DNA of 64,000 nt from positions 79,422,001-79,486,000 of the forward strand of contig OX597827.1 of the NCBI GenBank assembly GCA_951406725.2, given 5' to 3'. Numbering within the stretch: position 1 is the first letter of the stretch; every line of letters begins with the position of its first letter. The notes beneath the pieces are model-generated. The model was given only the letters and a program-made list of their open reading frames with translations. It made no database searches and was not told the origin of the DNA. Origin of the DNA: Octopus vulgaris. Lineage: Eukaryota. A program made the position numbers and the translations under genes. This document shows positions 1 to 64,000 of this stretch, one piece after another.

Positions 1-22
1 TCTGGTTTAGAATCATCAAACT
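1..22 (-). CDS. Probable terminal exon E3 of protocadherin gene A (partial, runs off the window)
   Basis: Minus strand reads ttttatattttacag|AG TTT GAT GAT TCT AAA CCA GA. With the phase-1 G from exon 6243-6405 this gives EFDDSKP, which aligns loosely to EYSNYRP of the paralogous E3 exons. Only 22 nt are visible. Confidence 0.5.
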
Positions 23-698
23 CTGTAAAATATAAAATAAAATAAAAAAACTTGTGCTCAAATCGTTGGATTTTAGTAAGATAAAGCATAAAAACTAACA
101 CAATTTGACAGAAATAGCATTTTTGTGTTGGCATGGAGCCTCAAAGGAGAGGTATCAGATGTTGGTTTCAGATTGTTGAATTGTTATAATGCAACTTCAA
201 AGTAATGAAGTTAGATTCTAGAACACATGTTGAAAAGTAAAAAGCATATTTTATATAAAAGAAACTCAGCCAATTCAACACACCATGGAAAAATTTATGT
301 TAAACCAGCATCAACAAATATATTGAAGAGTTCAAGCAACATTAGAAATAGAATCTAACCTATAGATTTTTAATATAAAATCATACACTGGATAGGTTTA
401 TTTTTTGCGTTTATCTTTATCTTATGGCGTCATAAATATAGTAACATCTTTTAGATACCATATGTTCCTAAACTGCCTTTCAATGAAATAGATGGATAAA
501 AAAATTAAAAATTATAATATATTCTACATAAATTTACATCTTGAATCTCTTTTCTGCCTCAGTATCAACTGTGTAGATTTACTAAATTCAAATCTGAGAT
601 TTATGAATCCAGTTAATTACCCTGAGTAAAATTAATTTAGCAAAGTCAAATTATTGCACTTGATGGGTAATGTAATCAGTGCTAGTAATTCTTTGAGT

Positions 699-780
699 TC
701 TTTCTCTCTCTCCTTCTTTCCCTCTCTCTTTCTCCCTCTTCCTCTCTCTCCCCCTCACTCCTCTCTCTTCCTCTCTCTGA
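699..780. repeat. CT-rich low-complexity tract
   Basis: Imperfect (CT)n/(CCT)n run seen directly. Confidence 0.8.
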
Positions 781-919
781 CCTTCATTTAATTAACTTGG
801 GTGCAATATTTCATCTTTACGTTAGCTACTTTTCAAATACATCTAACTACTTGCACACATGCATATTGCTGAATAAAAGTACCCTCAACTCACATTTTAC
901 ATACATGGTGTGCAAGGTA

Positions 920-2100
920 TTTGATGTAATGGTTTTAAAAGTAGTGAGTAAACAAAGGTCATGACATGCCATCACAGAACTTTCAACAAGGTCTTAGACG
1001 TGATGCTGCTGGAAATGTTAAGGTGCTAGAGACAGTTGTTATGCTCTCGATTGTTGAAACGCACAATGGAATGTCATATGTATTTCAACAAGACCGAACA
1101 CCTTCTCACAAAGCCTATATATCTCAAGAATGGATATCAGATCTCTCATGGCAGATAAAATGTTTAGCATAAAAAAATGTTGCCATATGTGCAGGAGAAC
1201 ATAGGGATTTAGAAGTTGCCAACTTTTCAGATGTTGCAAAGTTTGGATGAAATTGTAAGCTGCTAGTGTGAATGTTTTGATTGTTTCAAAGAAACAAAAA
1301 TATTCTAATGTCCACACACTACGAAACTCAATGGGTTCAGAACACTGAGTGATCCTGGAAGATCAATGAGGACCATTGGCAAGGAACTTAAGGTGTTAGA
1401 GTGGACTATCAGAACTGTGGATCATGAGGACATTTGTTACAAGTCATATACTATGGGAAGACTAATTCATGTTGGCAAAGACACAGGAAAACTGTTTGAT
1501 CCCTTCCAAGTGGTTACTTAGCAAGGTTAAAGGCCTCCATAAACATTGTATGCTTTAGTTATTCTCTAATGAGAAAAACTTTGACCAAGACCAAAAGTCA
1601 AACAGGAGAAATGACTGATGGCTATGTATAGATTCTTTTGATCCCCCCCCACCAGGGTTTCCAGTACCTGTAATGGTTTTAATAGTAGTGAGTAATGAAG
1701 GTTATATCATGTTATCACACATCTTTCCAAGGATCTTAGAATTGAAACTTAGATATGTTGAGGTGTTGGAGACAGTTGTTAAGCTCTGGATTGGTGAAAT
1801 GCACAGTGGAAGGTCATACATACTCCAACAAGACTAAACCCTTCTCACAAAACTTGTATAACCCAAGAATGGATGTCAGACAACATTTTCCTGTAACACA
1901 AACTTGAGACCTTCAAACATGCCAGATTTCAATCCTATGAATTACTACATTTGGGGCATGTTGAAAGGCAAACTAATTGACATCCTAACAATGCCATAGC
2001 TTCACTGAAGGCCACCGTTGTCCATATAATGTCCAAAATAAATAAGGGTCATTTAGCTATTCTGATCCTGCATTGAAGCAGTCATTAAAGCTGAAGCCAA
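920..2100 (+). mobile_element. Decayed Tc1/mariner-superfamily transposase relic (two related segments)
   Basis: Fragments YVFQQDRTPSH...SQEW (second catalytic D region) and PDFNPMNYYIWG (SPDLNP-like), broken by stops and frameshifts. Segment ~927-1141 recurs, diverged, at ~1670-1880. Confidence 0.7.
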
Positions 2101-3157
2101 ACTCAGAAAATAATAAGAATGTTTGTTGAGATATGTGCAATAATTTTTATTATAATACATTTTTGCTAGATTACAGTTGTTTTATTAAATTATCTGAATA
2201 TGTCAAGATTTTCATTGAGCCTCACTGAGGAAATGACAAGGAACTGGGAGTTGTGGTGATTTGTTGTACTTGAGAAGACACATCTAGCTAAATAAAATTG
2301 CTGTCATCCATAAATACAGGCTTGTCTTTTACACTGTCAGTGCCACATAAAATACACTCATGCACCCATGCCAATGGTACATAAAAACCATCCAGCACAC
2401 TGTAAAGAGTTGGCCCCAGCTGGCCATCTCCTTACCAAACCATCCAACCAATGGAAAGTGGATATTAATTGATGATGAGGAGGAGGATACTTCTCATATC
2501 CTATACAAATTTCATCTACAGACAAATACAACTCTCCTCACCAGGCTTTTACATTCCTCCACTTAATTACCACTGAAAGCAAGCTTCCAAAAGTATTTAC
2601 ATTGCATATTTAAAGTTTTTACTTATATTGGATACTCAGATATATTCTTGGCATGACAACTGGAATAGTTAATTAGACATTTTTTTAATTAAAATCTTTC
2701 TTAATGATATATAAAAAGGTCAACAAGCTAACATTGAGTAGACACTTTCTAAATTTTGTTATAAATATTAATTTATCACATTGATACATGATAATAAATT
2801 TGTAGGAAGAGTGTGGTTGATTGAATTTACCTTAGAATGTTATTGATATTTGTTTTGTTAAATTGCAGTGGATGAATGGTGAGGTCAGAATGGCAGTATT
2901 TTGGCTAATTAGAAGTTTAGTTAAGTATTAAGTTTTTGGTTCACTTCTCTGTTTTCCTATTCACAACACTCTTGTCATTTTTAATATTTAATATCATTTT
3001 GCTATAATTAAAACATTACATCATATTATTACTTAAATCTTACACAGATTAAATAAATGAACGGCTTGTTTTTCTCAAATTTTGATCTTTAAATCTTCTT
3101 AATTTGCACCATACAGACAAAAACTAACATAAGTACTGACAAATCTACTGCTAATTC

Positions 3158-5635
3158 ATCATCATCATCATCATCATCGTTTAACATCTGCTTTCCATGC
3201 TAGCATGGGTTGGATGATTTGACTGAGGACTGGCAAACCAGATGGCTGCATCAGGCTCCAATATGATCTGGCAGAGTTTCTACAGGTGGATGCCCTTCCT
3301 AATGCCAACCACTCCAAGAGTGTAGTGGGTGCTTTTATGTGCCACCGGCATGAGGGCCAGTCAGGCAGTACTGGCAACGGCCACACTCAAATGGTGTTTT
3401 TTATGTGCCACCTGCACAGGAGCCAATCCAGCAGCACTGGCAATGACTTTGCTCGAATGATTTTTCAAGTGCCAGTAAGGCAACGCCGGTAACAATCATA
3501 CTCGAATGGTGCTTTTTACGTGCCACCAACACAAAAGCCAGTCAGCTGCTCTGGCAACAATCACACTTGGATGGTGCTCTTAGCGCTCCACTAGCATGGA
3601 TGCCACTCATCGAATTTGATTTCAATTTTGATTTCAATTGCCTCAACAGGTCTTTGCAAGCAGACTTTAGTGTCCAATGAAGGAAAGGTACACAAAAATA
3701 GGCTGCTTACACCCCTGGCATAAGCCATGAGGTTATGGTCTCACTTGACTTGCTGGGTCTTCTCAAGCACAGCATATTTCCAAAGGTCTCAATCACTAGT
3801 CATTGCCTCGGTAAGGTCTAATGTTGGAAGGTCGTGCTTCACCACCTCATCCCAGGTCTTCCTGGGTCTACTTCTTCCACAGGTTCCCTCAACCGCTAGG
3901 GAGTAGCACTTTCTCACACAGCCGTCCTCATCCATTCTCACCATATGACCATACAAGCGCAGTCATCTCTCTTGCACACCACATCTGATGCTTCTTAGGT
4001 CCAACTTTTCTCTCAAGGTACTTACACTCTGTCGAGTATGAACACTGACATTACACATCCATCGGAGCATACTGGCTTCATTCCTTGCGAGCTTATGCAT
4101 GTCCTCAGCAGTCATGGCCTATGTTTCACTGCTTGTACACATACGTCATACAGTCTACCCTTTACTCTGAGCAAGAGGCCCTTTGCCGCCAGCAGAGGTA
4201 GAAGCTCTCTGAACTTTGCCCAGGCTATTCTTATTCTAGCAGCTACACTTTCAGTGCACCCTCTCTCACTACTGACTTGGTTACCTAGGTAACAGAAGCT
4301 ATCAACTACTTCTAGTTTTTCTCCCTGGAATGTGGCAGAAGTTGTTCTCTACACATTTTCAGTGTTTATTGCTCCTGACCATCTGCCACATACGAAAACT
4401 ATCTGCCAGTTAACCTTCCTTTGATATTGCTGCACCTCTTCTGTGTCCATAGATTACACTGGGTACATCTTATAGAGTTTCTACCTATGCCTTTTCTACA
4501 GATCGAGCAGGGCCATCTACCTGAAGGGATTTATGGTTTGTCTGCCTTCCTACTTATTAGCTAGGTTGACTCTAAGGCCCTTCGATTCTAATCCTTGTTT
4601 CCACACCTGAAACTTCTCTAGTTCTGATAGTGACTCAGCAATTAGAGCAAGGTTGTCAGCATAGAGGAGCTCCCAAGGGCATCCTGTCTTGAATTCCTCT
4701 GTTATTACCAGGAGGACTATGATAAATAGGAGGGGGCTGAGGACTGAGCCTTGGTGGACCCCTACCTCTACCCGGAATTCTTCACCTTACTGACAGCACC
4801 CCTGTAGATGGCTTGCACAGCTCTCACTAACCATTCATCTATCCCTAGCTTCCTCATTGACCACCAGATAAGGGATCAGGGGACCCTGTCAGAAGCTTTC
4901 TCCATGTCAACGAAAACCAGGTACAGAGGTTTATCTTTGGCTAAGTATTTCTCCTACAGCTGTCTTACTAGAAATATAGCATCGGTGGTGCTTTTCCTTG
5001 GCATGAACCCAAACTGTATCTCATCTAAACTGTCTCTCTCTCTAATTAGTTGGGCTATGACCCTCTCCATGACCTTCATTACCTGATCTAACAACTTGAT
5101 ACCTCTGTAATTATTTGTATCTAAAGCATCACCTTTACCTTTGTAGCAGTTGACTATGGTACTGCTACACTAGTCATTGAGTATGGCTCCTTTGTATATC
5201 ACCTGGTAACTATACAGGTGACTAGGCTATAGCCAACACTGCCAGATATTTTGAGCATCTCTGCAGTGATTCCTGGTGGACCGGGGGCTTTCCCTGTCTT
5301 CATACTCTCAACTGTTTTATCTACCAAGGTACTGTAAACTCAGATAGCTGGTCCCTCTGTTGGGTTGACATTCAGCAGACTCTCTTTCTCCCCTTCATGT
5401 TCTTTATTGAGCAACCTTTCATAGTGGCGTCTCGAAACCTCTCTCTTTGCAGCCTCGTTTAGTGCAAGTGAACCATCATCCACGCAGACACATTTCTCCC
5501 CTACAACATCATGATCCTCTCTCACACACTGTCCTGCAATACAAAATACCTCAAGTCTTTGCTCCTCACGGCACAGAACATTGGCAAATTTTTTCTTATC
5601 TGCTTCCCCTCTGGCTAAATAAACCTGTCTCCTAG
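3158..5635 (-). mobile_element. 5'-truncated RTE-clade LINE relic with 3'UTR and (GAT)n tail
   Basis: Minus-strand RT motifs: FVDMEKA, VGVHQGSVLSPLLF, GCPWELLYADN, LGNQVS, GRGRPRKTWDEVV. (CAT)n at 3158-3177 on plus. Many disablements; same family as 21362, 42196 and 47290. Confidence 0.88.
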
Positions 5636-6242
5636 TTTTATTTAATTCTCAACATTTTCTCATAGAACAGGAACATTTGCTAAATAATGATATTACATAT
5701 TTTAGCCAATTATTTTTAAGAAAATTTTTTACAAATCATTTCACGCAATTCTTTCTTCCCAGAACTGCTGTATTCTGACAGTAGCCTACAGAAGTTCAAG
5801 CTGAGCATTAGCCTCATCCTGTTTCACCAGTCTATGAGAGCTAACAGAATCAATGGATACTGTCAAACCTTAGATTAAATAAAAATATATGTAATATATT
5901 ACAAATGTATATGTTTTGGTACTGAGTGCTAGCAGTCTGATTTGTAAACTTAATCTCTTACATACTGACTCCTATCATAGATCAGGCAGCAGAAGATGTT
6001 AAAGTGCAATGAGAGCTTGTGAATAAACAAATATGAAATATGTTAGATCACCTTAGTACCAAACAAAATTTATTCTTATGAATCTCTAATGCAGTTGTAT
6101 ACTACTCTTGTAGTATCATTATTTTGTATTCTCTTTTTTAACTTTACAATTTTCACATTAATCATTTGAAATTAATTACAACTTAGAGAAATGCTAAAAT
6201 CATACAGAACTCTTAAAAAAAAGAATATAATTCACAAATTAC

Positions 6243-6405
6243 CTGATGTAATAGAAATATCACTGAAATTTCTTGTATATCTTTCATCCCAGGTACTTTC
6301 AGATGGCCATTGGCATGGCAATGTATTACTCATATAATTGATACTCTTAGTAGATATAGTTTCTCCATGCTCATCAGAAGACTCCTTACTTGGCTGATCA
6401 ATAGA
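6243..6405 (-). CDS. Protocadherin gene A cytoplasmic exon E2
   Basis: ttcttttaacttcag|TCT...ACA TCA G|GTAATT; 163 nt, phase 0 to 1, open: SIDQPSKESSDEHGETISTKSINYMSNTLPCQWPSESTWDERYTRNFSDISITS. Shares NTLP...W and the TCAG|GTAAT end with the other E2 exons. Confidence 0.8.
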
Positions 6406-6779
6406 CTGAAGTTAAAAGAAACATTTAGAATGCTATTTTAATTGGTATATTTATTAGGACTCTTTCATAACACTCGGCAACAAAAGTTTTGCTACTACTA
6501 GATGAAATAGAACTCATACATATTTTTGCTCTAGCATGTCCTGTTTTTTTGGGGGTTTTTTTGCTATCATTATTATACTGCTATCAAAATTACAATAGTG
6601 AGAAAATTCATGACAAATAAAATGTTATGTTAAGCATAAATTACTGTTATTTGATTTAAGAACAATTGCAACTAGATGGACAAATAGCTCTAAAACCAAT
6701 AAAACACAAAGCAAAAGTGTGAAGTGAATATTATTAATTTTATGTGTTTTAAAAATAGCTTTGGTGTCTTTTTTTATGC

Positions 6780-8640
6780 TTATGTTGCATGTCCATTTCT
6801 CATTTTAAAACCAGCAGTATTCCATCCGTATGTTTAGTGTAAGTTTGCCACTGTAGTGGCTTTTTAACTCTTTGATTTCTTGATGAAATCATTCACCATG
6901 CTCATCGCTTACATCACCCATATTGGATGGAAAAAAGTCAAGATGAGAGTGGAGAAAATGAATTTTTAGAGACATCTTGCCCTAAGTTGCTTATAAGCTA
7001 TCAAAAATTATTCACAATTGCAATGGAATTAGATGATTTTTCATTTCCCAAAAATTTTTTCCAAGAGAAACAAACTTTTCCCAAGCAGTTTTCTCTACTG
7101 GGTTTAATTTTTCTTGAAAAAGCTCTTCACAAATTACTCTTTTACTCTTTTACTTGTTTCAGTCATTTGACTGCGGCTATGCTGGAGCATCGCCTTTAGT
7201 CGAGCAACTCGACCCCGGGACTTATTCTTTGTAAGCCCAGTACTTATTCTATCGGTCTCTTTTGCCGAACTGCTAAGTGACGGGGACATAAACACACCAG
7301 CATCGGTTGTCAAGCAATGCTAGGGGGACAAACAAAGACACACAAACACACACATATATATATATACATATATACGATGGGCTTCTTTCAGTTTCCGTCT
7401 ACCAAATCCACTCACAAGGCTTTGGTCAGCCCGAGGCTATAGTAGAAGACACTTGCCCAAGGTGCCACGCAGTGGGACTGAACCCGGAACCATGTGGTTG
7501 GTAAGCAAGCTACTTACCACACAGCCACTCCTGCGCCTTAGTGTGTAAATTTCTGGTCCATTAAAAACACCAGATTTGATCTTAGCTTCACACTTGCTAA
7601 AAACAAATTTTTCATCGAGATATTTGAATCCTTCACCGTCTTCATCTATGACCTTAACAAAATTCTTAAACAAGCCAAGTTTAATGTGTAAGGGAGGAAG
7701 GTAAATTTTCTGAGGTCAACTAAAGGGATATATTTAACATTGTATCTCCCTGAAGTGAAATCACTTCTTTTTGGCCACTCTTTTTGGTCATAGTGATGCT
7801 AGTCATCTCTGCTGTTTCAAAGGCACAAAAGCTCTGATGCTTTGTATACCCCATTTACAACCCATGAAGCAAACCAATAACTTTCAAGTTCCCACATATA
7901 TTCCACTTGTGCTCAGAATATTTAATCAAGTGCAAAATTTCATCTAGTGATTCATTAAGTTTCCTTTTATCCTACAGCATGTGCTAGTGGTATTGAAGGT
8001 TTTTGATTGCCATTATGCAGCAAAACAGCTTTTAGACTTACTTTACTGGAATCTATGAAGAATCTCCATCCTTCAGTATTATGGCTGTACCCCATCTCAT
8101 ATAGGAGTCCTTCAACATCACACAAAAACAAATCCCATCTTTCTCTGTAAAAATTTCATGCAATTCTGTATGCCGTTTTCGAAAATACGAGCATTATACA
8201 AAATCGTGTAAAAGATTCCATTGTTTCAACCTGGAACACAGTAGTTCTGACTTTTCTTTTGTTAAACCCAAGTCTCTAACTAAATCATTTAACTCAAGTT
8301 GACTTCATAAATGAGGAACTTTTTTTGAAGATCCTGGTTCATCACAGTGATCTGCTGTATCACTCAGCATGCCTTCAATTGAAGTAGATGCAGCACTATC
8401 TTCACTTAAAATATCTTTGTCAAAAGATGAAAGAGGCTCTGGAATTGGAATATTTTCAACAGCATGAGCAACTGGTTTTAAAGCTGAAGGGCAATCTGGA
8501 TAAACAATCTTGGATTTGTTCTTCTCAGAGAAACTTGTGATGTTAGTTAAGCAGAAATAACAATCAGTTTAGTGGTTTGTTGGTTTGTGCCATATTATTG
8601 GTACTGCAAATGGCATACTTTTCCATTTACCATTGGGTTA
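6780..8640 (-). mobile_element. Decayed DNA transposon transposase, Chapaev3 (CMC)-like, interrupted by a SINE
   Basis: Minus-strand fragments in order: MPFAVPIIW..PTNH*TDCYFC; WRFFIDSSKVSLKAVLLHNGN; PPLHIKLGLFKNFVK...AKIKSGVFNGPEI; then, after the SINE, MSLKIHFLHSHLDFFP..GDVSDEHGE*FHQ. Family assignment is from motif recall. Confidence 0.7.
7141..7538 (-). mobile_element. tRNA-derived SINE with CORE-like segment
   Basis: Minus strand starts aggcgcaggagTGGCTGTGTGGtaag (A box), then GGTTCAGTCCC (B box), then ccttgggcaagtg. Internal (CA)/(TA) run and an (AGTAAA)-like tail. Confidence 0.8.
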
Positions 8641-8787
8641 GTGCTTGAAACTAGGGTAGATATAACTAAAAGTCTGAAAAATATGTTTAGATTTTTGGTA
8701 TATGTTATTGTGGTAATGATGAAAATTTTCTGTACTATTAATTTCATATATCATATGCATGCTGTACATTGTTTGAAGTGGTATCAT

Positions 8788-9098
8788 GTGTGGAGGCACA
8801 TGGCCCAGTGGTTAGAGCAGCGGACTCGCGGTTGAGGGATTGTGGGTTCGAATCTCATACTGAGCAATGTGTGTGTTTATGAGTGAAACACCTAGCTCTA
8901 GGCAGCTCCGGCAGAAGGTAATGGCGAACTTCTGCTGACTCTTTTGCCATAACTTGCCCTCACTCTTTCCTCTTGCATCTTGCAGCTCACCTGCCACGGA
9001 CTGGTGTCCCATCCAGATGGGGAACCTATATGCCAAGGAAACCGGGAAACGGGCCCTTATGAGCCAGACATGGCTCGAGAAGGAACAACAACAAAAAC
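8788..9098 (+). mobile_element. tRNA-derived SINE with target-site duplication
   Basis: A box TGGCCCAGTGG, B box GGTTCGAATC, (AAC)n tail; flanked by direct repeat tggtatcat at 8779-8787 and 9099-9107. Confidence 0.8.
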
Positions 9099-9333
9099 TG
9101 GTATCATATTTCAAAAGTTGGGGTAGAGGCACAGTTGTTAAAAGTTTGAAACTCAGTATTAGAAATAAACACTCTGATTAAGCCTTAAAAATGCATTTAT
9201 ATTTGGAATGTAGTACATGAGATGATCAGGGATTAAATTAATTAAAATATAATGTAAATCTTAAAAAATACAGAATGAGGTTAAAACGTCTGGGAATTTA
9301 AGCTATAAAAGGAATGTTATAAATTTTACCAAC

Positions 9334-11733
9334 CTGTGGAATTGGTGGAAGTTTTCTAGCTGTTGCTGAAAATTTGCCTTCATTGATAGTCTTTTCCATC
9401 TCAGGGTAATAATGACTTTTTGAGCTCATTGTCTGACAATTTCTGTTATATGTGTCTTCTGTATTTCTTGTAAATGTAATAGGGTTGTTAGTTTCATATG
9501 GCATTGGCCTCATCTTAGAGCCTGTCAGGATTTTATGATTATCTGAAGTTGAAGGTGAACTTTTAATGTGATTAATACATCTGAAAACACACATTGTTAA
9601 GCAAACTACAATACCCACAGATAGTATTACTCCTGCTGCCACAATGATTATTACCCAAATTATGTTTAAGTCAGTGCCAGATAAGAGATGGGTTGCAGCT
9701 TGCATTGGAAGTGTATCATTACTAACATGCAGTGTTAGCATGATAACAGTTGTTGCTGATTGAACTGGAGTACCACTGTCTTTCACCATGAACTGTAGCT
9801 CATACGTTCCAGCATCATTTATATTAATTATACGAGAGAATGATAATACCCCAGTGTAAGAATTTACCGTTAGCATGTTTTTATCATTAGATTTTAATAT
9901 TCCATATGTGAGGAAAGCATTGTTTCCAGTGTCTTTGTCAGATGCTTTCAGAATTGTAATGTCCTTTTTACTGTTTGGATGGTAGTGGACATCTAGATTG
10001 TAAGGGTCATTATTAGGAAACGTAAAATACGGAGCATTATCATTTTTATCTAGAATCTCAATAACAATATTGGCAGTGTCATTGAGAGAAGGTGTTCCAT
10101 TATCTTTCACTAAAACCTTGAACTTATAGATGTCTTTCATTTCTCGATCTATTGATTGTGATGTAGAAAAAAATCCATATTTTGTCAGTTGGAAAGGAAT
10201 GTTATCATTGTTGTTATCATTGATGATAGAATATGTAAGTTGGCCTCCATCTCCAAGATCTGGGTCTGTAGCATTGATGAAGCCAATAGGGAAGTCAACT
10301 TTCTGGTTTTCATAGGTGAGGAATTGGAATGTCTCTTTGGTAAAATGTGGCTCTACATCATTGACATCAAGTACTTCAATAGAAAATTGTTTTTCTGATT
10401 TGAGTGGTGGAAATCCCATATCCTGGCAAACAAGTACAATATCATAGCGATCTTTTGTTTCTCTGTCAAGAGGACATTTTGTGGTCATTTTATATTCATG
10501 TGAACCCATTTCAACTATTCCAAAGGTTTCATGTTCCAAATTACAATCAATCTGTCCATTTTCTTCAATATCATTGTCAGTAATTATGACATAAGCTATA
10601 AAACTACTAACTTTAATGTCTTCTAAAAGAGCAGTCGAACTTTCTGACAAAGGAAACACAAAGTCTATATCAATTTTTGGAGCAATATTATGATTGCTTT
10701 CTTTAGAAATCAAAATCACTGTTGTTGAACTTAAGGGAGGTTTCCCTCCATCTTTAGCCTCAACAAACAGCTTGTAAGAGTTTTTGGTATCTATTTTAAA
10801 GTACTCATTTACAAACAATTCTCCAGATGCCTTTTTCAAATCAAAATATTTTCTTATTTCAATTGGTGTTTTGGGACTATAATTAAAGGCAATCTTTCCA
10901 TTTGTCCCTGAATCTAAATCTGTGGCTTCTAAAACTAAAATTGGTTTTGATTTGGGGTGTTTATTCTTTATTGAAATGTTATATACTTTTTGAGAAAATA
11001 ATGGTTTATTATCATTAGAGTCAGTTACAGATATCTGAAAATGTAAAATATTTTCATTTGGTGGTATACCATTATCTTTAGCAATCAGCTTTAACATATA
11101 ATGTTTCTTTCTTTCTCTATCCAGCTTACCTTGTAGAACTATCTCAGGTATGAAAGTCCCATCATAGTCTTTTGAAAGAGACAATGAAAATGGGTCATCT
11201 ATATTTTCCTTCAGTTCATAAGTTATCCTAGAATTCTGAATGGTAATATCTCTATCAATAGCATTTGGAATTGGCTTTTTAGTTCCTTCCCGATCATTTT
11301 CATCAAATTGCAAATTTATTTCACTTTCTGGAAACTCAGGTCCATGATCATTGATGTCTTTTATGATTACTTTGACTTTTAAAATCTTTACATAGGTTTT
11401 TCTTTTCCGAACTGCTATCCTAACAATTTTGAAACATTCTTTGTTGATTGTACACAAAGACTCAGCATCCAGTGTCTGAGTTGTGTAAAGTTTCCCTAAG
11501 TTGGTGACATTAAATAGATGAGAGCCACTTGACACCTTCCTTTGTAATTGTGTAAACGTAACAAGATTGTGTTGTTGATGTTTAAAAAAATGTGACATAT
11601 TAGAATCAGCAGCAATATCTCCTATATAGGCATGAGGGCTGTTTTCTTCATTGATATGGTAGGTAATGTCTAAAGACACAACAGAGAACAGTAGCATGTC
11701 TAGCAAATATAGTGAAAGAATATTTCTTATCAT
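9334..11733 (-). CDS. Protocadherin gene A, large exon (signal peptide, EC1-EC6, TM, proximal tail)
   Basis: 800 open codons. Cadherin motifs DINDH, LDRE, ATDLD, DVND, DKNDNAP; EC1 LDAESLC-x5-C; TM IIWVIIIVAAGVILSVGIVVCLTMCVF. Acceptor tctttTAG at 11778-11780; donor CAG|GTTGGT at the position homologous to the paralogs' donors. Confidence 0.95.
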
Positions 11734-13464
11734 TTTTGGTTTGTACTAGAGTTCAGTATAATCTTTAAATTGGAGATCTAAAAGAGAGAAAAATTATAAT
11801 TATTGGTCATAAATTAAAATTATATTCATCCATGCTTTTTGTTTACATAACATTGACAAGAATTTACAATGGATCCACTCCTTCTGTCTTTGTTTTCAAA
11901 TTTTCTATCACTCATACATTTTATCAATTCTTATAAATAAAGTAGTACTGTGTTGGGGTGGTGTCACTTAGGAAGGAAGGAACCGTATATGCAAGCCACA
12001 TATTTCATTACCTGGACTAAAAAGCAGGTTCCTGTTTTAGTTTAGTTATCTGAACATCTCTTGAGTGTGACAGTTACTTTGATTATGAATTCCCATGGTA
12101 ACAACACAAAACAAACATCTCAGAGCCTTGTACAGTCTTTGTTGAACCTCTTAGACCTTGCTAATTATTCTCAATTATAAACAATTATTTATATTTCTAT
12201 GTATTTAATTTTCTTGTGTACAACTAGCTGTTTGTGTTCAATGTGGCTAAAGGGTTGCATCATCTAATGTGTCGTTGATGTAGGTATACACATCTATGTC
12301 TGATATTGTTTTATTTTACTAACAAAGGGATCCTTGCATCAAAGAATCTATATTATTAGTTTTACACCAATCTTCTGAGAACCAGCTCATTAAAACCAGG
12401 TTAGTAACACAATTAAGTATGAGGACCTAAAATATTAAAAAATAAGTTTTAGGTTCACTAAGTATAATCGTTGTTATATAGATATTATCTTAGTTTCTCA
12501 GTCAAATAATATAATAAGTATAGTTGTATTTTTTTATTACTTTTAGTCATTGAATGCCTTCAAGGGTATAGTTAATTATATCAAATTTAGTATTTGACTG
12601 GCACTTGTTTCACAAGAATGAAAATCAAAACTTCAGAAAGGACATAACTAAATACCATGAAATATTTTGTTTGATGCCCTGCTGGTTCTCTCATCCATGA
12701 ACTATGCCAATATAAACTGCTAAGCCTTCATATTTTTTATATGAAAGAACGTTAAGGTAGCTAAAAAAAATTCCTCACAGTATATGGTTATATTGCTTTA
12801 TGTTCTTTGTTGAAATCCTGCCAGGATTGACTTTCAGCCTTCAATGGTTGATAAAATAAACATTAGTTATATACTAGCAGGATTAACTAAACTTATTCAC
12901 AAAGTTTTATGGGCATGTGAAAATATGAAAAGTTAGTGGAGGAGAAAAGTCTGTGCCAATTTAATTTTGTTGGAAAATTTGTCTATAGTGAACTGATAGA
13001 AAAGCAAGGTATCAAATTGAGTAATAAGGACAAATTTGTACCTCTTTCTGTATTTTCTCTTTTATTAATAAAAGTAAATGAAATAATTACTTTTACTTTT
13101 AAATAAACCATATTATGCATTAATATACTGAAATCACTTCTCTTTAAATGCATAAAATTTCACAGACAATGACTCAAAGAAAAGCAATTTCCTTGTTTTC
13201 TGGGCACTAATAAATGATTACTGATTGTAAATAAAAAACTTAGTATTCATATTTTAGCATTATAAATGTAATATAACTATTTGAATATTTGTTTGATGAG
13301 TGAGTACCTTGTAAGATACAAACTAAATTTATTACTATCTTCTGATAATAAAAAAAAAGTCAAATTTGTATATTTTCTAAAACAAATACTTTTTAAAGAA
13401 ATATTTTAAAATTATACTTTTTCTAAAAATTATAAGTGTAAGAATATGATGTGGAAAAACTTAC

Positions 13465-13580
13465 TTGCTCTTTTGTTGAAGTTAGTGTATGTGACAAGAC
13501 TGCTACATCTCTGTACTGTTCTTTGTAACTGCTGCAGCAAGAATGTGAAAATATTGATGGACTAGAGGTGTGAGTCAGAT
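13465..13580 (-). promoter_or_regulatory. Putative non-coding leader exon / core promoter of gene A
   Basis: Donor GCAA|GTAAGT at 13464; TGTGAGTCAG at 13569-13578, at similar spacing to the four other leader modules. 5' end inferred. Confidence 0.55.
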
Positions 13581-16500
13581 AGGGAGAGACAGCAGCTAAC
13601 ATTTTTCTCTTCATTTGTGCTATTGCATGAACTCTAGGTACAGGAAAAATTACTTGAGTACAAAATAGTTAGCTTGCTGTACAATATATGAAATACATAA
13701 AGCCTTTTACAAACATGTTTTCTCATGTATTTTCCCTATCAAAAATAGATTTAAAAGTAATTTTAATAAAAACATGTATGAAATATCAATTTTATTCGAA
13801 TATGTTTTCACTTATTATTTCAAAAATTAGTTAACAACTTAAAAGTAACATTTTTGTTATTCACATAGCATTGTTAAATGCATATGTAATGTTAAATTTG
13901 ACAAATTTACTGACATATTATTTTTTTTAATGTTTTTGTTCATATTTACTTCAGTTAATATTACAACTATCAGTACATGCCATCATGGTAAATGATGATT
14001 ATTACGCTTGATTAAGAGTGACCTCATAACTAAAGATTGCAAATACAGTTATGTGTATATTAATAAAAGCCTTTGATTTATAGAGATGCGAAAATGCACA
14101 TTGCCACATTTATTTATTTCCCAGGCATACCATTGCATCACAACAAATCTTTATGAGAGTGTAATGAAACACTAAGATAAAATGAAAGAAAGAAACCACT
14201 GTAACACAGTTGTTATCTTAAGATCCTTTATTTAAGTGAAAATGCTATCATGTGGAACATTCTCTGAGAAACTACCAAAAAACAAAAAAAGTTTTTGACA
14301 CTTTATAGTTTAGACAACATACTCTACTCGAAGTATAACTTGTAAGAATTTTTACATATGTAGCATCATCCACTGATTACATTTATACAGTTGAGAAAGC
14401 ATAAACGTGTCAGTTTCCTTTGTTTAAATGCATAATGTCAGCTATCAAAATACAGACATTTTGGATTCTGTCAAGGCCTCTGGATACTGAGTTTCATGGA
14501 AGAGATAGACAAAGAACTAGGCTGAGTGGTAACATGCAGTGCTGGAGAAGACTCATCTCTCTGTGCAAAACCCAATAGGTCCTCATTAAACCTGCATATG
14601 TTACTTCCTCTTTGATATCTTCTCATTTCTCTGTCACTCATTTCTCCATTATTCTCCTCTCTTTACTCACTTTCTCCCTCTCTCTTACATTTACTGTTGT
14701 ATTCCATCTGAGTAGCTAAGGATGACAGTGTCTCATACATCCTACTATCACCCTTTCTATACTGCCAGTTATTACTACCAGTCATCGCTCTCTTGTTCCT
14801 TAAGCCACTTGCTATTGGCATCCATAACTCACCCTTACTATTGTCAACATCCAACTCTAATACTTTCTATTACTTTCTCTTCCCTTCTACCATCCTTTCA
14901 TGCAATCACTCTGTTTCTGCCATCATACTCTTGCAACATTAACTGCACCTTCCTAGTTCTTCTGTCATTGCTCTTTCTATTTTCTTAAACACGTTAACTT
15001 GAGTGAATGACCACTTTATAAAATAATGAAGACTCTTTAGTCTTAAGGGATAAAAGACAATCTCACTTGCCATGATAAAATACATCCAGTATGTGCTGTA
15101 AATTTATGAGCAAGTTGTGGTTCTCTAACCCAACTAAGATGGGAGTAACATTCAATATGAACTCACTCAGACCATGATGACCTGTTTAATCTATACCAAC
15201 GTGGAGAGTGGATGTAAAATGTCAACGGTGATATTTTAATCCTTTAACTGTGAAATTAAATTTCATGGTTATTCCAGTAATAATGTTAAATATCTACCAG
15301 AAAATAGAATTGGTATTTTCTTTAAGCTAAGTTGCCTCAATAAACTTGATATATTTCAATAAAATATCGTTTCAAAAATTACATTCTTCAACAAAAGATA
15401 GATTGGGATATAAAACTGCTCTATGGCAGCTTAATTATAATGGTTCACAAAGGGTAAATATTTTTCTCAATTTTTTAATATAGGTTTAAGACAGAAGAAA
15501 CATTTATCATTTTTATTAGAAGTTAAGTAAAACAAGATTTGTTATAAAACATGGAGTTTTTTTTTTGTGTGTGTTACAGGAACATCCCTTCAACATTTTA
15601 AGGCATAGAAACAATTTTCTACTTTCCTGCCTTCATGTATATTTAAACACTAAAAAGTCTCTATATGACTTTTTAATCAATTTTTCTAATGAGAATTCAA
15701 TATATTTCTTATCAAGTTTAGACCTTTAAGTAGATATTTTTAAGTTGAATAATGTACTTAAAAGAACTATTTGAATAATTTTATTCCATTTCCAGATGCA
15801 GGTATCTCAACAAATTCTTTTTCCTTTCCATATATTTTCTCATGTTTTTGTCTCCCCTCCACCCTGGATTTCACCCTGTTAATAGAAATGACTTTTTTCC
15901 TAATGACACATGGTATTGGCATTCATGTTTTAGATTATGTTTCTTTGGAATTTTATAAAATAATATTTTCTGGAAAATTTTTTAAAAATGTTAATCTTTC
16001 AGTTCTATTTATATATTTATTTTTAATGATGTTTTAGGTTAATCTAATTCTTTGTTTGATAGTTTTTTTTCTTTAGATGATGAGTCAGTAGAAATTAGAG
16101 TAGAATTTTTGATAATTTGTAGAAGTACTGTTTTCTTTTTGTGGAATATTGTTGGAAAAATAATTAAGATGCAAATATCTAATTTCCTCTGTTTTGAATG
16201 TAAATATAATAATGGGAAATATTGGATATGATTACATGTGAAACATGTGTATGAGTATGTTATACTCATTTGATAATTTTTAAGTTATAGTATATCCATC
16301 AGTTCTGATATAATTTTCATCAATACTTTTGGTAACAGAGTGCTAATGAACTAGGAATGATACAATCCCTTAAAATATTTTATACAACTTTTTGGATAGA
16401 TTATATCACAGTATTATTGCATACTGTTTAATTTTCACAATGATGATTATTTGTCAATACAACATTCCACATTCTTTTATTAAAGGACAAAGGATTTGTC

Positions 16501-17016
16501 ATTCTAATATCTTCTTTTTCCTCTACCTCATTCTCTGTGTCTCTTCTCTTTGCCCTACTTTTGCAGTCATTGTTCTCTCCTATGCCTTTCATGAATAGTA
16601 GGATCCCTTCCCCAAATTTCTGTCTGCTTTATGATAGGTTCTATCTAAGGCTATACTTTGCATTGTGATGATTGCTTGTATTTAAGGCTATAGTTGCTTT
16701 TTGGCTGCAGACTGCTGTTATTGCAGCTGCTGAAACAGTCTGTACATGCTGGTTGTTTCCCATTAAGGATTATAGATTTTCATTTTTTTCTTGACTTAGC
16801 ACTACTTGTCAAAGTATATTATTTAGGTTTAACATTGTGTGGCTTATTAGTAATCTACTCAATTGCTGCAATGATTAGCATAGTTTACTTCAAGTATATT
16901 CAGGAAAAAAATCTGTTTTTACACTGAAAACTTTAGCTTCAATTAGGGAAGACTTGGATAGGAATTAGCAAGATTTATTTGCCAGGAATGTGGTTATAAA
17001 TTAATCTAAACTACTA

Positions 17017-18113
<1,097 letters not shown>

Positions 18114-18129
18114 ATAGTAATAATAATAG

Positions 18130-19020
18130 TGATAAGAAGAATATATGGTGAAGAAAGTATGTTGTCAATGGCTAGAAATGTCCAAAAGGTTTTTGAAAGA
18201 GTAGGAGAATTCAAGAAAAGAAGGAAGAACAGCAGAACAAATAGCCGGAAAGAGAAGAAATTACGCAGCCAATTCATGCAACAAACTGAGAATATTGGAA
18301 GTAAAGAACATTGGATGTAGCTGATGGACGAAAACCTAAAATGAGAAACAGAAGTCAATAAGATGAATTTGATAAAAGCAAAGTTTGATGAAACTCAGAG
18401 AGTAAATACAGAATCTGTGGGAAAGGAGATGAAAGTATTAATCTCCTAAGTGAATGCAATAAGCTGGCATGAAAAGAATATATGCACAGGTATGACTGTG
18501 TGCGTAAAAGAGTGCATTAGGATGTTAACTGAGTGTGTGGATACAAAATGTAGAAAAGTTGTATGAAAACAAGTCAGAAGCTGAGAGAGAGATTAAGGAT
18601 TACAGGATTTTAAAGACAGACCATACTGTTGAAGCAAAAAAAAAAAACAGATATGATTATTGAGGACAAAAGAAGCAAGCAGTGTAAGATCATAGACTTT
18701 GCAATAGCTTGTTATAATGGATTAGATACCAAAGAAAGTGAAAAAAACTGAGAAATAATTGGATTGAGCCTGAGAGATGAAAAGACTGTGGAAGACTAAG
18801 ATGGCAATTATTCATGTGGCAATTGGTGCACTTTGCATAACACCCAAAATACTGCCACCTAAGAGTCTGAAAGAGATTGGAATTGAGACTTGCATTGCTG
18901 ACCTGCAGAAAAGTGCCCTATTGTATTCTGCAAGAATCTTAAGAAGAAAGATTCTTGAGATTTGAGGAGACTTGTTGCCACTTAACCTGAAGACAACATC
19001 CCTGCTCACTAATGTAGAAT
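18130..19020 (+). mobile_element. 3' relic of an R4/Dong-like non-LTR retrotransposon (restriction-like endonuclease)
   Basis: Fragments ECNKLA*KEY..RYD (CCHC region), DMIIEDKR..CKIIDFAI (PD..D nuclease), EMKRLWK..IIHVAIGAL..TPK, LQKSALLYSARILR. Disabled. Confidence 0.65.
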
Positions 19021-20113
19021 GTAAAAGTTTAAATATTAGGTTTTTATCTTATTAGTTGTCTCTTGAGAAAAATAAAAGTTATTTCAAATTACATTTTGAA
19101 ATATAGTTGTCATTGTTTAGCTCCAGATCAGTCACCATTATAAAAGGCCTATGATCAATTTATCTTTTATTTGAACATACTTTATTTTCATGTGTCCTTC
19201 CTCTTTTAAGATGGTACTATATGATCTGGGCGGAAATGTTTTGTTATTTCTAACAAATTGAGAAACCATATATAGGTTTTGTTGTTGGTTTCTCTAATAT
19301 AAATTAAATTAAAATTAAATTAAATTAAAAAAATTGAATTAAAAAAATTTTAGAGTTTTATATATTTGTATTGTGATTTGTTGCTTGTAGATATCTTTGT
19401 GTTGTTGAATGTGTGTTTAATGTAGTAGATTAATGAAACTGACAGCTTCTATTTTAGTAACTGAATCTTGTGGAAGTCTTTTGGATTTGCAATTATAAGT
19501 CAATTATTATTTTAAATTCATAGCTGGCTGGCAAGTAAAATGCCAGAATAAATAATTTTATAGTATTTAACTATGTTACTCTGCATTCTGAAATTAAATC
19601 ACATTGGAATGTAAAGATCTATAATATTCTCCACAAAAACTGACCTTGAGTCTTAGAATGGAGTCATTATTGTTACTACATTCGTAATCATGACAGATTA
19701 AATGCCTTAGAATTTACCTTTGTTCCTATCTCCTGCTGGAAGTTGACTTTGCTATTAAAACTTCTGTGTTGTTTAAATTAATACCAGTTGTGTAATGAGA
19801 TTGATTCAGTCAATTATATTCCTCATCAAAATTTATGACCTTGCTTATGTCTGTTAAGGTGTTGAAATATTCTAAGTTGTTTGATCCCATCTAATCCATC
19901 TGGTTCCTCATTAAGTTTTGTGAAGTGGGCTGAAATCTCTCTGACAGAAATTTTGTTCATGGAATTTCTTATTTCTCTGAGCCATCAACTATCAAACAAA
20001 GTGACTGTGTTAGTCTGTTGAAATGTTCCTGCATTAAGAGTAAGTGGAGAAATACATGCAGCAAAGTGGATGTTACATTTCAGACTGAAGCTCAAGATAG
20101 TTGATTTTATGAA

Positions 20114-21358
20114 TGTGGGCAGAAAATTCTTAAGCTAAGAAGGAGTGAAGCTAGAGCTGCAGTCATGCATGCATTAATTTCAACTTCTCTTATTAATAAC
20201 TGCATTGTTTCTTTCCATGTAAACTGACATCTAACTGTTCAAAGAAGACTTCATAAGAAACTTGAGACAGCTTCTCTTGAAAATGGACAAAATTTAGTAT
20301 CATGGTGTTATTGAGTATCTGCAGATAAAAAAGGGTTTAGCACCCATGAACATGCACGCTGACATGATTGCTACATTAGGGGCTGACACTCCAGCTTTAT
20401 CAACAATGCAAAAGTGGATAGGTAAATTTAAGAGGGAAATGGAGATACTTAAAGATGATCCAAGATCTGTACAGCAACTGCCACCACTGAAGAAAACGTT
20501 GATTGTGTTCACCATATGGAGATGGATGACAGGCAATTGACTATAAATCAAATAGCCAATGCTGTTCGCATATTCTGTAAAAGAGTTGAGAATATTCTGC
20601 TCAATGAACTTGACATGATGAAGTTTTCTGTTCAGTGGGTACCATGTCTTCTGATATCTGATCAAAAGCACATCAGGCGATCACATCACAGGAAAATCTG
20701 ACATTGCTTGAGGTAGTTCCAGCTGGTTTCCTTGAACATTTTCTAACCCAGGATAAGTATTGGGTTCATCACTTTGAGTCAAAGACAAAGAGATAATCCA
20801 TGCAGTAGAAACACCCCTCCTCACCTGCTTCGAAGAAGGTCAAGGTGACAACCTCACCCTTTTAGGATGCAAGAGGCATTGTGTTTATTGAGTAACTTCA
20901 AAAGGGCCACACCATCAATGGAGAGTAATATGTCAACTTACTGAGGCAGTTACAAAAGGCTATCAAGACCAAATGTCCAGGAAAACTGATAAAAGGGGTC
21001 TTATTTCATCAGAATAATGATCCAGCACACAAGTGCGACTGTGGCTTTGAAGTGGTTGATCCTCCTCCTTATTCTCCTGATTTTGCTCCATTTGACTACT
21101 ATCTGTTTTCCAACGTGAAAAAAGAATAAAAAAACGCTTGGCTAGGAAGCAGTATCACAGTGATGCTGATGTCATATCCATTGTTGATGACCTTTTTTGA
21201 TCAACTGGATGAAAAATTTTTCACCGATGGGATCCTAGCACTGCAACACTGACTGAAGAACTGTATGGTCTGCAAAGGGTCTATGTTCAAAATAAACCTT
21301 ACTTGGTCATATTCTATGACAGTATCATCGCCAGCCTTTGAAATTTTCTGCTGACACT
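20114..21358 (+). mobile_element. Near full-length decayed mariner transposon
   Basis: HTH region (..KWIGKFKR..DDPRS), WVPCLL, DKYWVHHF, LFHQNNDPAH, PPYSPDFAPFDYYLF. Imperfect TIRs (gcagaaaatt at ~20118; aattttctgc at ~21342). Stops and frameshifts. Confidence 0.85.
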
Positions 21359-21361
21359 TGT

Positions 21362-22213
21362 ATCATCATCATCATCATCATCGTTTAGCGTCCGTTTTCC
21401 ATGCTAGCATGGGTTGGACGGGTCAACTGGGGTCTGTGAAGCTGGAAGGCTTCGTCAGGCCCAGTCAGATCTGGCAGTGTTTCTACGGCTGGATGCCCTT
21501 CCTAACGCCAACCACTCCGCGAGTGTAGTGGGTGTTTTTTTACGTGCCACCCGCACAGGTGCCAGACAGAGCTGGCGAACGGCCACGAACGGATGGTGCT
21601 TTTACGTGTCACCGGCACGGGGCCAGGCGAGGCTGGCAACGAACACGAACGGATGGTGCTTTTACGTGCCACCGACACGGGGCCAGGCAGAGCTGGCAAA
21701 CGGCCATGAGCGAATGGTGCTTTTACGTATCACCGGCACGGGTGCCAGACGAGGCTGACAGCGGACACGAACAGATGGGTCACTTAACCCCTGCTTTCTG
21801 ATATATGATTTGATTTTGATTGTTCTCACTGGTCTTGCCGGGTCTTCTCACGCACAGCATACTTCCATAGGTCTCGGTCTCTGGTCATTTCCTTGGTGAG
21901 ACCTAGAGTTCGAAGGTCGTGCTTCACCACCTCGACCCAGGTTTTCCTGGGTCTACCTCTTCCACAGGTCCCCTCAACTGCCAGGGTGTGGCACTTTTTC
22001 ACACACCTATCTTCATCCATTCTCACCACATGACCATACCAGCGCAATCGTCTCTCTTGCACACAACATCTGATTCCTCTTAGGTCCAACTTTTCTCTCA
22101 AGGTACTTACACTCTGTCGACTATGAACACTGACATTACACATCCAACGGAGCATACTAGCTTCATTTCTCGCGAGCTTACGCATGTCCTCAGCAGTCAC
22201 AGCCCATGTTTCA
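21362..22213 (-). mobile_element. RTE LINE 3' fragment with tandem ~60-bp repeats in the 3'UTR
   Basis: ORF 21826-22221 ETWAVTAEDMRKL...RRLRWYGHV...GRGRPRKTW. (CAT)n end; about four copies of atggtgcttttacgtg..accggcacggg. CpG-rich, so probably a young copy. Confidence 0.88.
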
Positions 22214-23299
22214 TGTTTCATGTATAGATAAAGAATTTAGTAATATTGTTTGCTGCTACTGTAAATTTTATCCTTGATATGATTTTTATCTGTTCCACAT
22301 TGGCCAAATATTTAAAACATGAGTTACCTATTTTAATCTTATCACTGACATTGGTTTTCTCACTAAATCAAATGCAATATGATACTTGTATTCTCTAGTT
22401 TTAATCTGGAAAATTGATGAATCTTTGCTTTTCACTATGGTAAATATCATATTCCTTCTTTTTTGCTCCATTTTCTAATTATCAGTAAGGCAAGATGGGG
22501 TCTTTTGTGCTATAGTGAATGTAATCCATTTAAACCTGTATGAAATTAAACTAAATGTTGTAGAGACGGTTCCACATTTAAAAAATGATATACATCCATT
22601 CTAACCTATGACAGTGGTTAACAAGTAGAATAGCATCAATCTATAAAATCTCAGCCAAAGCATACAAGAGAGAAAATTTTGAAGTATGCTTAACTTTATT
22701 AACAGTTATCATATATGAATTTGATGATGACAATAATAGTGCTACTGTTAATCACTCCCAACATCATTACAGAATCCTGCTTCTCTTCATCTAATTTGTT
22801 TCAGTATAAGTCCTTGATTAGTTAACATAATGTTAATGTAAAATTGAGTTGGAGAAGCAGAAATATGGTAGTGATGTAAGAATTGAGACAAATTAACATG
22901 TATTGTGTGCAAGAAACTTGCCATGACATTTTAATTCTCATTTTGCTGTTCCTTTGCTTACAATGAAAATGCTAGAGAAATATGCTGGATTTTCTTTCTT
23001 ATTAAAAAAAATATTGATAATATCAATGTAATTTGTTTATTGTACTCTAGATACAATATAGAATGTGTACTCTTCAGACAAGAACTCATGAAAGTCATGT
23101 GAAAGAGTAATGAAATATGTTCTTGCCTAATGAAGTGAATTTGTGATTTCATAAGATCTGTCAGAGTTTGGACTAGCAATTGTAGGAAGTGTGTAGCTTG
23201 AAGTGTGTTATGCATAAGTAGCAGTATTGGTGCTATTAGATGTAACTTGCCAAATCCTTCAATCTCTCTCTGTTTCTGCAGAGATATGTCTCAATCTTT

Positions 23300-24500
23300 G
23301 GAAACACTACAGTGTATCTCATTTCCAATTACCCTGGGACAACTGCTCAGAGCACTCCTACTACTGTCCTATCTTAATATGTTGCTGAAAGTGATGGCAA
23401 CAGACATTAGCAGCACCCTTTTCCAACTTATTGAATCTGTATTCCTCCATAATGACCACCGGTACAGATTTCATAAACTGTATCTGTTAGCAACCAACTC
23501 TACCTTGTCACTCACTAGTGGGCTCACTCCCATAAGAAAATTAGTGAAAAGCTTTTGACCATCTGGCAAGCAAATTTGCTTGAATATGGTCTTCATCAAT
23601 CATTCACTCTAAGTGGTTTCCTATCAATTGCTTTACGTGACCATTGCAGTACATATTGACAGTGCTTTCTCTATACTTCGTCAGCTCAAGTGAGAGTTTG
23701 TTTTTGTCCTCATATACTTCCATATATCAATGGCCTACTTGCTACTGCCTCAAACAATGCCTATTCCTCACAGATGATACCAGCTTTCATTCCTCCTTCA
23801 TCTTTTCCACTAAAGCACCATTTACATCTTTGAAACCATATGTCAAATTTATACAGACACCATGAACAGACCTCATTAAACCCTCCTATGAGGTTATGCC
23901 AATATTGTCTCAACACCAAAAAAAGGTAATGACTGGTCATATCTAGAAAACACTGTTGCACCTACCTTAAACTTCATGATTACTTCAATGCTAGGTCTCA
24001 CTTTCACAGAGGATTTCTTCTGGTCAACATATGTCCTTAACATAGTAAGGGTTGCATCCTAGTGATGGATATTTCTCTTCAGAAATACCTCAATACCCTT
24101 CAACTAATAATCCTCTACAAAGATCAAGAGAAACCCACAATGGATACAGCTTCTATATCAGGGATGATGTTACAACACACAAACATCCTAGCTGAATTAA
24201 GGGGAAGGCCCCCTTGACTAATTGATATGAAGTTAGACTTATTTGCCTGAAGTTAAAGTTTGTCACTGACAAATTTTAACTTCTGGCCCACTGATATGCC
24301 ATCTCTTCTCTCTGCCTTTCTTGATACTTTATCAATAGATTTTGCTCTACAGTGTTGGCTTGTGTTGAACCACCTCCACTCAGGTTCTCTTGACTCTTCT
24401 CCAGTTATTACCTATATTGTGACTAATTCTCAGTACTGACTCTCATGTCCTCTCCTTCTTCCCTTGAACATTAGCTTTCTGGAATATCCTCCCTACACAT
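23300..24500 (+). mobile_element. Highly decayed LINE (CR1/Jockey-like) RT relic
   Basis: Weak fragments such as LGLTFTEDFFWSTYV and LIILYK..KPTM; boundaries approximate. Confidence 0.4.
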
Positions 24501-27500
24501 CACATATAGTTCCTGCAATAATTGACTTGCAACACATTAAGCTGAATATTAGCAGTATCTTTCTTGTTAGACTTGGAGGATAATGGCCATGGGTGTAGCT
24601 CCTTCCTGAGGTCCAAATTAATAAAGTAAAAAAAAGTTCCAATTTTCAAAAACAAAATATATTCGAAATATGTCTTCTTTAACTTTGATACATGCAATAT
24701 TACTTCATGGATTATGATACTCAACATTCAAATGGGAAAATAAATTTAGTCTTTTCTTATATACATGTTTATTTAGGTGTTTGAATTAAGCAAGAAAAAT
24801 AATCACCATAGTTCAGTTAAAATTAAATTCGATCTTTAAATCATAATTCTTTTTTCATAATTTTGTGAAATTAAAAAAATGTAATGAATGGAAGCAACTG
24901 CAAACAATGTCTTTTGTTGTCAATGAAATGATATTTTATTATATTGCCAAGGGTTTCTTACATTATTCAGAGAGAACAATGATGTTCATATAGATGCTTC
25001 TCATTTAAAGTGGGATATTTTTAGTTTCATGAATGCATATCATTTTATCTAGAATCATTCAAAGGCAGCTAATGAGAAAAATTACAATTTGTACATTAAA
25101 ATAGTGAACTTAGAATGTAAAAAATAAAAAAAATAAATTATATTGTGAAAGAGAAAAATATGATGGTGTATATCAATAGTTATTTAGTACTGACAGTCAA
25201 AGGCTTTAATATTTAAACAAGAATTTCTTATATTGTTACAATATGAAATTCCAAATAGGCATTTAACTTTTCATATGTAAAAACACTAAATAGCTTTGTA
25301 CATAATTTTTTTATTTTTCTCAACATAACCAGAATATTGATTTATTCATTTGACATTATTATCAACGTAATTTGAAACAGTTTATTAAAAAAAGGAAAAC
25401 TGCATTGCATAATTGAGCTTGCCAATCAGAATAGTTTTACATTTCACCCCATATTTACAAAATTTAATTACAAATTAAAAAAGATCTATAATACAACAAC
25501 AGACAACTTATAATGGCTTTAATTACATAAGATGGCAGTTAACATCATACATGTTGAGTTATGTATAGCTCACAGCCTGGGTAAAAGTATCAGGATGATT
25601 GGAAAAAATTGGTGAATCAGATGTTTTGTTTTAATGAAATTTTAATGAAATCATGAATTTACACTAAATTTTAACAATGCCTCTTAACAACATTTCCTTT
25701 AAACCTATCTTTTCATGCATGGTATTAATTACAACACAGAAGAATTTTACATCCATTATTGAGAACAATTCAGTTTATGATTTTAACAAAGAAAGATTTT
25801 GAAAATGGAATGCATTTTCTTTAACTTGTTTTAAAAGTCCATATTTAAAAAGTTGTTTTTGAATTTACTTCTCTAAGATTTCCAGAAGTTCAATCTCAGA
25901 TATCTAGTTTATTTTGTAATGTTGCAAGTTTCTTTTGGTTACAACATAAGGAAATAGACAAATTTTCCTTTCATATATATATTATCTATATGCAATTACA
26001 TAAGTTGTGAATCCATCAAAAGAATATGAGCCTGGAATTTGAAGATTATTATTAAAAATATGATAAACAAATACACATCCAAATTCATTAAACAAACTAT
26101 TTAAATATACATCCACATTCACTAAACAAAGTTATATAAAATAGCGAAATAATGACCAAATATCAAATCATATTTTTACGGTTTGCTAAATACAGAGTTT
26201 TCTATAATTATGATAGCACGAAAATGTTTATGTTTACTTATGGTACATCTATATGTTGTTACAAAACATTATAATCAACTATGCTTTACACATCACTTGT
26301 GATGTTAGTCATCAAATTATGATCTTAAAGATTGTAATTTTAGTTTTTTAAATATATATAGCAGTGATTTTTCTTGTTATTGTTTTGTATATTTAATAAA
26401 ACTAATGAGAAATTGGTTTAGATAATTTTAAGGGCCTGATCTCAAAATACTTTTGTTCTTTTCCATATGACAATTACATTTATTAATTTTAAAAAACTTA
26501 TAGTCAGGAGGGAAGGCAGTGCTTATGACTCTTTTCAGGGCTTCTGACATTGGTGGGAAGGAGGTATTCTTAAACCAAAGCCTGACTCAAATGCTTGCAA
26601 TACAGTGGATCCCAATAAAGGCACCCAAAGTATGAAGTAGTGATGTTAAGCTGGGTAATGGATTAGGTCTGCCACCAATGCAAGCCATAGCAGGATTTGA
26701 ACATAGAATACAAAATCCAGAACAAATATTCTTTTCTACTCTAGGAACTATGGCCCATCCAGAACAAATATTACAAGGTATCTGGACTGACATTTTGATA
26801 GTTACAACAATCCACCACCCTGAATTGGTACTTTTTTATGAACTCTACTTAGATGAAAAGCAAAATTAGCTTTAATGCTACTTGAACTCAAAGTACAGTG
26901 AGTTGGAATAAATACTGTGCGGCATTTTTTATACTCTTGTGGATTACTTGTTACTGATGTAGATTCACATCAGTTTTCTCTGATTGTAAATTCTACCTTC
27001 ATATTATCCTTAACAGAAATTTTTGAAGAATGAATACCACATATTGCAGCTTTTTGGTTATTTTTAATGCTTTAAGAAACTGCGTTATTGCAGCAAATTT
27101 ATGAAGAAAAAATTTAAAGCCTTACCCATATTACATATTTTTTTATTGTTGTTGTTGAAGGCTGTTTCTGATATTATGTCTCAGTATAATATTTCATGAG
27201 ATGTATTACAGTAATTTTATGGTGATAAACACTTTGAATAAGTCTATGACAATCAGTTCATATACGATGCATTTTGAAGCCTAATCAAACTGAACTCAAA
27301 TGTTAGCAATATTACTTTAATATGCAAGGTATATCATGAGCTACACATAGCATTTAAATTATCTCATGGATAAATATTAATTTAGTTGAAATATTTATTA
27401 TCACAACAGAAATTTGAAAATTTCGAAATATATTTTAGTGCATGTGTGAGTGTTTGGTGTGTTTTATATACATTTTCTGTTTATTTTTTATTTGAAACTC

Positions 27501-28993
27501 AGATTCATCTTCCCCTTTCAACTGGAAATAAATCTAATGGAAACAACAATTACATTTTACTCTGTATAAGGTTTCTATTATTTTCATAGTGGAAATATTT
27601 TTGTAACCACCAGATTAAAATGTCATCTTGTTAGAATGTTAAGTATGATAGAATCTTAAAAGAAAATAATTTAATAATTGCCTATAATTCATATAAAGAT
27701 TGGTTTAGAATATGACATATTTAAGTGAAATCATTAGCTATTAATATAATCTACAAATCATAAATGCTAGCAGAGTCAGAAGATTATTTGTTGAAAATTT
27801 TTATCTGCCATCTGTATATAGTTTCTTTTCTTACTTCAGAAGTAGTTTTGGTTGCTTGCTTTTATATTCTGAAATGTAAAAATATAGGAGAAAATATTTC
27901 ATCCAAGAGACTTGATTTCTGCTTTCTTATAAATCACATAATATCATTTTGATATGAATTAGGCTTAAAGCGTTAGCAGCACATTTTCAGAGTTATAGTA
28001 GATTTGTATATGTAGCATGTTTGTTATATAGTATCTATAAATCTACAGTAATAAACACTCAGTCAACTTGGTAAATGGCATGCGGAAATTCATACTTGCT
28101 TTTTTTCAAAACTGGAAATTCTTTCATAATTTTTAAAACTTTAATGAGCATGCCTTTAATACTAGTACACTTGAGAGTCATCTAAGCATATAATTAATTA
28201 ATAAGTAATAAAATTAATTAACTCATCAAGAATAGATTAAGTGAAGTGTAATGGATAATTTAATTAATTATTGCACTTAATGCAATGATATAAATAAATA
28301 AGTACAGCACAATAAAGTAATGTAGATGTACAGGATGTTTGGGATAAGTTTGACAATTTATTTATGTTTTCTTTTCTCAGGATGCATTGGTTAACAGTTA
28401 ATGGCATCAGAGAGCATAATGATTAAGTTATAGTTCAGAAAAAGCTGACATAGAGGACTGGAAGCCAACTGAATATTGGACAAGAGATTTCTCTATATAG
28501 ATATATTTTCCAGAAACAGGGAAGCATTGTGAATTTTGTGTCATGTGGCTGGCTGTATGTTGATACAAAAGAAACAAGTTCTCAATAAGGAATCAGTTCA
28601 ATTCTTCACAGATGCAACCTATAAGGTTACATATACACAGTGATCAATTACCTATTCAGTTGGTATAATTGAACTTGATCCATATAATTTATAAACAATA
28701 GAGTAGTCTGTACAAGAGTCATTCATTATGAGTATATAAGATAAGAATTTGAGTCAATATAGTTGTTTGTGAAGCAATATAGTTAGTATGTGACTGCTTT
28801 TAGAATAATCAAATTGACCTAAAAATGAATGAATGAATGTTTTCTGATTTTAGTGAGTTGACTGCAGCAATGCTGGGGTACTGCTTTCAAGAGTTTTAGT
28901 TGATCATAGGGATCTTTGCATTTGGTACTTTTTGACAAGAAAGAATGCAATCCAACACCAGTTTACACTTAAATCATCATCATCATCATTTAA

Positions 28994-30750
28994 CCCCATG
29001 ACAACAATTTTTTTTCTTATCAAGTGACTAGGGTGCATTGATGGTAATTATCTCAGCTGAGATTAGCAATTAACACACAACAAATGGTTCAGCGTATATT
29101 TATATCAACTGCTTTAACCAGTTTACGGTGGTGATGGTAATCATGCTGAGTGAAGCCACCACTCAGTGTGAGATAATGTTCATTGTATATTTACATCAAC
29201 CACTTTCATGCAAGAACTGTTTGTTTACCTAAACTATATTGCTGTGCAGGATGCTCATGTGGCGAGTTTGACTTTGCCTTTCATCCTTTCAGGGTTGATA
29301 AATCAAGTACCAGTGAAACACTGGGGTCGATGTAATCGTTTATCTCTCTCCAACAAAATTTCAGGCCTTCTGCCTATTGTAGAAAAGAGTATTCCTGAAG
29401 ATCATTCGTCAGCACAAGCCAGATCAACTTCATGTATTTACTATCATGTGATTTCAAAAACGTTTTTCTTGTCACAGCACACTAGAGTGAGAATGCCACT
29501 ATTGGTGCATTGGTACACTGTTTCTCCCTGTCAAAGTTTTATCCTGTGAAGATCATATTTTTCCTGTGCATCTTCATCTTCACAGTCCCATAGGCGTTAG
29601 TCCTCCTCACCTGCAGTTGCAGGAATAGGTTTGAACTAGAAAACCAGATGTCCGTATAAACATTGTAGCCTTTATCAAAGAAGTTTTCATTTATAACAAC
29701 ATGACTTCAGTTAACACTTGAGTAGACACTGGAAGATCCACTCTCTTGACCAGTGTAGATTTTGTAATTCTATGTGTATCCATAAACTCTGCCAATCGAC
29801 TGGCATACTTTATAAACCTTGACTCCAAAGCAGGCATGTTTGGTTGGGTTGTATTGTTTGAATTGGTGCCTTCCCTTGAATTTCCACAACTCTTAGCCAT
29901 GTAAATGTCTTGCGTAGGGACATACATTGTTTTGAAATTGTCAGCCACTTCATCAATGATTGGATGTATCTTGTGCAGCCCGTCATTCTGGTTCTTACCT
30001 GAGTTGAAACGTAGCTTTTGAAGAAGCACCAAAAATTGATCATGTGGCATTGATTCCAGAAAGGAAAGTGTTGATGTAGCTGGATCCTGATTCCGATATG
30101 ATGCCAGGGTCAGTTTCTTCACAAAACCTATCAGTATCAGCAGGGCAAGCAAAACTTTGATTTTGTGCCTTGTGGTTGGAAACCAATCACTGTCATGGCA
30201 GAGTCTGATATGATAGGGTTAGTTTTCAGAATAGTCATTCATTTCATCTGCTATGTATTGGAACATTTCATCCATCAAAAACTTGTGGAAGATTTCCACT
30301 CGTAAACTTCAATGTTCAAGGTTTTCCTTTATCCCAGGTGTACCAGTAAACACATGCTTTTGGACGAAATTGTCTCTTACCACACATTCTGTTGTCCAGG
30401 GTCATTCACTGCTGCCCACCTGTACTTTTGATTCACCAGAATATCATCATCACTATTGGAATCATCTGATTCTGAACTAGGAAAATATTCACTCTCTGAG
30501 TCACCATCTGAACCAGAAAAAACAACTGGTGAAGTGGTGGAGCTTGGTGGAGCTTGGCATGACAACTGTGAATTTGATGGAATAGGACGTGACGATGAAG
30601 TTGATAGAGCTGGAGTGGTAGGATGTGATGACTGTAAATTCAATGAAACAGGATGTGATGACAAAGTTGACAGCGCTGAAGTGGCCAGACCAGCCTATCA
30701 GGTTGTAAAAATTTACATGAAACATCTAATTGGCCTATCAGTTGGTAGAT
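28994..30750 (-). mobile_element. Decayed piggyBac-like transposon
   Basis: TTAA|CCC terminus at 28990-28996. Minus-strand fragments MFQYIADEMNDY, WFPTT..KVLLALLILIGFVKK, KIHPIIDEV..NFK.MYVP, FGVKVYKVC, preceded by an acidic Ser-rich N-terminal region. Other end not located. Confidence 0.7.
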
Positions 30751-30859
30751 AGCCCAGTACTAACTTAGACAACAGGTTCTAAGTCAGGTGGCATATAATC
30801 ACACTGACCAATTGAATGCATGTACATTGTGTGCATAAATTTCCATCAACCATTTTAAA

Positions 30860-31290
30860 AAGGTTTAAATCCGTCTTCCATATTACCATTGGTTGGATGG
30901 TTTGACTGGAGCTTGCAAGCCAGAGGACTTCACTAAGTTCTACTGTCTGTTTTGGTATGGTTTTCATATTCTTCTTAATGCCAACCATTTTACAGAGCAG
31001 ACTGGGTGATTTTTATGTGACACCAGCACTGGTGAGATCTGCTTTGGTATGATTTTTATAGCAGGATGCCCTTCCAAATGCCAACCACTTTACAGTGAAC
31101 TGGATGTTTTTTACATGGCACCAACATTGGTGTGGTCACCAAGTAACTTGCAAGACAAAGATCCTTTGAGAGGGGTGGTGGTATTGAAGGAGGTGACTTT
31201 GTGCCAGGTGATGAGAGACTAGAGTATGACAGAATGACAGAAATAGTTATCTTGCTGTAGAGGAGATACATAGGTACCCCAGTCAGCAGG
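30860..31290 (-). mobile_element. RTE-tail-related non-autonomous repeat (related copy ~40760-41200)
   Basis: Shares ggttggatggtttgac and ggatgcccttcc..gccaaccac with the RTE 3'UTR. Confidence 0.6.
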
Positions 31291-31913
31291 TAAAAGAGAG
31301 ATAGAGAATGAGGAAGAGAGTGACGATATGCCAGAACATACTTTCAAGGTACAAGGATGAGAGTATAAATAAGATGGTTGAGGATTGCCCAGAGTTCATG
31401 TGAATGCAATATGGGGGGAAGGGATGGGGAATGCAGGGACTAGTGAAACTCAGGATGATAGGGGATGACAGGATAGCAATGACAGAGTTAACAAGGCAGG
31501 GAGGACAAGATCGGGCTGCAGGAGGGAGAGATAAACATACAACATGAAGAAGAACAGATGTGAGGAATAGAAGATGAGGTGGGTGAGGATTCTCAAGAAC
31601 CTCATATCACCAGGCATCTAGCTTCATTGTTCATTTCCTCTGTGAGGCCGAATATTTTAAGATCAGCCCTCACTATTTCATCCCTTGTCTTCTTGGGTCT
31701 TCCTCTTTCACTAGTGCTATACACTTTAAGCAATTGGCACTTCTTTATACACCTGTTTTCATTAATATGCATCACATGTCCACAATTAGATCCTGCAATT
31801 TTTTCTTAATGACTTGTACACTTAATTTTAGTTATATATCTATTGTGTTTCAATATTAAAAAATGCATACTTGTAAATAAAGCAAATCAAAATTGCAATT
31901 CAGTGAGACTTAC

Positions 31914-32035
31914 CTGCATTGCCCAATCCATTGTTGTTACAGTATGTAACTAGACAGATATCCTGGTACAGTATTCCTGTGTAGCAGTGATGTTGCAATA
32001 GCAATATATTGATGAACTGGAATTGTGAATCAGGC
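31914..32035 (-). promoter_or_regulatory. Orphan protocadherin-type leader exon / promoter module
   Basis: Donor CAATGCAG|GTAAGT; TGTGAATCAG at 32024-32033. Aligns by eye along its length with the leader at 59613-59741 (aatccat..agtatgtaa..atgaactg..ttgtgartcag). Confidence 0.65.
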
Positions 32036-33257
32036 AGTAGGATAGAGTAGCAAAAAGCAATGAATACATACACATGTACATAGATATGTATGTGTGTGGT
32101 TGTATGTATGTTCTTTTTCTCTTTTTAATTTAGACTTGATTTTGATCAGCCACCTGCAAGTTTATGAAGGAAAACATCTACTTTTGTTCTTTAAATCTTA
32201 AGATCTTGCAGAATGTTATCGTTCCAAATGATATAATCATTTCTATCATATGAATTAAGGAGCTGCATTCTCTCCCCAAGAACCTAAGTTCAGCCATTTT
32301 TTGCTCCAGGTGGGTTGGTACATAATAATAGGTGTGAAGCTGAAACAGTATCTTGAGTACTATCAATTTGCATGTATGGCTAAATTCATGAAAGTAGCTT
32401 ATAAAAATTTTATGAAGTAAATAAAATGGTGCTATTTTTCTTCAGTAGATTTTGATTTCAATTTTTGTTTTACTCTAATCATGATTTAATAAAGTGTTTT
32501 ACTTTTCATTTTTACAATTACAATTTTCAAATTACAAAATATAATTTTTAAAAAATACCTAAGTTTCTTAAAGTAGAAGATAAAATCTTAAAAACAGCCC
32601 TTGAACTAGCATTAGCTCCTAAACTTAACTAGTTCACTTTACTTCACTTATCTTTCTAATAATAATCCCAGAAAAAAAAAAACATGAGAGTTACAACATC
32701 CACTTTCTCCTTTTTTATATTAATCACTTATTGATGAATAGTTCTGATCATGAAAGGTGAGAAAGGAATTGATGGCATGTGGATAAAATATACCTTTGCC
32801 ATTAGTTTTTAAGCAAAATATTTTAAAATTACATTCTTTTCTCAAATAATGTGTATATAAACTGAACATTATCTATAATTTGTATTATATATTGGTTTCA
32901 AATCTTGGCACGAGGCCAGCTAGTTTGGGGAGGGGTGAGTCAGTTACATTGACCCCAGTGCATCCTGAAAGGATGAGAGGCAAAGTCAACCTTGGTGGAA
33001 TTTGAGCTTAGAATGTAATGAGATATGAAATGCTGCTAAGCATTTTGCTCACCACCTTAATTCGTATTATAGGGAAGAAAATTCAACTGAAGTTACAGAC
33101 TTATAGGAATGTTATCAAGTGCTATTTAGATTCTATGTTGATTAAGGAAAATAACATTTATAAACCATTCATCTTACTGAATTGAATATTGTTTGTGAAA
33201 ATGATAAAATTTTGGGGAGATTATTTTGCATTATTTTTCTAAAGTACAAATTGCATG

Positions 33258-33337
33258 CTATACAGGCTCTAGATAGGTTTCTTGTTCTTGATCATGTTTT
33301 GGTGTAGGAGGTATGTTTGGTCGATAGTTACTGTATT
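33258..33337 (-). CDS. Protocadherin gene B terminal exon E3
   Basis: tttttttcag|AA TAC...GTA TAG; 80 nt; (E)YSNYRPNIPPTPKHDQEQETYLEPV*. Four clear paralogs in the window. Confidence 0.88.
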
Positions 33338-33610
33338 CTGAAAAAAATATAAAAACATAGTTTACTGTATTGTTTTCCATGAGATATGTATATTTTTAAA
33401 ACTGTTTACTAAATTTATAAGATTCTTTGTTTCTTAGAAATAAAATCTAACATTAACTATTTTAAAATGCTAAAAGCTATTTTGAATTATTTTTTGTTTT
33501 ACTAAATAATAAAATTTTATTTCATTCATACATTAACATTGAAAATATTATCTTGATATGCTTTTTTGACTGTTTTCAATTAGAATGTTCTGATATTACT
33601 ATATAATTAC

Positions 33611-33770
33611 CTGATGCTCCAGATTTCTGAGATGTAATGTCACCTTCACTCCACCCACGGTTCCGTTCTTTAAGAGAGGGTAGTGTATCATTTAGATTGT
33701 TTGATGTCACAATGCTGGCATTAAAACATTTTTGTTCAGTTGAACTCTCTTCCACATCCTTATTGTAATG
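33611..33770 (-). CDS. Protocadherin gene B cytoplasmic exon E2
   Basis: ctgacag|CAT...TCA G|GTAATT; 160 nt; HYNKDVEESSTEQKCFNASIVTSNNLNDTLPSLKERNRGWSEGDITSQKSGAS. Confidence 0.88.
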
Positions 33771-35904
33771 CTGTCAGATAATAATAATCATGAAAGTTAC
33801 TTGGAACAAGTTATATGAAGTTTTTACATTACAACTTGATACATAAAGTATATTTGTATACCCTATCTCCAATGCAACTGTAAGGAACATGGAAAGATAG
33901 AAGATACGGAATACAATGCCTTTATCATCATCATTTGACATTAATTTTTCTATGCTTACATGAGTTAGATGTTTCATCTCCAGTATATCTTAACACTTGC
34001 TATGGTCCATCATAATCTCCTTTGAAAGGTCTTCTTCTTCAGCAGAATTCTTCCCCTTGGATCCCTTAGTTTTGTTCCCCTAATTGTCTTCCTTCTTATA
34101 TCTCATGTATCTATACCATTATAGTTTTCCCTCCTACATACTACAGCTGATTCTTTTTATGCTCCTTTTTCTATTAACTTATCTATTCTCTCATTTACAC
34201 TCATAGCACATTCAAAAAGGTATGTTCACCACATTTCTTTCCAGCCTTCACATCTCCTACCCATATTTCATAACAATGCAATTCCACACTTCATACCCAA
34301 GCATCATAGAAACTGCCCTTCATTCATTTAGGAAGACTTTTGTTGCCAAGGTAATTGCTGCCTTTCCTTTGGTTCCCATATTTTCACAACACTCACCTCC
34401 TCTGTTGGTTAGATCACCAACATAACAGAAATTATCAATACTTCTAGCTGGTTCTGGGCATTTGAAAGAATTAATTTCATGAGAATCCTTGCTGCTATGG
34501 TTTTATTTAATACTGTACTCTGTAAAGTGGTAGGAGTTAGGAAAGGAATCCTGTCATAGAAATCATACCAAATCAGACTGGAATCTGATGCAGCTCTCCA
34601 GCTTGCCAGCCCTGGTCAAACCGTCCAACCCATGCCAATACGGACAACAGACATTAAATGATGATGTACCATCAGCATCTGTATAAAGAATTTCAACAAA
34701 GTATGCAAAATGACATCAAAATAATTGGTCAGTGATAAGAAATAGCTATACACATGTAATTTTTTTGATTGACTGTATAGAGGTAAAAGCAATGTACATT
34801 AATGGGGGAAGGTAACTATTGTAAAAGTTGGCAAAAGATGACGGAAAAATTCACAACTAATATCATTGGATCTCACATATTTGATGATACAAAATTAAGA
34901 CATAATAAAGTATTGTAAGAAAGAGAAAATATAATTTCATTCTTTAAAAGTAAGTAGCGTGACATTTACCTAAACGTGAAAAAAGTGATAACCTATCTTA
35001 TGATGAGCTAGAGTGAACCAGTGAATGGAATAAATATAATCCAGGTCTATCTGTGTATGTGTGTTTTGGGTATTTTTGTAATAATCGTGTGTATGATATG
35101 TTTATGATACATAACACTGCTTAACAAAATTTTAATTTTTTTTCAGAAAGTGTTCAAAGGAAGTGACTATTATTTCCTTCAAAATTTGCTTTTGTGACCT
35201 GGACATCAATGTTTTGAAACTGACCTATTTTCTATTACATTTCAGATAGATTCAGCACTGAGTTACTGAAGTAGAAATATCCTTATAGCAAATATTCTGC
35301 TCAATACTACACATTTGCTTGTCAGTTGCTTGATTTTAACCACTTGGGTATGTCCATTAGTGGCTGACAATATATGCATCTCTGATCATGAGCAGGAGTA
35401 GTGGGGGAGTATCATAGACGTGTGTTAAGAGGGATTCTTTGGGGTTTGAATAAATGCAACAAAAGCAAAATTTGAAGGAAATATTAGCCATTTTTCATTC
35501 TTTCTAGGGGTAAACAAATAAGAAATAACAATTGTCACCCAAGGACAAAAATCGTATTTCACAGTGTAATTAACTATTAGTTGTTGATAAATAAAGAATA
35601 TTTTCAATTTAAAATGAAAGCAAAATCTCTGAGTAATTTTTGATTATAATTTGCATGAAGCATGTCTGAGGTAAACATGAGATAGTATTGGGGGTTGTTT
35701 AACCTAGCCTGAGGATTGTAATCTCTTGTGAATAGAGGAAATGAAGAATTTGTTTTAGAAATGAATGTTATGTGTCATTGGTACTGTGAATGAGAATAGT
35801 CAGTTTCTAAATAACTATGAGCTATTTACTTATATTTAGATACGAGGTAAAAATATACAAACTATTGTTAATAACAATGAAAACAGCTAGTAGTGAAATA
35901 AGAA

Positions 35905-36195
35905 TAACAAAAGCACCATTCAAGTGTGGTCAATGCCAGTACCACCTGACTGGCATGTAAAAAAGCACCATTTGAGCATGGTCAATGCCAGTGCCGCTTG
36001 ACTGGCTCCTGTATCGATGGCACATAAAAAGCACCCACTACACTTTCAGAGTGGTTGGTGTTAGGAAGGGCATCCAGCTGTAGAAACCTTGCAAGATCAG
36101 ATGGGAGCTTGGTGCAGCCTCTTGGCTTGCCAGTCCTCAGTCAAACCATGCAATCCATGCCAGCATGGAAAGCAGACATTAAACGATGATGATGA
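35905..36195 (+). mobile_element. RTE 3'UTR-derived short element ending in (GAT)n (similar copies ~34510-34665, ~51750-51925, ~57090-57443)
   Basis: aaaagcacc..gagtggttggtgttaggaagggcatccagctgtagaaac..ccatgccagcatggaaa..ttaaacgatgatgat. Confidence 0.8.
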
Positions 36196-36428
36196 ATTAG
36201 AAGGATATAAATTTTTATGATTATATGATATTTAAGACTGAACATTTTAAAAAGTATGTTTCCTAAGTTTACAGTTCTCAAAAATTATCAGTTCTTAATA
36301 ACATACTAGTATATGACCCATTGTTTTATGCTTGTAATAAGTAATACTTTGCTTTATTGAATTATGGGTATATATACAGGAAAGAATTAAGTTAAAGAAG
36401 GTAAAAGATATTGAATTAAAAGAAACAT

Positions 36429-36655
36429 TTAACCTTTTAGCACTCAGATTATTCTGTCAATGTACTGCTTATTTATTCACATTGTTTTTAGTTAATCATG
36501 TATTACTTCGTAGCTTTGAGATTTTGATGATGTGATTGTTTAATTTTAGAATGACATTGTAGGGTAGGTGTGATATGCCAGATCTGGGCAGCTTGAACAT
36601 TAAGCTGGTTAGAAATTGTAGCCAGATGTGGCTGGTTTAAATGCTAAAGAGTTAA
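36429..36655. mobile_element. TTAA-flanked MITE (piggyBac-type non-autonomous)
   Basis: ttaa-ccttttagca ... tgctaaagag-ttaa: imperfect TIRs bounded by TTAA on both sides. Confidence 0.7.
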
Positions 36656-37258
36656 CAGATCAAAATACATACAAGTCTTAACATCATTGTTATTTTCTGA
36701 TGTCTCTAAAGAGTGTGTCAGTTCGTGAGGTAGTTGAGGAGTATAAAAATGACTGTAAGAAAATAATCCGCTTTTCTGAAATAATTGAATGTAGGAAAAT
36801 GAGGTGGACAGTGCCTGTGAGTTGTCTAGGTTGACTGTGTTTTGAGTGAGAGCTTGAGGTAAAAACAGTGATTGATAGATGGGTAGGTAGATAGACTGAT
36901 AAATTGAAAGACAAATAGATCTTTTAAAATAAGTTGCTTGTTACAAGTTTATATAAAAAAATATAAATCACCATTCTTTCTTTCTCTATCTCATCTCCTT
37001 CTTTCCTCCCTCTTTCTCTATATAATGACACACACATATACATACACATGGATACAGTCTTACAAATATAACAACACTATTATCTGTCTGTCTCTCAATA
37101 TGTATGAATGTATATACACAGATATATGCATTTAAATTTCTCAACATGACTGTTAAAAACATTTAGCAGAGTTAAAAAAAAAAAACTAAGACCTTTGAAA
37201 GTAAGAAGTTTTTTTAATAAGTTAATTAAATGTCTTAAAGAAATGCATTTGTGTACGT

Positions 37259-37333
37259 ACATACATACATACATACATACAGATAGACAGAGAGACAGAC
37301 AGACAGACAGGCATAGAGAGAGAAAGAGAGAGA
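37259..37333. repeat. Compound microsatellite (ACAT)n/(AGAC)n/(AG)n
   Basis: Seen directly. Confidence 0.9.
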
Positions 37334-37443
37334 GGTAGGGTGGTTGTAAACACACCAGAAATTATGTTACAGAAGGACAAATTTCACAAAAATTACAATA
37401 ATAATTGCTATCTAAATAACATTATGGTAAATAAATATCTTAC

Positions 37444-39840
37444 CTGTGGAACTGGTGGCAATCGCCTAGGTGTCGTTGAGAATTTCCATTCATTGGCCAC
37501 CTGTTCCATTTCTGGGTAATACGGGCTTTTAGGTTTAATTGACTGAAGATTTCGGCTAAATATCTCTTCTGCATTTCTGGTTATTGCAACTGGATTGTTA
37601 GTCTGATACAGTATTTGTCTCATCTCAGTCTGAGAGAGAAATTTTGGGTTGTGTGCTGTTTCAGGGGCACTATTGATGTGATTAATACATCTGAAAACAC
37701 ACAGTGTTATTGACACTACAATAGCCACAGATAGTATTACAGCTGCTGCTACAATGATAATTATCCAAGTCATATTCAGGTTGTTACCAGCCTGTGAGTG
37801 GACAACAGTCAACATTGGAGATGTATCATTACTAACAAACAGTGTTAGTATGATAGCAGTTGTTGCTGATTGAACTGGAGTACCACCGTCTTTCACTATA
37901 AACTGCAGCTCATATGTTCCTGCATCATTTTGGTAAACTGTGCGAGAGAAAGATAACACAGCAGTGTGTGAGTTCACTGTAAACAGGTTTTTATCATTGG
38001 ATTTCAGTATTCCATATGTGAGGAAAGCATTGTTTCCAGTGTCTTTGTCAGATGCTTTCAGAATTGTGATGTCCTTCTTACTGTGTGGATGGTAGTGGAC
38101 ATCGAGATTGTAAGGGTCATTATTAGGAAATATAAAATATGGAGCATTGTCATTTTTATCTAGAATTTCTATAAGAATATTGGCAGTGTTATTCAGTGAT
38201 GGTGTCCCATTATCTTTGACTAAAACATGTAAATTATAGATGTCTTTTACTTCCCGATCTATTGGTTGTGATGTAGAAATGAATCCATATTTTGTCAGTT
38301 GGAAAGGAATGTTATCATTGTTGTTATCATTGATGATAGAATATGTAAGTTGGCCTCCATCTCCAAGATCAGGGTCTGTAGCATTGATGAAGCCAATAGG
38401 GAAGTCAACTTTCTGGTTTTCATAGGTGAGGAATTGGAATGTCTCTTTGGTAAAATGTGGCTCTACATCATTGACATCAGTTACTTTGACAGAGAACTGT
38501 TTCTTAGTCTTTAGTGGAGGTGATCCCATGTCATGACATACAATCGACACAACATAATGGTCTATAGTTTCTCTGTCAAGAGGTTCTTTCACCAATATTT
38601 TATATTCTTTAGAACCCATATTAGAAAGCTGGAACATTTTATGGTGAATATTACATTTAATTTGTCCATTAGGTCCACTATCAGTGTCAATGACCATAAC
38701 ATAAGCTATAAAACTCCCAATTTTACTTGCTTCTGAAATAGCAGCAGAATTCACTGTTAAAGGTGATACAAAATCTATATTTATTGCTGGAGCATTATTT
38801 TGATTACTTATTACATTGATTATTAGAGTGGCTTTAGAACTTAAAGATGGTTTTCCTCTATCCTTGGCTTGAATATATAATTTATATTTTTGCTGTTTAT
38901 TTCTGTAAAAATCCTCATTTAGGAATATCTCTCCATCTGGTTTCAGTTTGAAATGGGTTTTGAGATAAGAGCTTGTTTTTTGATAAAAGTTATATGTGAT
39001 ATTACCATTTTGACCTGAATCTAAGTCTGTGGCTGATAAAACAAAAACAGGAGAAGATGTATGATGTGTATCACTGATTGTGATGTTGTACATCTGCTGA
39101 GAAAACATAGGTCTATTATCATTGACATCAATAACAGATATTTCTATGTTCAGAGTATCTTCTTTGCGAGGAGAACCACTATCCTTTGCAACTAACTGTA
39201 ACATATAAGTGTCTTTTAATTCTCTGTCTAACTTACCTTCTAGTGCTATTTTAAGTATTTTCATTCCATCAAACTCTTCGAATATTGATAATATAAATGT
39301 ATTACTTTTATCTTTCAGTTCATATGTGATGTTAGAATTGAAAATACCAATGTCTTTATCCACAGCATTTGGTATTGATTTTGTCGAACCTTTTGCTTCT
39401 GTTTCATAAAATTCTAATTTAATTTGATCTTCTGGAAACTCTGGTTGGTTATCATTAATATCATCAATTATTATCTTTATCTTTAATATTCTTATGAATG
39501 TTTCTTCTTTCCTAACAGCTACCTTGACAATTTTAAAACATTCTTTTTTGTAAATGCATAGAGATTCAGCATCAAGTGTGTGTGTAGTGTATAGTTTCCC
39601 AGAGTTAGTGACATTGAATAAGTGAGATCCCATTGACATTGTTCTTTGTAACTGTGTAAATGTAATGGGAGTTCCCTGATGATGTTTGAGAGATTGAGAA
39701 AAGTTAGAATCAGCAGCAATGTCTCCTATGTAAGTGTGAGGACTATCTTCTTCGTTGACATGGTAAGTGATATCTACACTTAGGACACTGTGTAGTAAAG
39801 TATGTAGTAGACAGATGAATAAGCCACTCTCTTTTGTCAT
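37444..39840 (-). CDS. Protocadherin gene B, large exon (signal peptide, EC1-EC6, TM, proximal tail)
   Basis: 799 open codons with six cadherin repeats and a TM helix; donor CCA CAG|GTAAGA. Joined to 33611-33770 and 33258-33337 it gives a predicted 878-aa protein. Confidence 0.95.
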
Positions 39841-42195
39841 TGTGATTCTTCACAAATCCTGCAGACTCTCAGTATCTTGAAAAACAAATGGAAATTCTAT
39901 TATTAGATTAAAACGGTCAACTTGAATGATCACTTCACATTTATTATATCTACCCACAATATTTGTAGTATCAAATCAATATTTGGGAATTTGTGTAGCC
40001 CCTCTTTTTGCAAAAATAATATTGCAAACTATTTTGGAAATTTATATCATGAAGTGGTGAATGAAACTAAAATTTAATAAAATTTATTATTTTTTAATTC
40101 GAAATAATGAAATACTGATGAATTAATGCAAAATTAGCACCAACCGAGTTGTGAGTATGACACTATTGAATGACCAAAATATTAACATAGCTTATGTAAT
40201 TCAGAAATAAAGTATAATTAATGTTGTGTTAACTTACTTGCGGCTTACATTGTTATTTGATTGGAATTTTATCACCAAAAGTTATCTCTTACTCAACTGA
40301 AGGATACCTAAAGCACATAATAAATAAATTACATCTCTTGAAATTCATATTGCTTTAAACTACATATAGATTCCTTTTAAAATAATCTAAGTGAATTTGA
40401 TGAAGTCACCAACCTCAACATAATGATGAGAATTTATGTTCGAATTAATTTGAAGTCAAGACAAAATCCATAGGCAAGACGAAATATGCTTACATTAGAA
40501 TTCAAATTTTATGAGTCTATATAAAATATTGTGTATGAAGTAGATGGAAGAGGGTGTATTATCATTAAGGCTACATCCTATTGTGGTTCTTTACAAAAGC
40601 ATCTGTGAGACACAGTCTCCATTCTTACTGAGTTATCACATTTATACTCTCTTCATATAAGTATTTTGCATATAAGTATATTTTCTTTTTGCTTAAACTT
40701 AAACATGTATTCACCATTCTATCTTCAAATAACAAACACAAAATTCAATTCAGTTATTCATCATCATCATCATCATTTAATGTCCACCTTCCATGCTGGC
40801 ATGGGTGGGACGGTTTGACAGGAGCCAGCCAGGCATAAGCCTGTACCAGACTTCTGTGACTGTTTTGGCAGGACTTTTACAGCTGGATGCCCTTCCTAAC
40901 CCCAACCACCCAGTTGTGTGGACTTAATGTTTTTTATGTGGCACAAGCGAGGTCAAAATTTTTACAGCTGGATGCCCTTCTAAATACCAACCACTTTACA
41001 GTGTGGACTGGATGCTTTCTAAGTGGCACCTGCACTAACAGGGTACTGAGTAGCCTGCAAGACAAAAATCTTTTGAGAGGAGAGCAGTTTTTGGAGGAGG
41101 TGATCTTGTGCCAGATGATGAAAGGTTATAGTGAGACAGAAACAAGTTTCTTGCTGTAGAGGAGGTACATGGTTACCCGGCTGGGGTGGGGGGGAGAAAG
41201 AAAGACAGAGAGAGATCAGGAATGAGGACAGAAACAGGTGTGCTGCTGCAAAGGAAATACATGGTTACCCAAAGGAGATACATGGTTGCCCAACCTGAGG
41301 GAAGTGCAGGAGGAAAAAGAGAGAGAGAATGGGAGACATCAGGATAGAGATAGTGGCAAACTGCAAGGCATACTCACAAGGACAAGGATCAAGATAAAAA
41401 TGAGATAGTCAAGTAAAGGCAGAGAGAGATATAAATGATGGTACGTGCAAAGGCATACCTTTGAGGTTTGAAGGTCATAATATAAGTGGCAGGATATTAC
41501 CTAAGAAACATGATTAGAGAGTACAGACAGAAAGTGAGTGGTGAAAACCTGGGTATAGAGTGGGAGGGAGGAGCTACTGGATAGCAATGATACAGAAAAA
41601 ATAGGGCCATAAGGACAGAATTGGGGAGTGAGAAGTAGGCATAGTGCATGAAGGAGGAAATGTGAGGAAAAGAAGAGATGTAGAGAGTTAGATTGGTTTG
41701 TTGCGGTAGGCTGTGTGAAAAGTTTTCTTCTGTGTAAGAGGAACACACAGATTGGGGGCTATTGGATATCAATAATACAGAGAAACAGGGACATGAGGAC
41801 AGGATTGGGGTGTGGGAGGTAAGCATAATGCATGAAGTGGAAATGCAAGGAAGAGAAGAGATGTAGTTTGGTTTGTTGTGGTAGGGTGCGTAAGAAGTTT
41901 TCTTGTTATGTGTGGGTGGAACAACTAGCGCTTATAGCACTCAGTTTCACTGACATGGGCAGGTCTTCTCAAGAAACTCATATTGTCTAGCAAAAGTATT
42001 TTCTGATGTTCAGATATTGAAAAATCTATACAGCTTGTTATTTAGTAAATTAACTTCGTGCTATGTATCTCTTTAATTGAAATGAATATTTATGAGAATA
42101 CATTATATCAGTTATTTATTTTACGATTAATTTAGAATCAAAATTATCAAACTCTTGTTGAAATTCTGCAATGGCTTTTATTATTTTATCATTTA

Positions 42196-43625
42196 TATGA
42201 GCTCCTCTATGCTGATGACCTGGTCCTCTTAGCAGAATGACTACCGGAACTAGAAAAGAAATTTTGTGTGTGGAAGCTAGGTTTAGAATCAAAAGGCCTT
42301 AGAGTCAATGTAGCAAAGACCAAAGTTCTAGTAAGTAGGAAGGCGAACTCATCACACACCTCCTTAGGTAGGTGGTCCTGCTTGATCTGTAGAAAAGGTG
42401 TAGGTAGAAACTCCATAAGATGTACCCAGCTATGGACACATAAGAGGTGCAGCAACATCAAAGGAAAATTAACCGAGAAGATAGCTTTTGTGTGTGGCAG
42501 ATGCACAGGGGCAATAGACACCACAAATACTCAGAAAACAGATTCCATCACACTCCAGGGGGAGAAACTAGAAGTAGTTGATAGTTTCCACTACCTAGCT
42601 GACCAAGTTAGTAGTGGGGGTGGATGCTCAGAGAGTGTTACCACTAGAATAAGAATAGCCAGGGCAAAGTTTAGAATGCTTCTTCCCCTACTGGCGACAA
42701 AGGGTCTCTCGCTCAGAGTGAAAGGTAGATTATATGACGTATGTGTGTGAACTGCCATGCTACATGGCAGTGAAACATGGGCTGTGACTGCGGAGGACAT
42801 GCATAGGCTTGAAAGAAATGAAGGTAGCATGATTCGCTGGATGTGTAATGTCAGTGTGCATGCACGACAGAGTGTAAGTGCCCCGAGAGAAATGTTGGAC
42901 ATAAGAAGCATCGGATGTGGCATGCAGGAGAGACGTTTGCGTTGGTATGGTTATGTACTATGGATGGATGAGGAGAGATGTGTGAAGAAGTGCCATTTCC
43001 AAACTGTTGAAGGAATCTTGGGTAGAGGTAGACCCAGGAAGACATGGGATGAGGTGGTCAAGCATGACCTTCGAATGTTGGCCTCACAGAGGCTATGACG
43101 AAAGACCGAGACCTCTGGAGATATGCTGTGACTGAGAAGACCTGACAAATTAAGTGAGTTCATGGCTTGTAGGATGGCCTGCTGTGCTAACCTTGGATCG
43201 TAGGGTGACCTGCTGTGCTTGAGGAATCCTATTGAGTCAAGTACATCAACATCAAAATAAAAATCAAATGGAAATTGTGGTTGTGATACCTGTGCTGGTG
43301 GCACATAAAAAGCACCATCTGAACATGGCCGATGCCAGCATTGCCTTGACTGGCATCCATGCTAGTGACACGTAAAAGGCACCAACCGATTGTGGCCATT
43401 TGCCAGCCTCCTCTGGCCCCTGTGTCAGTGGCACATAGAAAACACCCACTAAACTCACAGAGTGGTTGGCGTTAGGAGGGGCATCCAGCTGTAGAAACAC
43501 TGCCAGATTAGACTGGAGCCTGATGCAGCCTCCCGGCTTCCCAGACTCCGGTCGAACCGTCCAACCCATGCTAGCATGGAAAACGGACGTTAAACAATGA
43601 TGATGATGATGATGATGATGATGAA
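42196..43625 (+). mobile_element. 5'-truncated RTE LINE in the first intron of gene B
   Basis: Starts at ELLYADD; GLRVNVAKTK, C2C2-like CLIC..CGRC, LHGSETW, RRLRWYG, GRGRPRKTW; 3'UTR repeats and (GAT)n tail. Confidence 0.9.
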
Positions 43626-44625
43626 GAAGAAGAAGAAAAAATGTTAAAAACAAAAAATATATCCTAACATTCTACAAGACAGTTTGGAATAACAAACTAG
43701 CTTAATTTTTAATATCCAAGTTGCTTTATCATCATCCACTTTATCATCAGCAGAGACATTGTTTTTATGAGTGATTTGTAATTATCACTTAATATTTCAG
43801 GAAGATCTGTACTCAGTTTGCATCTGGCTCCTATATTTTGCTCTGTCAAAAGGGATTCATTTGATGAGACAGAAGTTAGTTGTTTTTAGAGTAGATAGAG
43901 CAGACCTATGATCAAAGATCTGATTTCATACCCATCCTATTGATGAACCTATTCTGATTTCATAACCATCTTTCTACCCAACAGATTAGACCTATGATCA
44001 AAGGTATTCTGATCTCATAATCGTCTCATGTTTTTACAGGCATTATATACTCTGCACTACTGTGTCCTTTCAATTTTCAAGTCAATAAAGTAGAACTTAA
44101 GGGAGATTTGGATATCATTTCTAGCAGGTATTGAGTTTTTGCTGGTTTGTAAGAAGTCTTATAATGAATCTATTTAATGCTTAATTAATAATATATTTTA
44201 AAAATAAAAGAATTATTCATTTATTCCATATTCACAAACTAACACAAATATTAATATTATATAACTTGGAATCATTATTTCCAAATACATATTAAAAAAT
44301 CTGTGAGCTTGGGTAAAAATCATGTCATAGCAATATATATAACACGTTTATTAATTTAGAACCTTCTGTTTCGATGTCATTTTTTTTGGTAATTGTAGCT
44401 GAGAAGGAAGTATTCCTTCCTTTTAGTGGTGGTTATTATTGGTAATTATGGAAATAATGGTTAAATCTTTCTAATCTTTGATACTCTAGTCACAATATGC
44501 ATGTATCATTTAGTATTTTTTTTGTGTGTATATATATATATATATCATGGTAGCTAATTTAGCTGTTAATAATTTAGATTATTTCATATTAATAAAAATT
44601 AGCAATTTAATATAAAAAGACATAC

Positions 44626-44775
44626 CTACATTGGTTAATCCTTTTCCCATTTTAGATTCTGAGAGAGAGATACATTTTGGCGTAGCCTGCTTTTGCTGCT
44701 ATAGTAGTAGTATTTAAATAGCTGCTTGTTGATGTAGTAGTTTGACAATAGCTGTGTGCTGGTGTGAATCAGGGA
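44626..44775 (-). promoter_or_regulatory. Putative leader exon / promoter of gene B
   Basis: Donor CCAATGTAG|GTATGT; TGTGAATCAG at 44763-44772; donor-proximal cattggttaatcc matches the paralogous cattgtttaatc. Confidence 0.6.
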
Positions 44776-45256
44776 GTGGGAGGTAGAATCAGGACCATGA
44801 ATGCTTAACTAATGATGTGTTTATGTGTGTGCGTGTATATGCACAATATATTATTATGTATAATTGATAAACATTAATGTAAAAATGAGGATAACATCAA
44901 CTGACTTTAACTGTATAATTTGCGTAGATTCACATAATGCATTTCCAATTTTACAAAAATTCTATCTTTTATTTTATGTTTTGAGTTTATATTATTTATC
45001 TATTGTACTTAAAAAAAATTTAGACAGTATTTAATTTTAATTGAAATATCAAAAGTTTTAAAGTAAAAATAAATAAATAAATAAAATATGCTTAATTGAA
45101 TCTCAAAAGAATTTTTTCCTAAAATGATCAAGTTTAAATTTTATGACCTTTGAATATTATCTTAAGCAATACTCATTATTGCTTGAAACAAATAATTTAT
45201 TTCGAAGTTCTTTCTATTATTAATGAGAACCAAACAAGCAAGATATAATGACTACA

Positions 45257-45336
45257 CTACATAGACTCAGAATAGATTTCTTGTTCTTGTTCATTCTTTG
45301 GTGTCAGAGGTATGTTAGGCTGGTAGTTGCTATATT
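45257..45336 (-). pseudogene. E3 exon of a headless protocadherin unit (frame intact)
   Basis: ttattttccag|AA TAT...ATG TAG; 80 nt; (E)YSNYQPNIPLTPKNEQEQEIYSESM*. No large exon belongs to this unit; functional status uncertain. Confidence 0.75.
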
Positions 45337-45469
45337 CTGGAAAATAAGGGGAAGCTACTTAATGATGTTTTAATTTGTTTCCATGACAAATATTTGAATA
45401 TATCTAGGTTATGTTTCTTCATGGAAATTTTTATTTGCTGTTTGAATTTTTTGTTTATTTCATTATTAC

Positions 45470-45626
45470 CTGATGCTCCCATTGCTTGATTTGTAATGTC
45501 TCCTTTATTCCAGACATAGTTCCATTCTTTGTTCCAGGGTAATGTCTCACTAAGGTTGTTTGATGTTTCAATACTACCATAACATTTTTGATCAGTAGGA
45601 CTCATTGCCATGTTCTTATCTTAATG
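45470..45626 (-). pseudogene. E2 exon of a headless protocadherin unit (stop at codon 2, in-frame ATG at 45611)
   Basis: tttttacag|CAT TAA GAT AAG AAC ATG GCA ATG...GGA GCA TCA G|GTAATA; 157 nt; H*DKNMAMSPTDQKCYGSIETSNNLSETLPWNKEWNYVWNKGDITNQAMGAS. Confidence 0.75.
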
Positions 45627-47289
45627 CTGTAAAAAATATACAGATGAGGTGAAAAAAAAATTACTTGAAATGTTTCTATTTGGAGAATGGTTCATTATGC
45701 AATCATAACTCAATATTCAATACAACAGTATTACTCTTGGGCAGGTGGTCAATGGAAAATGTGAAGAAACCCATTGGATTGATTATATTTATGATACAAA
45801 GTTCCAGCTTGTGTTACACACTGTCACATTGTTTTTTGCCTGAGGGCTATGCCAAGGGCACACATATCTGTAGAATATTCGATCCCTTTTATGCTAATTC
45901 AATTTTTTGGTAGTTCAGTTGATAGAACAAATGAATACACATTGCCAAAGATGATAGAGATCATATTGACATATGGTTCATATTAAATACTTGATATATG
46001 AAAAACAGTAATTATGCTAGTCAGCCAAGAATGAATATTGTAGAAATGATTAGTTTTCATTTGACATTAGTGGATTTTTATATTTTACTACATCTATTTT
46101 TGTCATATTATTTTTATAGATATTGTTGAAATAAATATTGCAATCACCCAACATAATTATTTCTAAATTAGACTCAAGCCTACAAATTTTGTGGAATAGT
46201 ACAATCAAGTAAATCAAGTTTGTTTGAGATAGTTATTTTATTGACAATGGAAGGATGAAAAACAAAGTAAACCTCTATACAATTTGAACTCGTAGCCCAA
46301 TGATTTAAGTGTTTAGCTTGGCAGTCTACTGTAGGTGACATTACACTCCCCACCAATAATGAGGGTACTGGTATAGTTGACTGATATAAAATATAGGAAA
46401 TATTTGATTATATCAATTTTGTTGACACTACATCCAATCTGTTCAATGAGTTTAAAGAATATGAGTAGTTATTTAAAGAAAAGTACTTTTTAGAATAATT
46501 ACAATACTGTTACTAGAACATTTAGAGGAAAATAAATTATTAAATAAAATTTGATGAAAAATTTTATAAGTTGCATTAGTGAAACAGTTTACTGAAAGTA
46601 GCCAATTTCAAAACAATAGTTACATTTACATAACCATGTTACACTATTTTGTATTTATTATATTTTACTAGAATTAAAATAAAGCAATATGCAGTGTCAA
46701 CTTAACTTTGAAGTTTTAATGCCTGATATCTATATTAGAGATATTTACTTGTTGTTAATTAACTTAAATATGGATAGATTTTGGCCTGTTTTGTCATAGG
46801 CCATGAGTGTAACTTAACAGCATAACTATCATTTTCCACTATCTCAATACTTTAAATAATAACCATGAACTTATTGTATTTAGTGCTCAGGAACACTACA
46901 ACTTGTTGGAAAAGGGTAAAGAATGAATCAGAAAATAGCAATAAGCCAAGTGAAAAAAGACAATAATGATAAAGGAACATGCATAGTATTCAGGGTAAAT
47001 CACAAAAAGACAGGAAAGTGCACAGTAAAAGAGCCATAAAAAAGAAGGGTGAACAGGCACATCAGGAATAATGTTAGTGATTATTGAATGACACTACATT
47101 GAATGACACCAGATTGGATGTAGTTAGGATTTTTGAATGACAATGTCTTAACTGCTAACTACTGATGCAATAGTTTGTTCCTTATTTTGACAATTCAGGA
47201 TGCGAAAATTCTTCTTCGGAAAGTCACAGGTGCGGTGCTGTTTTTTGATTTTATAAGTATATCCTTGGTTTGTAGAACAACCACTGTAC

Positions 47290-48887
47290 AAGCACTGTAC
47301 AGGGATACTGTTAGTAATGTGAGGGTTGGCAATGGGTATAGTGAAGAATTCTGGGTAGAAGTAGGGGTTCACCAAGGATTAGCCCTCAGACCCCTCTTAT
47401 TCATCATAGTCCTCCAGGCAATAACAGAGGAATTCAAGACAGGCTGCCCCTGGGAGCTCCTCTATGCTGATAACTTTGTTCTAATAGCTGAATCACTACC
47501 AGAACTAGAGATGAAGTTTCAAGTGTGGAAGCAAGGTCTACAATTTAAGGGCCTCAGAGTCAATCTAGCAAAAACCAAAGTCATAGTAAGTTGGAAGATG
47601 GACAAATCACAAACCCCCTTCAGGTAGATGGCCCCACTTGATCTGTAGAAAAGGCATAAGTAGAAACTCCATGGAAGATAGTTTTTGCATGTGGGGCAAT
47701 AAATGCTGAAGATGTACAGGAAACAGATTGCATCACATGCTAGGGGGAGAAACTAGAAGTAGTTAATAGCTTCTACTACCTAGGCAACCAAGTCTGTAGT
47801 GAGGGTGGACACTCTGAGAGTGTTGCTACTAGAATAAGAATAGCCTGGGCAAAGTTCAGAAAGCTCCTACTTCTGCTTGTAACAAAGGGCTTCTCACTCA
47901 GGATAAAAGCTAGACTGTATGATGCATGTGCGCGAACAGCCACACTACATGGCAGTGAAACATGGGCCATGACTGTTGAGGACATATGTAGGCTTTAAAG
48001 AAATGAAGCTAGTATGATCCACTGGATGTGTAATGTCAGTGTGCATGCATGACAGAGTGTAAGTGCCCTGAGAGAAATGTTGGACATAAGAAGCATCAGA
48101 TGTGGTATGCAAAAGAGATGACTGCTCTGGTATGGTCATGTGCTAGATATGAATGAGGAGAGCTGTGTGAAGAAGTATCACTCCCTAACAGTGGAAAGAA
48201 CCTGTGGAAGAGGGAGACTCAGGAAGATATGGGATGAGGTGGTGAAGCATGACCTTCGAATGTTGACCTGCACAGAGGCAATGAGAGACCTTTTGAGATA
48301 TGCTGTGATTGAGAAGACCTAGCAAGTAAAGTGAGATCACAGCCGTGGCTTATATCAGTGTCGCATAATCAGCCCATTTAAAAGTACACTTGAATTGTTG
48401 GGCAATACACTACACTTGAGAAGACCTGTTGAATTAAGTAAAAGTGAAATCAAAATGGAAATCATAGTTGTGGCCGATGTCAGTGCTGCCTGACTGGCAC
48501 CATGCTGGTGGCATGTGATAAGTACCATTCAAGTGTGAGTCGATACCAATGCCACCTGACTAGGTGCCTGTGCCGGTAGAATGAAAATAGCACCACCCAA
48601 ATGTGGTCATTGCCAGTGCCTCCCAACTGGCTCATGGGCCAGTGGAATGTAAAAAGCACCATCTGAATGTGGTTGATGCCAGTGCTGCCTGACTGGCACC
48701 TGTGCTGGTGGCATGTAAAAAGCACCCACTCCATTCTCGGAGTAGCTAGCATTAGGGAAGGCATCCAGCTGTAGAAACTTTGCCGTATCAGATTGGAGCC
48801 TGATGCATCTTACTAGCTTGCCAGTCCTCACTCAAACCATCCAACCCATGCCAACATGGAAAACGAACGTTAAATGATGATGATGAT
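47290..48887 (+). mobile_element. 5'-truncated decayed RTE LINE
   Basis: VEVGVHQG..PLLFIIVL, GCPWELLYADN, GLRVNLAKTK, GRGRLRKIWDEVV; tandem 3'UTR repeats and (GAT)n tail. Confidence 0.9.
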
Positions 48888-49069
48888 AATATATATATAT
48901 TTGTATGAATAAGTATATTTGTTTGTGTTCATGTATGTGTGTGTGTGTGTGTGTGTGTGTATGAGAAATGTCTCAGTTATTATCCTGTTTAGAAGCTATG
49001 AAAAGAATTTTGCTCTCCAAAGATTATTTTAGATGAGAAAAGTCAGTATATATATAGAAATAAACTTAC

Positions 49070-49207
49070 CTTCATTGTTTAATCTTTTGTTGTTGTTCTA
49101 AATGAAGAAAAACATGTATCTCATAGGTGTCTTCTTCTGTATCTGCTGCTGCTGTTCACAAATTGCAGTCATATTTCAAAAAATAGTTCCATTGAAATGT
49201 GAATTCA
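49070..49207 (-). promoter_or_regulatory. Leader exon / promoter module of the headless unit
   Basis: Donor CAATGAAG|GTAAGT; ttaccttcattgtttaatc is identical to 59609-59627; shares acatgtatctc; degenerate motif TGTGAATTCA at 49198-49207. Confidence 0.62.
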
Positions 49208-50348
49208 TAAATGTATTTAAAAGGTTTTTTAAAATGTATTTAATATGTGAATGTATGTGTGGTAATGTGTATTTGGGATTGCTTTTAATATTTCGTTTGT
49301 AATAAGGCTAAATACATTTGATGCGTTAACATTTCTACCAACAAAACCTATACAATAATAAATAAATGCAATGATATTTAGATAAAATACTATATTTGAA
49401 AGATAATTTTAATGTTAAGAAGAAGAATGGTGTAGATTCATTTTCCTCTACTTTACCAATATCTTTGCAAAAGGCATATCTACTCATCTACGTTTATATA
49501 AAGAGTGCCTTCTATAATTCTCATGTAAAAAATTATTATGTCCATAGTTTCAAAATTATTGAGCTTGATTCTATGATTTTTTGACATTTTATTTTAGTGC
49601 CATGTTTAGGCATTATCTTCTTAGTGTGAAATCTCAGTTTTAATTACAGGGGTGGTGTAGAGTTTGAAAATGTGGAAATTCAGCTGTCAGAGGGAAGAAT
49701 ATATGTGTGTGTGTATGTGTGTACAGAAAGTCATGTTTTGCTCCTGACAGGAAAAATGCCATCAAAAGAAAATATATATTCTTTTCTACTCTAGGCACAA
49801 GGCCCAAAAATTTTGGGAGGGGCCACTCGATTTGATCGATCCAGTATGCAACTGGTACTTAAGTTATCAACCCTGGAAGGATGAAAGGTAAAGTCAACCT
49901 CGGTGGAATTTGAACTCAGAACCTAAAGACTGCATACTATTTCAGTAGTTGAAGCTCTAGAAGAGTTAAGTACCTTGTCTTAGGATACTTGTATTCCAGT
50001 TTCAAGAAAAGAGTTGCTGCAGATTTGGACTCTTAACTATATACAGCCATTTATTTTTATTTATCAAAATATAGCTTTGCTGAAATCTATTAGTATTATC
50101 AATGTATAATATAAATTCTAATACTGGAAATATCTACATAATTAAAAAGTAGTGAAAACCTCACCAAAATTAGCATCAGCCCTATGACCTTCATTAGAAA
50201 ATTATAACTTAAGTATTTGTTAAAGAGTTTTCAATAAAAGATAAATTGAAAACAGTGCTATATGGAATGTTATTAATACACTATTGAATTATTTAAGGGG
50301 TTGATTCTTTGGTTACTAAAAAGTAAATCTGACGTTACTGTGTTTGCA

Positions 50349-50428
50349 TTATACTGGCTCCAGATACGTTTCTTGCTCTTGTACAGTCTTTGGGGTAGGG
50401 AGTATGTTTGGTCGGTAGTTGCCGTATT
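50349..50428 (-). CDS. Protocadherin gene C terminal exon E3
   Basis: ttttttcag|AA TAC...GTA TAA; (E)YGNYRPNILPTPKTVQEQETYLEPV*. Confidence 0.88.
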
Positions 50429-50770
50429 CTGAAAAAATATATGAAAATCACTAATGATTAGGGTTGAGAAAGATACATGTATGTATGTACAAACATTTTA
50501 GAGAAGCTACTAATTGTGTATGATTTTTTGTTCCTTTGCAAATAATAATTTTATGTAGTTCTCTTATCATTTTCATCCTCTTTCAATGCTGGCATAAATT
50601 GGATGTGTCACTATGATCTATGTTAGTTCTTATTCAGGTTACTGCCCACCTACATAGATCAGAACATTATATTTCACTCTCCATTATAAAAAAAACAATT
50701 TTCTTTTGATATTTATTTTTCCATGTCATTTACATTCTTGTTGCAATTTTATGATTTATTTTGTATTTAC

Positions 50771-50930
50771 CTGATGCTCCAGATGTTTGATGTGTAATAT
50801 CTCCATCACTCCAACCACATTTCCGTTCTTTATGAGAAGATAATGTATCATTCAGATTGTTTGATGTCATAATACCACTGCTATAACATTTTTGTTCAGT
50901 TGAAGTCATTGTTTCATCCTCATTGCAATG
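50771..50930 (-). CDS. Protocadherin gene C cytoplasmic exon E2
   Basis: tttttcatggtag|CAT...TCA G|GTAAAT; 160 nt; HCNEDETMTSTEQKCYSSGIMTSNNLNDTLSSHKERKCGWSDGDITHQTSGAS. Confidence 0.88.
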
Positions 50931-51118
50931 CTACCATGAAAAATAGAAAATGATATAAATTGAAAATATTACATTCATTATTTATAACATACAATTTATA
51001 TTAATCTTTGATATTCAGCTCAATTCAGATAATCAGGGTGAGAATATTTTTAATTATCAAAATAATTTGTTTGCTTTTATGGTTAGATATTCTTTATAAC
51101 CCTTTTATATATGGATGT

Positions 51119-51356
51119 TTAACCCTTTTGTTACCAGCCCGGCCAAAACCGGCTCTGGCTCTGTAGTACGAATGTCTTGTTTTCATAAGTTTTTCATTAA
51201 AATATACCACCAAACCTGAGTTGCAATTTATGTTCCTAACACTAGCTTAATGATAATTAAATTATTTTACTAAATTCTTTGTTATATTTAAAATATTTAA
51301 AAATTGAAAGAAACACAGAGCATCTCAAAATAAATACAGTAACGAAAGATGTTTAA
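51119..51356. mobile_element. Probable TTAA-type MITE
   Basis: ttaa-cccttttgttac ... gtaacgaaag: partial inverted ends. Confidence 0.5.
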
Positions 51357-51888
51357 TGTTCAATGAGATGTTTCTTATTTAATATATCAGAATTTTTTTT
51401 CTTGCTAGCATGTACTGATTCATTCAGCCATTTTATATTTGCATGAATTATTAGAGTAATTATTTTGTAGTTCAATATTGTACAGAATACTACTTCAACA
51501 ATGGATATAAACTCTATTAAGATTAATGAACTCTTGTCTGTGTGCAAGTGACAGATCCAGGGGGAAAATACTGCCAGTATTAGTAGTTCAATGTCTTCAC
51601 AAATAATCTATATCTATAATACAATAATATACATGCATACATATATAAGGGGGTGCTGAAAAGTTTCTGTTTTTAAGGGCATCACAAGAGGCTTGGTTGA
51701 AGGCCCAGCCTCTCAGTTCTTTTACAGGACTTAGAAAAACTGAAGGATTACACTCTTGGAGTAGTTAGTGTTAGGAAGGGCATCCAGCTATAGAAAACAT
51801 GCCAAATCAAATAACCTGGTGAAGCTCTCCTGCTTACCAGTTTCAGTCAAACCATCGAACTGATGCCAGTATGGAAAGTAGATGCTAA

Positions 51889-51926
<38 letters not shown>

Positions 51927-53025
51927 ATGTAAGTATGTATGTATGTATCTTAGTCATGGAATTGGAATGTCCATGATATTTTAGAGGTTTCTAAAATTGG
52001 TGAGAAGGAGGAAGATATTTTTAAAAGGTAGACCTGGCTTCAGTGCTCATCACGCTGTAGACTTCACTGAGCACACAAGTATTCAGCAATGGTGTTAAAC
52101 CAGGCAGCAGTTTTAGTCTACCACTCAGGTAGACCATAGCAAAATTTGGACTTAGAATGCAAGACACTGGAATAAATACCACAGGTCATTTTGTTCAGTA
52201 TTCTAATGGCTCTGTCAATGCGTCACCAGTAACTTTTCATCTTGGTGGTTGATTCTTTTCAACAATAATGATGAATCATTTGGATGCATTAAGGGTTTGT
52301 TTTCATAAAACATTTTGTAACTAATGTATTGTAATCTGTTATATTATTAGATGTACTTTATTAATAATCATGAATGTAGGTTCTTTACTATATAGCTCTC
52401 AGAATACTTAAATATTTCATCACTGGATTCAGGCTTTGAAACATTAAAACTATTTCAGGCTTTAGCTTTATAATTATTAGTTAAAAGCAAGGAATGAAAA
52501 ATATCCCAATATATTTCTTTTAAAATTAATTTGTTACTTTGATTTCAAATTTTGGCAAAAGGCCAGTAATTTCGGAGGAAAGGTAAGTTGATTACATCAA
52601 CCCCAGACTTTAACTGGTAATTATTTTATCGACCCCAAAATGATGAAAGGCAAAATTGACCTCAGTAGAATCTGAACTCAGAACATAAAGACAGACATAA
52701 TGCTGCTAAGCATTTTGCCTGGTATGTTAATGATTCTGCCTGCTCATCGCCTTATTACTTCATATTATATTAATAATCATTTCATTATTTCTCTACCAAT
52801 CTGCATGTGCACTGGAAGCCTTCCTTAAAAATTTAAGTGTTTAATCAATGTATTATTGGCACAAATTTTCTAGACCTTAATTGAATCCTTAAATTAAAAC
52901 TAATATAAGACTTTTAAAGTAATAGAGCCAAAATCAAGCTAAGATACTATTCTGTTTAATGGTAATGAATCAAAGATTCATTCTGAAATGTTTCCAATGA
53001 TGCACATTACATACTGAAGTATAAT

Positions 53026-53322
53026 CTCTGGAAGCACTCCGTCGGTTACGACGACGAGGGTTCCGGTTGATCTGAATCAACAGAACAGCCTGCTCGTGAA
53101 ATTAACGTGTAAGTGGCTGAGCACTCCACAGACACGTGTACCCTTAACATAGTTCTCAGGGATATTCAGCGTGACACAGAGAGTGACAAGGCCGGCCCTT
53201 TGAAATACAGGTACAACAGAAACAGGAAGTAAGAGTGAGAGAAAGTTGTGGTGAAAGAGTACAGCAGGGATCACCACCATCCCCTGCCGGAGCCTCGTGG
53301 AGCTTTTAGGTGTTTTCGCTCA
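53026..53322 (-). mobile_element. 5'-truncated SINE with 13-bp target-site duplication
   Basis: GC/CpG-rich insert flanked by exact actgaagtataat at 53013-53025 and 53323-53335. Its right end resembles the reverse complement of 8880-8960. Confidence 0.75.
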
Positions 53323-53829
53323 ACTGAAGTATAATAACACTATCATAGCTGTAAGAGTTCTGTCATTTTAAAATTATAAATACATACAGACATTGGAGCT
53401 AAAAGTATGAATTCTAATTACTGTTTTGTCTTTATAAGAGAGACTGAATTTTGCATATTATTATTATTTCGTTGGCATACTACCATGTACTTCAAAGTCA
53501 ACATTGGGATTACATATTTACTTTCTTAATGACAAGCAACACTATCGATTACCTCACTTTAAATTATTACATTCTCTGATAAGTAATTCATAATCCACAT
53601 CGTAACCTGGACACAGGATTGCTTGACTAGCTAGAAATAGCTAGAAACATCCTTCAATTCACATTACATTCTTTTAGAAACTGAACAATTTGGTCCTGAG
53701 AAAAAGATCTGACCACAGATTTTTATGTTCCCATCAGGGTTGACAAATGCTTAAACAACATCAAAAACACACTACTCCTCTTTGTAAATATAACTTCATA
53801 AAAAGTATTTTTTAAACAGTAATACATAC

Positions 53830-56238
53830 CATTGGGACTGGAGGTAATTTTCTGGGGGTAGTTGAGAATTTCCATTCATTAGCTGACTGCTTCATGTCTG
53901 AGTAATAAGAGCATTTGGGGTTTATTGATTGAAGATTTCTGTTAAATATGTCTTCTGCATTTCGAGTTATTGCAACAGGATTGTTAGTCTGATACAATAT
54001 TTGCCTCATTTCAGTCTGAGAGAGAAATTTTGGATTACCATTTGGTGTAGGGGAGTTATTGAAGTGGTTAATACATCTAAAAACACACATTGTTATTGAC
54101 ACTACAATAGCCACAGATAGTATTACAGCTGCTGCTACAATGATAATAATCCAAGTCATATTCAGGTTGTTACCAGACTGTGAGTGGACAGCAGTCAACA
54201 TTGGAGATGTATCGTTACTAACAAACAGTGTTAGTATGATAGCAGTTGTTGCTGATTGAACTGATGTACCACCATCTTTCACTATAAACTCCAGCTCATA
54301 TGATCCTGCATCATTTTGGTAAACTGTGCGAGAGAAAGATAACACACCAGTGTGTGAGTTCACTGTAAACAGGTTTTTATCATTGGATCTCAGTATTCCA
54401 TATGTGAGGAAAGCATTGTTTCCAGTGTCTTTGTCAGATGCTCTCAGAATTGTGATGTCCTTCTTACTGTGTGGATGGTAGTGGACATCGAGATTGTAAG
54501 GGTCATTATTAGGAAAGATAAAATATGGGGCATTGTCATTTTTATCCAGAATCTCTATAAGAATGTTAGCAGTGTTATTCAGAGAAGGTGTTCCATTGTC
54601 TTTGACTAATACCTGTAAATTATAGATGTCTTTCACTTCTCGATCTATTGGTTGTGATGTAGAAATAAATCCATATTTTGTCAGTTGGAAAGGAATGTTA
54701 TCATTGTTGTTATCATTGATGATAGAATATGTAAGTTGGCCTCCATCTCCAAGATCTGGGTCTGTAGCATTGATGAAGCCAATAGGGAAGTCAACTTTCT
54801 GGTTTTCATAGGTGAGGAATTGGAATGTCTCTTTGGTAAAATGTGGTTCTACATCATTGACATCAGTTACTTTGACAGAGAACTGTTTCTTAGTTTTTAA
54901 TGGAGGTGATCCCATGTCATGACATACAATAGATACAAAATAATGGTCTATAGTTTCTCTGTCAAGAGGTTCTTTCACCGATATTTTATATTCTTTAGAA
55001 CCCATATTGGAAAGCTGGAACATCTTATGATGAATATTACATTTTATTTGTCCATTACGTCCACTATCAGTGTCTGTAACCATAACATAAGCTATAAAAC
55101 TCCCAATTTTACTTGCTTCTGAAATTGCTGTAGAATTCTCTGTTAAAGGGGATACAAAATCTATATCTATAACTGGAGCATTATTTTGATTACTAATTAT
55201 ATTGATAATTAACATGGCAGTAGAACTTAAAGATGGTCTTCCTTTGTCTTTTGCTTCAATATATAATTTATATATTTGCTGCTTATTTCTGTAAAAATTA
55301 TTATTTAGGAACATCTCCCCATTTGGTTTCAGTTTGAAATTTGTTTTAATGTCAGACCTTGTTTTTTGGTGAAAGTTATACGTGATGTCACCATTTTGAC
55401 CAGAATCTAAATCTGTAGCTGATAAAACAAAAACAGGAGTGGTGATATGATGTGTATCACTGATAGAAATATTGTACGTTTTTTGAGAAAACATAGGTCT
55501 GTTATCATTGATATCTGTAACAGAGATTTCTATGTTCAGAATACCTTGTTTTGGTGGAGAGCCACTATCTTTTGCAAGTAACTGTAACATGTATTTGTCT
55601 TTTAATTCTCTGTCTAATTTTTCTTCAAGTATAATTTCCAATATATTCATTCCATCAAACTCATTAGATATAGATAATGAGAATTTCTTACTTTTGTCTT
55701 TGAGTCTATATGTGATCTTTGAATTAAGACGACCAATATCTTTATCCACAGCATTTGGTATTGATTTTGTTGATCCTTTTGCTTCCGTTTCACCAAACTC
55801 TATTTTAATTAGATCCTCTGGGAACTCTGGTTGATGATCATTAATATCTTGTATGATGACTTTTATCTTTAAAACCTTGATAAATGTTTCTGCCTTCCTC
55901 ACTGCAACTTTAACAATTTTAAAACATTCTTTGTTGTATGTACACAAAGACTCAGTATCCAATGTTTGTGTAGTGTATAGTTTCCCAGAGTTGGTGACAT
56001 TGAATAAGTGAGAACCACTAGCTGCTTTCCTTTGTAGTTGTGTAAATGTAATGAGAGTGTCCTGATGATGTGTAAGAGGATATGATAAGTTTGAGTCAAT
56101 AGCAATGTCTCCTATATAGGTTTGAGGAGTGCCTTCTTCATTGACATGGTAAATGATGTCTATTGAGACAATGAGAGACAGTACTTGGTATAAAATACAT
56201 ATCAGCAGACTTGTCCTTGTCATTTCTTTGTTTTTCAT
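53830..56238 (-). CDS. Protocadherin gene C, large exon (signal peptide, EC1-EC6, TM, proximal tail)
   Basis: 803 open codons (the second Met at 56223 is an alternative start); acceptor ttatttttag at 56261; donor CCA ATG|GTATGT. With E2/E3 the predicted protein is 882 aa. Confidence 0.95.
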
Positions 56239-59200
56239 TTATCTTCAAAATTAACAATACCTAAAAATAAGAAATAAATTACTTTAAAATAGCATAAAAT
56301 AAGCAATATCACTATCAAAAATATTAGTTTTTAAACTCATGTGTTTTAAAAATTGAAAGTATTTGTTGGTGTAGAAGAATCAGTTCAAATATATATTTTT
56401 CATTTGTTAATCACTGTATGCAGGAAATGAAATGAATTGTTTTGCCTATAAATGGCAACAGAGTGTATTTTCAATCAAATAATTATATAGTATAAATTAT
56501 AGCATAGAAGTCTTGTCATACGGACATACTTTTGAGTACTTACTACTAAATCACTAAACCTATATAAGACAAAAGGGGGACTTTGTGTATGAAGTGAGAT
56601 GAGAAAAAAATTCAATGGACATAGCAGTGAATATCTGGATTTGTTGTTATTCTTTAGCTCTAAGATGGCTTTGAACAAGCAAATCTATGATGAAGGCATT
56701 CAAGCCATGACCATCTATTCTTTTATTTAGGAATACTGTTCTCTAGATTACATTATCTACTGTAAGCTTTTAAGACTGTAGGATGTATTTTAGTGTAGAT
56801 TTGGCTGCTAGTTCTAGAATGGACAACCATGTAGTGATTCCCTCATTGGTTTTAAGAATTTCTAAGATGCAGAAATGGAAATGAGGGCGTTGCTGATTGT
56901 GACAGAGGTATCATAGAAACTGATGAAAAAATCCAAAGCAGTGAAGTTAAATTCTAGTGCAGCATTGAGATTATTGATGAAAAATGTAGGTGGGAAATGA
57001 TGGTGCTGGAGATGAAAATTGAGCAGTGATCAAAGATGTTTTGTAAGTTTGACAGGCCGTCATTGTGAGGATGAAAGTAATGGGATTTAACATCCATGCC
57101 AGTGCTGCCTGACTAGCACCTGTACCGATGGCATGTAAAAAGCCCCATTCAAACGTGGTCAATACCAGTGCCGCCTGACTGCCACCTGTGCCACTGACAT
57201 GTAAAAAGCACCATTCAAGTGTGGTTGATGCCAGTGCTGCCTGACTGGTTCCTGTGCTGTTGGCATGTAGAAAGCACCCTCTACACTCTTGGAGTTGTTG
57301 GTGTTAGGATGGGAATCCAGCTGTAGAAACCTTGCCAAATCAGATTGGAGCCTGGTGAAGACTCCTGGCTTGCCAGTCCCCAGTCAAACCATCCAACCCA
57401 AGCCAGCATGGAAAGCGAATGTTAAATTATGATGATGATGATGGTGAATGAAGAGAATTTCGAAAGAAGAATAGATGAAAAAAACTGATGGTGTGATTAG
57501 TGTTTGTGATGTTGGGGACAGATAGGAAACAAAAGCTGACAAGATTCTTTAGATGTTTTGAGAGAATTTAAATTAGAACAACTATATGTGGATATGATAA
57601 GGTGACTAAAATTGTTAGGTGTGTAAATTTGGAAGGGGAAATAGACAGTGGAGGTTTTGGAGTAAAATTAACAGCAGTGGGAGAAAGTAATGGGAAAGAT
57701 GATTAAATAACAATAGTAAAAATAATTTTGTATTGGGATAAGTAAGTTCTTTTGGTATTTTTCTAGCATGCATTGAAGAACTTGAGGTGTTCTTCTAGAA
57801 GTTTAAAAACTCCAAGTTGTAGTGGCTAAGAAAGGTGTCCATCTAGTAGCTGATGTTTTTGAAAGACAAGTTAAATATGAAATGGAGTGTTGCCCAGTTG
57901 CCATCATATGCAAGTCGTAATCACATCTTTTGTTCAAAATGGGCTGATATGATTGGAGTCCCTAATTTTAATAAGTACTGGAATGGATTCTTTGGTGCCT
58001 TCAGAAGAAGTTGAAATCAGCAATGCAAGCTATGAACCACTAATCTAGTTTACAGTACTACAAATGGTTAAAGTCACGAGTTGTTCTTGCTTTACAGTAC
58101 AAGAGTCTTTGTCATGGACACACTATGATGACTTTGATAGGATATAAACTGCATACATTTATATGTTGTATAAAGGTTGAGTGGATGTCTGTTTCTCTAT
58201 TGTTCCACATATCAGTATGTGAAAGCACATAGTCTTGTGATTTAGGTATTAATCTCATACTCATCTGGTCATAGGTTCAATTTTTGGACTGGGTTGCATG
58301 TTGTGTTCTTGAGCAAAGCACTTCATTTCACATTGCTCCTGTTCACTCAGCAGAAATGAGTGCCAGTGACAGCTGGAAGTTAACTCTGCAATGAACTACC
58401 ATCCACTACTCTCAATTACTTAAATACCCCAGAAGCCTGGATACACTCTAACCTAGTGAACCTGTTGGTTATCTTGTAGAATTGACTTTAATTTCTGAAA
58501 CTGCCATGTTTACATATCAAATAAAATAATGAAATATTTTGGTCATTTTATGCATGTGCAGTGTTATCAAAATGTTGCTTAAGGAAATGGATAGAATATA
58601 TAAATAAGTAAAAGTTTTTTCTCCAATTGTGCAAGTTATATTTGAATCATTCTTATGTCATTTTAAAAGTATTATAATATACGTAGCCATTTAGCTTACT
58701 TTCTGTAGGTTTCTAGTTGTACAGTTTACTTTCTTGTGACAAGAATGTATATGACTACATCGAAGTCAGAGCTCAACTTAGATAAGTCACAAATTTTTCC
58801 TGCAGTCATAATCTTCTCAAAATTAATGTAGACTTATGTATATGTCTTTTATTCATCTTAAACATATCAATATAAATTACAGTATCATATGTAATACGTG
58901 GATGCTGCTAAGTGAGACATTTTCTATTTGTATATTTTTACGACAGGCATGGTCTATAAACAAGTGATATAATTAACTGAAAAAATGAGGGTATTAATAG
59001 TTATTTAAATGATTGCATCAAAAAAGATTCTGTTCCAAAACTGTAGCCATGAAGTTATCATTATAAATAAATATTGTACCATATAACACTTTAGCTTGTT
59101 TTTCATAATGTGCATTTCTGAAAGTAGATTTAATAATTCTTTATTTTCATTTTCTATTTACTTATTTTGATAAAGACTGAGATATTTCATTGATTCCCTT

Positions 59201-59612
59201 AAATTTTCCCCTATTTATTTTAAGAATTATCCCAATTTATTATTATGTATATGCAGATATATACACATAGAATAATTAACACTTTTATTTAGTACAAATG
59301 TTACATTACTACAGATCAACCTTGTTTACTATTCCCTAATAATTAAATCCACCCAGTTTAACATCAAAATTATGTATAAATATATTAAAGTAATATAGAA
59401 AGCATAGATTCTATTAAATATATGCCTTTTTAGAAAAATTAATGGCTGTCATGTAATTATTCTAACTGCTATGGAAATATGTCTTCCTCTCAGTGCTATT
59501 GCCTGTAATGGTGGAAATGACTGCTAGATTTTTATATTCTTTTATCCAGATAGTCAATTGCTTTTCACCAAAACTGTCACAAAATAAGAAAAGACAAAAT
59601 AGTGAAATTTAC

Positions 59613-59745
59613 CTTCATTGTTTAATCCATCATTTCCATAGTATGTAAGTAGTGACATGTATCTCGATGTTGTGTTCCGGTGTAACTGCTACTGTAGTTG
59701 TGCACTTAGTTATATGTTAATGAACTGCAGTTGTGAGTCAGATGA
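59613..59745 (-). promoter_or_regulatory. Putative leader exon / promoter of gene C
   Basis: Donor CAATGAAG|GTAAAT; TGTGAGTCAG at 59732-59741; homologous to the modules at 49070, 44626, 31914 and 13465. Confidence 0.65.
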
Positions 59746-60885
59746 TAAGAAGTAGAACCTTTAGATAGGAATTTGGGTTGTATGCAAGTGCATGTATAAT
59801 AAATGTGTTAGAGTCAGTTCTTTTCAATATTGCTTGTTTATAAGTTAAGAAATTTAAACACGAATGCCATGTTTTTCAATATCAACTTCTACGAAATATC
59901 TTGAAACTAAAATAACATAATTGAGTTTTGAACTATGTAAATTTAATTTTATAATTCAAATTTTAGCTTATCATTTTGTTTGGAAATTGTTTTATTTTCT
60001 GGTATTTTTTGTGTTTTTATAACTGTTGCAATAAATTTAGTAAAATGTTTTAAAAATAAACATAATTTAAAAATTGCAAATTTAAAAATATGTTTTTGAC
60101 AAAAGTTTAAGAATTTTACAATATATTATGCTAATGTTGCTTTGTTCTCAGTTAATTTATTTAGAAACATACATTCATACATAAGTAATTATATGAAATT
60201 TTGCTAGTTTGAATGAACTGAACTATTTGTTCTTTGAACTTTTGAGGAGCTGAGTATTCCACCAACACGTGTCCCTTTAGCATAACCTTTAAGAAAAACA
60301 ATGGTATGTCATGGAGTGATGATAAGACTAGATCTTTAAATTATAAGTATAAGCCATCTGATAGTGTTCTACATAATTTCTGCCAACTAAATCTTCTTCT
60401 CAAGACTTGGGTTGATGCAAGGCTAAGGTAAAAGATACCTACCCAAGACGCTACACTGTTGGCCTGAACCTAAGACCTTACAATAGTGAAGGTAACTTCT
60501 TAACCATTCAGCCATAAAGAAGACATGCAGTATTCTCATGTTGGCATATATATTGGCCACAAACAGATTTCTATTTTACTGTAAATGGTATTTAATATGA
60601 ATCCTTATAATCAATTCTAGCAGGGGCATAAAACTTTAATCATATGACAAAAGTCAGATATAGATATTAGGTAACATAAACTTAGCTCTTATTAGGAGTG
60701 TACCTAGTTATTATAGTTTTTAGTTAACATAAATTTTAATAATAAAAATGCATATAAATATGGAGGATTTACATTATTGTATGTTATTTATGTTATTATC
60801 AAATCTGTGCAACTTGCACTAAAGCTGGCAATGATTTTTCTTCTGTTCATTTGAATGATAAATCTTTGCTAGAAAGAATCTAAGA

Positions 60886-61005
60886 ATGTATGTGAATGTG
60901 TGTGTGTGTGTGTGTACCTGTATGTGCATATCAATATATATGTATGTATATATCAATATATATATGTATGTATATGCAAATATGTATGTGTATATATATA
61001 TTTAT
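60886..61005. repeat. (TG)n/(TA)n microsatellite region (another at ~61317-61395)
   Basis: Seen directly. Confidence 0.85.
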
Positions 61006-61355
61006 ATAACTGTTATATGTAACAGAAGTTGTATCAAATTAAAATAGCCATCTATGTATCATACATTGATAATATATCATTGTAAATACATTATTGAAGG
61101 GCAATTTACTGCATCATTTTGTCAGAGATAACATCTCTTTGTCATTGATAAGGCCCAACTAGGTCAAAATGCATCAGATGTTCTCTGTAGCCACTGCTAA
61201 GATGACTTTCATCTCCTTCCAATATACATTGTGTTTTTAAACACAGCATTCCTATAAGAAATATCTCTTGGCAATTTACAGCAGTATTTGCCTTTCAATG
61301 ATGTATTTGTATTAAGTATGTATGTGTGTGCACGTGTGTGTGTATGTGTATGTGC

Positions 61356-61388
<33 letters not shown>

Positions 61389-61460
61389 TGTATATGATAT
61401 GCTTAAAAATGCCAGTCATTAAATTATTAGATAATAGTTCAGCAATTGCAAATTAACATG

Positions 61461-61540
61461 TTATACAGGCTCTAAATACGTTTCTTGTTCCTGTGTACAC
61501 TTTGGTGTTGGTGGTATGTTTGGTCGATAGTTGCTGTATT
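61461..61540 (-). CDS. Terminal exon E3 of protocadherin gene D (large exon not in window)
   Basis: tattttcag|AA TAC...GTA TAA; (E)YSNYRPNIPPTPKCTQEQETYLEPV*. Confidence 0.85.
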
Positions 61541-63687
61541 CTGAAAATACATAAACATGGTTTATAATTTGATGTGAAATAGATTTATGAGCACAATTTC
61601 ATTTTTCTTTATAAAAGGTACTAATATTGCAATACTATACTTTTAGAAAATAAAATAATTTATTTTTCAGTGTTACTGCTAACTAAAGTTTAGTTTGTTA
61701 TGGAAAAAATATATAACTTTACATTATAGGCATATCATTGGAGAATATTAAGGCAGCTTTTGGAATAAATGATAATAAGGTAAATGATAAAAATATGCCA
61801 TGTATAAAATGAATAATATAAGGTGGATGTTTGATGGTTAGGATAAAAAAAGTTATGAATTTGGTGCAAATAAAGTATCACTATTAATTATTCAATTCTA
61901 TTAGGGAGAGAATAGTTTTGGGGCTTTAAAATGCATACATAGATAAGTGTGTGCTAACATGCACTCACACACATGAAATCATGCAAACATTTTTGTGTTA
62001 GTCAAAAGAGGTGGGGCATATCTATGAACTTTGAAGCACCTCTCAGACTGATGAGATAAATGCAAATTATGTCCGACCTGAATGTCTTCAGATCAATATC
62101 TGTAGGGAAAATGAGTTGGAACAGGGAATCCAATGACCTTGTCTGAAAGCTTACAATATTGTTAATTTGATAAAGGTAGCTGTGTGCTAGGTAGTTATTG
62201 TTTATTTTATTGGCCTCAAATAGATGAAAGATGACTTGAACCCTAATGGAATTCAAACTCAGAAAAAAGAAGCTGGAAATTAAGTACAGTAAAGCATTTG
62301 GCACAAACTCAGTGCTTAAATAAATAATAAAAAAGCTTTGGTAAAGGGAAAACAAAAGGAAAGATTGATCTCTTTTATCTATTTTTTGGTAACTTTAGTA
62401 CAAACAGAAAATATTGAAACATGATAAATAATCACAGCTTGATTTGATTGATAAAGTTATTTAAGGTCTGCATTATTAAGGTGTACTGCTATCAGGAGAA
62501 GTGAAAGTGAAATAATTAAAATTATTTCATGAAAAGTAGGATTATAAGTGTGATTACAATGGATATTGTAAAATATTTGTTTACTCAATAAGTTTCAATA
62601 AGCTTCTGATTACCATTGACATCCAAAACAAGTTTATAATTTAAATGAGGCTCCTTTATATTGGTACAATACTACGAAATTGAACAGAGACTACAAAAGA
62701 TGAAAAATTATCAGGTATGATTAATAAATACTATTTTTAAAAATGACTGCAATATGGTGAGTAGAGAAATCAAATCTGGCTGATCCTTTTTTCATCATGA
62801 TTGTTTAATACAGCTGGTTAACTTATTTTGAACTTGTTTAAAGAAGAAACTAAAGACTGGTAGTGATTAGAAAACTGAATGTTCATAACGAGACTCTTTG
62901 TAAAGAATATTTATGCTAATTACCTCTTAACTGAGCATTTTAAATTCAACTCCTAAATAATAGTTAATTAAGCAACTTAAAGAAAATATTTCTTCCTGTT
63001 CATGAAACAACCATTAGAGCGGTTAACTCTGGCTGGCTCATACTGAAATTTGTGAAAGAATATAATAAAGGGAATATTGCTACTAGCTGAGCAGTAAGAA
63101 GTTTGCTTTCCAGTCATATGTCTCCAAGTTCAACCCCACTGTTATGCCATATTATGTAGAAAGATTGATAATATTTTTCTTAATAAGTAGTAATCTTGTT
63201 ATATTTGAGTTGGTTGTAGTTAAATAACTAAGATACTTTCTTGTCTGAATATAGTTGCAGAAATAGATAAGGTTAAATTTTCTTCATGGCTACGTAGTCT
63301 AAGTTCAACTCTATTGCACTGTACTTTGGGCAAGAGTTTTCTAATTTAGTCTTGGGTCAACTAATACATTGTGAGTAGAATTTGGTTGACAAAAAATGTG
63401 TAGTAGCCTGTCATATGTATCTGTATCTAGTGGTGCAAAACAGACTGAGATGCATCCCTTTATATTAACAGGTTAAAATAACCATTTGATAATTAGAGTC
63501 AGGCAACTATCAAACTGAATGAACTATCAAGGGTGATACTATAAACTAAAACTCTTGAAGGTAGTGCCCCAACAAGACCTTAGTTCAGTGACCAGAACCA
63601 ATAAAAGAATGAAAGAAAAAAAATATTACATTAGTTTTATCTAATAATATTTTAAAATCTTTTGAATCCTGATTCATTTTTAATTAC

Positions 63688-63847
63688 CTGATGTTCCGGA
63701 AGTTTGATGTGTAATATCTCCTTCACTCCATCCTCTGTTTCGTTCTTTTTGAGAAGGTAGTGTGTTATTCAAATTGTTTGATGTCATAATGCTATCATTA
63801 TAACATTTTTGTTCAGCTAAACTATCTGCCACATCCTTATTGTAATG
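63688..63847 (-). CDS. Cytoplasmic exon E2 of protocadherin gene D
   Basis: ttttctgacag|CAT...TCA G|GTAATT; 160 nt; HYNKDVADSLAEQKCYNDSIMTSNNLNNTLPSQKERNRGWSEGDITHQTSGTS. Confidence 0.85.
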
Positions 63848-64000
63848 CTGTCAGAAAAGATAAATGGAAAATATATTTTCAGCATGAGAGTCAGTATTAA
63901 ATACAGTTAAAATCAAATTTGTGGTAGGATAGGAGAATTATGTTGCTTTTACTTTTTAAACAATAAATTTGATTATGGTTTCAACAAACGTTGAATCAGC

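Follow-up and report, generated by a model that had tools for sequence, protein, structure and literature searches.

A 198-nt core of the EC5 domain is probably kept nearly identical in 42 tandem protocadherin copies of Octopus vulgaris by ongoing gene conversion at the DNA level, and EC2-EC3 are likely too diverged to be overwritten. Comparing the sequences, we give this reading a probability of roughly 0.88. The window analysed is a stretch of 64,000 nt (GCA_951406725.2, contig OX597827.1, positions 79,422,001-79,486,000) and carries, on its minus strand, three reading frames (815, 813 and 808 codons) that we call genes A, B and C (Table 1). Their proteins have the composition of a six-EC protocadherin (signal peptide, Cadherin_2-type EC1, five more cadherin repeats, one transmembrane helix and a tail, according to Pfam), and this identity agrees with the AlphaFold model and the best PDB folds (pcdh8.1, gammaB4 and pcdh10). 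Among the matches listed, the closest database relatives are named protocadherins of Octopus vulgaris, O. sinensis and Argonauta hians. Gene A is the single divergent member of the array and shares 99.75% identity with the O. sinensis protein P0029.

Table 1. Protocadherin features in the 64,000-nt window, in window positions.
Feature	Position	Strand
Gene A (array copy g15), homogenised tract: EC4/EC5 linker and first ~57 EC5 residues	10171..10368	-
Gene A, remaining EC5: pS 0.015 vs downstream-type genes, ~0.25 vs B/C-type genes	9976..10170	-
Gene A, large coding exon: signal peptide, EC1-EC6, transmembrane, tail start	9334..11733	-
Gene A, exon 2 (own, cytoplasmic)	6243..6405	-
Gene A, exon 3 start; runs on beyond the window	1..22	-
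Gene B (g14), homogenised tract	38281..38478	-
Gene B, large coding exon, upstream-type subgroup U	37444..39840	-
Gene B, exon 2 (own)	33611..33770	-
Gene B, exon 3 (own), ends at stop codon	33258..33337	-
Gene C (g13), homogenised tract	54667..54864	-
Gene C, large coding exon, subgroup U	53830..56238	-
Gene C, exon 2 (own)	50771..50930	-
Gene C, exon 3 (own), ends at stop codon	50349..50428	-
g12 (next gene upstream), exons 2 and 3, bounds approximate; large exon beyond the window	61464..63850	-

The sequence-only reading had counted one (A/B), one (A/C) and two (B/C) nucleotide differences among 10172-10369, 38282-38479 and 54668-54865, and these counts are correct. The in-frame 66 codons (DVNDVEPHF..QLTKYGF) begin one base lower (10171-10368 in gene A) and differ at 2 (A/B), 1 (A/C) and 3 (B/C) positions, every one synonymous. 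Within the tract, gene A differs from B at 2 of 42 synonymous sites and from C at 1 of 42, against proportions of 0.52 and 0.54 over the remaining ectodomain (binomial p 5e-11 and 3e-13; <1e-7 after x590 windows). The same contrast is not significant for B/C (p 0.12 after correction), since these genes are similar across all of EC4-EC6. The description of three otherwise divergent paralogs therefore suits gene A, but not the B/C pair, with nucleotide identities of 93% in EC4 and 97% in EC6. The tract has a sharp edge only on its 5' side, at the EC4/EC5 linker. On the 3' side, near-identity continues in gene A: compared with downstream-type genes beyond the window, it covers ~390 nt, all of EC5, with 6-7 differences.

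The tract is not confined to three copies, as it had first appeared. A DNA search with it returned 40 scored copies with identities of 97-100%, and a 28-base pattern was found in 42 (an exact match in 35, a single mismatch in 7), which all lie on one strand at C14:79.18-79.62 Mb, with 0 control matches. These genes of neuron-surface adhesion proteins (protocadherins) are arranged in tandem on the same strand over ~440 kb. No ectodomain-coding gene devoid of the tract was found in the inter-copy gaps (225,660 nt, with five long ones trimmed to 10 kb), and the window and flanks contain no ectodomain beyond the 42 tract copies, so the tract is present in 42 of 42. The sole coding remnant in the gaps is a single 59-codon cytoplasmic-tail fragment (L131:9557-9730), between g41 and g42. 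The large exon, encoding EC1-6 and the transmembrane segment, is intact in 32 copies (11 of the upstream group U, including B and C, gene A, and 20 of the downstream group D) and broken in 10, mostly by 1-3 small indels. The broken copies were dropped from the codon statistics and kept in the tract haplotype count. The copy g16 (L008) is 5'-truncated and has insertions in EC6, while its tract and 3' EC5 are still 97-100% identical to those of intact genes. Shared constant exons downstream of the array were ruled out, as every gene has its own exons 2-3, in agreement with the separate exons per gene in Albertin 2022 (PMC9068888).

The window also holds, at 45271-45626 on the minus strand, an orphan pair of protocadherin exons: an exon 2 that carries an in-frame stop and an exon 3, to which no large exon belongs. 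They are either what is left of a gene since deleted, or alternative 3' exons of gene C that are now dead. The unusually long gaps flanking gene A hold frames at 29691-30218, 42241-42750 and 47166-47627, which resemble transposon or LINE fragments.

Uncorrected synonymous divergence (pS) among the 32 intact genes of the array is 0.30 in EC1, 0.516 in EC2, 0.488 in EC3 and 0.27 in EC4, falls to 0.048 in the tract, and is 0.16 in the rest of EC5, 0.053 in EC6, 0.052 in the transmembrane segment (TM) and 0.28 in the tail. Synonymous divergence in the tract is thus far below that of its flanks; non-synonymous divergence (pN) there is 0.003. Between U and D, pS is 0.047 in the tract and 0.044 in EC6, against 0.630 in EC2 and 0.621 in EC3. 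EC6 is a second homogenised island, which couples U and D and leaves out A (0.28), whereas A and D are coupled in the remainder of EC5 (0.015), with U left out (~0.25-0.26). The islands are nested, and the tract alone couples all three lineages. The word focal, applied to the tract at first, proved too narrow, as homogenisation extends to EC6, the transmembrane segment, exon 2 and intron 2. A short EC1 segment (window 11430-11511) is a high-copy repeat in independent reads, and EC1 windows of D genes have low pS, which suggests a third, shorter homogenised island.

Homogenisation also reaches DNA that encodes no functional protein. The first copy of the array, g01, is decayed: EC3 and the tail are frameshifted, with 71-84% identity and many indels, 34 bases are lost in the 3' EC5, and EC1-2 and exons 2-3 were not found. 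Its tract nevertheless shows 0 differences from the majority, and its EC6 has 95-100% identity; the decayed flanks were recovered as single-copy contigs in the independent runs X15 and X6. In the D genes, exon 2 is 98% identical, and so is intron 2 (12 genes with enough sequence), whereas intron 1 (22 genes) is near random, with 52% identity against 45% for shuffles. In array 2 (9 loci), intron 1 starts with ~340 nt of 92-99% identity, and the uniformity ends there. Neither the introns nor the dead g01 is under protein selection, which is therefore excluded as the cause of their uniformity, and the homogenised introns imply a process that acts on DNA rather than through cDNA or protein. Judging from the 7 of 39 gaps that were profiled, most of the intergenic DNA cannot be aligned, which, together with the near-random intron 1, points to old array copies.

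A ~750-nt non-coding island was observed in 25 D-group gaps (L132-L156; in L149, for example, on the minus strand, ~780-1600 bases from the upper end), with 88-96% identity, CAG-rich repeats and a strong splice donor. It is located 1.4-8.6 kb upstream of the large exon of the next gene, which opens with a splice acceptor, and it is likely a homogenised promoter with a non-coding first exon. A loose pattern for a CTCF-like promoter motif gave 0 matches in 39 gaps.

In Argonauta hians, at least 25 proteins have EC5-6 identities of 86-89% (among the best 120 of 333 matches), 11 of them U-type and 14 D-type, so both subgroups are present. As EC5-6 similarity was the basis of the retrieval, uniform members are favoured in this set; the matches drop from 86% to <=75%. 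Residues diagnostic of the species are located in the tract (4), the rest of EC5 (1), EC6 (10) and JM/TM (3), 18 in total, with only 1 outside, in EC4. Residues that distinguish the subgroups across species are found only in EC2 (5), EC3 (9), EC4 (14) and the tail (7), with none from EC5 through TM. Trees were made at the protein level from the 32 intact genes and the 25 Argonauta proteins, leaving out 7 O. sinensis proteins. The EC5-6 tree separates the species (support 100/99), while in the EC2-3 tree, from a quick search, U sequences of both species stand apart from all others, and the species come together inside the subgroups; AU tests rejected the swapped topologies (p 9.9e-8 and p 2.7e-48). 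A per-domain check of the kind proposed in the sequence-only reading thus groups EC5-EC6 by species, and EC2-EC4 and the tail by common subgroup. As far as these sequences go, such a combination is the defining signature of partial-gene concerted evolution. Equal invariance between distant species, which would have favoured a constrained element, is not what we see, since the 4 tract residues are fixed differently in Argonauta.

The last gene of the array, g42 (L019), is a mosaic with an EC2-3 lineage of its own and has a 1:1 orthologue in Argonauta (P0034), with which it pairs in the EC2-3 tree; in this, g42 resembles a vertebrate C-type gene at a cluster end. Among the best 120 of 333 matches, no O. 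bimaculoides protein exceeds 68% identity in EC5-6, and this array may be lost, collapsed or unannotated in that species. Runs X20 and X21, from more distant octopods, gave EC6 contigs that are ~3-7% different; as small-share runs they were set aside as evidence.

Statistical tests for conversion gave mixed support. A Sawyer-type runs test, in the manner of the GENECONV check that had been proposed, reached the permutation floor in 42/42 U-D and 7/7 A-D pairs, but the top runs lie mostly in EC6 or the 3' EC5, outside the tract, and only 1 of 6 pairs of gene A with U was below 0.05, the test having low power where all copies are invariant. Tract similarity shows no dependence on gene distance (Spearman 0.01-0.10). 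Overall, the collapse of synonymous divergence, the species-wise grouping, the pseudogene g01 and the introns give strong support to the gene conversion first proposed from three genes; unequal crossing-over may also contribute.

Three more arrays have a similar profile, at 80.38-80.67 Mb (24 genes), 80.10-80.21 Mb (12) and 81.36-81.46 Mb (8), with tract pS of 0.022, 0.004 and 0.013 and EC2 pS of 0.38, 0.41 and 0.18, respectively. Arrays 2-4 and the dispersed genes are samples, as the search behind them scored 150 of its 224 candidates; ORFs found broken in arrays 2-4 were left out, as was one 1000-aa gene. Each array has its own tract sequence (pS between arrays 0.49-0.68), and 28 dispersed genes, with a pS of 0.72, show no homogenisation. 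When two flanking, non-homogenised genes are included in array 3, its tract pS rises to 0.10; homogenisation is therefore not universal. Between arrays 1-3, pS is 0.31-0.40 in EC6 and 0.29-0.33 in TM, compared with ~0.65 elsewhere, perhaps a hint of older conversion between arrays. GC3 is higher in EC5-6 than in EC2-3 in 4/4 arrays, by 0.11-0.19 (+0.05 in dispersed genes), but the EC5-6 value of the present array (0.325) equals the dispersed mean (0.320). This signature is weak, and GC3 was rejected as proof of biased conversion.

We propose that non-allelic recombination would copy tracts of a few hundred bases only where donor and recipient are already near-identical. The process would reinforce itself, as any new EC5-EC6 variant either spreads across the array or gets erased. 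EC5-EC6, the slowest-changing domains, would remain within the identity threshold; among the 28 dispersed genes they are the least changed at the protein level (pN 0.15-0.22 vs 0.27-0.31). EC2-EC3, most of intron 1 and the intergenic DNA would have drifted beyond range, each copy then evolving alone, and the 198-nt tract would be the remaining island that still couples U, gene A and D. The expected consequence is a set of ~32 intact isoforms whose membrane-proximal stems would be interchangeable and whose EC2-EC3 vary.

The alternative that survives best accepts conversion as real and adds that selection for a uniform cis-assembly surface retains it at EC5-EC6, every isoform then being able to pair with every other, zipper-like as in vertebrates. 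In the latter, EC5-6/EC6 form promiscuous cis-dimers and EC1-4 give trans specificity (PMC8901172), and the octopus genes have features compatible with such a division: a like domain layout in four arrays and two genera, an almost unchanged tract protein (15 of 21 substituted sites are synonymous), and variability concentrated in EC3 and in the first strand and loop of EC2, where it peaks in four groups. Against it, none of the 106 octopus proteins checked has the residues by which the vertebrate cis-dimer is defined, so the constant cis interface suggested from three genes is not supported, although a different lateral surface is possible. The position of gammaB7 V560 is K/R in 106/106 and that of L555 is L/V in 0/106, while F/Y occurs at Y532 in 104/106 and A at A570 in 101/106 (mapped by the gammaB4 alignment with gammaB7 numbering assumed; position 555 adjoins a gap). 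In mouse, V560R blocks the cis-dimer's EC6-only side (PMC8901172), and delta-protocadherins, which lack these residues, form no cis-dimers (PMC7082078). The homogenised dead gene and introns, as well as the 4 amino-acid changes fixed in the Argonauta tract, also argue against this selection, which we consider possible, if rather unlikely. Nor do 5-codon windows speak for positive selection in EC1-4, those with pN > pS being rare (0, 3, 0 and 1 of 88). The EC1-4 variability profiles correlate between groups at 0.32-0.46, but just as well with dispersed genes, at 0.30-0.48. A complex prediction for two EC5-EC6 copies of gene B, which made no use of the alignment, scored 0.00 and is uninformative either way.

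Equally tentative is a broader proposal, that octopods independently built a neuronal barcode of the vertebrate type, in which conversion maintains an array-specific EC5-EC6 stem that mediates lateral assembly through a non-vertebrate surface, while selection shields EC2-EC3 for homophilic specificity. If so, each array would be a separate combinatorial recognition channel, perhaps picked from near-identical promoters.

That the copies are recent whole-gene duplicates, with EC5-6 left alike by a fast divergence of EC2-EC3 under positive selection, seems very improbable. Some species-specific clades in the EC2-3 tree and a burst of octopod protocadherins dated to 8-14 Ma (PMC9795677) would fit this scenario. 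Against it, the synonymous sites of EC2-3 have diverged as well (pS ~0.5), intron 1 is near random and the intergenic DNA mostly unalignable, and the subgroups and one 1:1 orthologue pair are common to Argonauta. A small number of young pairs, g07/g08 for instance, may nonetheless stem from recent duplication. Octopus is placed outside the pair to which the 29-Ma argonaut fossil belongs. The Argonauta split is older than this fossil (PMC7104719). Whole-gene trees and the distance-based octopod dates are likely biased young, because the subgroups common to Argonauta predate that split.

Hardly more credible is a tract maintained as a selected nucleotide element, be it an RNA structure for A-to-I editing, a regulatory site or a sequence-defined hotspot. 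Cephalopods edit their RNA extensively, and the sharp 5' edge and very low synonymous divergence would suit such an element. RNA editing in these animals is mentioned in PMC9068888. The recombination hotspot or RNA element offered as an alternative in the sequence-only reading finds no stable fold, since the folding z-score of the tract is +0.73 against -2.8 to +1.0 for 10 other gene windows. Nor is the region conserved across paralogous arrays or species: it is saturated between arrays and among dispersed genes, its protein is altered in Argonauta, and other, unrelated islands behave alike.

A consensus artefact had also been named as a way in which the pattern could arise. The 42 tracts comprise 28 haplotypes with a mean of 2.3 differences, and their 24 variable columns (15 synonymous, 6 non-synonymous, one codon deletion) carry variants that form a patchwork across U and D, one occurring in 13/42 copies and another in 6/42, for example. 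In independent short-read DNA runs, one tract contig has a depth of 847 vs 22.9 in the flank (X15, 37x) and 207 vs 8.5 (X18, 24x), contig depth being a rough guide, and in both runs it overlaps the single-copy contig of gene A; in run X6 the tract contig is not among the contigs listed. The small indels that break most of the 10 damaged copies may be base-calling errors, but these largely synonymous and shared haplotypes, the read depths and the same protein pattern in assemblies of other species make it extremely improbable that assembly or polishing merged repeats into one consensus. Short reads from EC5-6 and the D-gene tails are not assignable to single genes.

Homogenisation through gene conversion has been proposed in coleoids for whole genes (Albertin 2022, PMC9068888; Styfhals 2019, PMC6339937), and coleoid sub-arrays are likewise tandem, same-strand arrays of full genes on one chromosome (PMC9068888, PMC6339937, PMC9795677). 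In the available parts of these papers there is no domain-level profile, cross-species domain incongruence, or pseudogene or intron evidence; the terms EC5 and EC6 are absent from PMC6339937, and conversion from PMC9795677 (Jiang 2022). The literature searched yielded no domain-level analysis of conversion in cephalopods, which older papers may record, and no binding or structural study of an octopus protocadherin. The best sequence and fold matches are delta-2 protocadherins (pcdh8.1, pcdh10, pcdh19), which also have six EC domains and no clustered cis signature; these are single dispersed genes, whereas the octopus genes form large converting arrays.

Domain-restricted conversion is known from the clusters of fugu (PMC1852091), Xenopus and mouse (PMC4978886) and zebrafish. 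As in octopus, vertebrate clustered protocadherins form tandem same-strand arrays in which a single large exon encodes EC1-6 and the transmembrane segment, and EC4/5-EC6 reach ~100% identity inside a subcluster but diverge from one subcluster to another, with a discrete 5' boundary and EC2-EC3 spared. EC2-EC3 set homophilic specificity in vertebrate protocadherins. The domain map of the octopus genes predicts that specificity lies in EC2-EC3, mainly in the first strand and loop of EC2, and indicates which parts would be interchangeable, so domain-swap aggregation assays can be designed directly from it. The systems differ in that vertebrate clusters (alpha, gamma) splice to shared constant exons and octopus genes have their own exons 2-3; octopus also lacks the cis-interface residues, has a much weaker GC3 rise, and has nested islands coupling different subsets of genes. 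The expansions have been termed convergent or independent (PMC4978886, PMC9068888), and the octopus array is a convergent instance of a known process in an independently expanded family, without the vertebrate cis signature. The same pattern in genes with neither this signature nor constant exons bears on the question of whether the vertebrate layout is an adaptation for cis-promiscuity or a by-product of conversion in constrained domains.

Follow-up and report, generated by a model that had tools for sequence, protein, structure and literature searches.

A conserved non-coding module ending in a splice donor precedes the units of a protocadherin array in Octopus vulgaris

The array and its genes

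The window, by which we mean the whole 64,000-nucleotide stretch of Octopus vulgaris DNA that was analysed (G000:C14:79,422,001-79,486,000), is part of a protocadherin array whose units lie head to tail within the 464 kb around it. It contains three long open reading frames on the minus strand (9298-11745, 37408-39849 and 53812-56238), which belong to genes D, C and B, respectively (Table 1). All three genes encode the protocadherin-type first repeat PF08266 together with five PF00028 stretches, although the PF08266 match in gene D, at 22.9 bits, is just below the 23-bit cut-off. Six cadherin repeats and a transmembrane segment are thus encoded in one large exon, as in the clustered-type protocadherins of octopus. 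The reading frame of gene B matches an annotated 882-amino-acid O. vulgaris protocadherin with 100% identity, and the spliced model that we built from RNA joints also gives a protein of 882 amino acids. Proteins are also on record for O. sinensis, O. bimaculoides and Argonauta.

Every unit has the same plan. The large exon 2 holds the ATG, the ectodomain and the transmembrane segment, and it is followed by two small cytoplasmic exons that are private to the unit; no exons are shared among units. The accessible text of PMC9068888 likewise describes cephalopod protocadherins without shared exons, which are arranged on chromosome 14 as head-to-tail duplicates of full genes. The start codon and the signal peptide are both encoded in exon 2, so the conserved module described below is non-coding. 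An ATG further upstream was considered as the true start and was rejected: none is in the frame of the main reading frame at the inspected junctions, where some acceptors had been guessed and were wrong, and it is missing from several copies. The module that ends at the predicted donor 31913 may be an orphan or an alternative 5' exon of gene D.

Table 1. Features of the protocadherin units in the window (window coordinates)
Feature	Positions	Strand	Basis or remark
Motif CTGACTCACA, isolated module, 19.8 kb from previous stop	13569..13578	-	exact match
Non-coding module, ends at donor 13464 (predicted)	13465..13577	-	profile match
Gene D large exon 2 (6 cadherin repeats, transmembrane segment)	9334..11777	-	ends predicted
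Gene D small exons	near 6396 and near 34	-	
Motif CTGATTCACA	32024..32033	-	exact match
Module ending at predicted donor 31913, without exon 2 for the next 20 kb	31914..32032	-	
Gene C terminal coding exon and stop	33260..33341	-	predicted
Gene C exon 3	33604..33773	-	predicted
Gene C large exon 2, acceptor 39875 predicted	37444..39875	-	
Motif CTGATTCACA	44763..44772	-	exact match
Module ending at predicted donor 44625, acceptor beyond the stretch covered by contig mapping	44626..44771	-	
Degenerate terminal-exon copy, unit without exon 2	45259..45340	-	
Exon-3 copy with in-frame stop	45470..45626	-	RNA-type contigs: from donor 49069, onward to protocadherin exon 2
Module with degenerate motif (49198-49207)	49070..49207	-	donor 49069 used in 3/4 runs
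Gene B terminal exon (stop 50351) and 3' UTR	49208..50428	-	contigs 50428-49901, 49799-49070
Gene B exon 3	50771..50930	-	both joints in 4/4 runs
Gene B large exon 2, ATG 56238	53830..56260	-	RNA joints
Module ending at donor 59612	59613..59740	-	joined to exon 2 in 4/4 runs
Motif CTGACTCACA	59732..59741	-	exact match
Gene A terminal exon (stop 61463) and spacer	59742..61540	-	contigs spliced at 59612 reach inside
Gene A exon 3	63689..63849	-	predicted; its exon 2 lies beyond the window

The motif and the module that it borders

The first-pass annotation of this DNA had reported a conserved element, TGTGARTCAG, in front of every unit. Four exact copies are present, at 13569, 32024, 44763 and 59732, and all read CTGAYTCACA on the gene strand. 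Only 0.38 copies were expected and none of 100 shuffles of the 64-kb window reached four, which confirms the four sites; the five copies are paralogues, so this shuffle statistic overstates their independence. The 10-mer has 9,103 matches in the 2.8-Gb genome, or about 0.21 per 64 kb. Allowing up to one mismatch raised the number of matches in the window to 11 against 11.65 expected, which is the level of chance, and the fifth site, at 49198, is outside these 11: it reads TGTGAATTCA, a weaker likeness set in AT-rich sequence. On the minus strand, donors at 13464, 31913, 44625, 49069 and 59612 lie 113, 119, 146, 138 and 128 nt, respectively, from the first T of the motif, close to the 105-145 nt originally estimated. 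Four of the donors are 0.63-1.85 kb past the preceding stop codon (the motifs themselves 0.49-1.72 kb), which agrees with the 0.6-1.9 kb given before.

What precedes the units is a module and not the motif: the exact 10-mer occurs six times in the 464 kb, which contain 44 modules. The motif forms the 5' edge of this module, a conserved non-coding stretch of 110-150 nt with a splice donor at its end. A profile made from seven copies recovered the 44 donor-terminated homologous modules of the 464 kb, where they precede 44 units, and 89 copies were found across the sequence stretches examined. Four further groups, whose proteins are only 48-58% identical, have it too. It precedes nearly all units of five subfamilies; several singleton genes had no match to it in the DNA searched, which was part of the cluster, and Rfam gave no match for it. 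Three isolated copies, separated from the preceding unit by 19.8 kb, 7.3 kb and about 40 kb, precede intact reading frames and all retain the tetramer TGAC; one of them is the module that ends at 13464, and the other two are at C14:80328470 and C14:79180815.

The impression that the motif alone persists amid diverged DNA was mistaken. Among 13 copies from the local subfamily conservation extends over everything between motif and donor, with an identity of 0.72 (shuffled 0.62), against 0.63 (shuffled 0.61) in the upstream flank and 0.64 (shuffled 0.61) in the intron. Conserved blocks inside the module are CATCAA, ATTGTCAC, CAG repeats, ACAAWGGAT and GTAAG. Counting columns from the motif would have been circular, so the position of TGAC was counted from the donor. 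Of 25 representatives, 17 have it 101-150 nt ahead of the donor, while each of the 29 other bins has 0-8 occurrences, and one pick per lineage (n=13) put seven in that bin against 0-5 elsewhere; the motif is therefore positionally fixed, as had been proposed. ACAAWG or its reverse, presumably a SOX-like word, has 34 occurrences within the final 130 nt and 3-10 within each of nine other intervals, counts that come from homologous copies in A/C-rich sequence and are not independent.

Two composite patterns drawn from the module proved to be specific to the cluster. Genome-wide they gave 60 and 47 matches, of which 31 and 24, respectively, fall within C14:79.4-80.4 Mb; the matches outside this interval are fewer than those of reversed-pattern controls (43 and 57). 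Both patterns are tight and had no match among the dispersed protocadherins of C14:1-15 Mb. The pattern TGAC..ATTGTCACAC was discarded, its 708 genome-wide matches being swamped by a repeat.

Within the module the motif itself is variable, and the claim that it is universal fails: TGAYTCAC is present in only 30 of the 89 modules and is lost or altered in the other 59. The variation follows the subfamilies. TGAYTCAC is found in 15 of 16 modules of the local subfamily (79.435-79.611 Mb) and in none of 28 at 79.166-79.421 Mb, a region that includes the largest recent expansion and in which all five inspected of 25 close copies have TGGCTAAC. At 80.09-80.22 Mb the form is TGACTCAC (14/14), at 80.40-80.57 Mb TGACGTGC (17/17) and at 81.35-81.46 Mb TGACACAC (10/10), and four singletons have TGACTCAC, TGACTTCT, TGACTTAC and TGATCCAC. 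TGAC is nevertheless at the homologous place in every subfamily except one large one, and from this pattern of variants it emerges as the most stable part of the motif; all of these data come from paralogues within one genome.

The words TGACTCA and TGACGT, which by consensus we take to be AP-1 and CRE-type sites, give the motif the appearance of a bZIP site that differs by subfamily. TGACTCA is present in 13 of 16 local copies and in 14 of 14 of another subfamily, and TGACGTG in 17 of 17 of a third. Other copies depart from the AP-1 and CRE consensus: two in the window are TGATTCA, and other groups have TGACACA, TGACTTA, TGACTTC or TGGCTAA. A TGASTCA or TGAC half-site is found in most local copies and in two other subfamilies, and is absent from the 28 modules at 79.166-79.421 Mb. 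The motif had been suggested to be either an AP-1/bZIP site or an initiator-like TCA. The former fits better, because TCA is lost where TGAC is kept (17/17 with TGACGTGC and 10/10 with TGACACAC); TCA is lost in the TGACTTAC and TGACTTCT copies as well. Searches for other promoter elements found TATA and CCAAT at no conserved position among the representatives, and few CpG. Matches to the CTCF core consensus, with up to two mismatches, lay near three of 27 representatives at unrelated positions, against a background of 0.32 per kb, and CGCT occurred in five of the 27, again at unrelated positions.

Donor use in RNA-type contigs

Contigs from four runs of four studies were mapped to positions 43900-60400; that they represent RNA was a guess, which their canonical splice joints support. 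Donor 59612 is joined to exon 2 in all four runs, as are both of the downstream introns of gene B. Donor 49069, which lies beside the degenerate motif, is joined in three of the four runs to the exon-3 copy at 45626-45470, and in the same three runs this copy is spliced onward from 45470 to a paralogous exon 2. Two of the five donors (59612 and 49069) are thus in use in RNA-type contigs, which bears out the proposal of a non-coding 5' exon with a functional donor. The unit at 49198 had been called degenerate and headless; it is degenerate and has no large exon, yet the use of donor 49069 means that it is transcribed.

The exon 2 that is joined to the exon-3 copy is probably that of gene C, the next gene. 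The contig has 521 letters left over, which is the distance to acceptor 39875, and the pattern of gaps and some 42 differences fit; on the other side, one listed base differs from gene C and another paralogue has an acceptor at an equal distance. The intact module at 44763 is likewise traversed by RNA. In three of four runs an exon belonging to one unit is spliced to exon 2 of a downstream unit, which is read-through chimeric splicing of the kind that occurs between adjacent genes and is reviewed in the accessible parts of PMC13501980 and PMC9768141. As in such chimeras, an internal exon joins the second exon of the downstream unit and skips the terminal and first exons in between, but in octopus the underlying layout, with a first-exon donor about 1.2 kb behind the stop codon of the previous gene, is repeated in all five subfamilies examined.

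No contig begins at the motif in either of the two spacers examined; all continue upstream. Contigs spliced at 59612 run from 59610 to 59801 (X10), to 60098 (X5) and beyond 60400 (X1, with 727 further letters past 60400, outside the mapped stretch), which places their ends 60, 357 and more than 650 nt upstream of the motif at 59732. Those spliced at 49069 reach 49799, about 590 nt upstream of the motif (X1 and X5), and this end adjoins a contig of the last exon of gene B that ends near 49900. The contig cover of that last exon is interrupted by a dispersed repeat. Contigs merge overlapping RNAs, and neither a start nor a single transcript across two genes can be placed from them; the observed continuity thus fits a 3' UTR extending into the first exon of the following gene as well as true read-through. 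Cover is thin at the module that ends at 44625, and none is listed just inside the intron after 59612 (X1, X5 and X10), which is no proof of absence.

A candidate first exon and its alternatives

We consider it somewhat probable that each gene has its module as a first exon close to its own promoter, and that the 5' edge of the module carries a bZIP-type site. This reading draws on the sharp start of conservation at TGAC, on the switch between TGACTCA and TGACGTG and on the isolated copies, which keep TGAC in front of intact frames, as would be expected of a first exon able to function with no neighbour upstream. Transcription would start within the module or immediately ahead of it, TGACTCA (in another subfamily TGACGTG) would be bound by a bZIP dimer, and the CATCAA, ATTGTCAC and ACAAWGGAT blocks may be further factor sites or elements of the 5' UTR. 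With the promoter packed about 1.2 kb behind the previous stop, transcription from upstream would be likely to enter it and to use the same donor, and passage over the promoter could produce joined RNAs. The module would have spread by tandem duplication and been kept by selection, with the motif free to switch between subfamilies. We counted against the promoter reading the 28 of 28 modules at 79.166-79.421 Mb that lack the motif, the use of donor 49069 at the degenerate copy, the contigs that cross the motif and the want of a conserved position for TATA, CCAAT or AATAAA.

The spacing of the units bears on an alternative in which chains of genes are transcribed from a few promoters. The module would then be the 3' end of the last exon of the previous gene, its donor would link gene N to gene N+1, and the conserved blocks would act in splicing or as elements of the RNA, not as a promoter. 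Of 43 units measured, 41 have their donor 634-1851 nt past the preceding stop (median 1253), while the stretch between donor and next exon 2 measures 1576-29684 nt (median 3881); the 44th unit has a terminal-exon match about 1.3 kb upstream. Short stop-to-donor distances recur in three other subfamilies: 885-2302 nt (14 of 17 measured), 903-1540 nt (12 of 14) and 1546-1755 nt (4 of 10). The module keeps its place after the terminal exon past introns of 9 kb and 26 kb and even where no exon 2 lies downstream. These distances favour chains, as do the contigs that run unbroken from spacer through donor in both spacers, the exon-3 copy that skips a whole module to reach a downstream exon 2 and, in the accessible text of PMC9712504, the mention of read-through transcripts that fused PCDH gene models in a long-read-based annotation and were treated as correctable. 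The three isolated modules ahead of intact genes are exceptions to the spacing and tell against chains. Identical contigs would arise from a 3' UTR overlapping a first exon, and unequal crossing-over within exon 2 would presumably also link a module to the exon upstream. Downstream reading frames of such RNAs in Arabidopsis are rarely translated and the RNAs are targets of nonsense-mediated decay, according to the portion of PMC9768141 available, and single PCDH genes differ in their cell-type-specific expression, with about 19 PCDH per cell, in that of PMC9712504. On balance we regard the chain reading as unlikely. Poly(A) signals were also sought in the spacers: AATAAA has no conserved position between stop and motif, is missing altogether from four of 19 spacers and was seen 52 times against 45 expected. 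ATTAAA just before the donor was tried as a conserved signal and set aside, being present in only 10 of 25 representatives.

The module could also be a real first exon whose motif has no function and was merely inherited through recent duplication and gene conversion, which we judge to be quite unlikely. Loss or alteration of the motif in 59 of 89 modules would suit this, as would the 9,103 genomic occurrences of the 10-mer and the dependence of the copies on one another. Inheritance alone accords poorly with the 8-mer, which is retained by 15 of 16 copies with flanks and introns at the level of shuffled identity, and with the recurrence of TGACTCAC in subfamilies at 54-55% protein identity. 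That the motif is a branch point (CTGAC, CTGAT or CTAAC) with a following AG, and the module an internal exon, is highly improbable: every variant fits the TnAy consensus, including CTAAC in the subfamily without TGAC, and an AG lies 10-32 nt downstream in most copies, but its position is not conserved (the first AG is about 47 nt off in some copies), no T-rich tract is present, unlike at the true acceptors of these genes, and contigs cross the motif unspliced with no AG joint there among the 15 joints listed of 83.

If the module is a promoter-proximal first exon, its nearest counterpart is the element (CSE) that the promoters of vertebrate clustered protocadherins share, as described in the accessible text of PMC7811963. 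Both are shared elements at a fixed place before the members of a tandem protocadherin array. The vertebrate CSE contains a CGCT box, is bound by CTCF and lies just before the coding exon, whereas the octopus element lacks any conserved CGCT or CTCF-like site, stands ahead of a non-coding exon that is separate and 1.6-9 kb away from the coding exon, and has a motif that varies by subfamily (30 of 89 modules) instead of standing before nearly all members. With no CTCF-like site conserved there is no homology to the CSE, and in this the first-pass annotation, which had called the element a non-homologous analogue, was right. Its suggestion that the element may govern isoform choice cannot be taken in the vertebrate sense, since the cytoplasmic exons are private to each unit; unlike the alpha and gamma clusters, the octopus units have no shared constant exons, and gene B uses its own in four of four runs. 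For the cephalopod sub-arrays, the accessible text of PMC9068888 mentions neither a promoter element nor a first exon that is non-coding nor a rule of spacing, and in the literature searched, subscription papers aside, we found neither the promoters of cephalopod protocadherins nor this module described.

The module offers exact and repeated experimental targets for asking how cephalopods make their choice among 150-290 protocadherins that were duplicated independently. More speculatively, and with low credence, we suggest a relay in which the 3' end of each upstream neighbour contains the promoter and the first-exon donor of the following gene, so that an active gene would silence or capture the next by read-through and subfamily-specific bZIP sites (AP-1 and CRE-type) would set where chains start. 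If true, this would be a CTCF-free way to choose protocadherin combinations. Natural controls exist in the subfamilies with an AP-1-type site, a CRE-type site or no site, in the isolated copies and in the degenerate copy whose donor is used. The short distance from stop to donor would also mean that 3'-end single-cell counts and gene models in such arrays can be confounded by read-through.

Upstream ATG codons at the module donors

Each of four module donors in the window has an ATG directly on its 5' side (see table), as do most paralogues of these modules. Once spliced, this donor-adjacent ATG yields start-stop, short, or out-of-frame overlapping ORFs; in the 25-gene subfamily (within 79.166-79.421 Mb of chromosome C14) the upstream ORF has 15 codons and its stop overlaps the main ATG.

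ATG codons directly 5' of the splice donors that end modules (minus strand)
Feature	Window position	Basis
ATG at donor 59612	59613-59620	sequence
ATG at donor 44625	44626-44632	sequence
ATG at donor 31913	31914-31920	sequence
ATG at donor 49069	49070-49076	sequence

Similar, split and truncated exon 2 copies

Window 54300-54950 is matched by many paralogous contigs, and comparison of translations showed the 3' half of exon 2 there to be near-identical across paralogues and the 5' repeats to be divergent, a sequence pattern that gene conversion would produce. Several exon 2 copies in assembly stretches L006, L011-L014 and L017-L036 (G000:C14:79.20-79.40 and 79.53-79.62 Mb) are frameshift-split or truncated, and are either pseudogenes or assembly errors.

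Modules away from exon 2

The chromosome C10 sequence at G000:C10:63,175,043-63,177,301 (L100:8043-10000 plus L101:1-301) is a 2.26-kb duplicate of a module and intron 1, 97-98% identical to its source in the 80.09-80.22 Mb subfamily on C14. No exon 2 lay beside it within the 15 kb examined; either a first exon has been transposed to C10 or the assembly is at fault here. Among G000:C14 loci 79,420,680 (L015), 79,166,631 (L040) and 80,005,437-80,006,875 (L103) are modules that lie 3' of a terminal exon but lack an intact exon 2 close by, and a neighbouring pair spaced 1.3 kb apart.

Spacer contents

The 18 kb separating two modules at window 13600-31900 is devoid of protocadherin exons and contains many repeats and reverse-transcriptase fragments. 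In the single spacer viewed, GACCAATCAG, which resembles a CCAAT box, occurs near G000:C14:80,529,030 (L056), approximately 260 nt 5' of the TGACGTGC motif.

Follow-up and report, generated by a model that had tools for sequence, protein, structure and literature searches.

Introduction

[quoted passage not shown] The protocadherins of octopus are described, in the accounts consulted, as complete gene duplicates that have no exons in common, and fragmentary protocadherin frames have been noted in squid clusters (PMC9068888). An octopus neuron has a choice among well over 100 protocadherin genes. A related phenomenon is the read-through fusion of adjacent genes (cis-SAGe or FuTAG), for which Type I and Type V patterns of intergenic splicing have been distinguished (PMC6862657). 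For octopus protocadherins, read-through is already in print in one methods line, according to which read-through transcripts fused protocadherin genes in a long-read-based annotation (Styfhals 2022; PMC9712504). Our search returned no publication on cephalopod protocadherin read-through as its subject; the isoform annotations in the supplements of PMC9712504 and PMC9699675 may already include the form reported below. Among the matches listed for the octopus polycistronic literature, no title concerned chained protocadherin RNA.

A protocadherin unit without an ectodomain exon

The analysed window comprises 64,000 nucleotides of Octopus vulgaris DNA, in which three adjacent units, C, psi and B, lie on the minus strand. 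Psi, between the intact protocadherins C and B, consists of a leader donor (49070, AG|GTAAGT), a 157-nt exon E2 (45626-45470, with AG and GT splice sites) and an exon E3 (45336-45257, with an AG acceptor and a TAG stop); it lacks the ectodomain exon that is present in the 13 other tail-bearing units of the subcluster. Rechecking in the sequence confirmed all of these coordinates and the canonical splice sites, as given in the initial annotation. The three elements are homologous to those of the neighbouring genes in alignment and by HMM (E 1e-10, 7e-27 and 3e-20 for leader, E2 and E3), with order and orientation kept, and the acceptors of E2 and E3 score 9.6 and 11.8 bits, within the range of the paralogs.

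The reading frame of E2, as annotated, contains TAA at codon 2 and an ATG at 45611, from which 73 codons are open through E2 and E3; E2 is 3 nt shorter than that of B, C and D. The ATG had been considered special, but comparable in-frame ATGs occur in 2 of 13 paralogs (codon 6 of the intact gene E, codon 8 of C). Likewise, the frame-keeping 3-nt deletion is present, but length changes at the same spot are common in intact paralogs, whose E2 measures 148-160 nt. Pfam holds no family matching either E2 searched, and protein searches with E2 against proteins of 27-88 aa and 89-2000 aa gave no match at E 0.01, which is weak evidence. Rfam returned a single sub-threshold SCARNA7 match, on a (TG)n tract, taken as chance.

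Of the 16 leader-like elements, 15 carry a TGA(C/T)TCA motif at a distance of 107-143 nt above the donor; psi is the sole one without it, which bears out the degenerate promoter motif noted before. The disabling lesions of psi are thus three: the absent ectodomain exon, the TAA at codon 2 of E2 and the absent promoter-like motif.

The gap between leader and E2 measures 3444 nt and contains no N, compared with 5.8-13.7 kb for the same interval in intact units. No relic of an ectodomain exon was detected across it by nhmmer (best E 3.7) or by protein HMM (top match at E 0.013, and on the other strand), in keeping with the reported absence of that exon. The reverse-transcriptase relic described there was recovered (Pfam RVT_1, E 6.8e-10) as part of a 5'-truncated LINE on the plus strand, antisense to the genes (47263..48908), with a short-repeat 3' tail and copies that are 65-82% alike; the label RTE stems from the first reading only. 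Since a 10-bp, target-site-like direct repeat flanks the relic (47253-47262 and 48909-48918), the LINE is likely a later insertion and not a recombination scar; recombination between LINEs was considered as the cause of the exon loss and rejected on the same ground. The introns of psi can no longer be aligned to those of the paralogs, so that the ends of the deletion are unmappable.

In Octopus bimaculoides, two database models (P0124 and P0128) lead from the tail of C through psi E3 to the start of B with no ectodomain between them. These models are automatic and also skip most of another ectodomain. As far as gene models can tell, this agreement with the ortholog suggests that psi lost its head before the split from O. 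bimaculoides. The fused database models covering the subcluster of psi are P0124, P0128 and P0130.

Splicing of psi onto gene B

Transcription was assessed in four RNA-like runs (X5, X8, X13 and X14) from assembled contigs only, in which rare variants are dropped. The RNA status of the runs is a tool's guess, supported by GT-AG joints and by zero depth over the non-repeat intron bins of C and D. Blank cover in the contig tables is unreliable, the leader of C being blank in one table and covered in another; the same holds for the blanks at the D E2/E3 contig in X5 and at the C leader in X8 and X14. Run X17, which carries another organism label and brings the runs used to five of the 24 listed, illustrates that missing cover proves nothing: the psi E2 bin has a depth of 0.03, yet 49334-49553 and unspliced E3 are covered.

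In three of the four runs (X5, X8 and X14, from three studies), a contig of 1408-1410 nt joins 49799-49070 to psi E2 and E2 to the ectodomain/transmembrane exon of gene B (37447..39875, minus strand; ATG at 39840), whose acceptor at 39875 takes psi E2. The two splices, 49070>45626 and 45470>39875, are deduced from the contig pieces; the first had been predicted in the initial annotation, which was right on the anatomy, on this junction and on the pseudogene default but missed both the splice to B and the long upstream exon. Psi E3 and B's own leader (44626..44890, minus strand; donor 44626; variant motif TGATTCA) are omitted from the contig.

The assignment to B rests on four concordant observations. 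All 16 listed differences from C carry B's letters, compared with 4-8 of 16 for other paralogs. The geometry also fits: 730 plus 157 nt followed by B from 39875 places record position 1136 at 39627 and position 1408 at 39355, B's exact counterparts. Third, 39355 is the point at which B first has a 31-mer in common with a paralog, and thus where the contig is expected to break. Finally, the depth of the E2 bin (9.3, 15.6 and 6.0 in the three runs) agrees with the contig depth multiplied by 157/521 (9.1, 13.0 and 5.7). Psi E3 is listed only in unspliced contigs of depth 2.55-4.9, about one tenth of that of the psi-B contig (2.55 versus 30.3; 3.65 versus 43.3).

The exon that ends at the psi leader donor (49070..49799, minus strand) is represented by a 730-nt contig piece in X5, X8 and X14 and is single-copy in genome G000. 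The transcribed exon thus starts at least 730 nt above the donor, and the conserved leader relic forms only its last ~100 nt (49165-49070; leader HMM match 49165-49062). A 55-codon upstream ORF enters from E2 in B's frame and stops 9 nt before B's ATG, so that no psi-B fusion protein is made; in total, 25 upstream ATGs precede B's ATG in the fused RNA. Among the forms assembled for B's 5' end, the fused one seems to predominate.

Contigs at the C-psi and D-C junctions and probable read-through

Gene C is transcribed, as judged from contigs specific to C, which show 1-2 differences over 469-673 nt. These run through C's own E2 and E3, and their 274-326 upstream letters fit E2 and the end of the large exon (both within 50771..56260, minus strand; ectodomain exon 56260-53830, E2 50930-50771). 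The last exon and 3' UTR of C (49897..50428, minus strand) reach a SINE-like repeat from the repeat census (49771..49931, no strand assigned), where contigs from the C 3' UTR and from the psi long exon both break. On the C side they end at 49897-49901 and on the psi side at 49799, leaving 49800-49896 unbridged. In runs X5 and X8, the C contigs pass AATAAA at ~50061/50055 into the SINE. The depths of C-UTR and psi-B contigs are similar (28.6/30.3, 40/43.3 and 31.3/19), which is weak evidence.

The intact D-C junction has an overlap similar to that between C and psi. The first exon of C (59613..60448, minus strand), an 823-nt piece in run X5 spliced 59613>56260, extends far above the conserved leader and overlaps the D 3' UTR contigs at 60143-60448. 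Those contigs end at 60143 (X8) and 60135 (X14). An AATAAA at ~60161 precedes these ends by 18-26 nt, in agreement with normal termination. A direct splice from D E2 to the C ectodomain exon was considered and not seen; D E2 (63847-63688) joins D E3 (61540) in three of the four runs (X8, X13 and X14; 61398..63847, minus strand).

The psi-B RNA likely stems from read-through of C, given that psi lacks the motif, that its exon starts far upstream and that the C 3' UTR enters the SINE at which this exon's contigs break, although C and psi are not bridged on one molecule; contigs can show neither a single molecule nor a start site.

Proposed origin and alternative explanations

Our preferred and, we think, probable interpretation is that psi is a tandem protocadherin copy without its ectodomain exon, likely a pseudogene, whose donor and E2 are spliced onto the B exon in RNA that likely began in C. 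The default of the initial annotation, a pseudogene remnant with a degenerate promoter, fits the evidence. The broken tail residues and the long tip branch of psi (below) speak for a pseudogene; its omega differs neither from neutrality nor from that of the paralogs, and the E3 match to O. bimaculoides hints at constraint. A deletion would have taken the 2.4-kb exon, probably before the O. bimaculoides split, with the LINE inserting separately. Polymerase coming from C may pass C's poly(A) signals and reach the still-strong donor of psi, which lies 1.36 kb after C's last acceptor. This donor would join the next acceptor, that of E2, and the E2 donor would then skip the terminal E3 and B's first exon, as is common in read-through splicing. 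The psi exons would therefore serve as a non-coding stretch that separates two coding regions, or as B's long 5' UTR, and no useful protein would come from psi itself. B is probably poorly translated from the fused RNA because its ATG sits behind so many upstream ATGs. Splice junctions after C's stop would expose the fused RNA to nonsense-mediated decay, and a psi-B depth as high as that of C is not expected under efficient decay.

It is possible, but rather unlikely, that psi serves B as an alternative first-exon unit whose own promoter lies within or close to the SINE or the C 3' UTR, without read-through from C, and that the upstream ORF of E2 tunes translation of B. The psi-B contig itself is compatible with such a unit, B's own motif is a variant, and X5 covers the long first exon of C to 60869 without a D E2/E3 contig, which fits starts inside a neighbour's UTR. 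However, the family motif is missing in psi, both flanking contigs enter the same SINE at similar depth, and a 5' UTR burdened with 25 upstream ATGs is a poor one.

We regard as unlikely a more far-reaching model, in which transcription of the subcluster routinely yields chains of several genes in one RNA (D > C > psi > B and so on) and psi is retained as a splice bridge that places B under C's promoter. Each 3' UTR would then exit via the leader donor of the next gene, 0.7-1.9 kb away. An in-frame stop is found just before the ATG in 14 of 14 genes of the subcluster; under the chained model such stops would block polyproteins, and downstream genes would be translated by re-initiation or after processing. 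If true, this would mean operon-like co-expression of neighbouring octopus protocadherins, unlike the promoter choice of vertebrates.

The initial annotation had proposed a leader>E2>E3 mRNA encoding a 73-aa soluble tail mimic, which we now judge highly improbable. The open codons and intact splice sites speak for it, as does an omega below 1 as point estimate on the psi branch (0.46-0.62), but this differs significantly neither from 1 (p 0.11-0.46) nor from the paralog background of 0.28 (p 0.22-0.35), at low power; 13 of the 14 tails were used, I being left out as identical to H. Psi E3 matches the O. bimaculoides models at 22 of 23 amino acids, compared with 3.5-5.1 differences under a rough guess for neutrality (P 0.13-0.04), a sequence-based hint that psi may be under constraint. 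Against it, contigs splice E2 to B's 39875 in place of the 45470>45336 junction that this protein requires; because of this splicing, the product would be at best a minor isoform. Moreover, 18 ATGs precede the E2 ATG in the long-exon RNA, the last reading M-K-H-stop across the splice, and similar E2 ATGs occur in intact paralogs. Psi has lost the YLEP end motif and breaks 9 of 35 near-invariant tail residues, compared with 20 of 465 in leave-one-out paralogs, which are non-independent; gene C breaks 6 of 38 and does not differ from psi (p 0.39). The psi tip branch is the longest among the tails (0.31), and the chance of an open frame after the ATG under neutral drift ranges from 0.05 at that distance to 0.52 at 0.05 substitutions per site.

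It is equally improbable that the psi-B contig arose by trans-splicing or as an artefact of the graph or of template switching: the data are assembled contigs and similar paralogs are plentiful, but length and structure repeat in three studies, the pieces end on a canonical donor and acceptor, and the parts are collinear and single-copy. That the ectodomain exon is lacking merely in this assembly or haplotype is scarcely plausible: the gap, known here from the assembly and RNA contigs, contains no N, RNA from three studies has the leader spliced straight to E2, the tail is already degenerate, and no ectodomain protein with a psi-type tail occurs among 135 proteins examined, close Octopus clusters included. 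Least credible of all is the earlier suggestion that psi E2 or E3 is an alternative tail cassette of gene C, given that, despite compatible phases and canonical sites, C contigs run through C's own E3, the psi E2 acceptor is joined to 49070, and neither 53830>45626 nor 50771>45336 occurs in the contigs, from which rare variants would drop out.

Implications and comparison with known systems

Because exons of a probably dead copy form the assembled 5' end of B and the D-C junction overlaps likewise, adjacent genes may be coupled in their expression, and neighbouring genes in the cluster may be less independent than assumed. Part of what 3'-tag counts of B measure may be the activity of C's promoter. 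The psi-B junctions are exact, so that the read-through idea is directly testable; if read-through is a mere leak, psi is an ordinary pseudogene, which explains the fused database gene models.

Psi resembles the transcribed unprocessed pseudogenes of tandem clusters in keeping its introns and array position while lacking one coding exon, carrying a stop and having lost a promoter-like motif. It differs in that its splice sites are used and divert a neighbour's mRNA, and in that the test for relaxed selection gave no significant result. As in the vertebrate alpha and gamma clusters, the genes form a tandem array with one large ectodomain exon per unit and a conserved motif above each first exon. 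In contrast to those clusters, each octopus gene has its own tail, and the psi tail exons lie upstream of the next ectodomain and do not serve as a shared tail: among the forms that assemble, rare ones being missed, C uses its own E2 and E3, and psi E2 is entered from 49070.

The octopus read-through of PMC9712504 is alike in that neighbouring protocadherin genes are joined in RNA evidence; the text of its methods treats this as an annotation problem, split by hand, and gives no junctions, abundance or pseudogene bridge. A further likeness is to cis-SAGe/FuTAG fusions, in which same-strand neighbours are joined from the upstream gene's penultimate exon to exon 2 of the downstream gene, as described in PMC6862657, so that the upstream gene's last exon and the downstream gene's first are omitted; here, likely three units are involved. 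Unlike in those fusions, the unit in the middle is headless and probably a pseudogene, no fusion protein results because an in-frame stop precedes B's ATG, and the fused RNA seems to be the chief assembled version of B's 5' end and not a trace isoform.

Organization of the subcluster and of the headless unit

The window (G000:C14:79422001-79486000) contains three protocadherin ectodomain exons that are intact, all of them on the minus strand (gene C, 56260-53830; gene B, 39875-37447; gene A, 11777-9337), together with the tail exons belonging to another unit, D. The exon of B contains five Pfam Cadherin stretches, and the starts and tails of B and C are matched in proteins labelled Octopus vulgaris (P0121, P0001). 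Between C and B lies the orphan unit psi, likewise on the minus strand, with its leader donor at 49070 and its tail exons E2 and E3 at 45626-45470 and 45336-45257; the initial annotation's TAA at E2 codon 2, its ATG at 45611 and its open frame of 73 codons were all re-found. Among 14 units with psi-like E2/E3 in the window and the 200 kb upstream, psi alone lacks the large exon: its gap of 3444 nt, free of N, yielded no ectodomain relic with either DNA or protein HMMs. Some 1.65 kb of this gap is taken up by a LINE relic in antisense orientation that carries a reverse-transcriptase domain; because a 10-bp repeat flanks the relic, it was likely inserted independently of the exon deletion.

In intact units, leader and E2 are 5.8-13.7 kb apart. 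All 14 units place the next leader donor 0.7-1.9 kb after the E3 acceptor. Every one of the 14 ectodomain exons shows an in-frame stop, 1-5 codons ahead of the ATG (39852-39850, 56241-56239 and 11748-11746 in the window, and 11 upstream paralogs); a TGA occupies codon -3 or -4 in 13 of them, frequently as ATGA. Shared ancestry may account for both regularities. In this assembly the large exon is frameshifted or broken in three upstream units (G000:C14:79536197-79538600, 79594230-79596650, 79612700-79616100); the tail of one such unit recurs in an O. sinensis protein of 884 aa (P0134), so that alleles or assembly errors may explain some of the breaks. Runs of some 25 neighbouring protocadherins, at G000:C14:79175125-79389085 and 80425361-80660027, score identically to one 157-aa query, a similarity pointing to strong homogenisation via gene conversion or to very recent duplication.

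Of 16 leader-like elements (window and L008-L021), 15 carry a motif TGA(C/T)TCA at 107-143 nt above the donor; psi is the only one without it, in line with the degenerate promoter motif noticed initially. Its position and its likeness to AP-1 sites make the motif a putative promoter element, and the conserved TGACTCA a candidate for cluster-wide use. A second orphan leader (32115-31902, minus strand, donor 31914) with the variant TGATTCA lies 1.4 kb after the E3 of B. The leader belonging to gene A lies near 13625-13465, and the stretch from the orphan leader to A yielded no E2/E3 relic; read-through from B could reach A by way of this orphan leader.

Transcripts joining psi to gene B

Part of the psi E2-E3 stretch is present in 20 of the 24 sequencing runs listed, several guessed to be RNA and none recorded as such. 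Contigs were mapped from four runs on 44400-60000 and four on 55900-64000, five different runs overall, which behave as RNA, with GT-AG joints and zero depth across non-repeat intron bins. In X5, X8 and X14, runs from three studies, a single contig (1408-1410 nt) runs from 49799, completes its first piece exactly at the donor 49070 and has its far end in a paralogous ectodomain exon. This end is that of B, with B letters at 16/16 listed differences from C (other paralogs, 4-8). A leader piece of 730 nt, the 157 nt of E2 and B from acceptor 39875 together match the two listed record positions exactly; the contig end, 39355, falls where B first has a 31-mer in common with a paralog, and E2-bin depths are 9.3, 15.6 and 6.0 against 9.1, 13.0 and 5.7 expected from the contig. 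The joints 49070>45626 and 45470>39875 were deduced from these lengths, letters, end point and depths, the 730-nt exon (49799-49070) being single-copy. The first joint is the one anticipated in the initial annotation, whereas E2 then continues into B and not into E3.

Among the contigs listed, psi E3 occurs only with its preceding intron (depths 2.55, 3.65, 4.9), and C contigs continue through the E3 of C itself, their upstream lengths agreeing with C's E2 plus the end of its large exon. The suggested 73-aa leader>E2>E3 mRNA and the exchange of C's tail for psi E2 or E3 are therefore at most minor; assembled contigs lose rare forms through pruning.

The last ATG of the leader encodes M-K-H-stop across the first splice, and the E2 ATG opens 55 codons in the frame of B that stop 9 nt before B's ATG, so no fusion protein results. 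The contig has 25 ATGs ahead of B's start, past which scanning would be expected to yield little translation of B; in a read-through RNA from C, the splice junctions that follow C's stop would be expected to invite nonsense-mediated decay.

Origin of the RNA

The start of the psi exon lies 730 nt or more above its donor, well above the conserved leader. The 3' UTR contigs of C (X5, X8) run past two AATAAA to 49897-49901, and the psi contig begins at 49799; both break within a SINE (49771-49931), as contigs must at a repeat. Depths on its two sides are alike (28.6/30.3, 40/43.3, 31.3/19), a weak sign, and read-through from C into psi is the simplest reading, the main rival being transcription that starts within or close to the SINE. 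Psi is probably a pseudogene that is transcribed as part of a C-psi-B read-through RNA. That it serves as an alternative 5' end of B seems rather unlikely. The psi exons apparently form the main assembled 5' end of that gene.

Chained transcription as a rule in the cluster is unlikely. At the intact D-C junction, one X5 contig carries an 823-nt exon (60448-59613) joined to the ectodomain exon of C, and overlapping contigs extend to 60869; within 59613-60869, the first exon of C, at least 823 nt long in this run, overlaps D's 3' UTR contigs. Pieces of D's 3' UTR extend to 60143-60201, depending on the run, and are interrupted at two microsatellites and by further short gaps, so that the overlap amounts to ~300 nt across runs. 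Against general read-through, contigs in X8 and X14 end just past an AATAAA at ~60161; moreover, X5 has lost 16 nt at 60085, below this signal, and this deletion could mark an allele prone to read-through. D splices E2 to E3 normally in X8, X13 and X14.

Constraint on psi and its age

Psi has the longest tip branch among the tails (0.31 substitutions per site) and breaks 9/35 near-invariant tail residues, including three in the YLEP end. In paralogs, 0-6 of 35-38 are broken (pooled 20/465; p 5e-5 versus psi, with paralogs non-independent), and gene C alone, with 6/38, does not differ from psi (p 0.39). In a codon branch model of 13 tails, omega after the psi ATG is 0.46 versus 0.28 for the remainder; the estimate is distinguishable neither from 0.28 (p 0.29) nor from 1 (p 0.11). 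A branch first functional and then neutral would look like this. Under neutrality, the probability of an unbroken frame is 0.52, 0.30, 0.17, 0.09 and 0.05 at 0.05-0.31 substitutions per site, and the open frame is unsurprising unless the whole branch was neutral. Nor is the ATG at 45611 as special as first described: B and D indeed have GTG, but the intact paralog E shares the position of this ATG, and C has one at codon 8.

The fused O. bimaculoides models P0124 and P0128 pass from the C tail through a psi-type E3 to the start of B without an ectodomain between, and in none of 135 proteins examined does a psi-type tail follow an ectodomain. Together these suggest that the head was lost before the split from O. 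bimaculoides, although the models are automatic and omit most of one other ectodomain. Their E3 is identical to that of psi at 22/23 aa, slightly above a rough neutral guess (P 0.04-0.13), and this identity is the best remaining hint of constraint. P0124, P0128 and P0130 (4355-5758 aa; O. bimaculoides/O. sinensis) fuse up to nine protocadherins of the subcluster and are probably automatic joins over read-through evidence rather than real polyproteins.

The initial annotation holds for the anatomy and only in part for the interpretation, a pseudogene being likely and the coding and tail-swap readings not.

Comparison with known read-through

Cephalopod PCDH diversity has been ascribed to full gene duplication without shared exons, with fragmentary frames noted (Albertin 2022, PMC9068888), and PCDH genes fused by read-through transcripts were split by hand (Styfhals 2022, PMC9712504). 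The terms searched gave nothing relevant in the text seen of PMC6339937, PMC9699675 and PMC13218726, and no description of the psi-B junction was found in the literature searched, whose supplements may hold one. The event is of a known kind, here with exact junctions: in human genes, the commonest read-through pattern skips the upstream gene's terminal exon together with the first exon of its downstream neighbour (PMC6862657), the same omission as in the splice from psi E2 to B.
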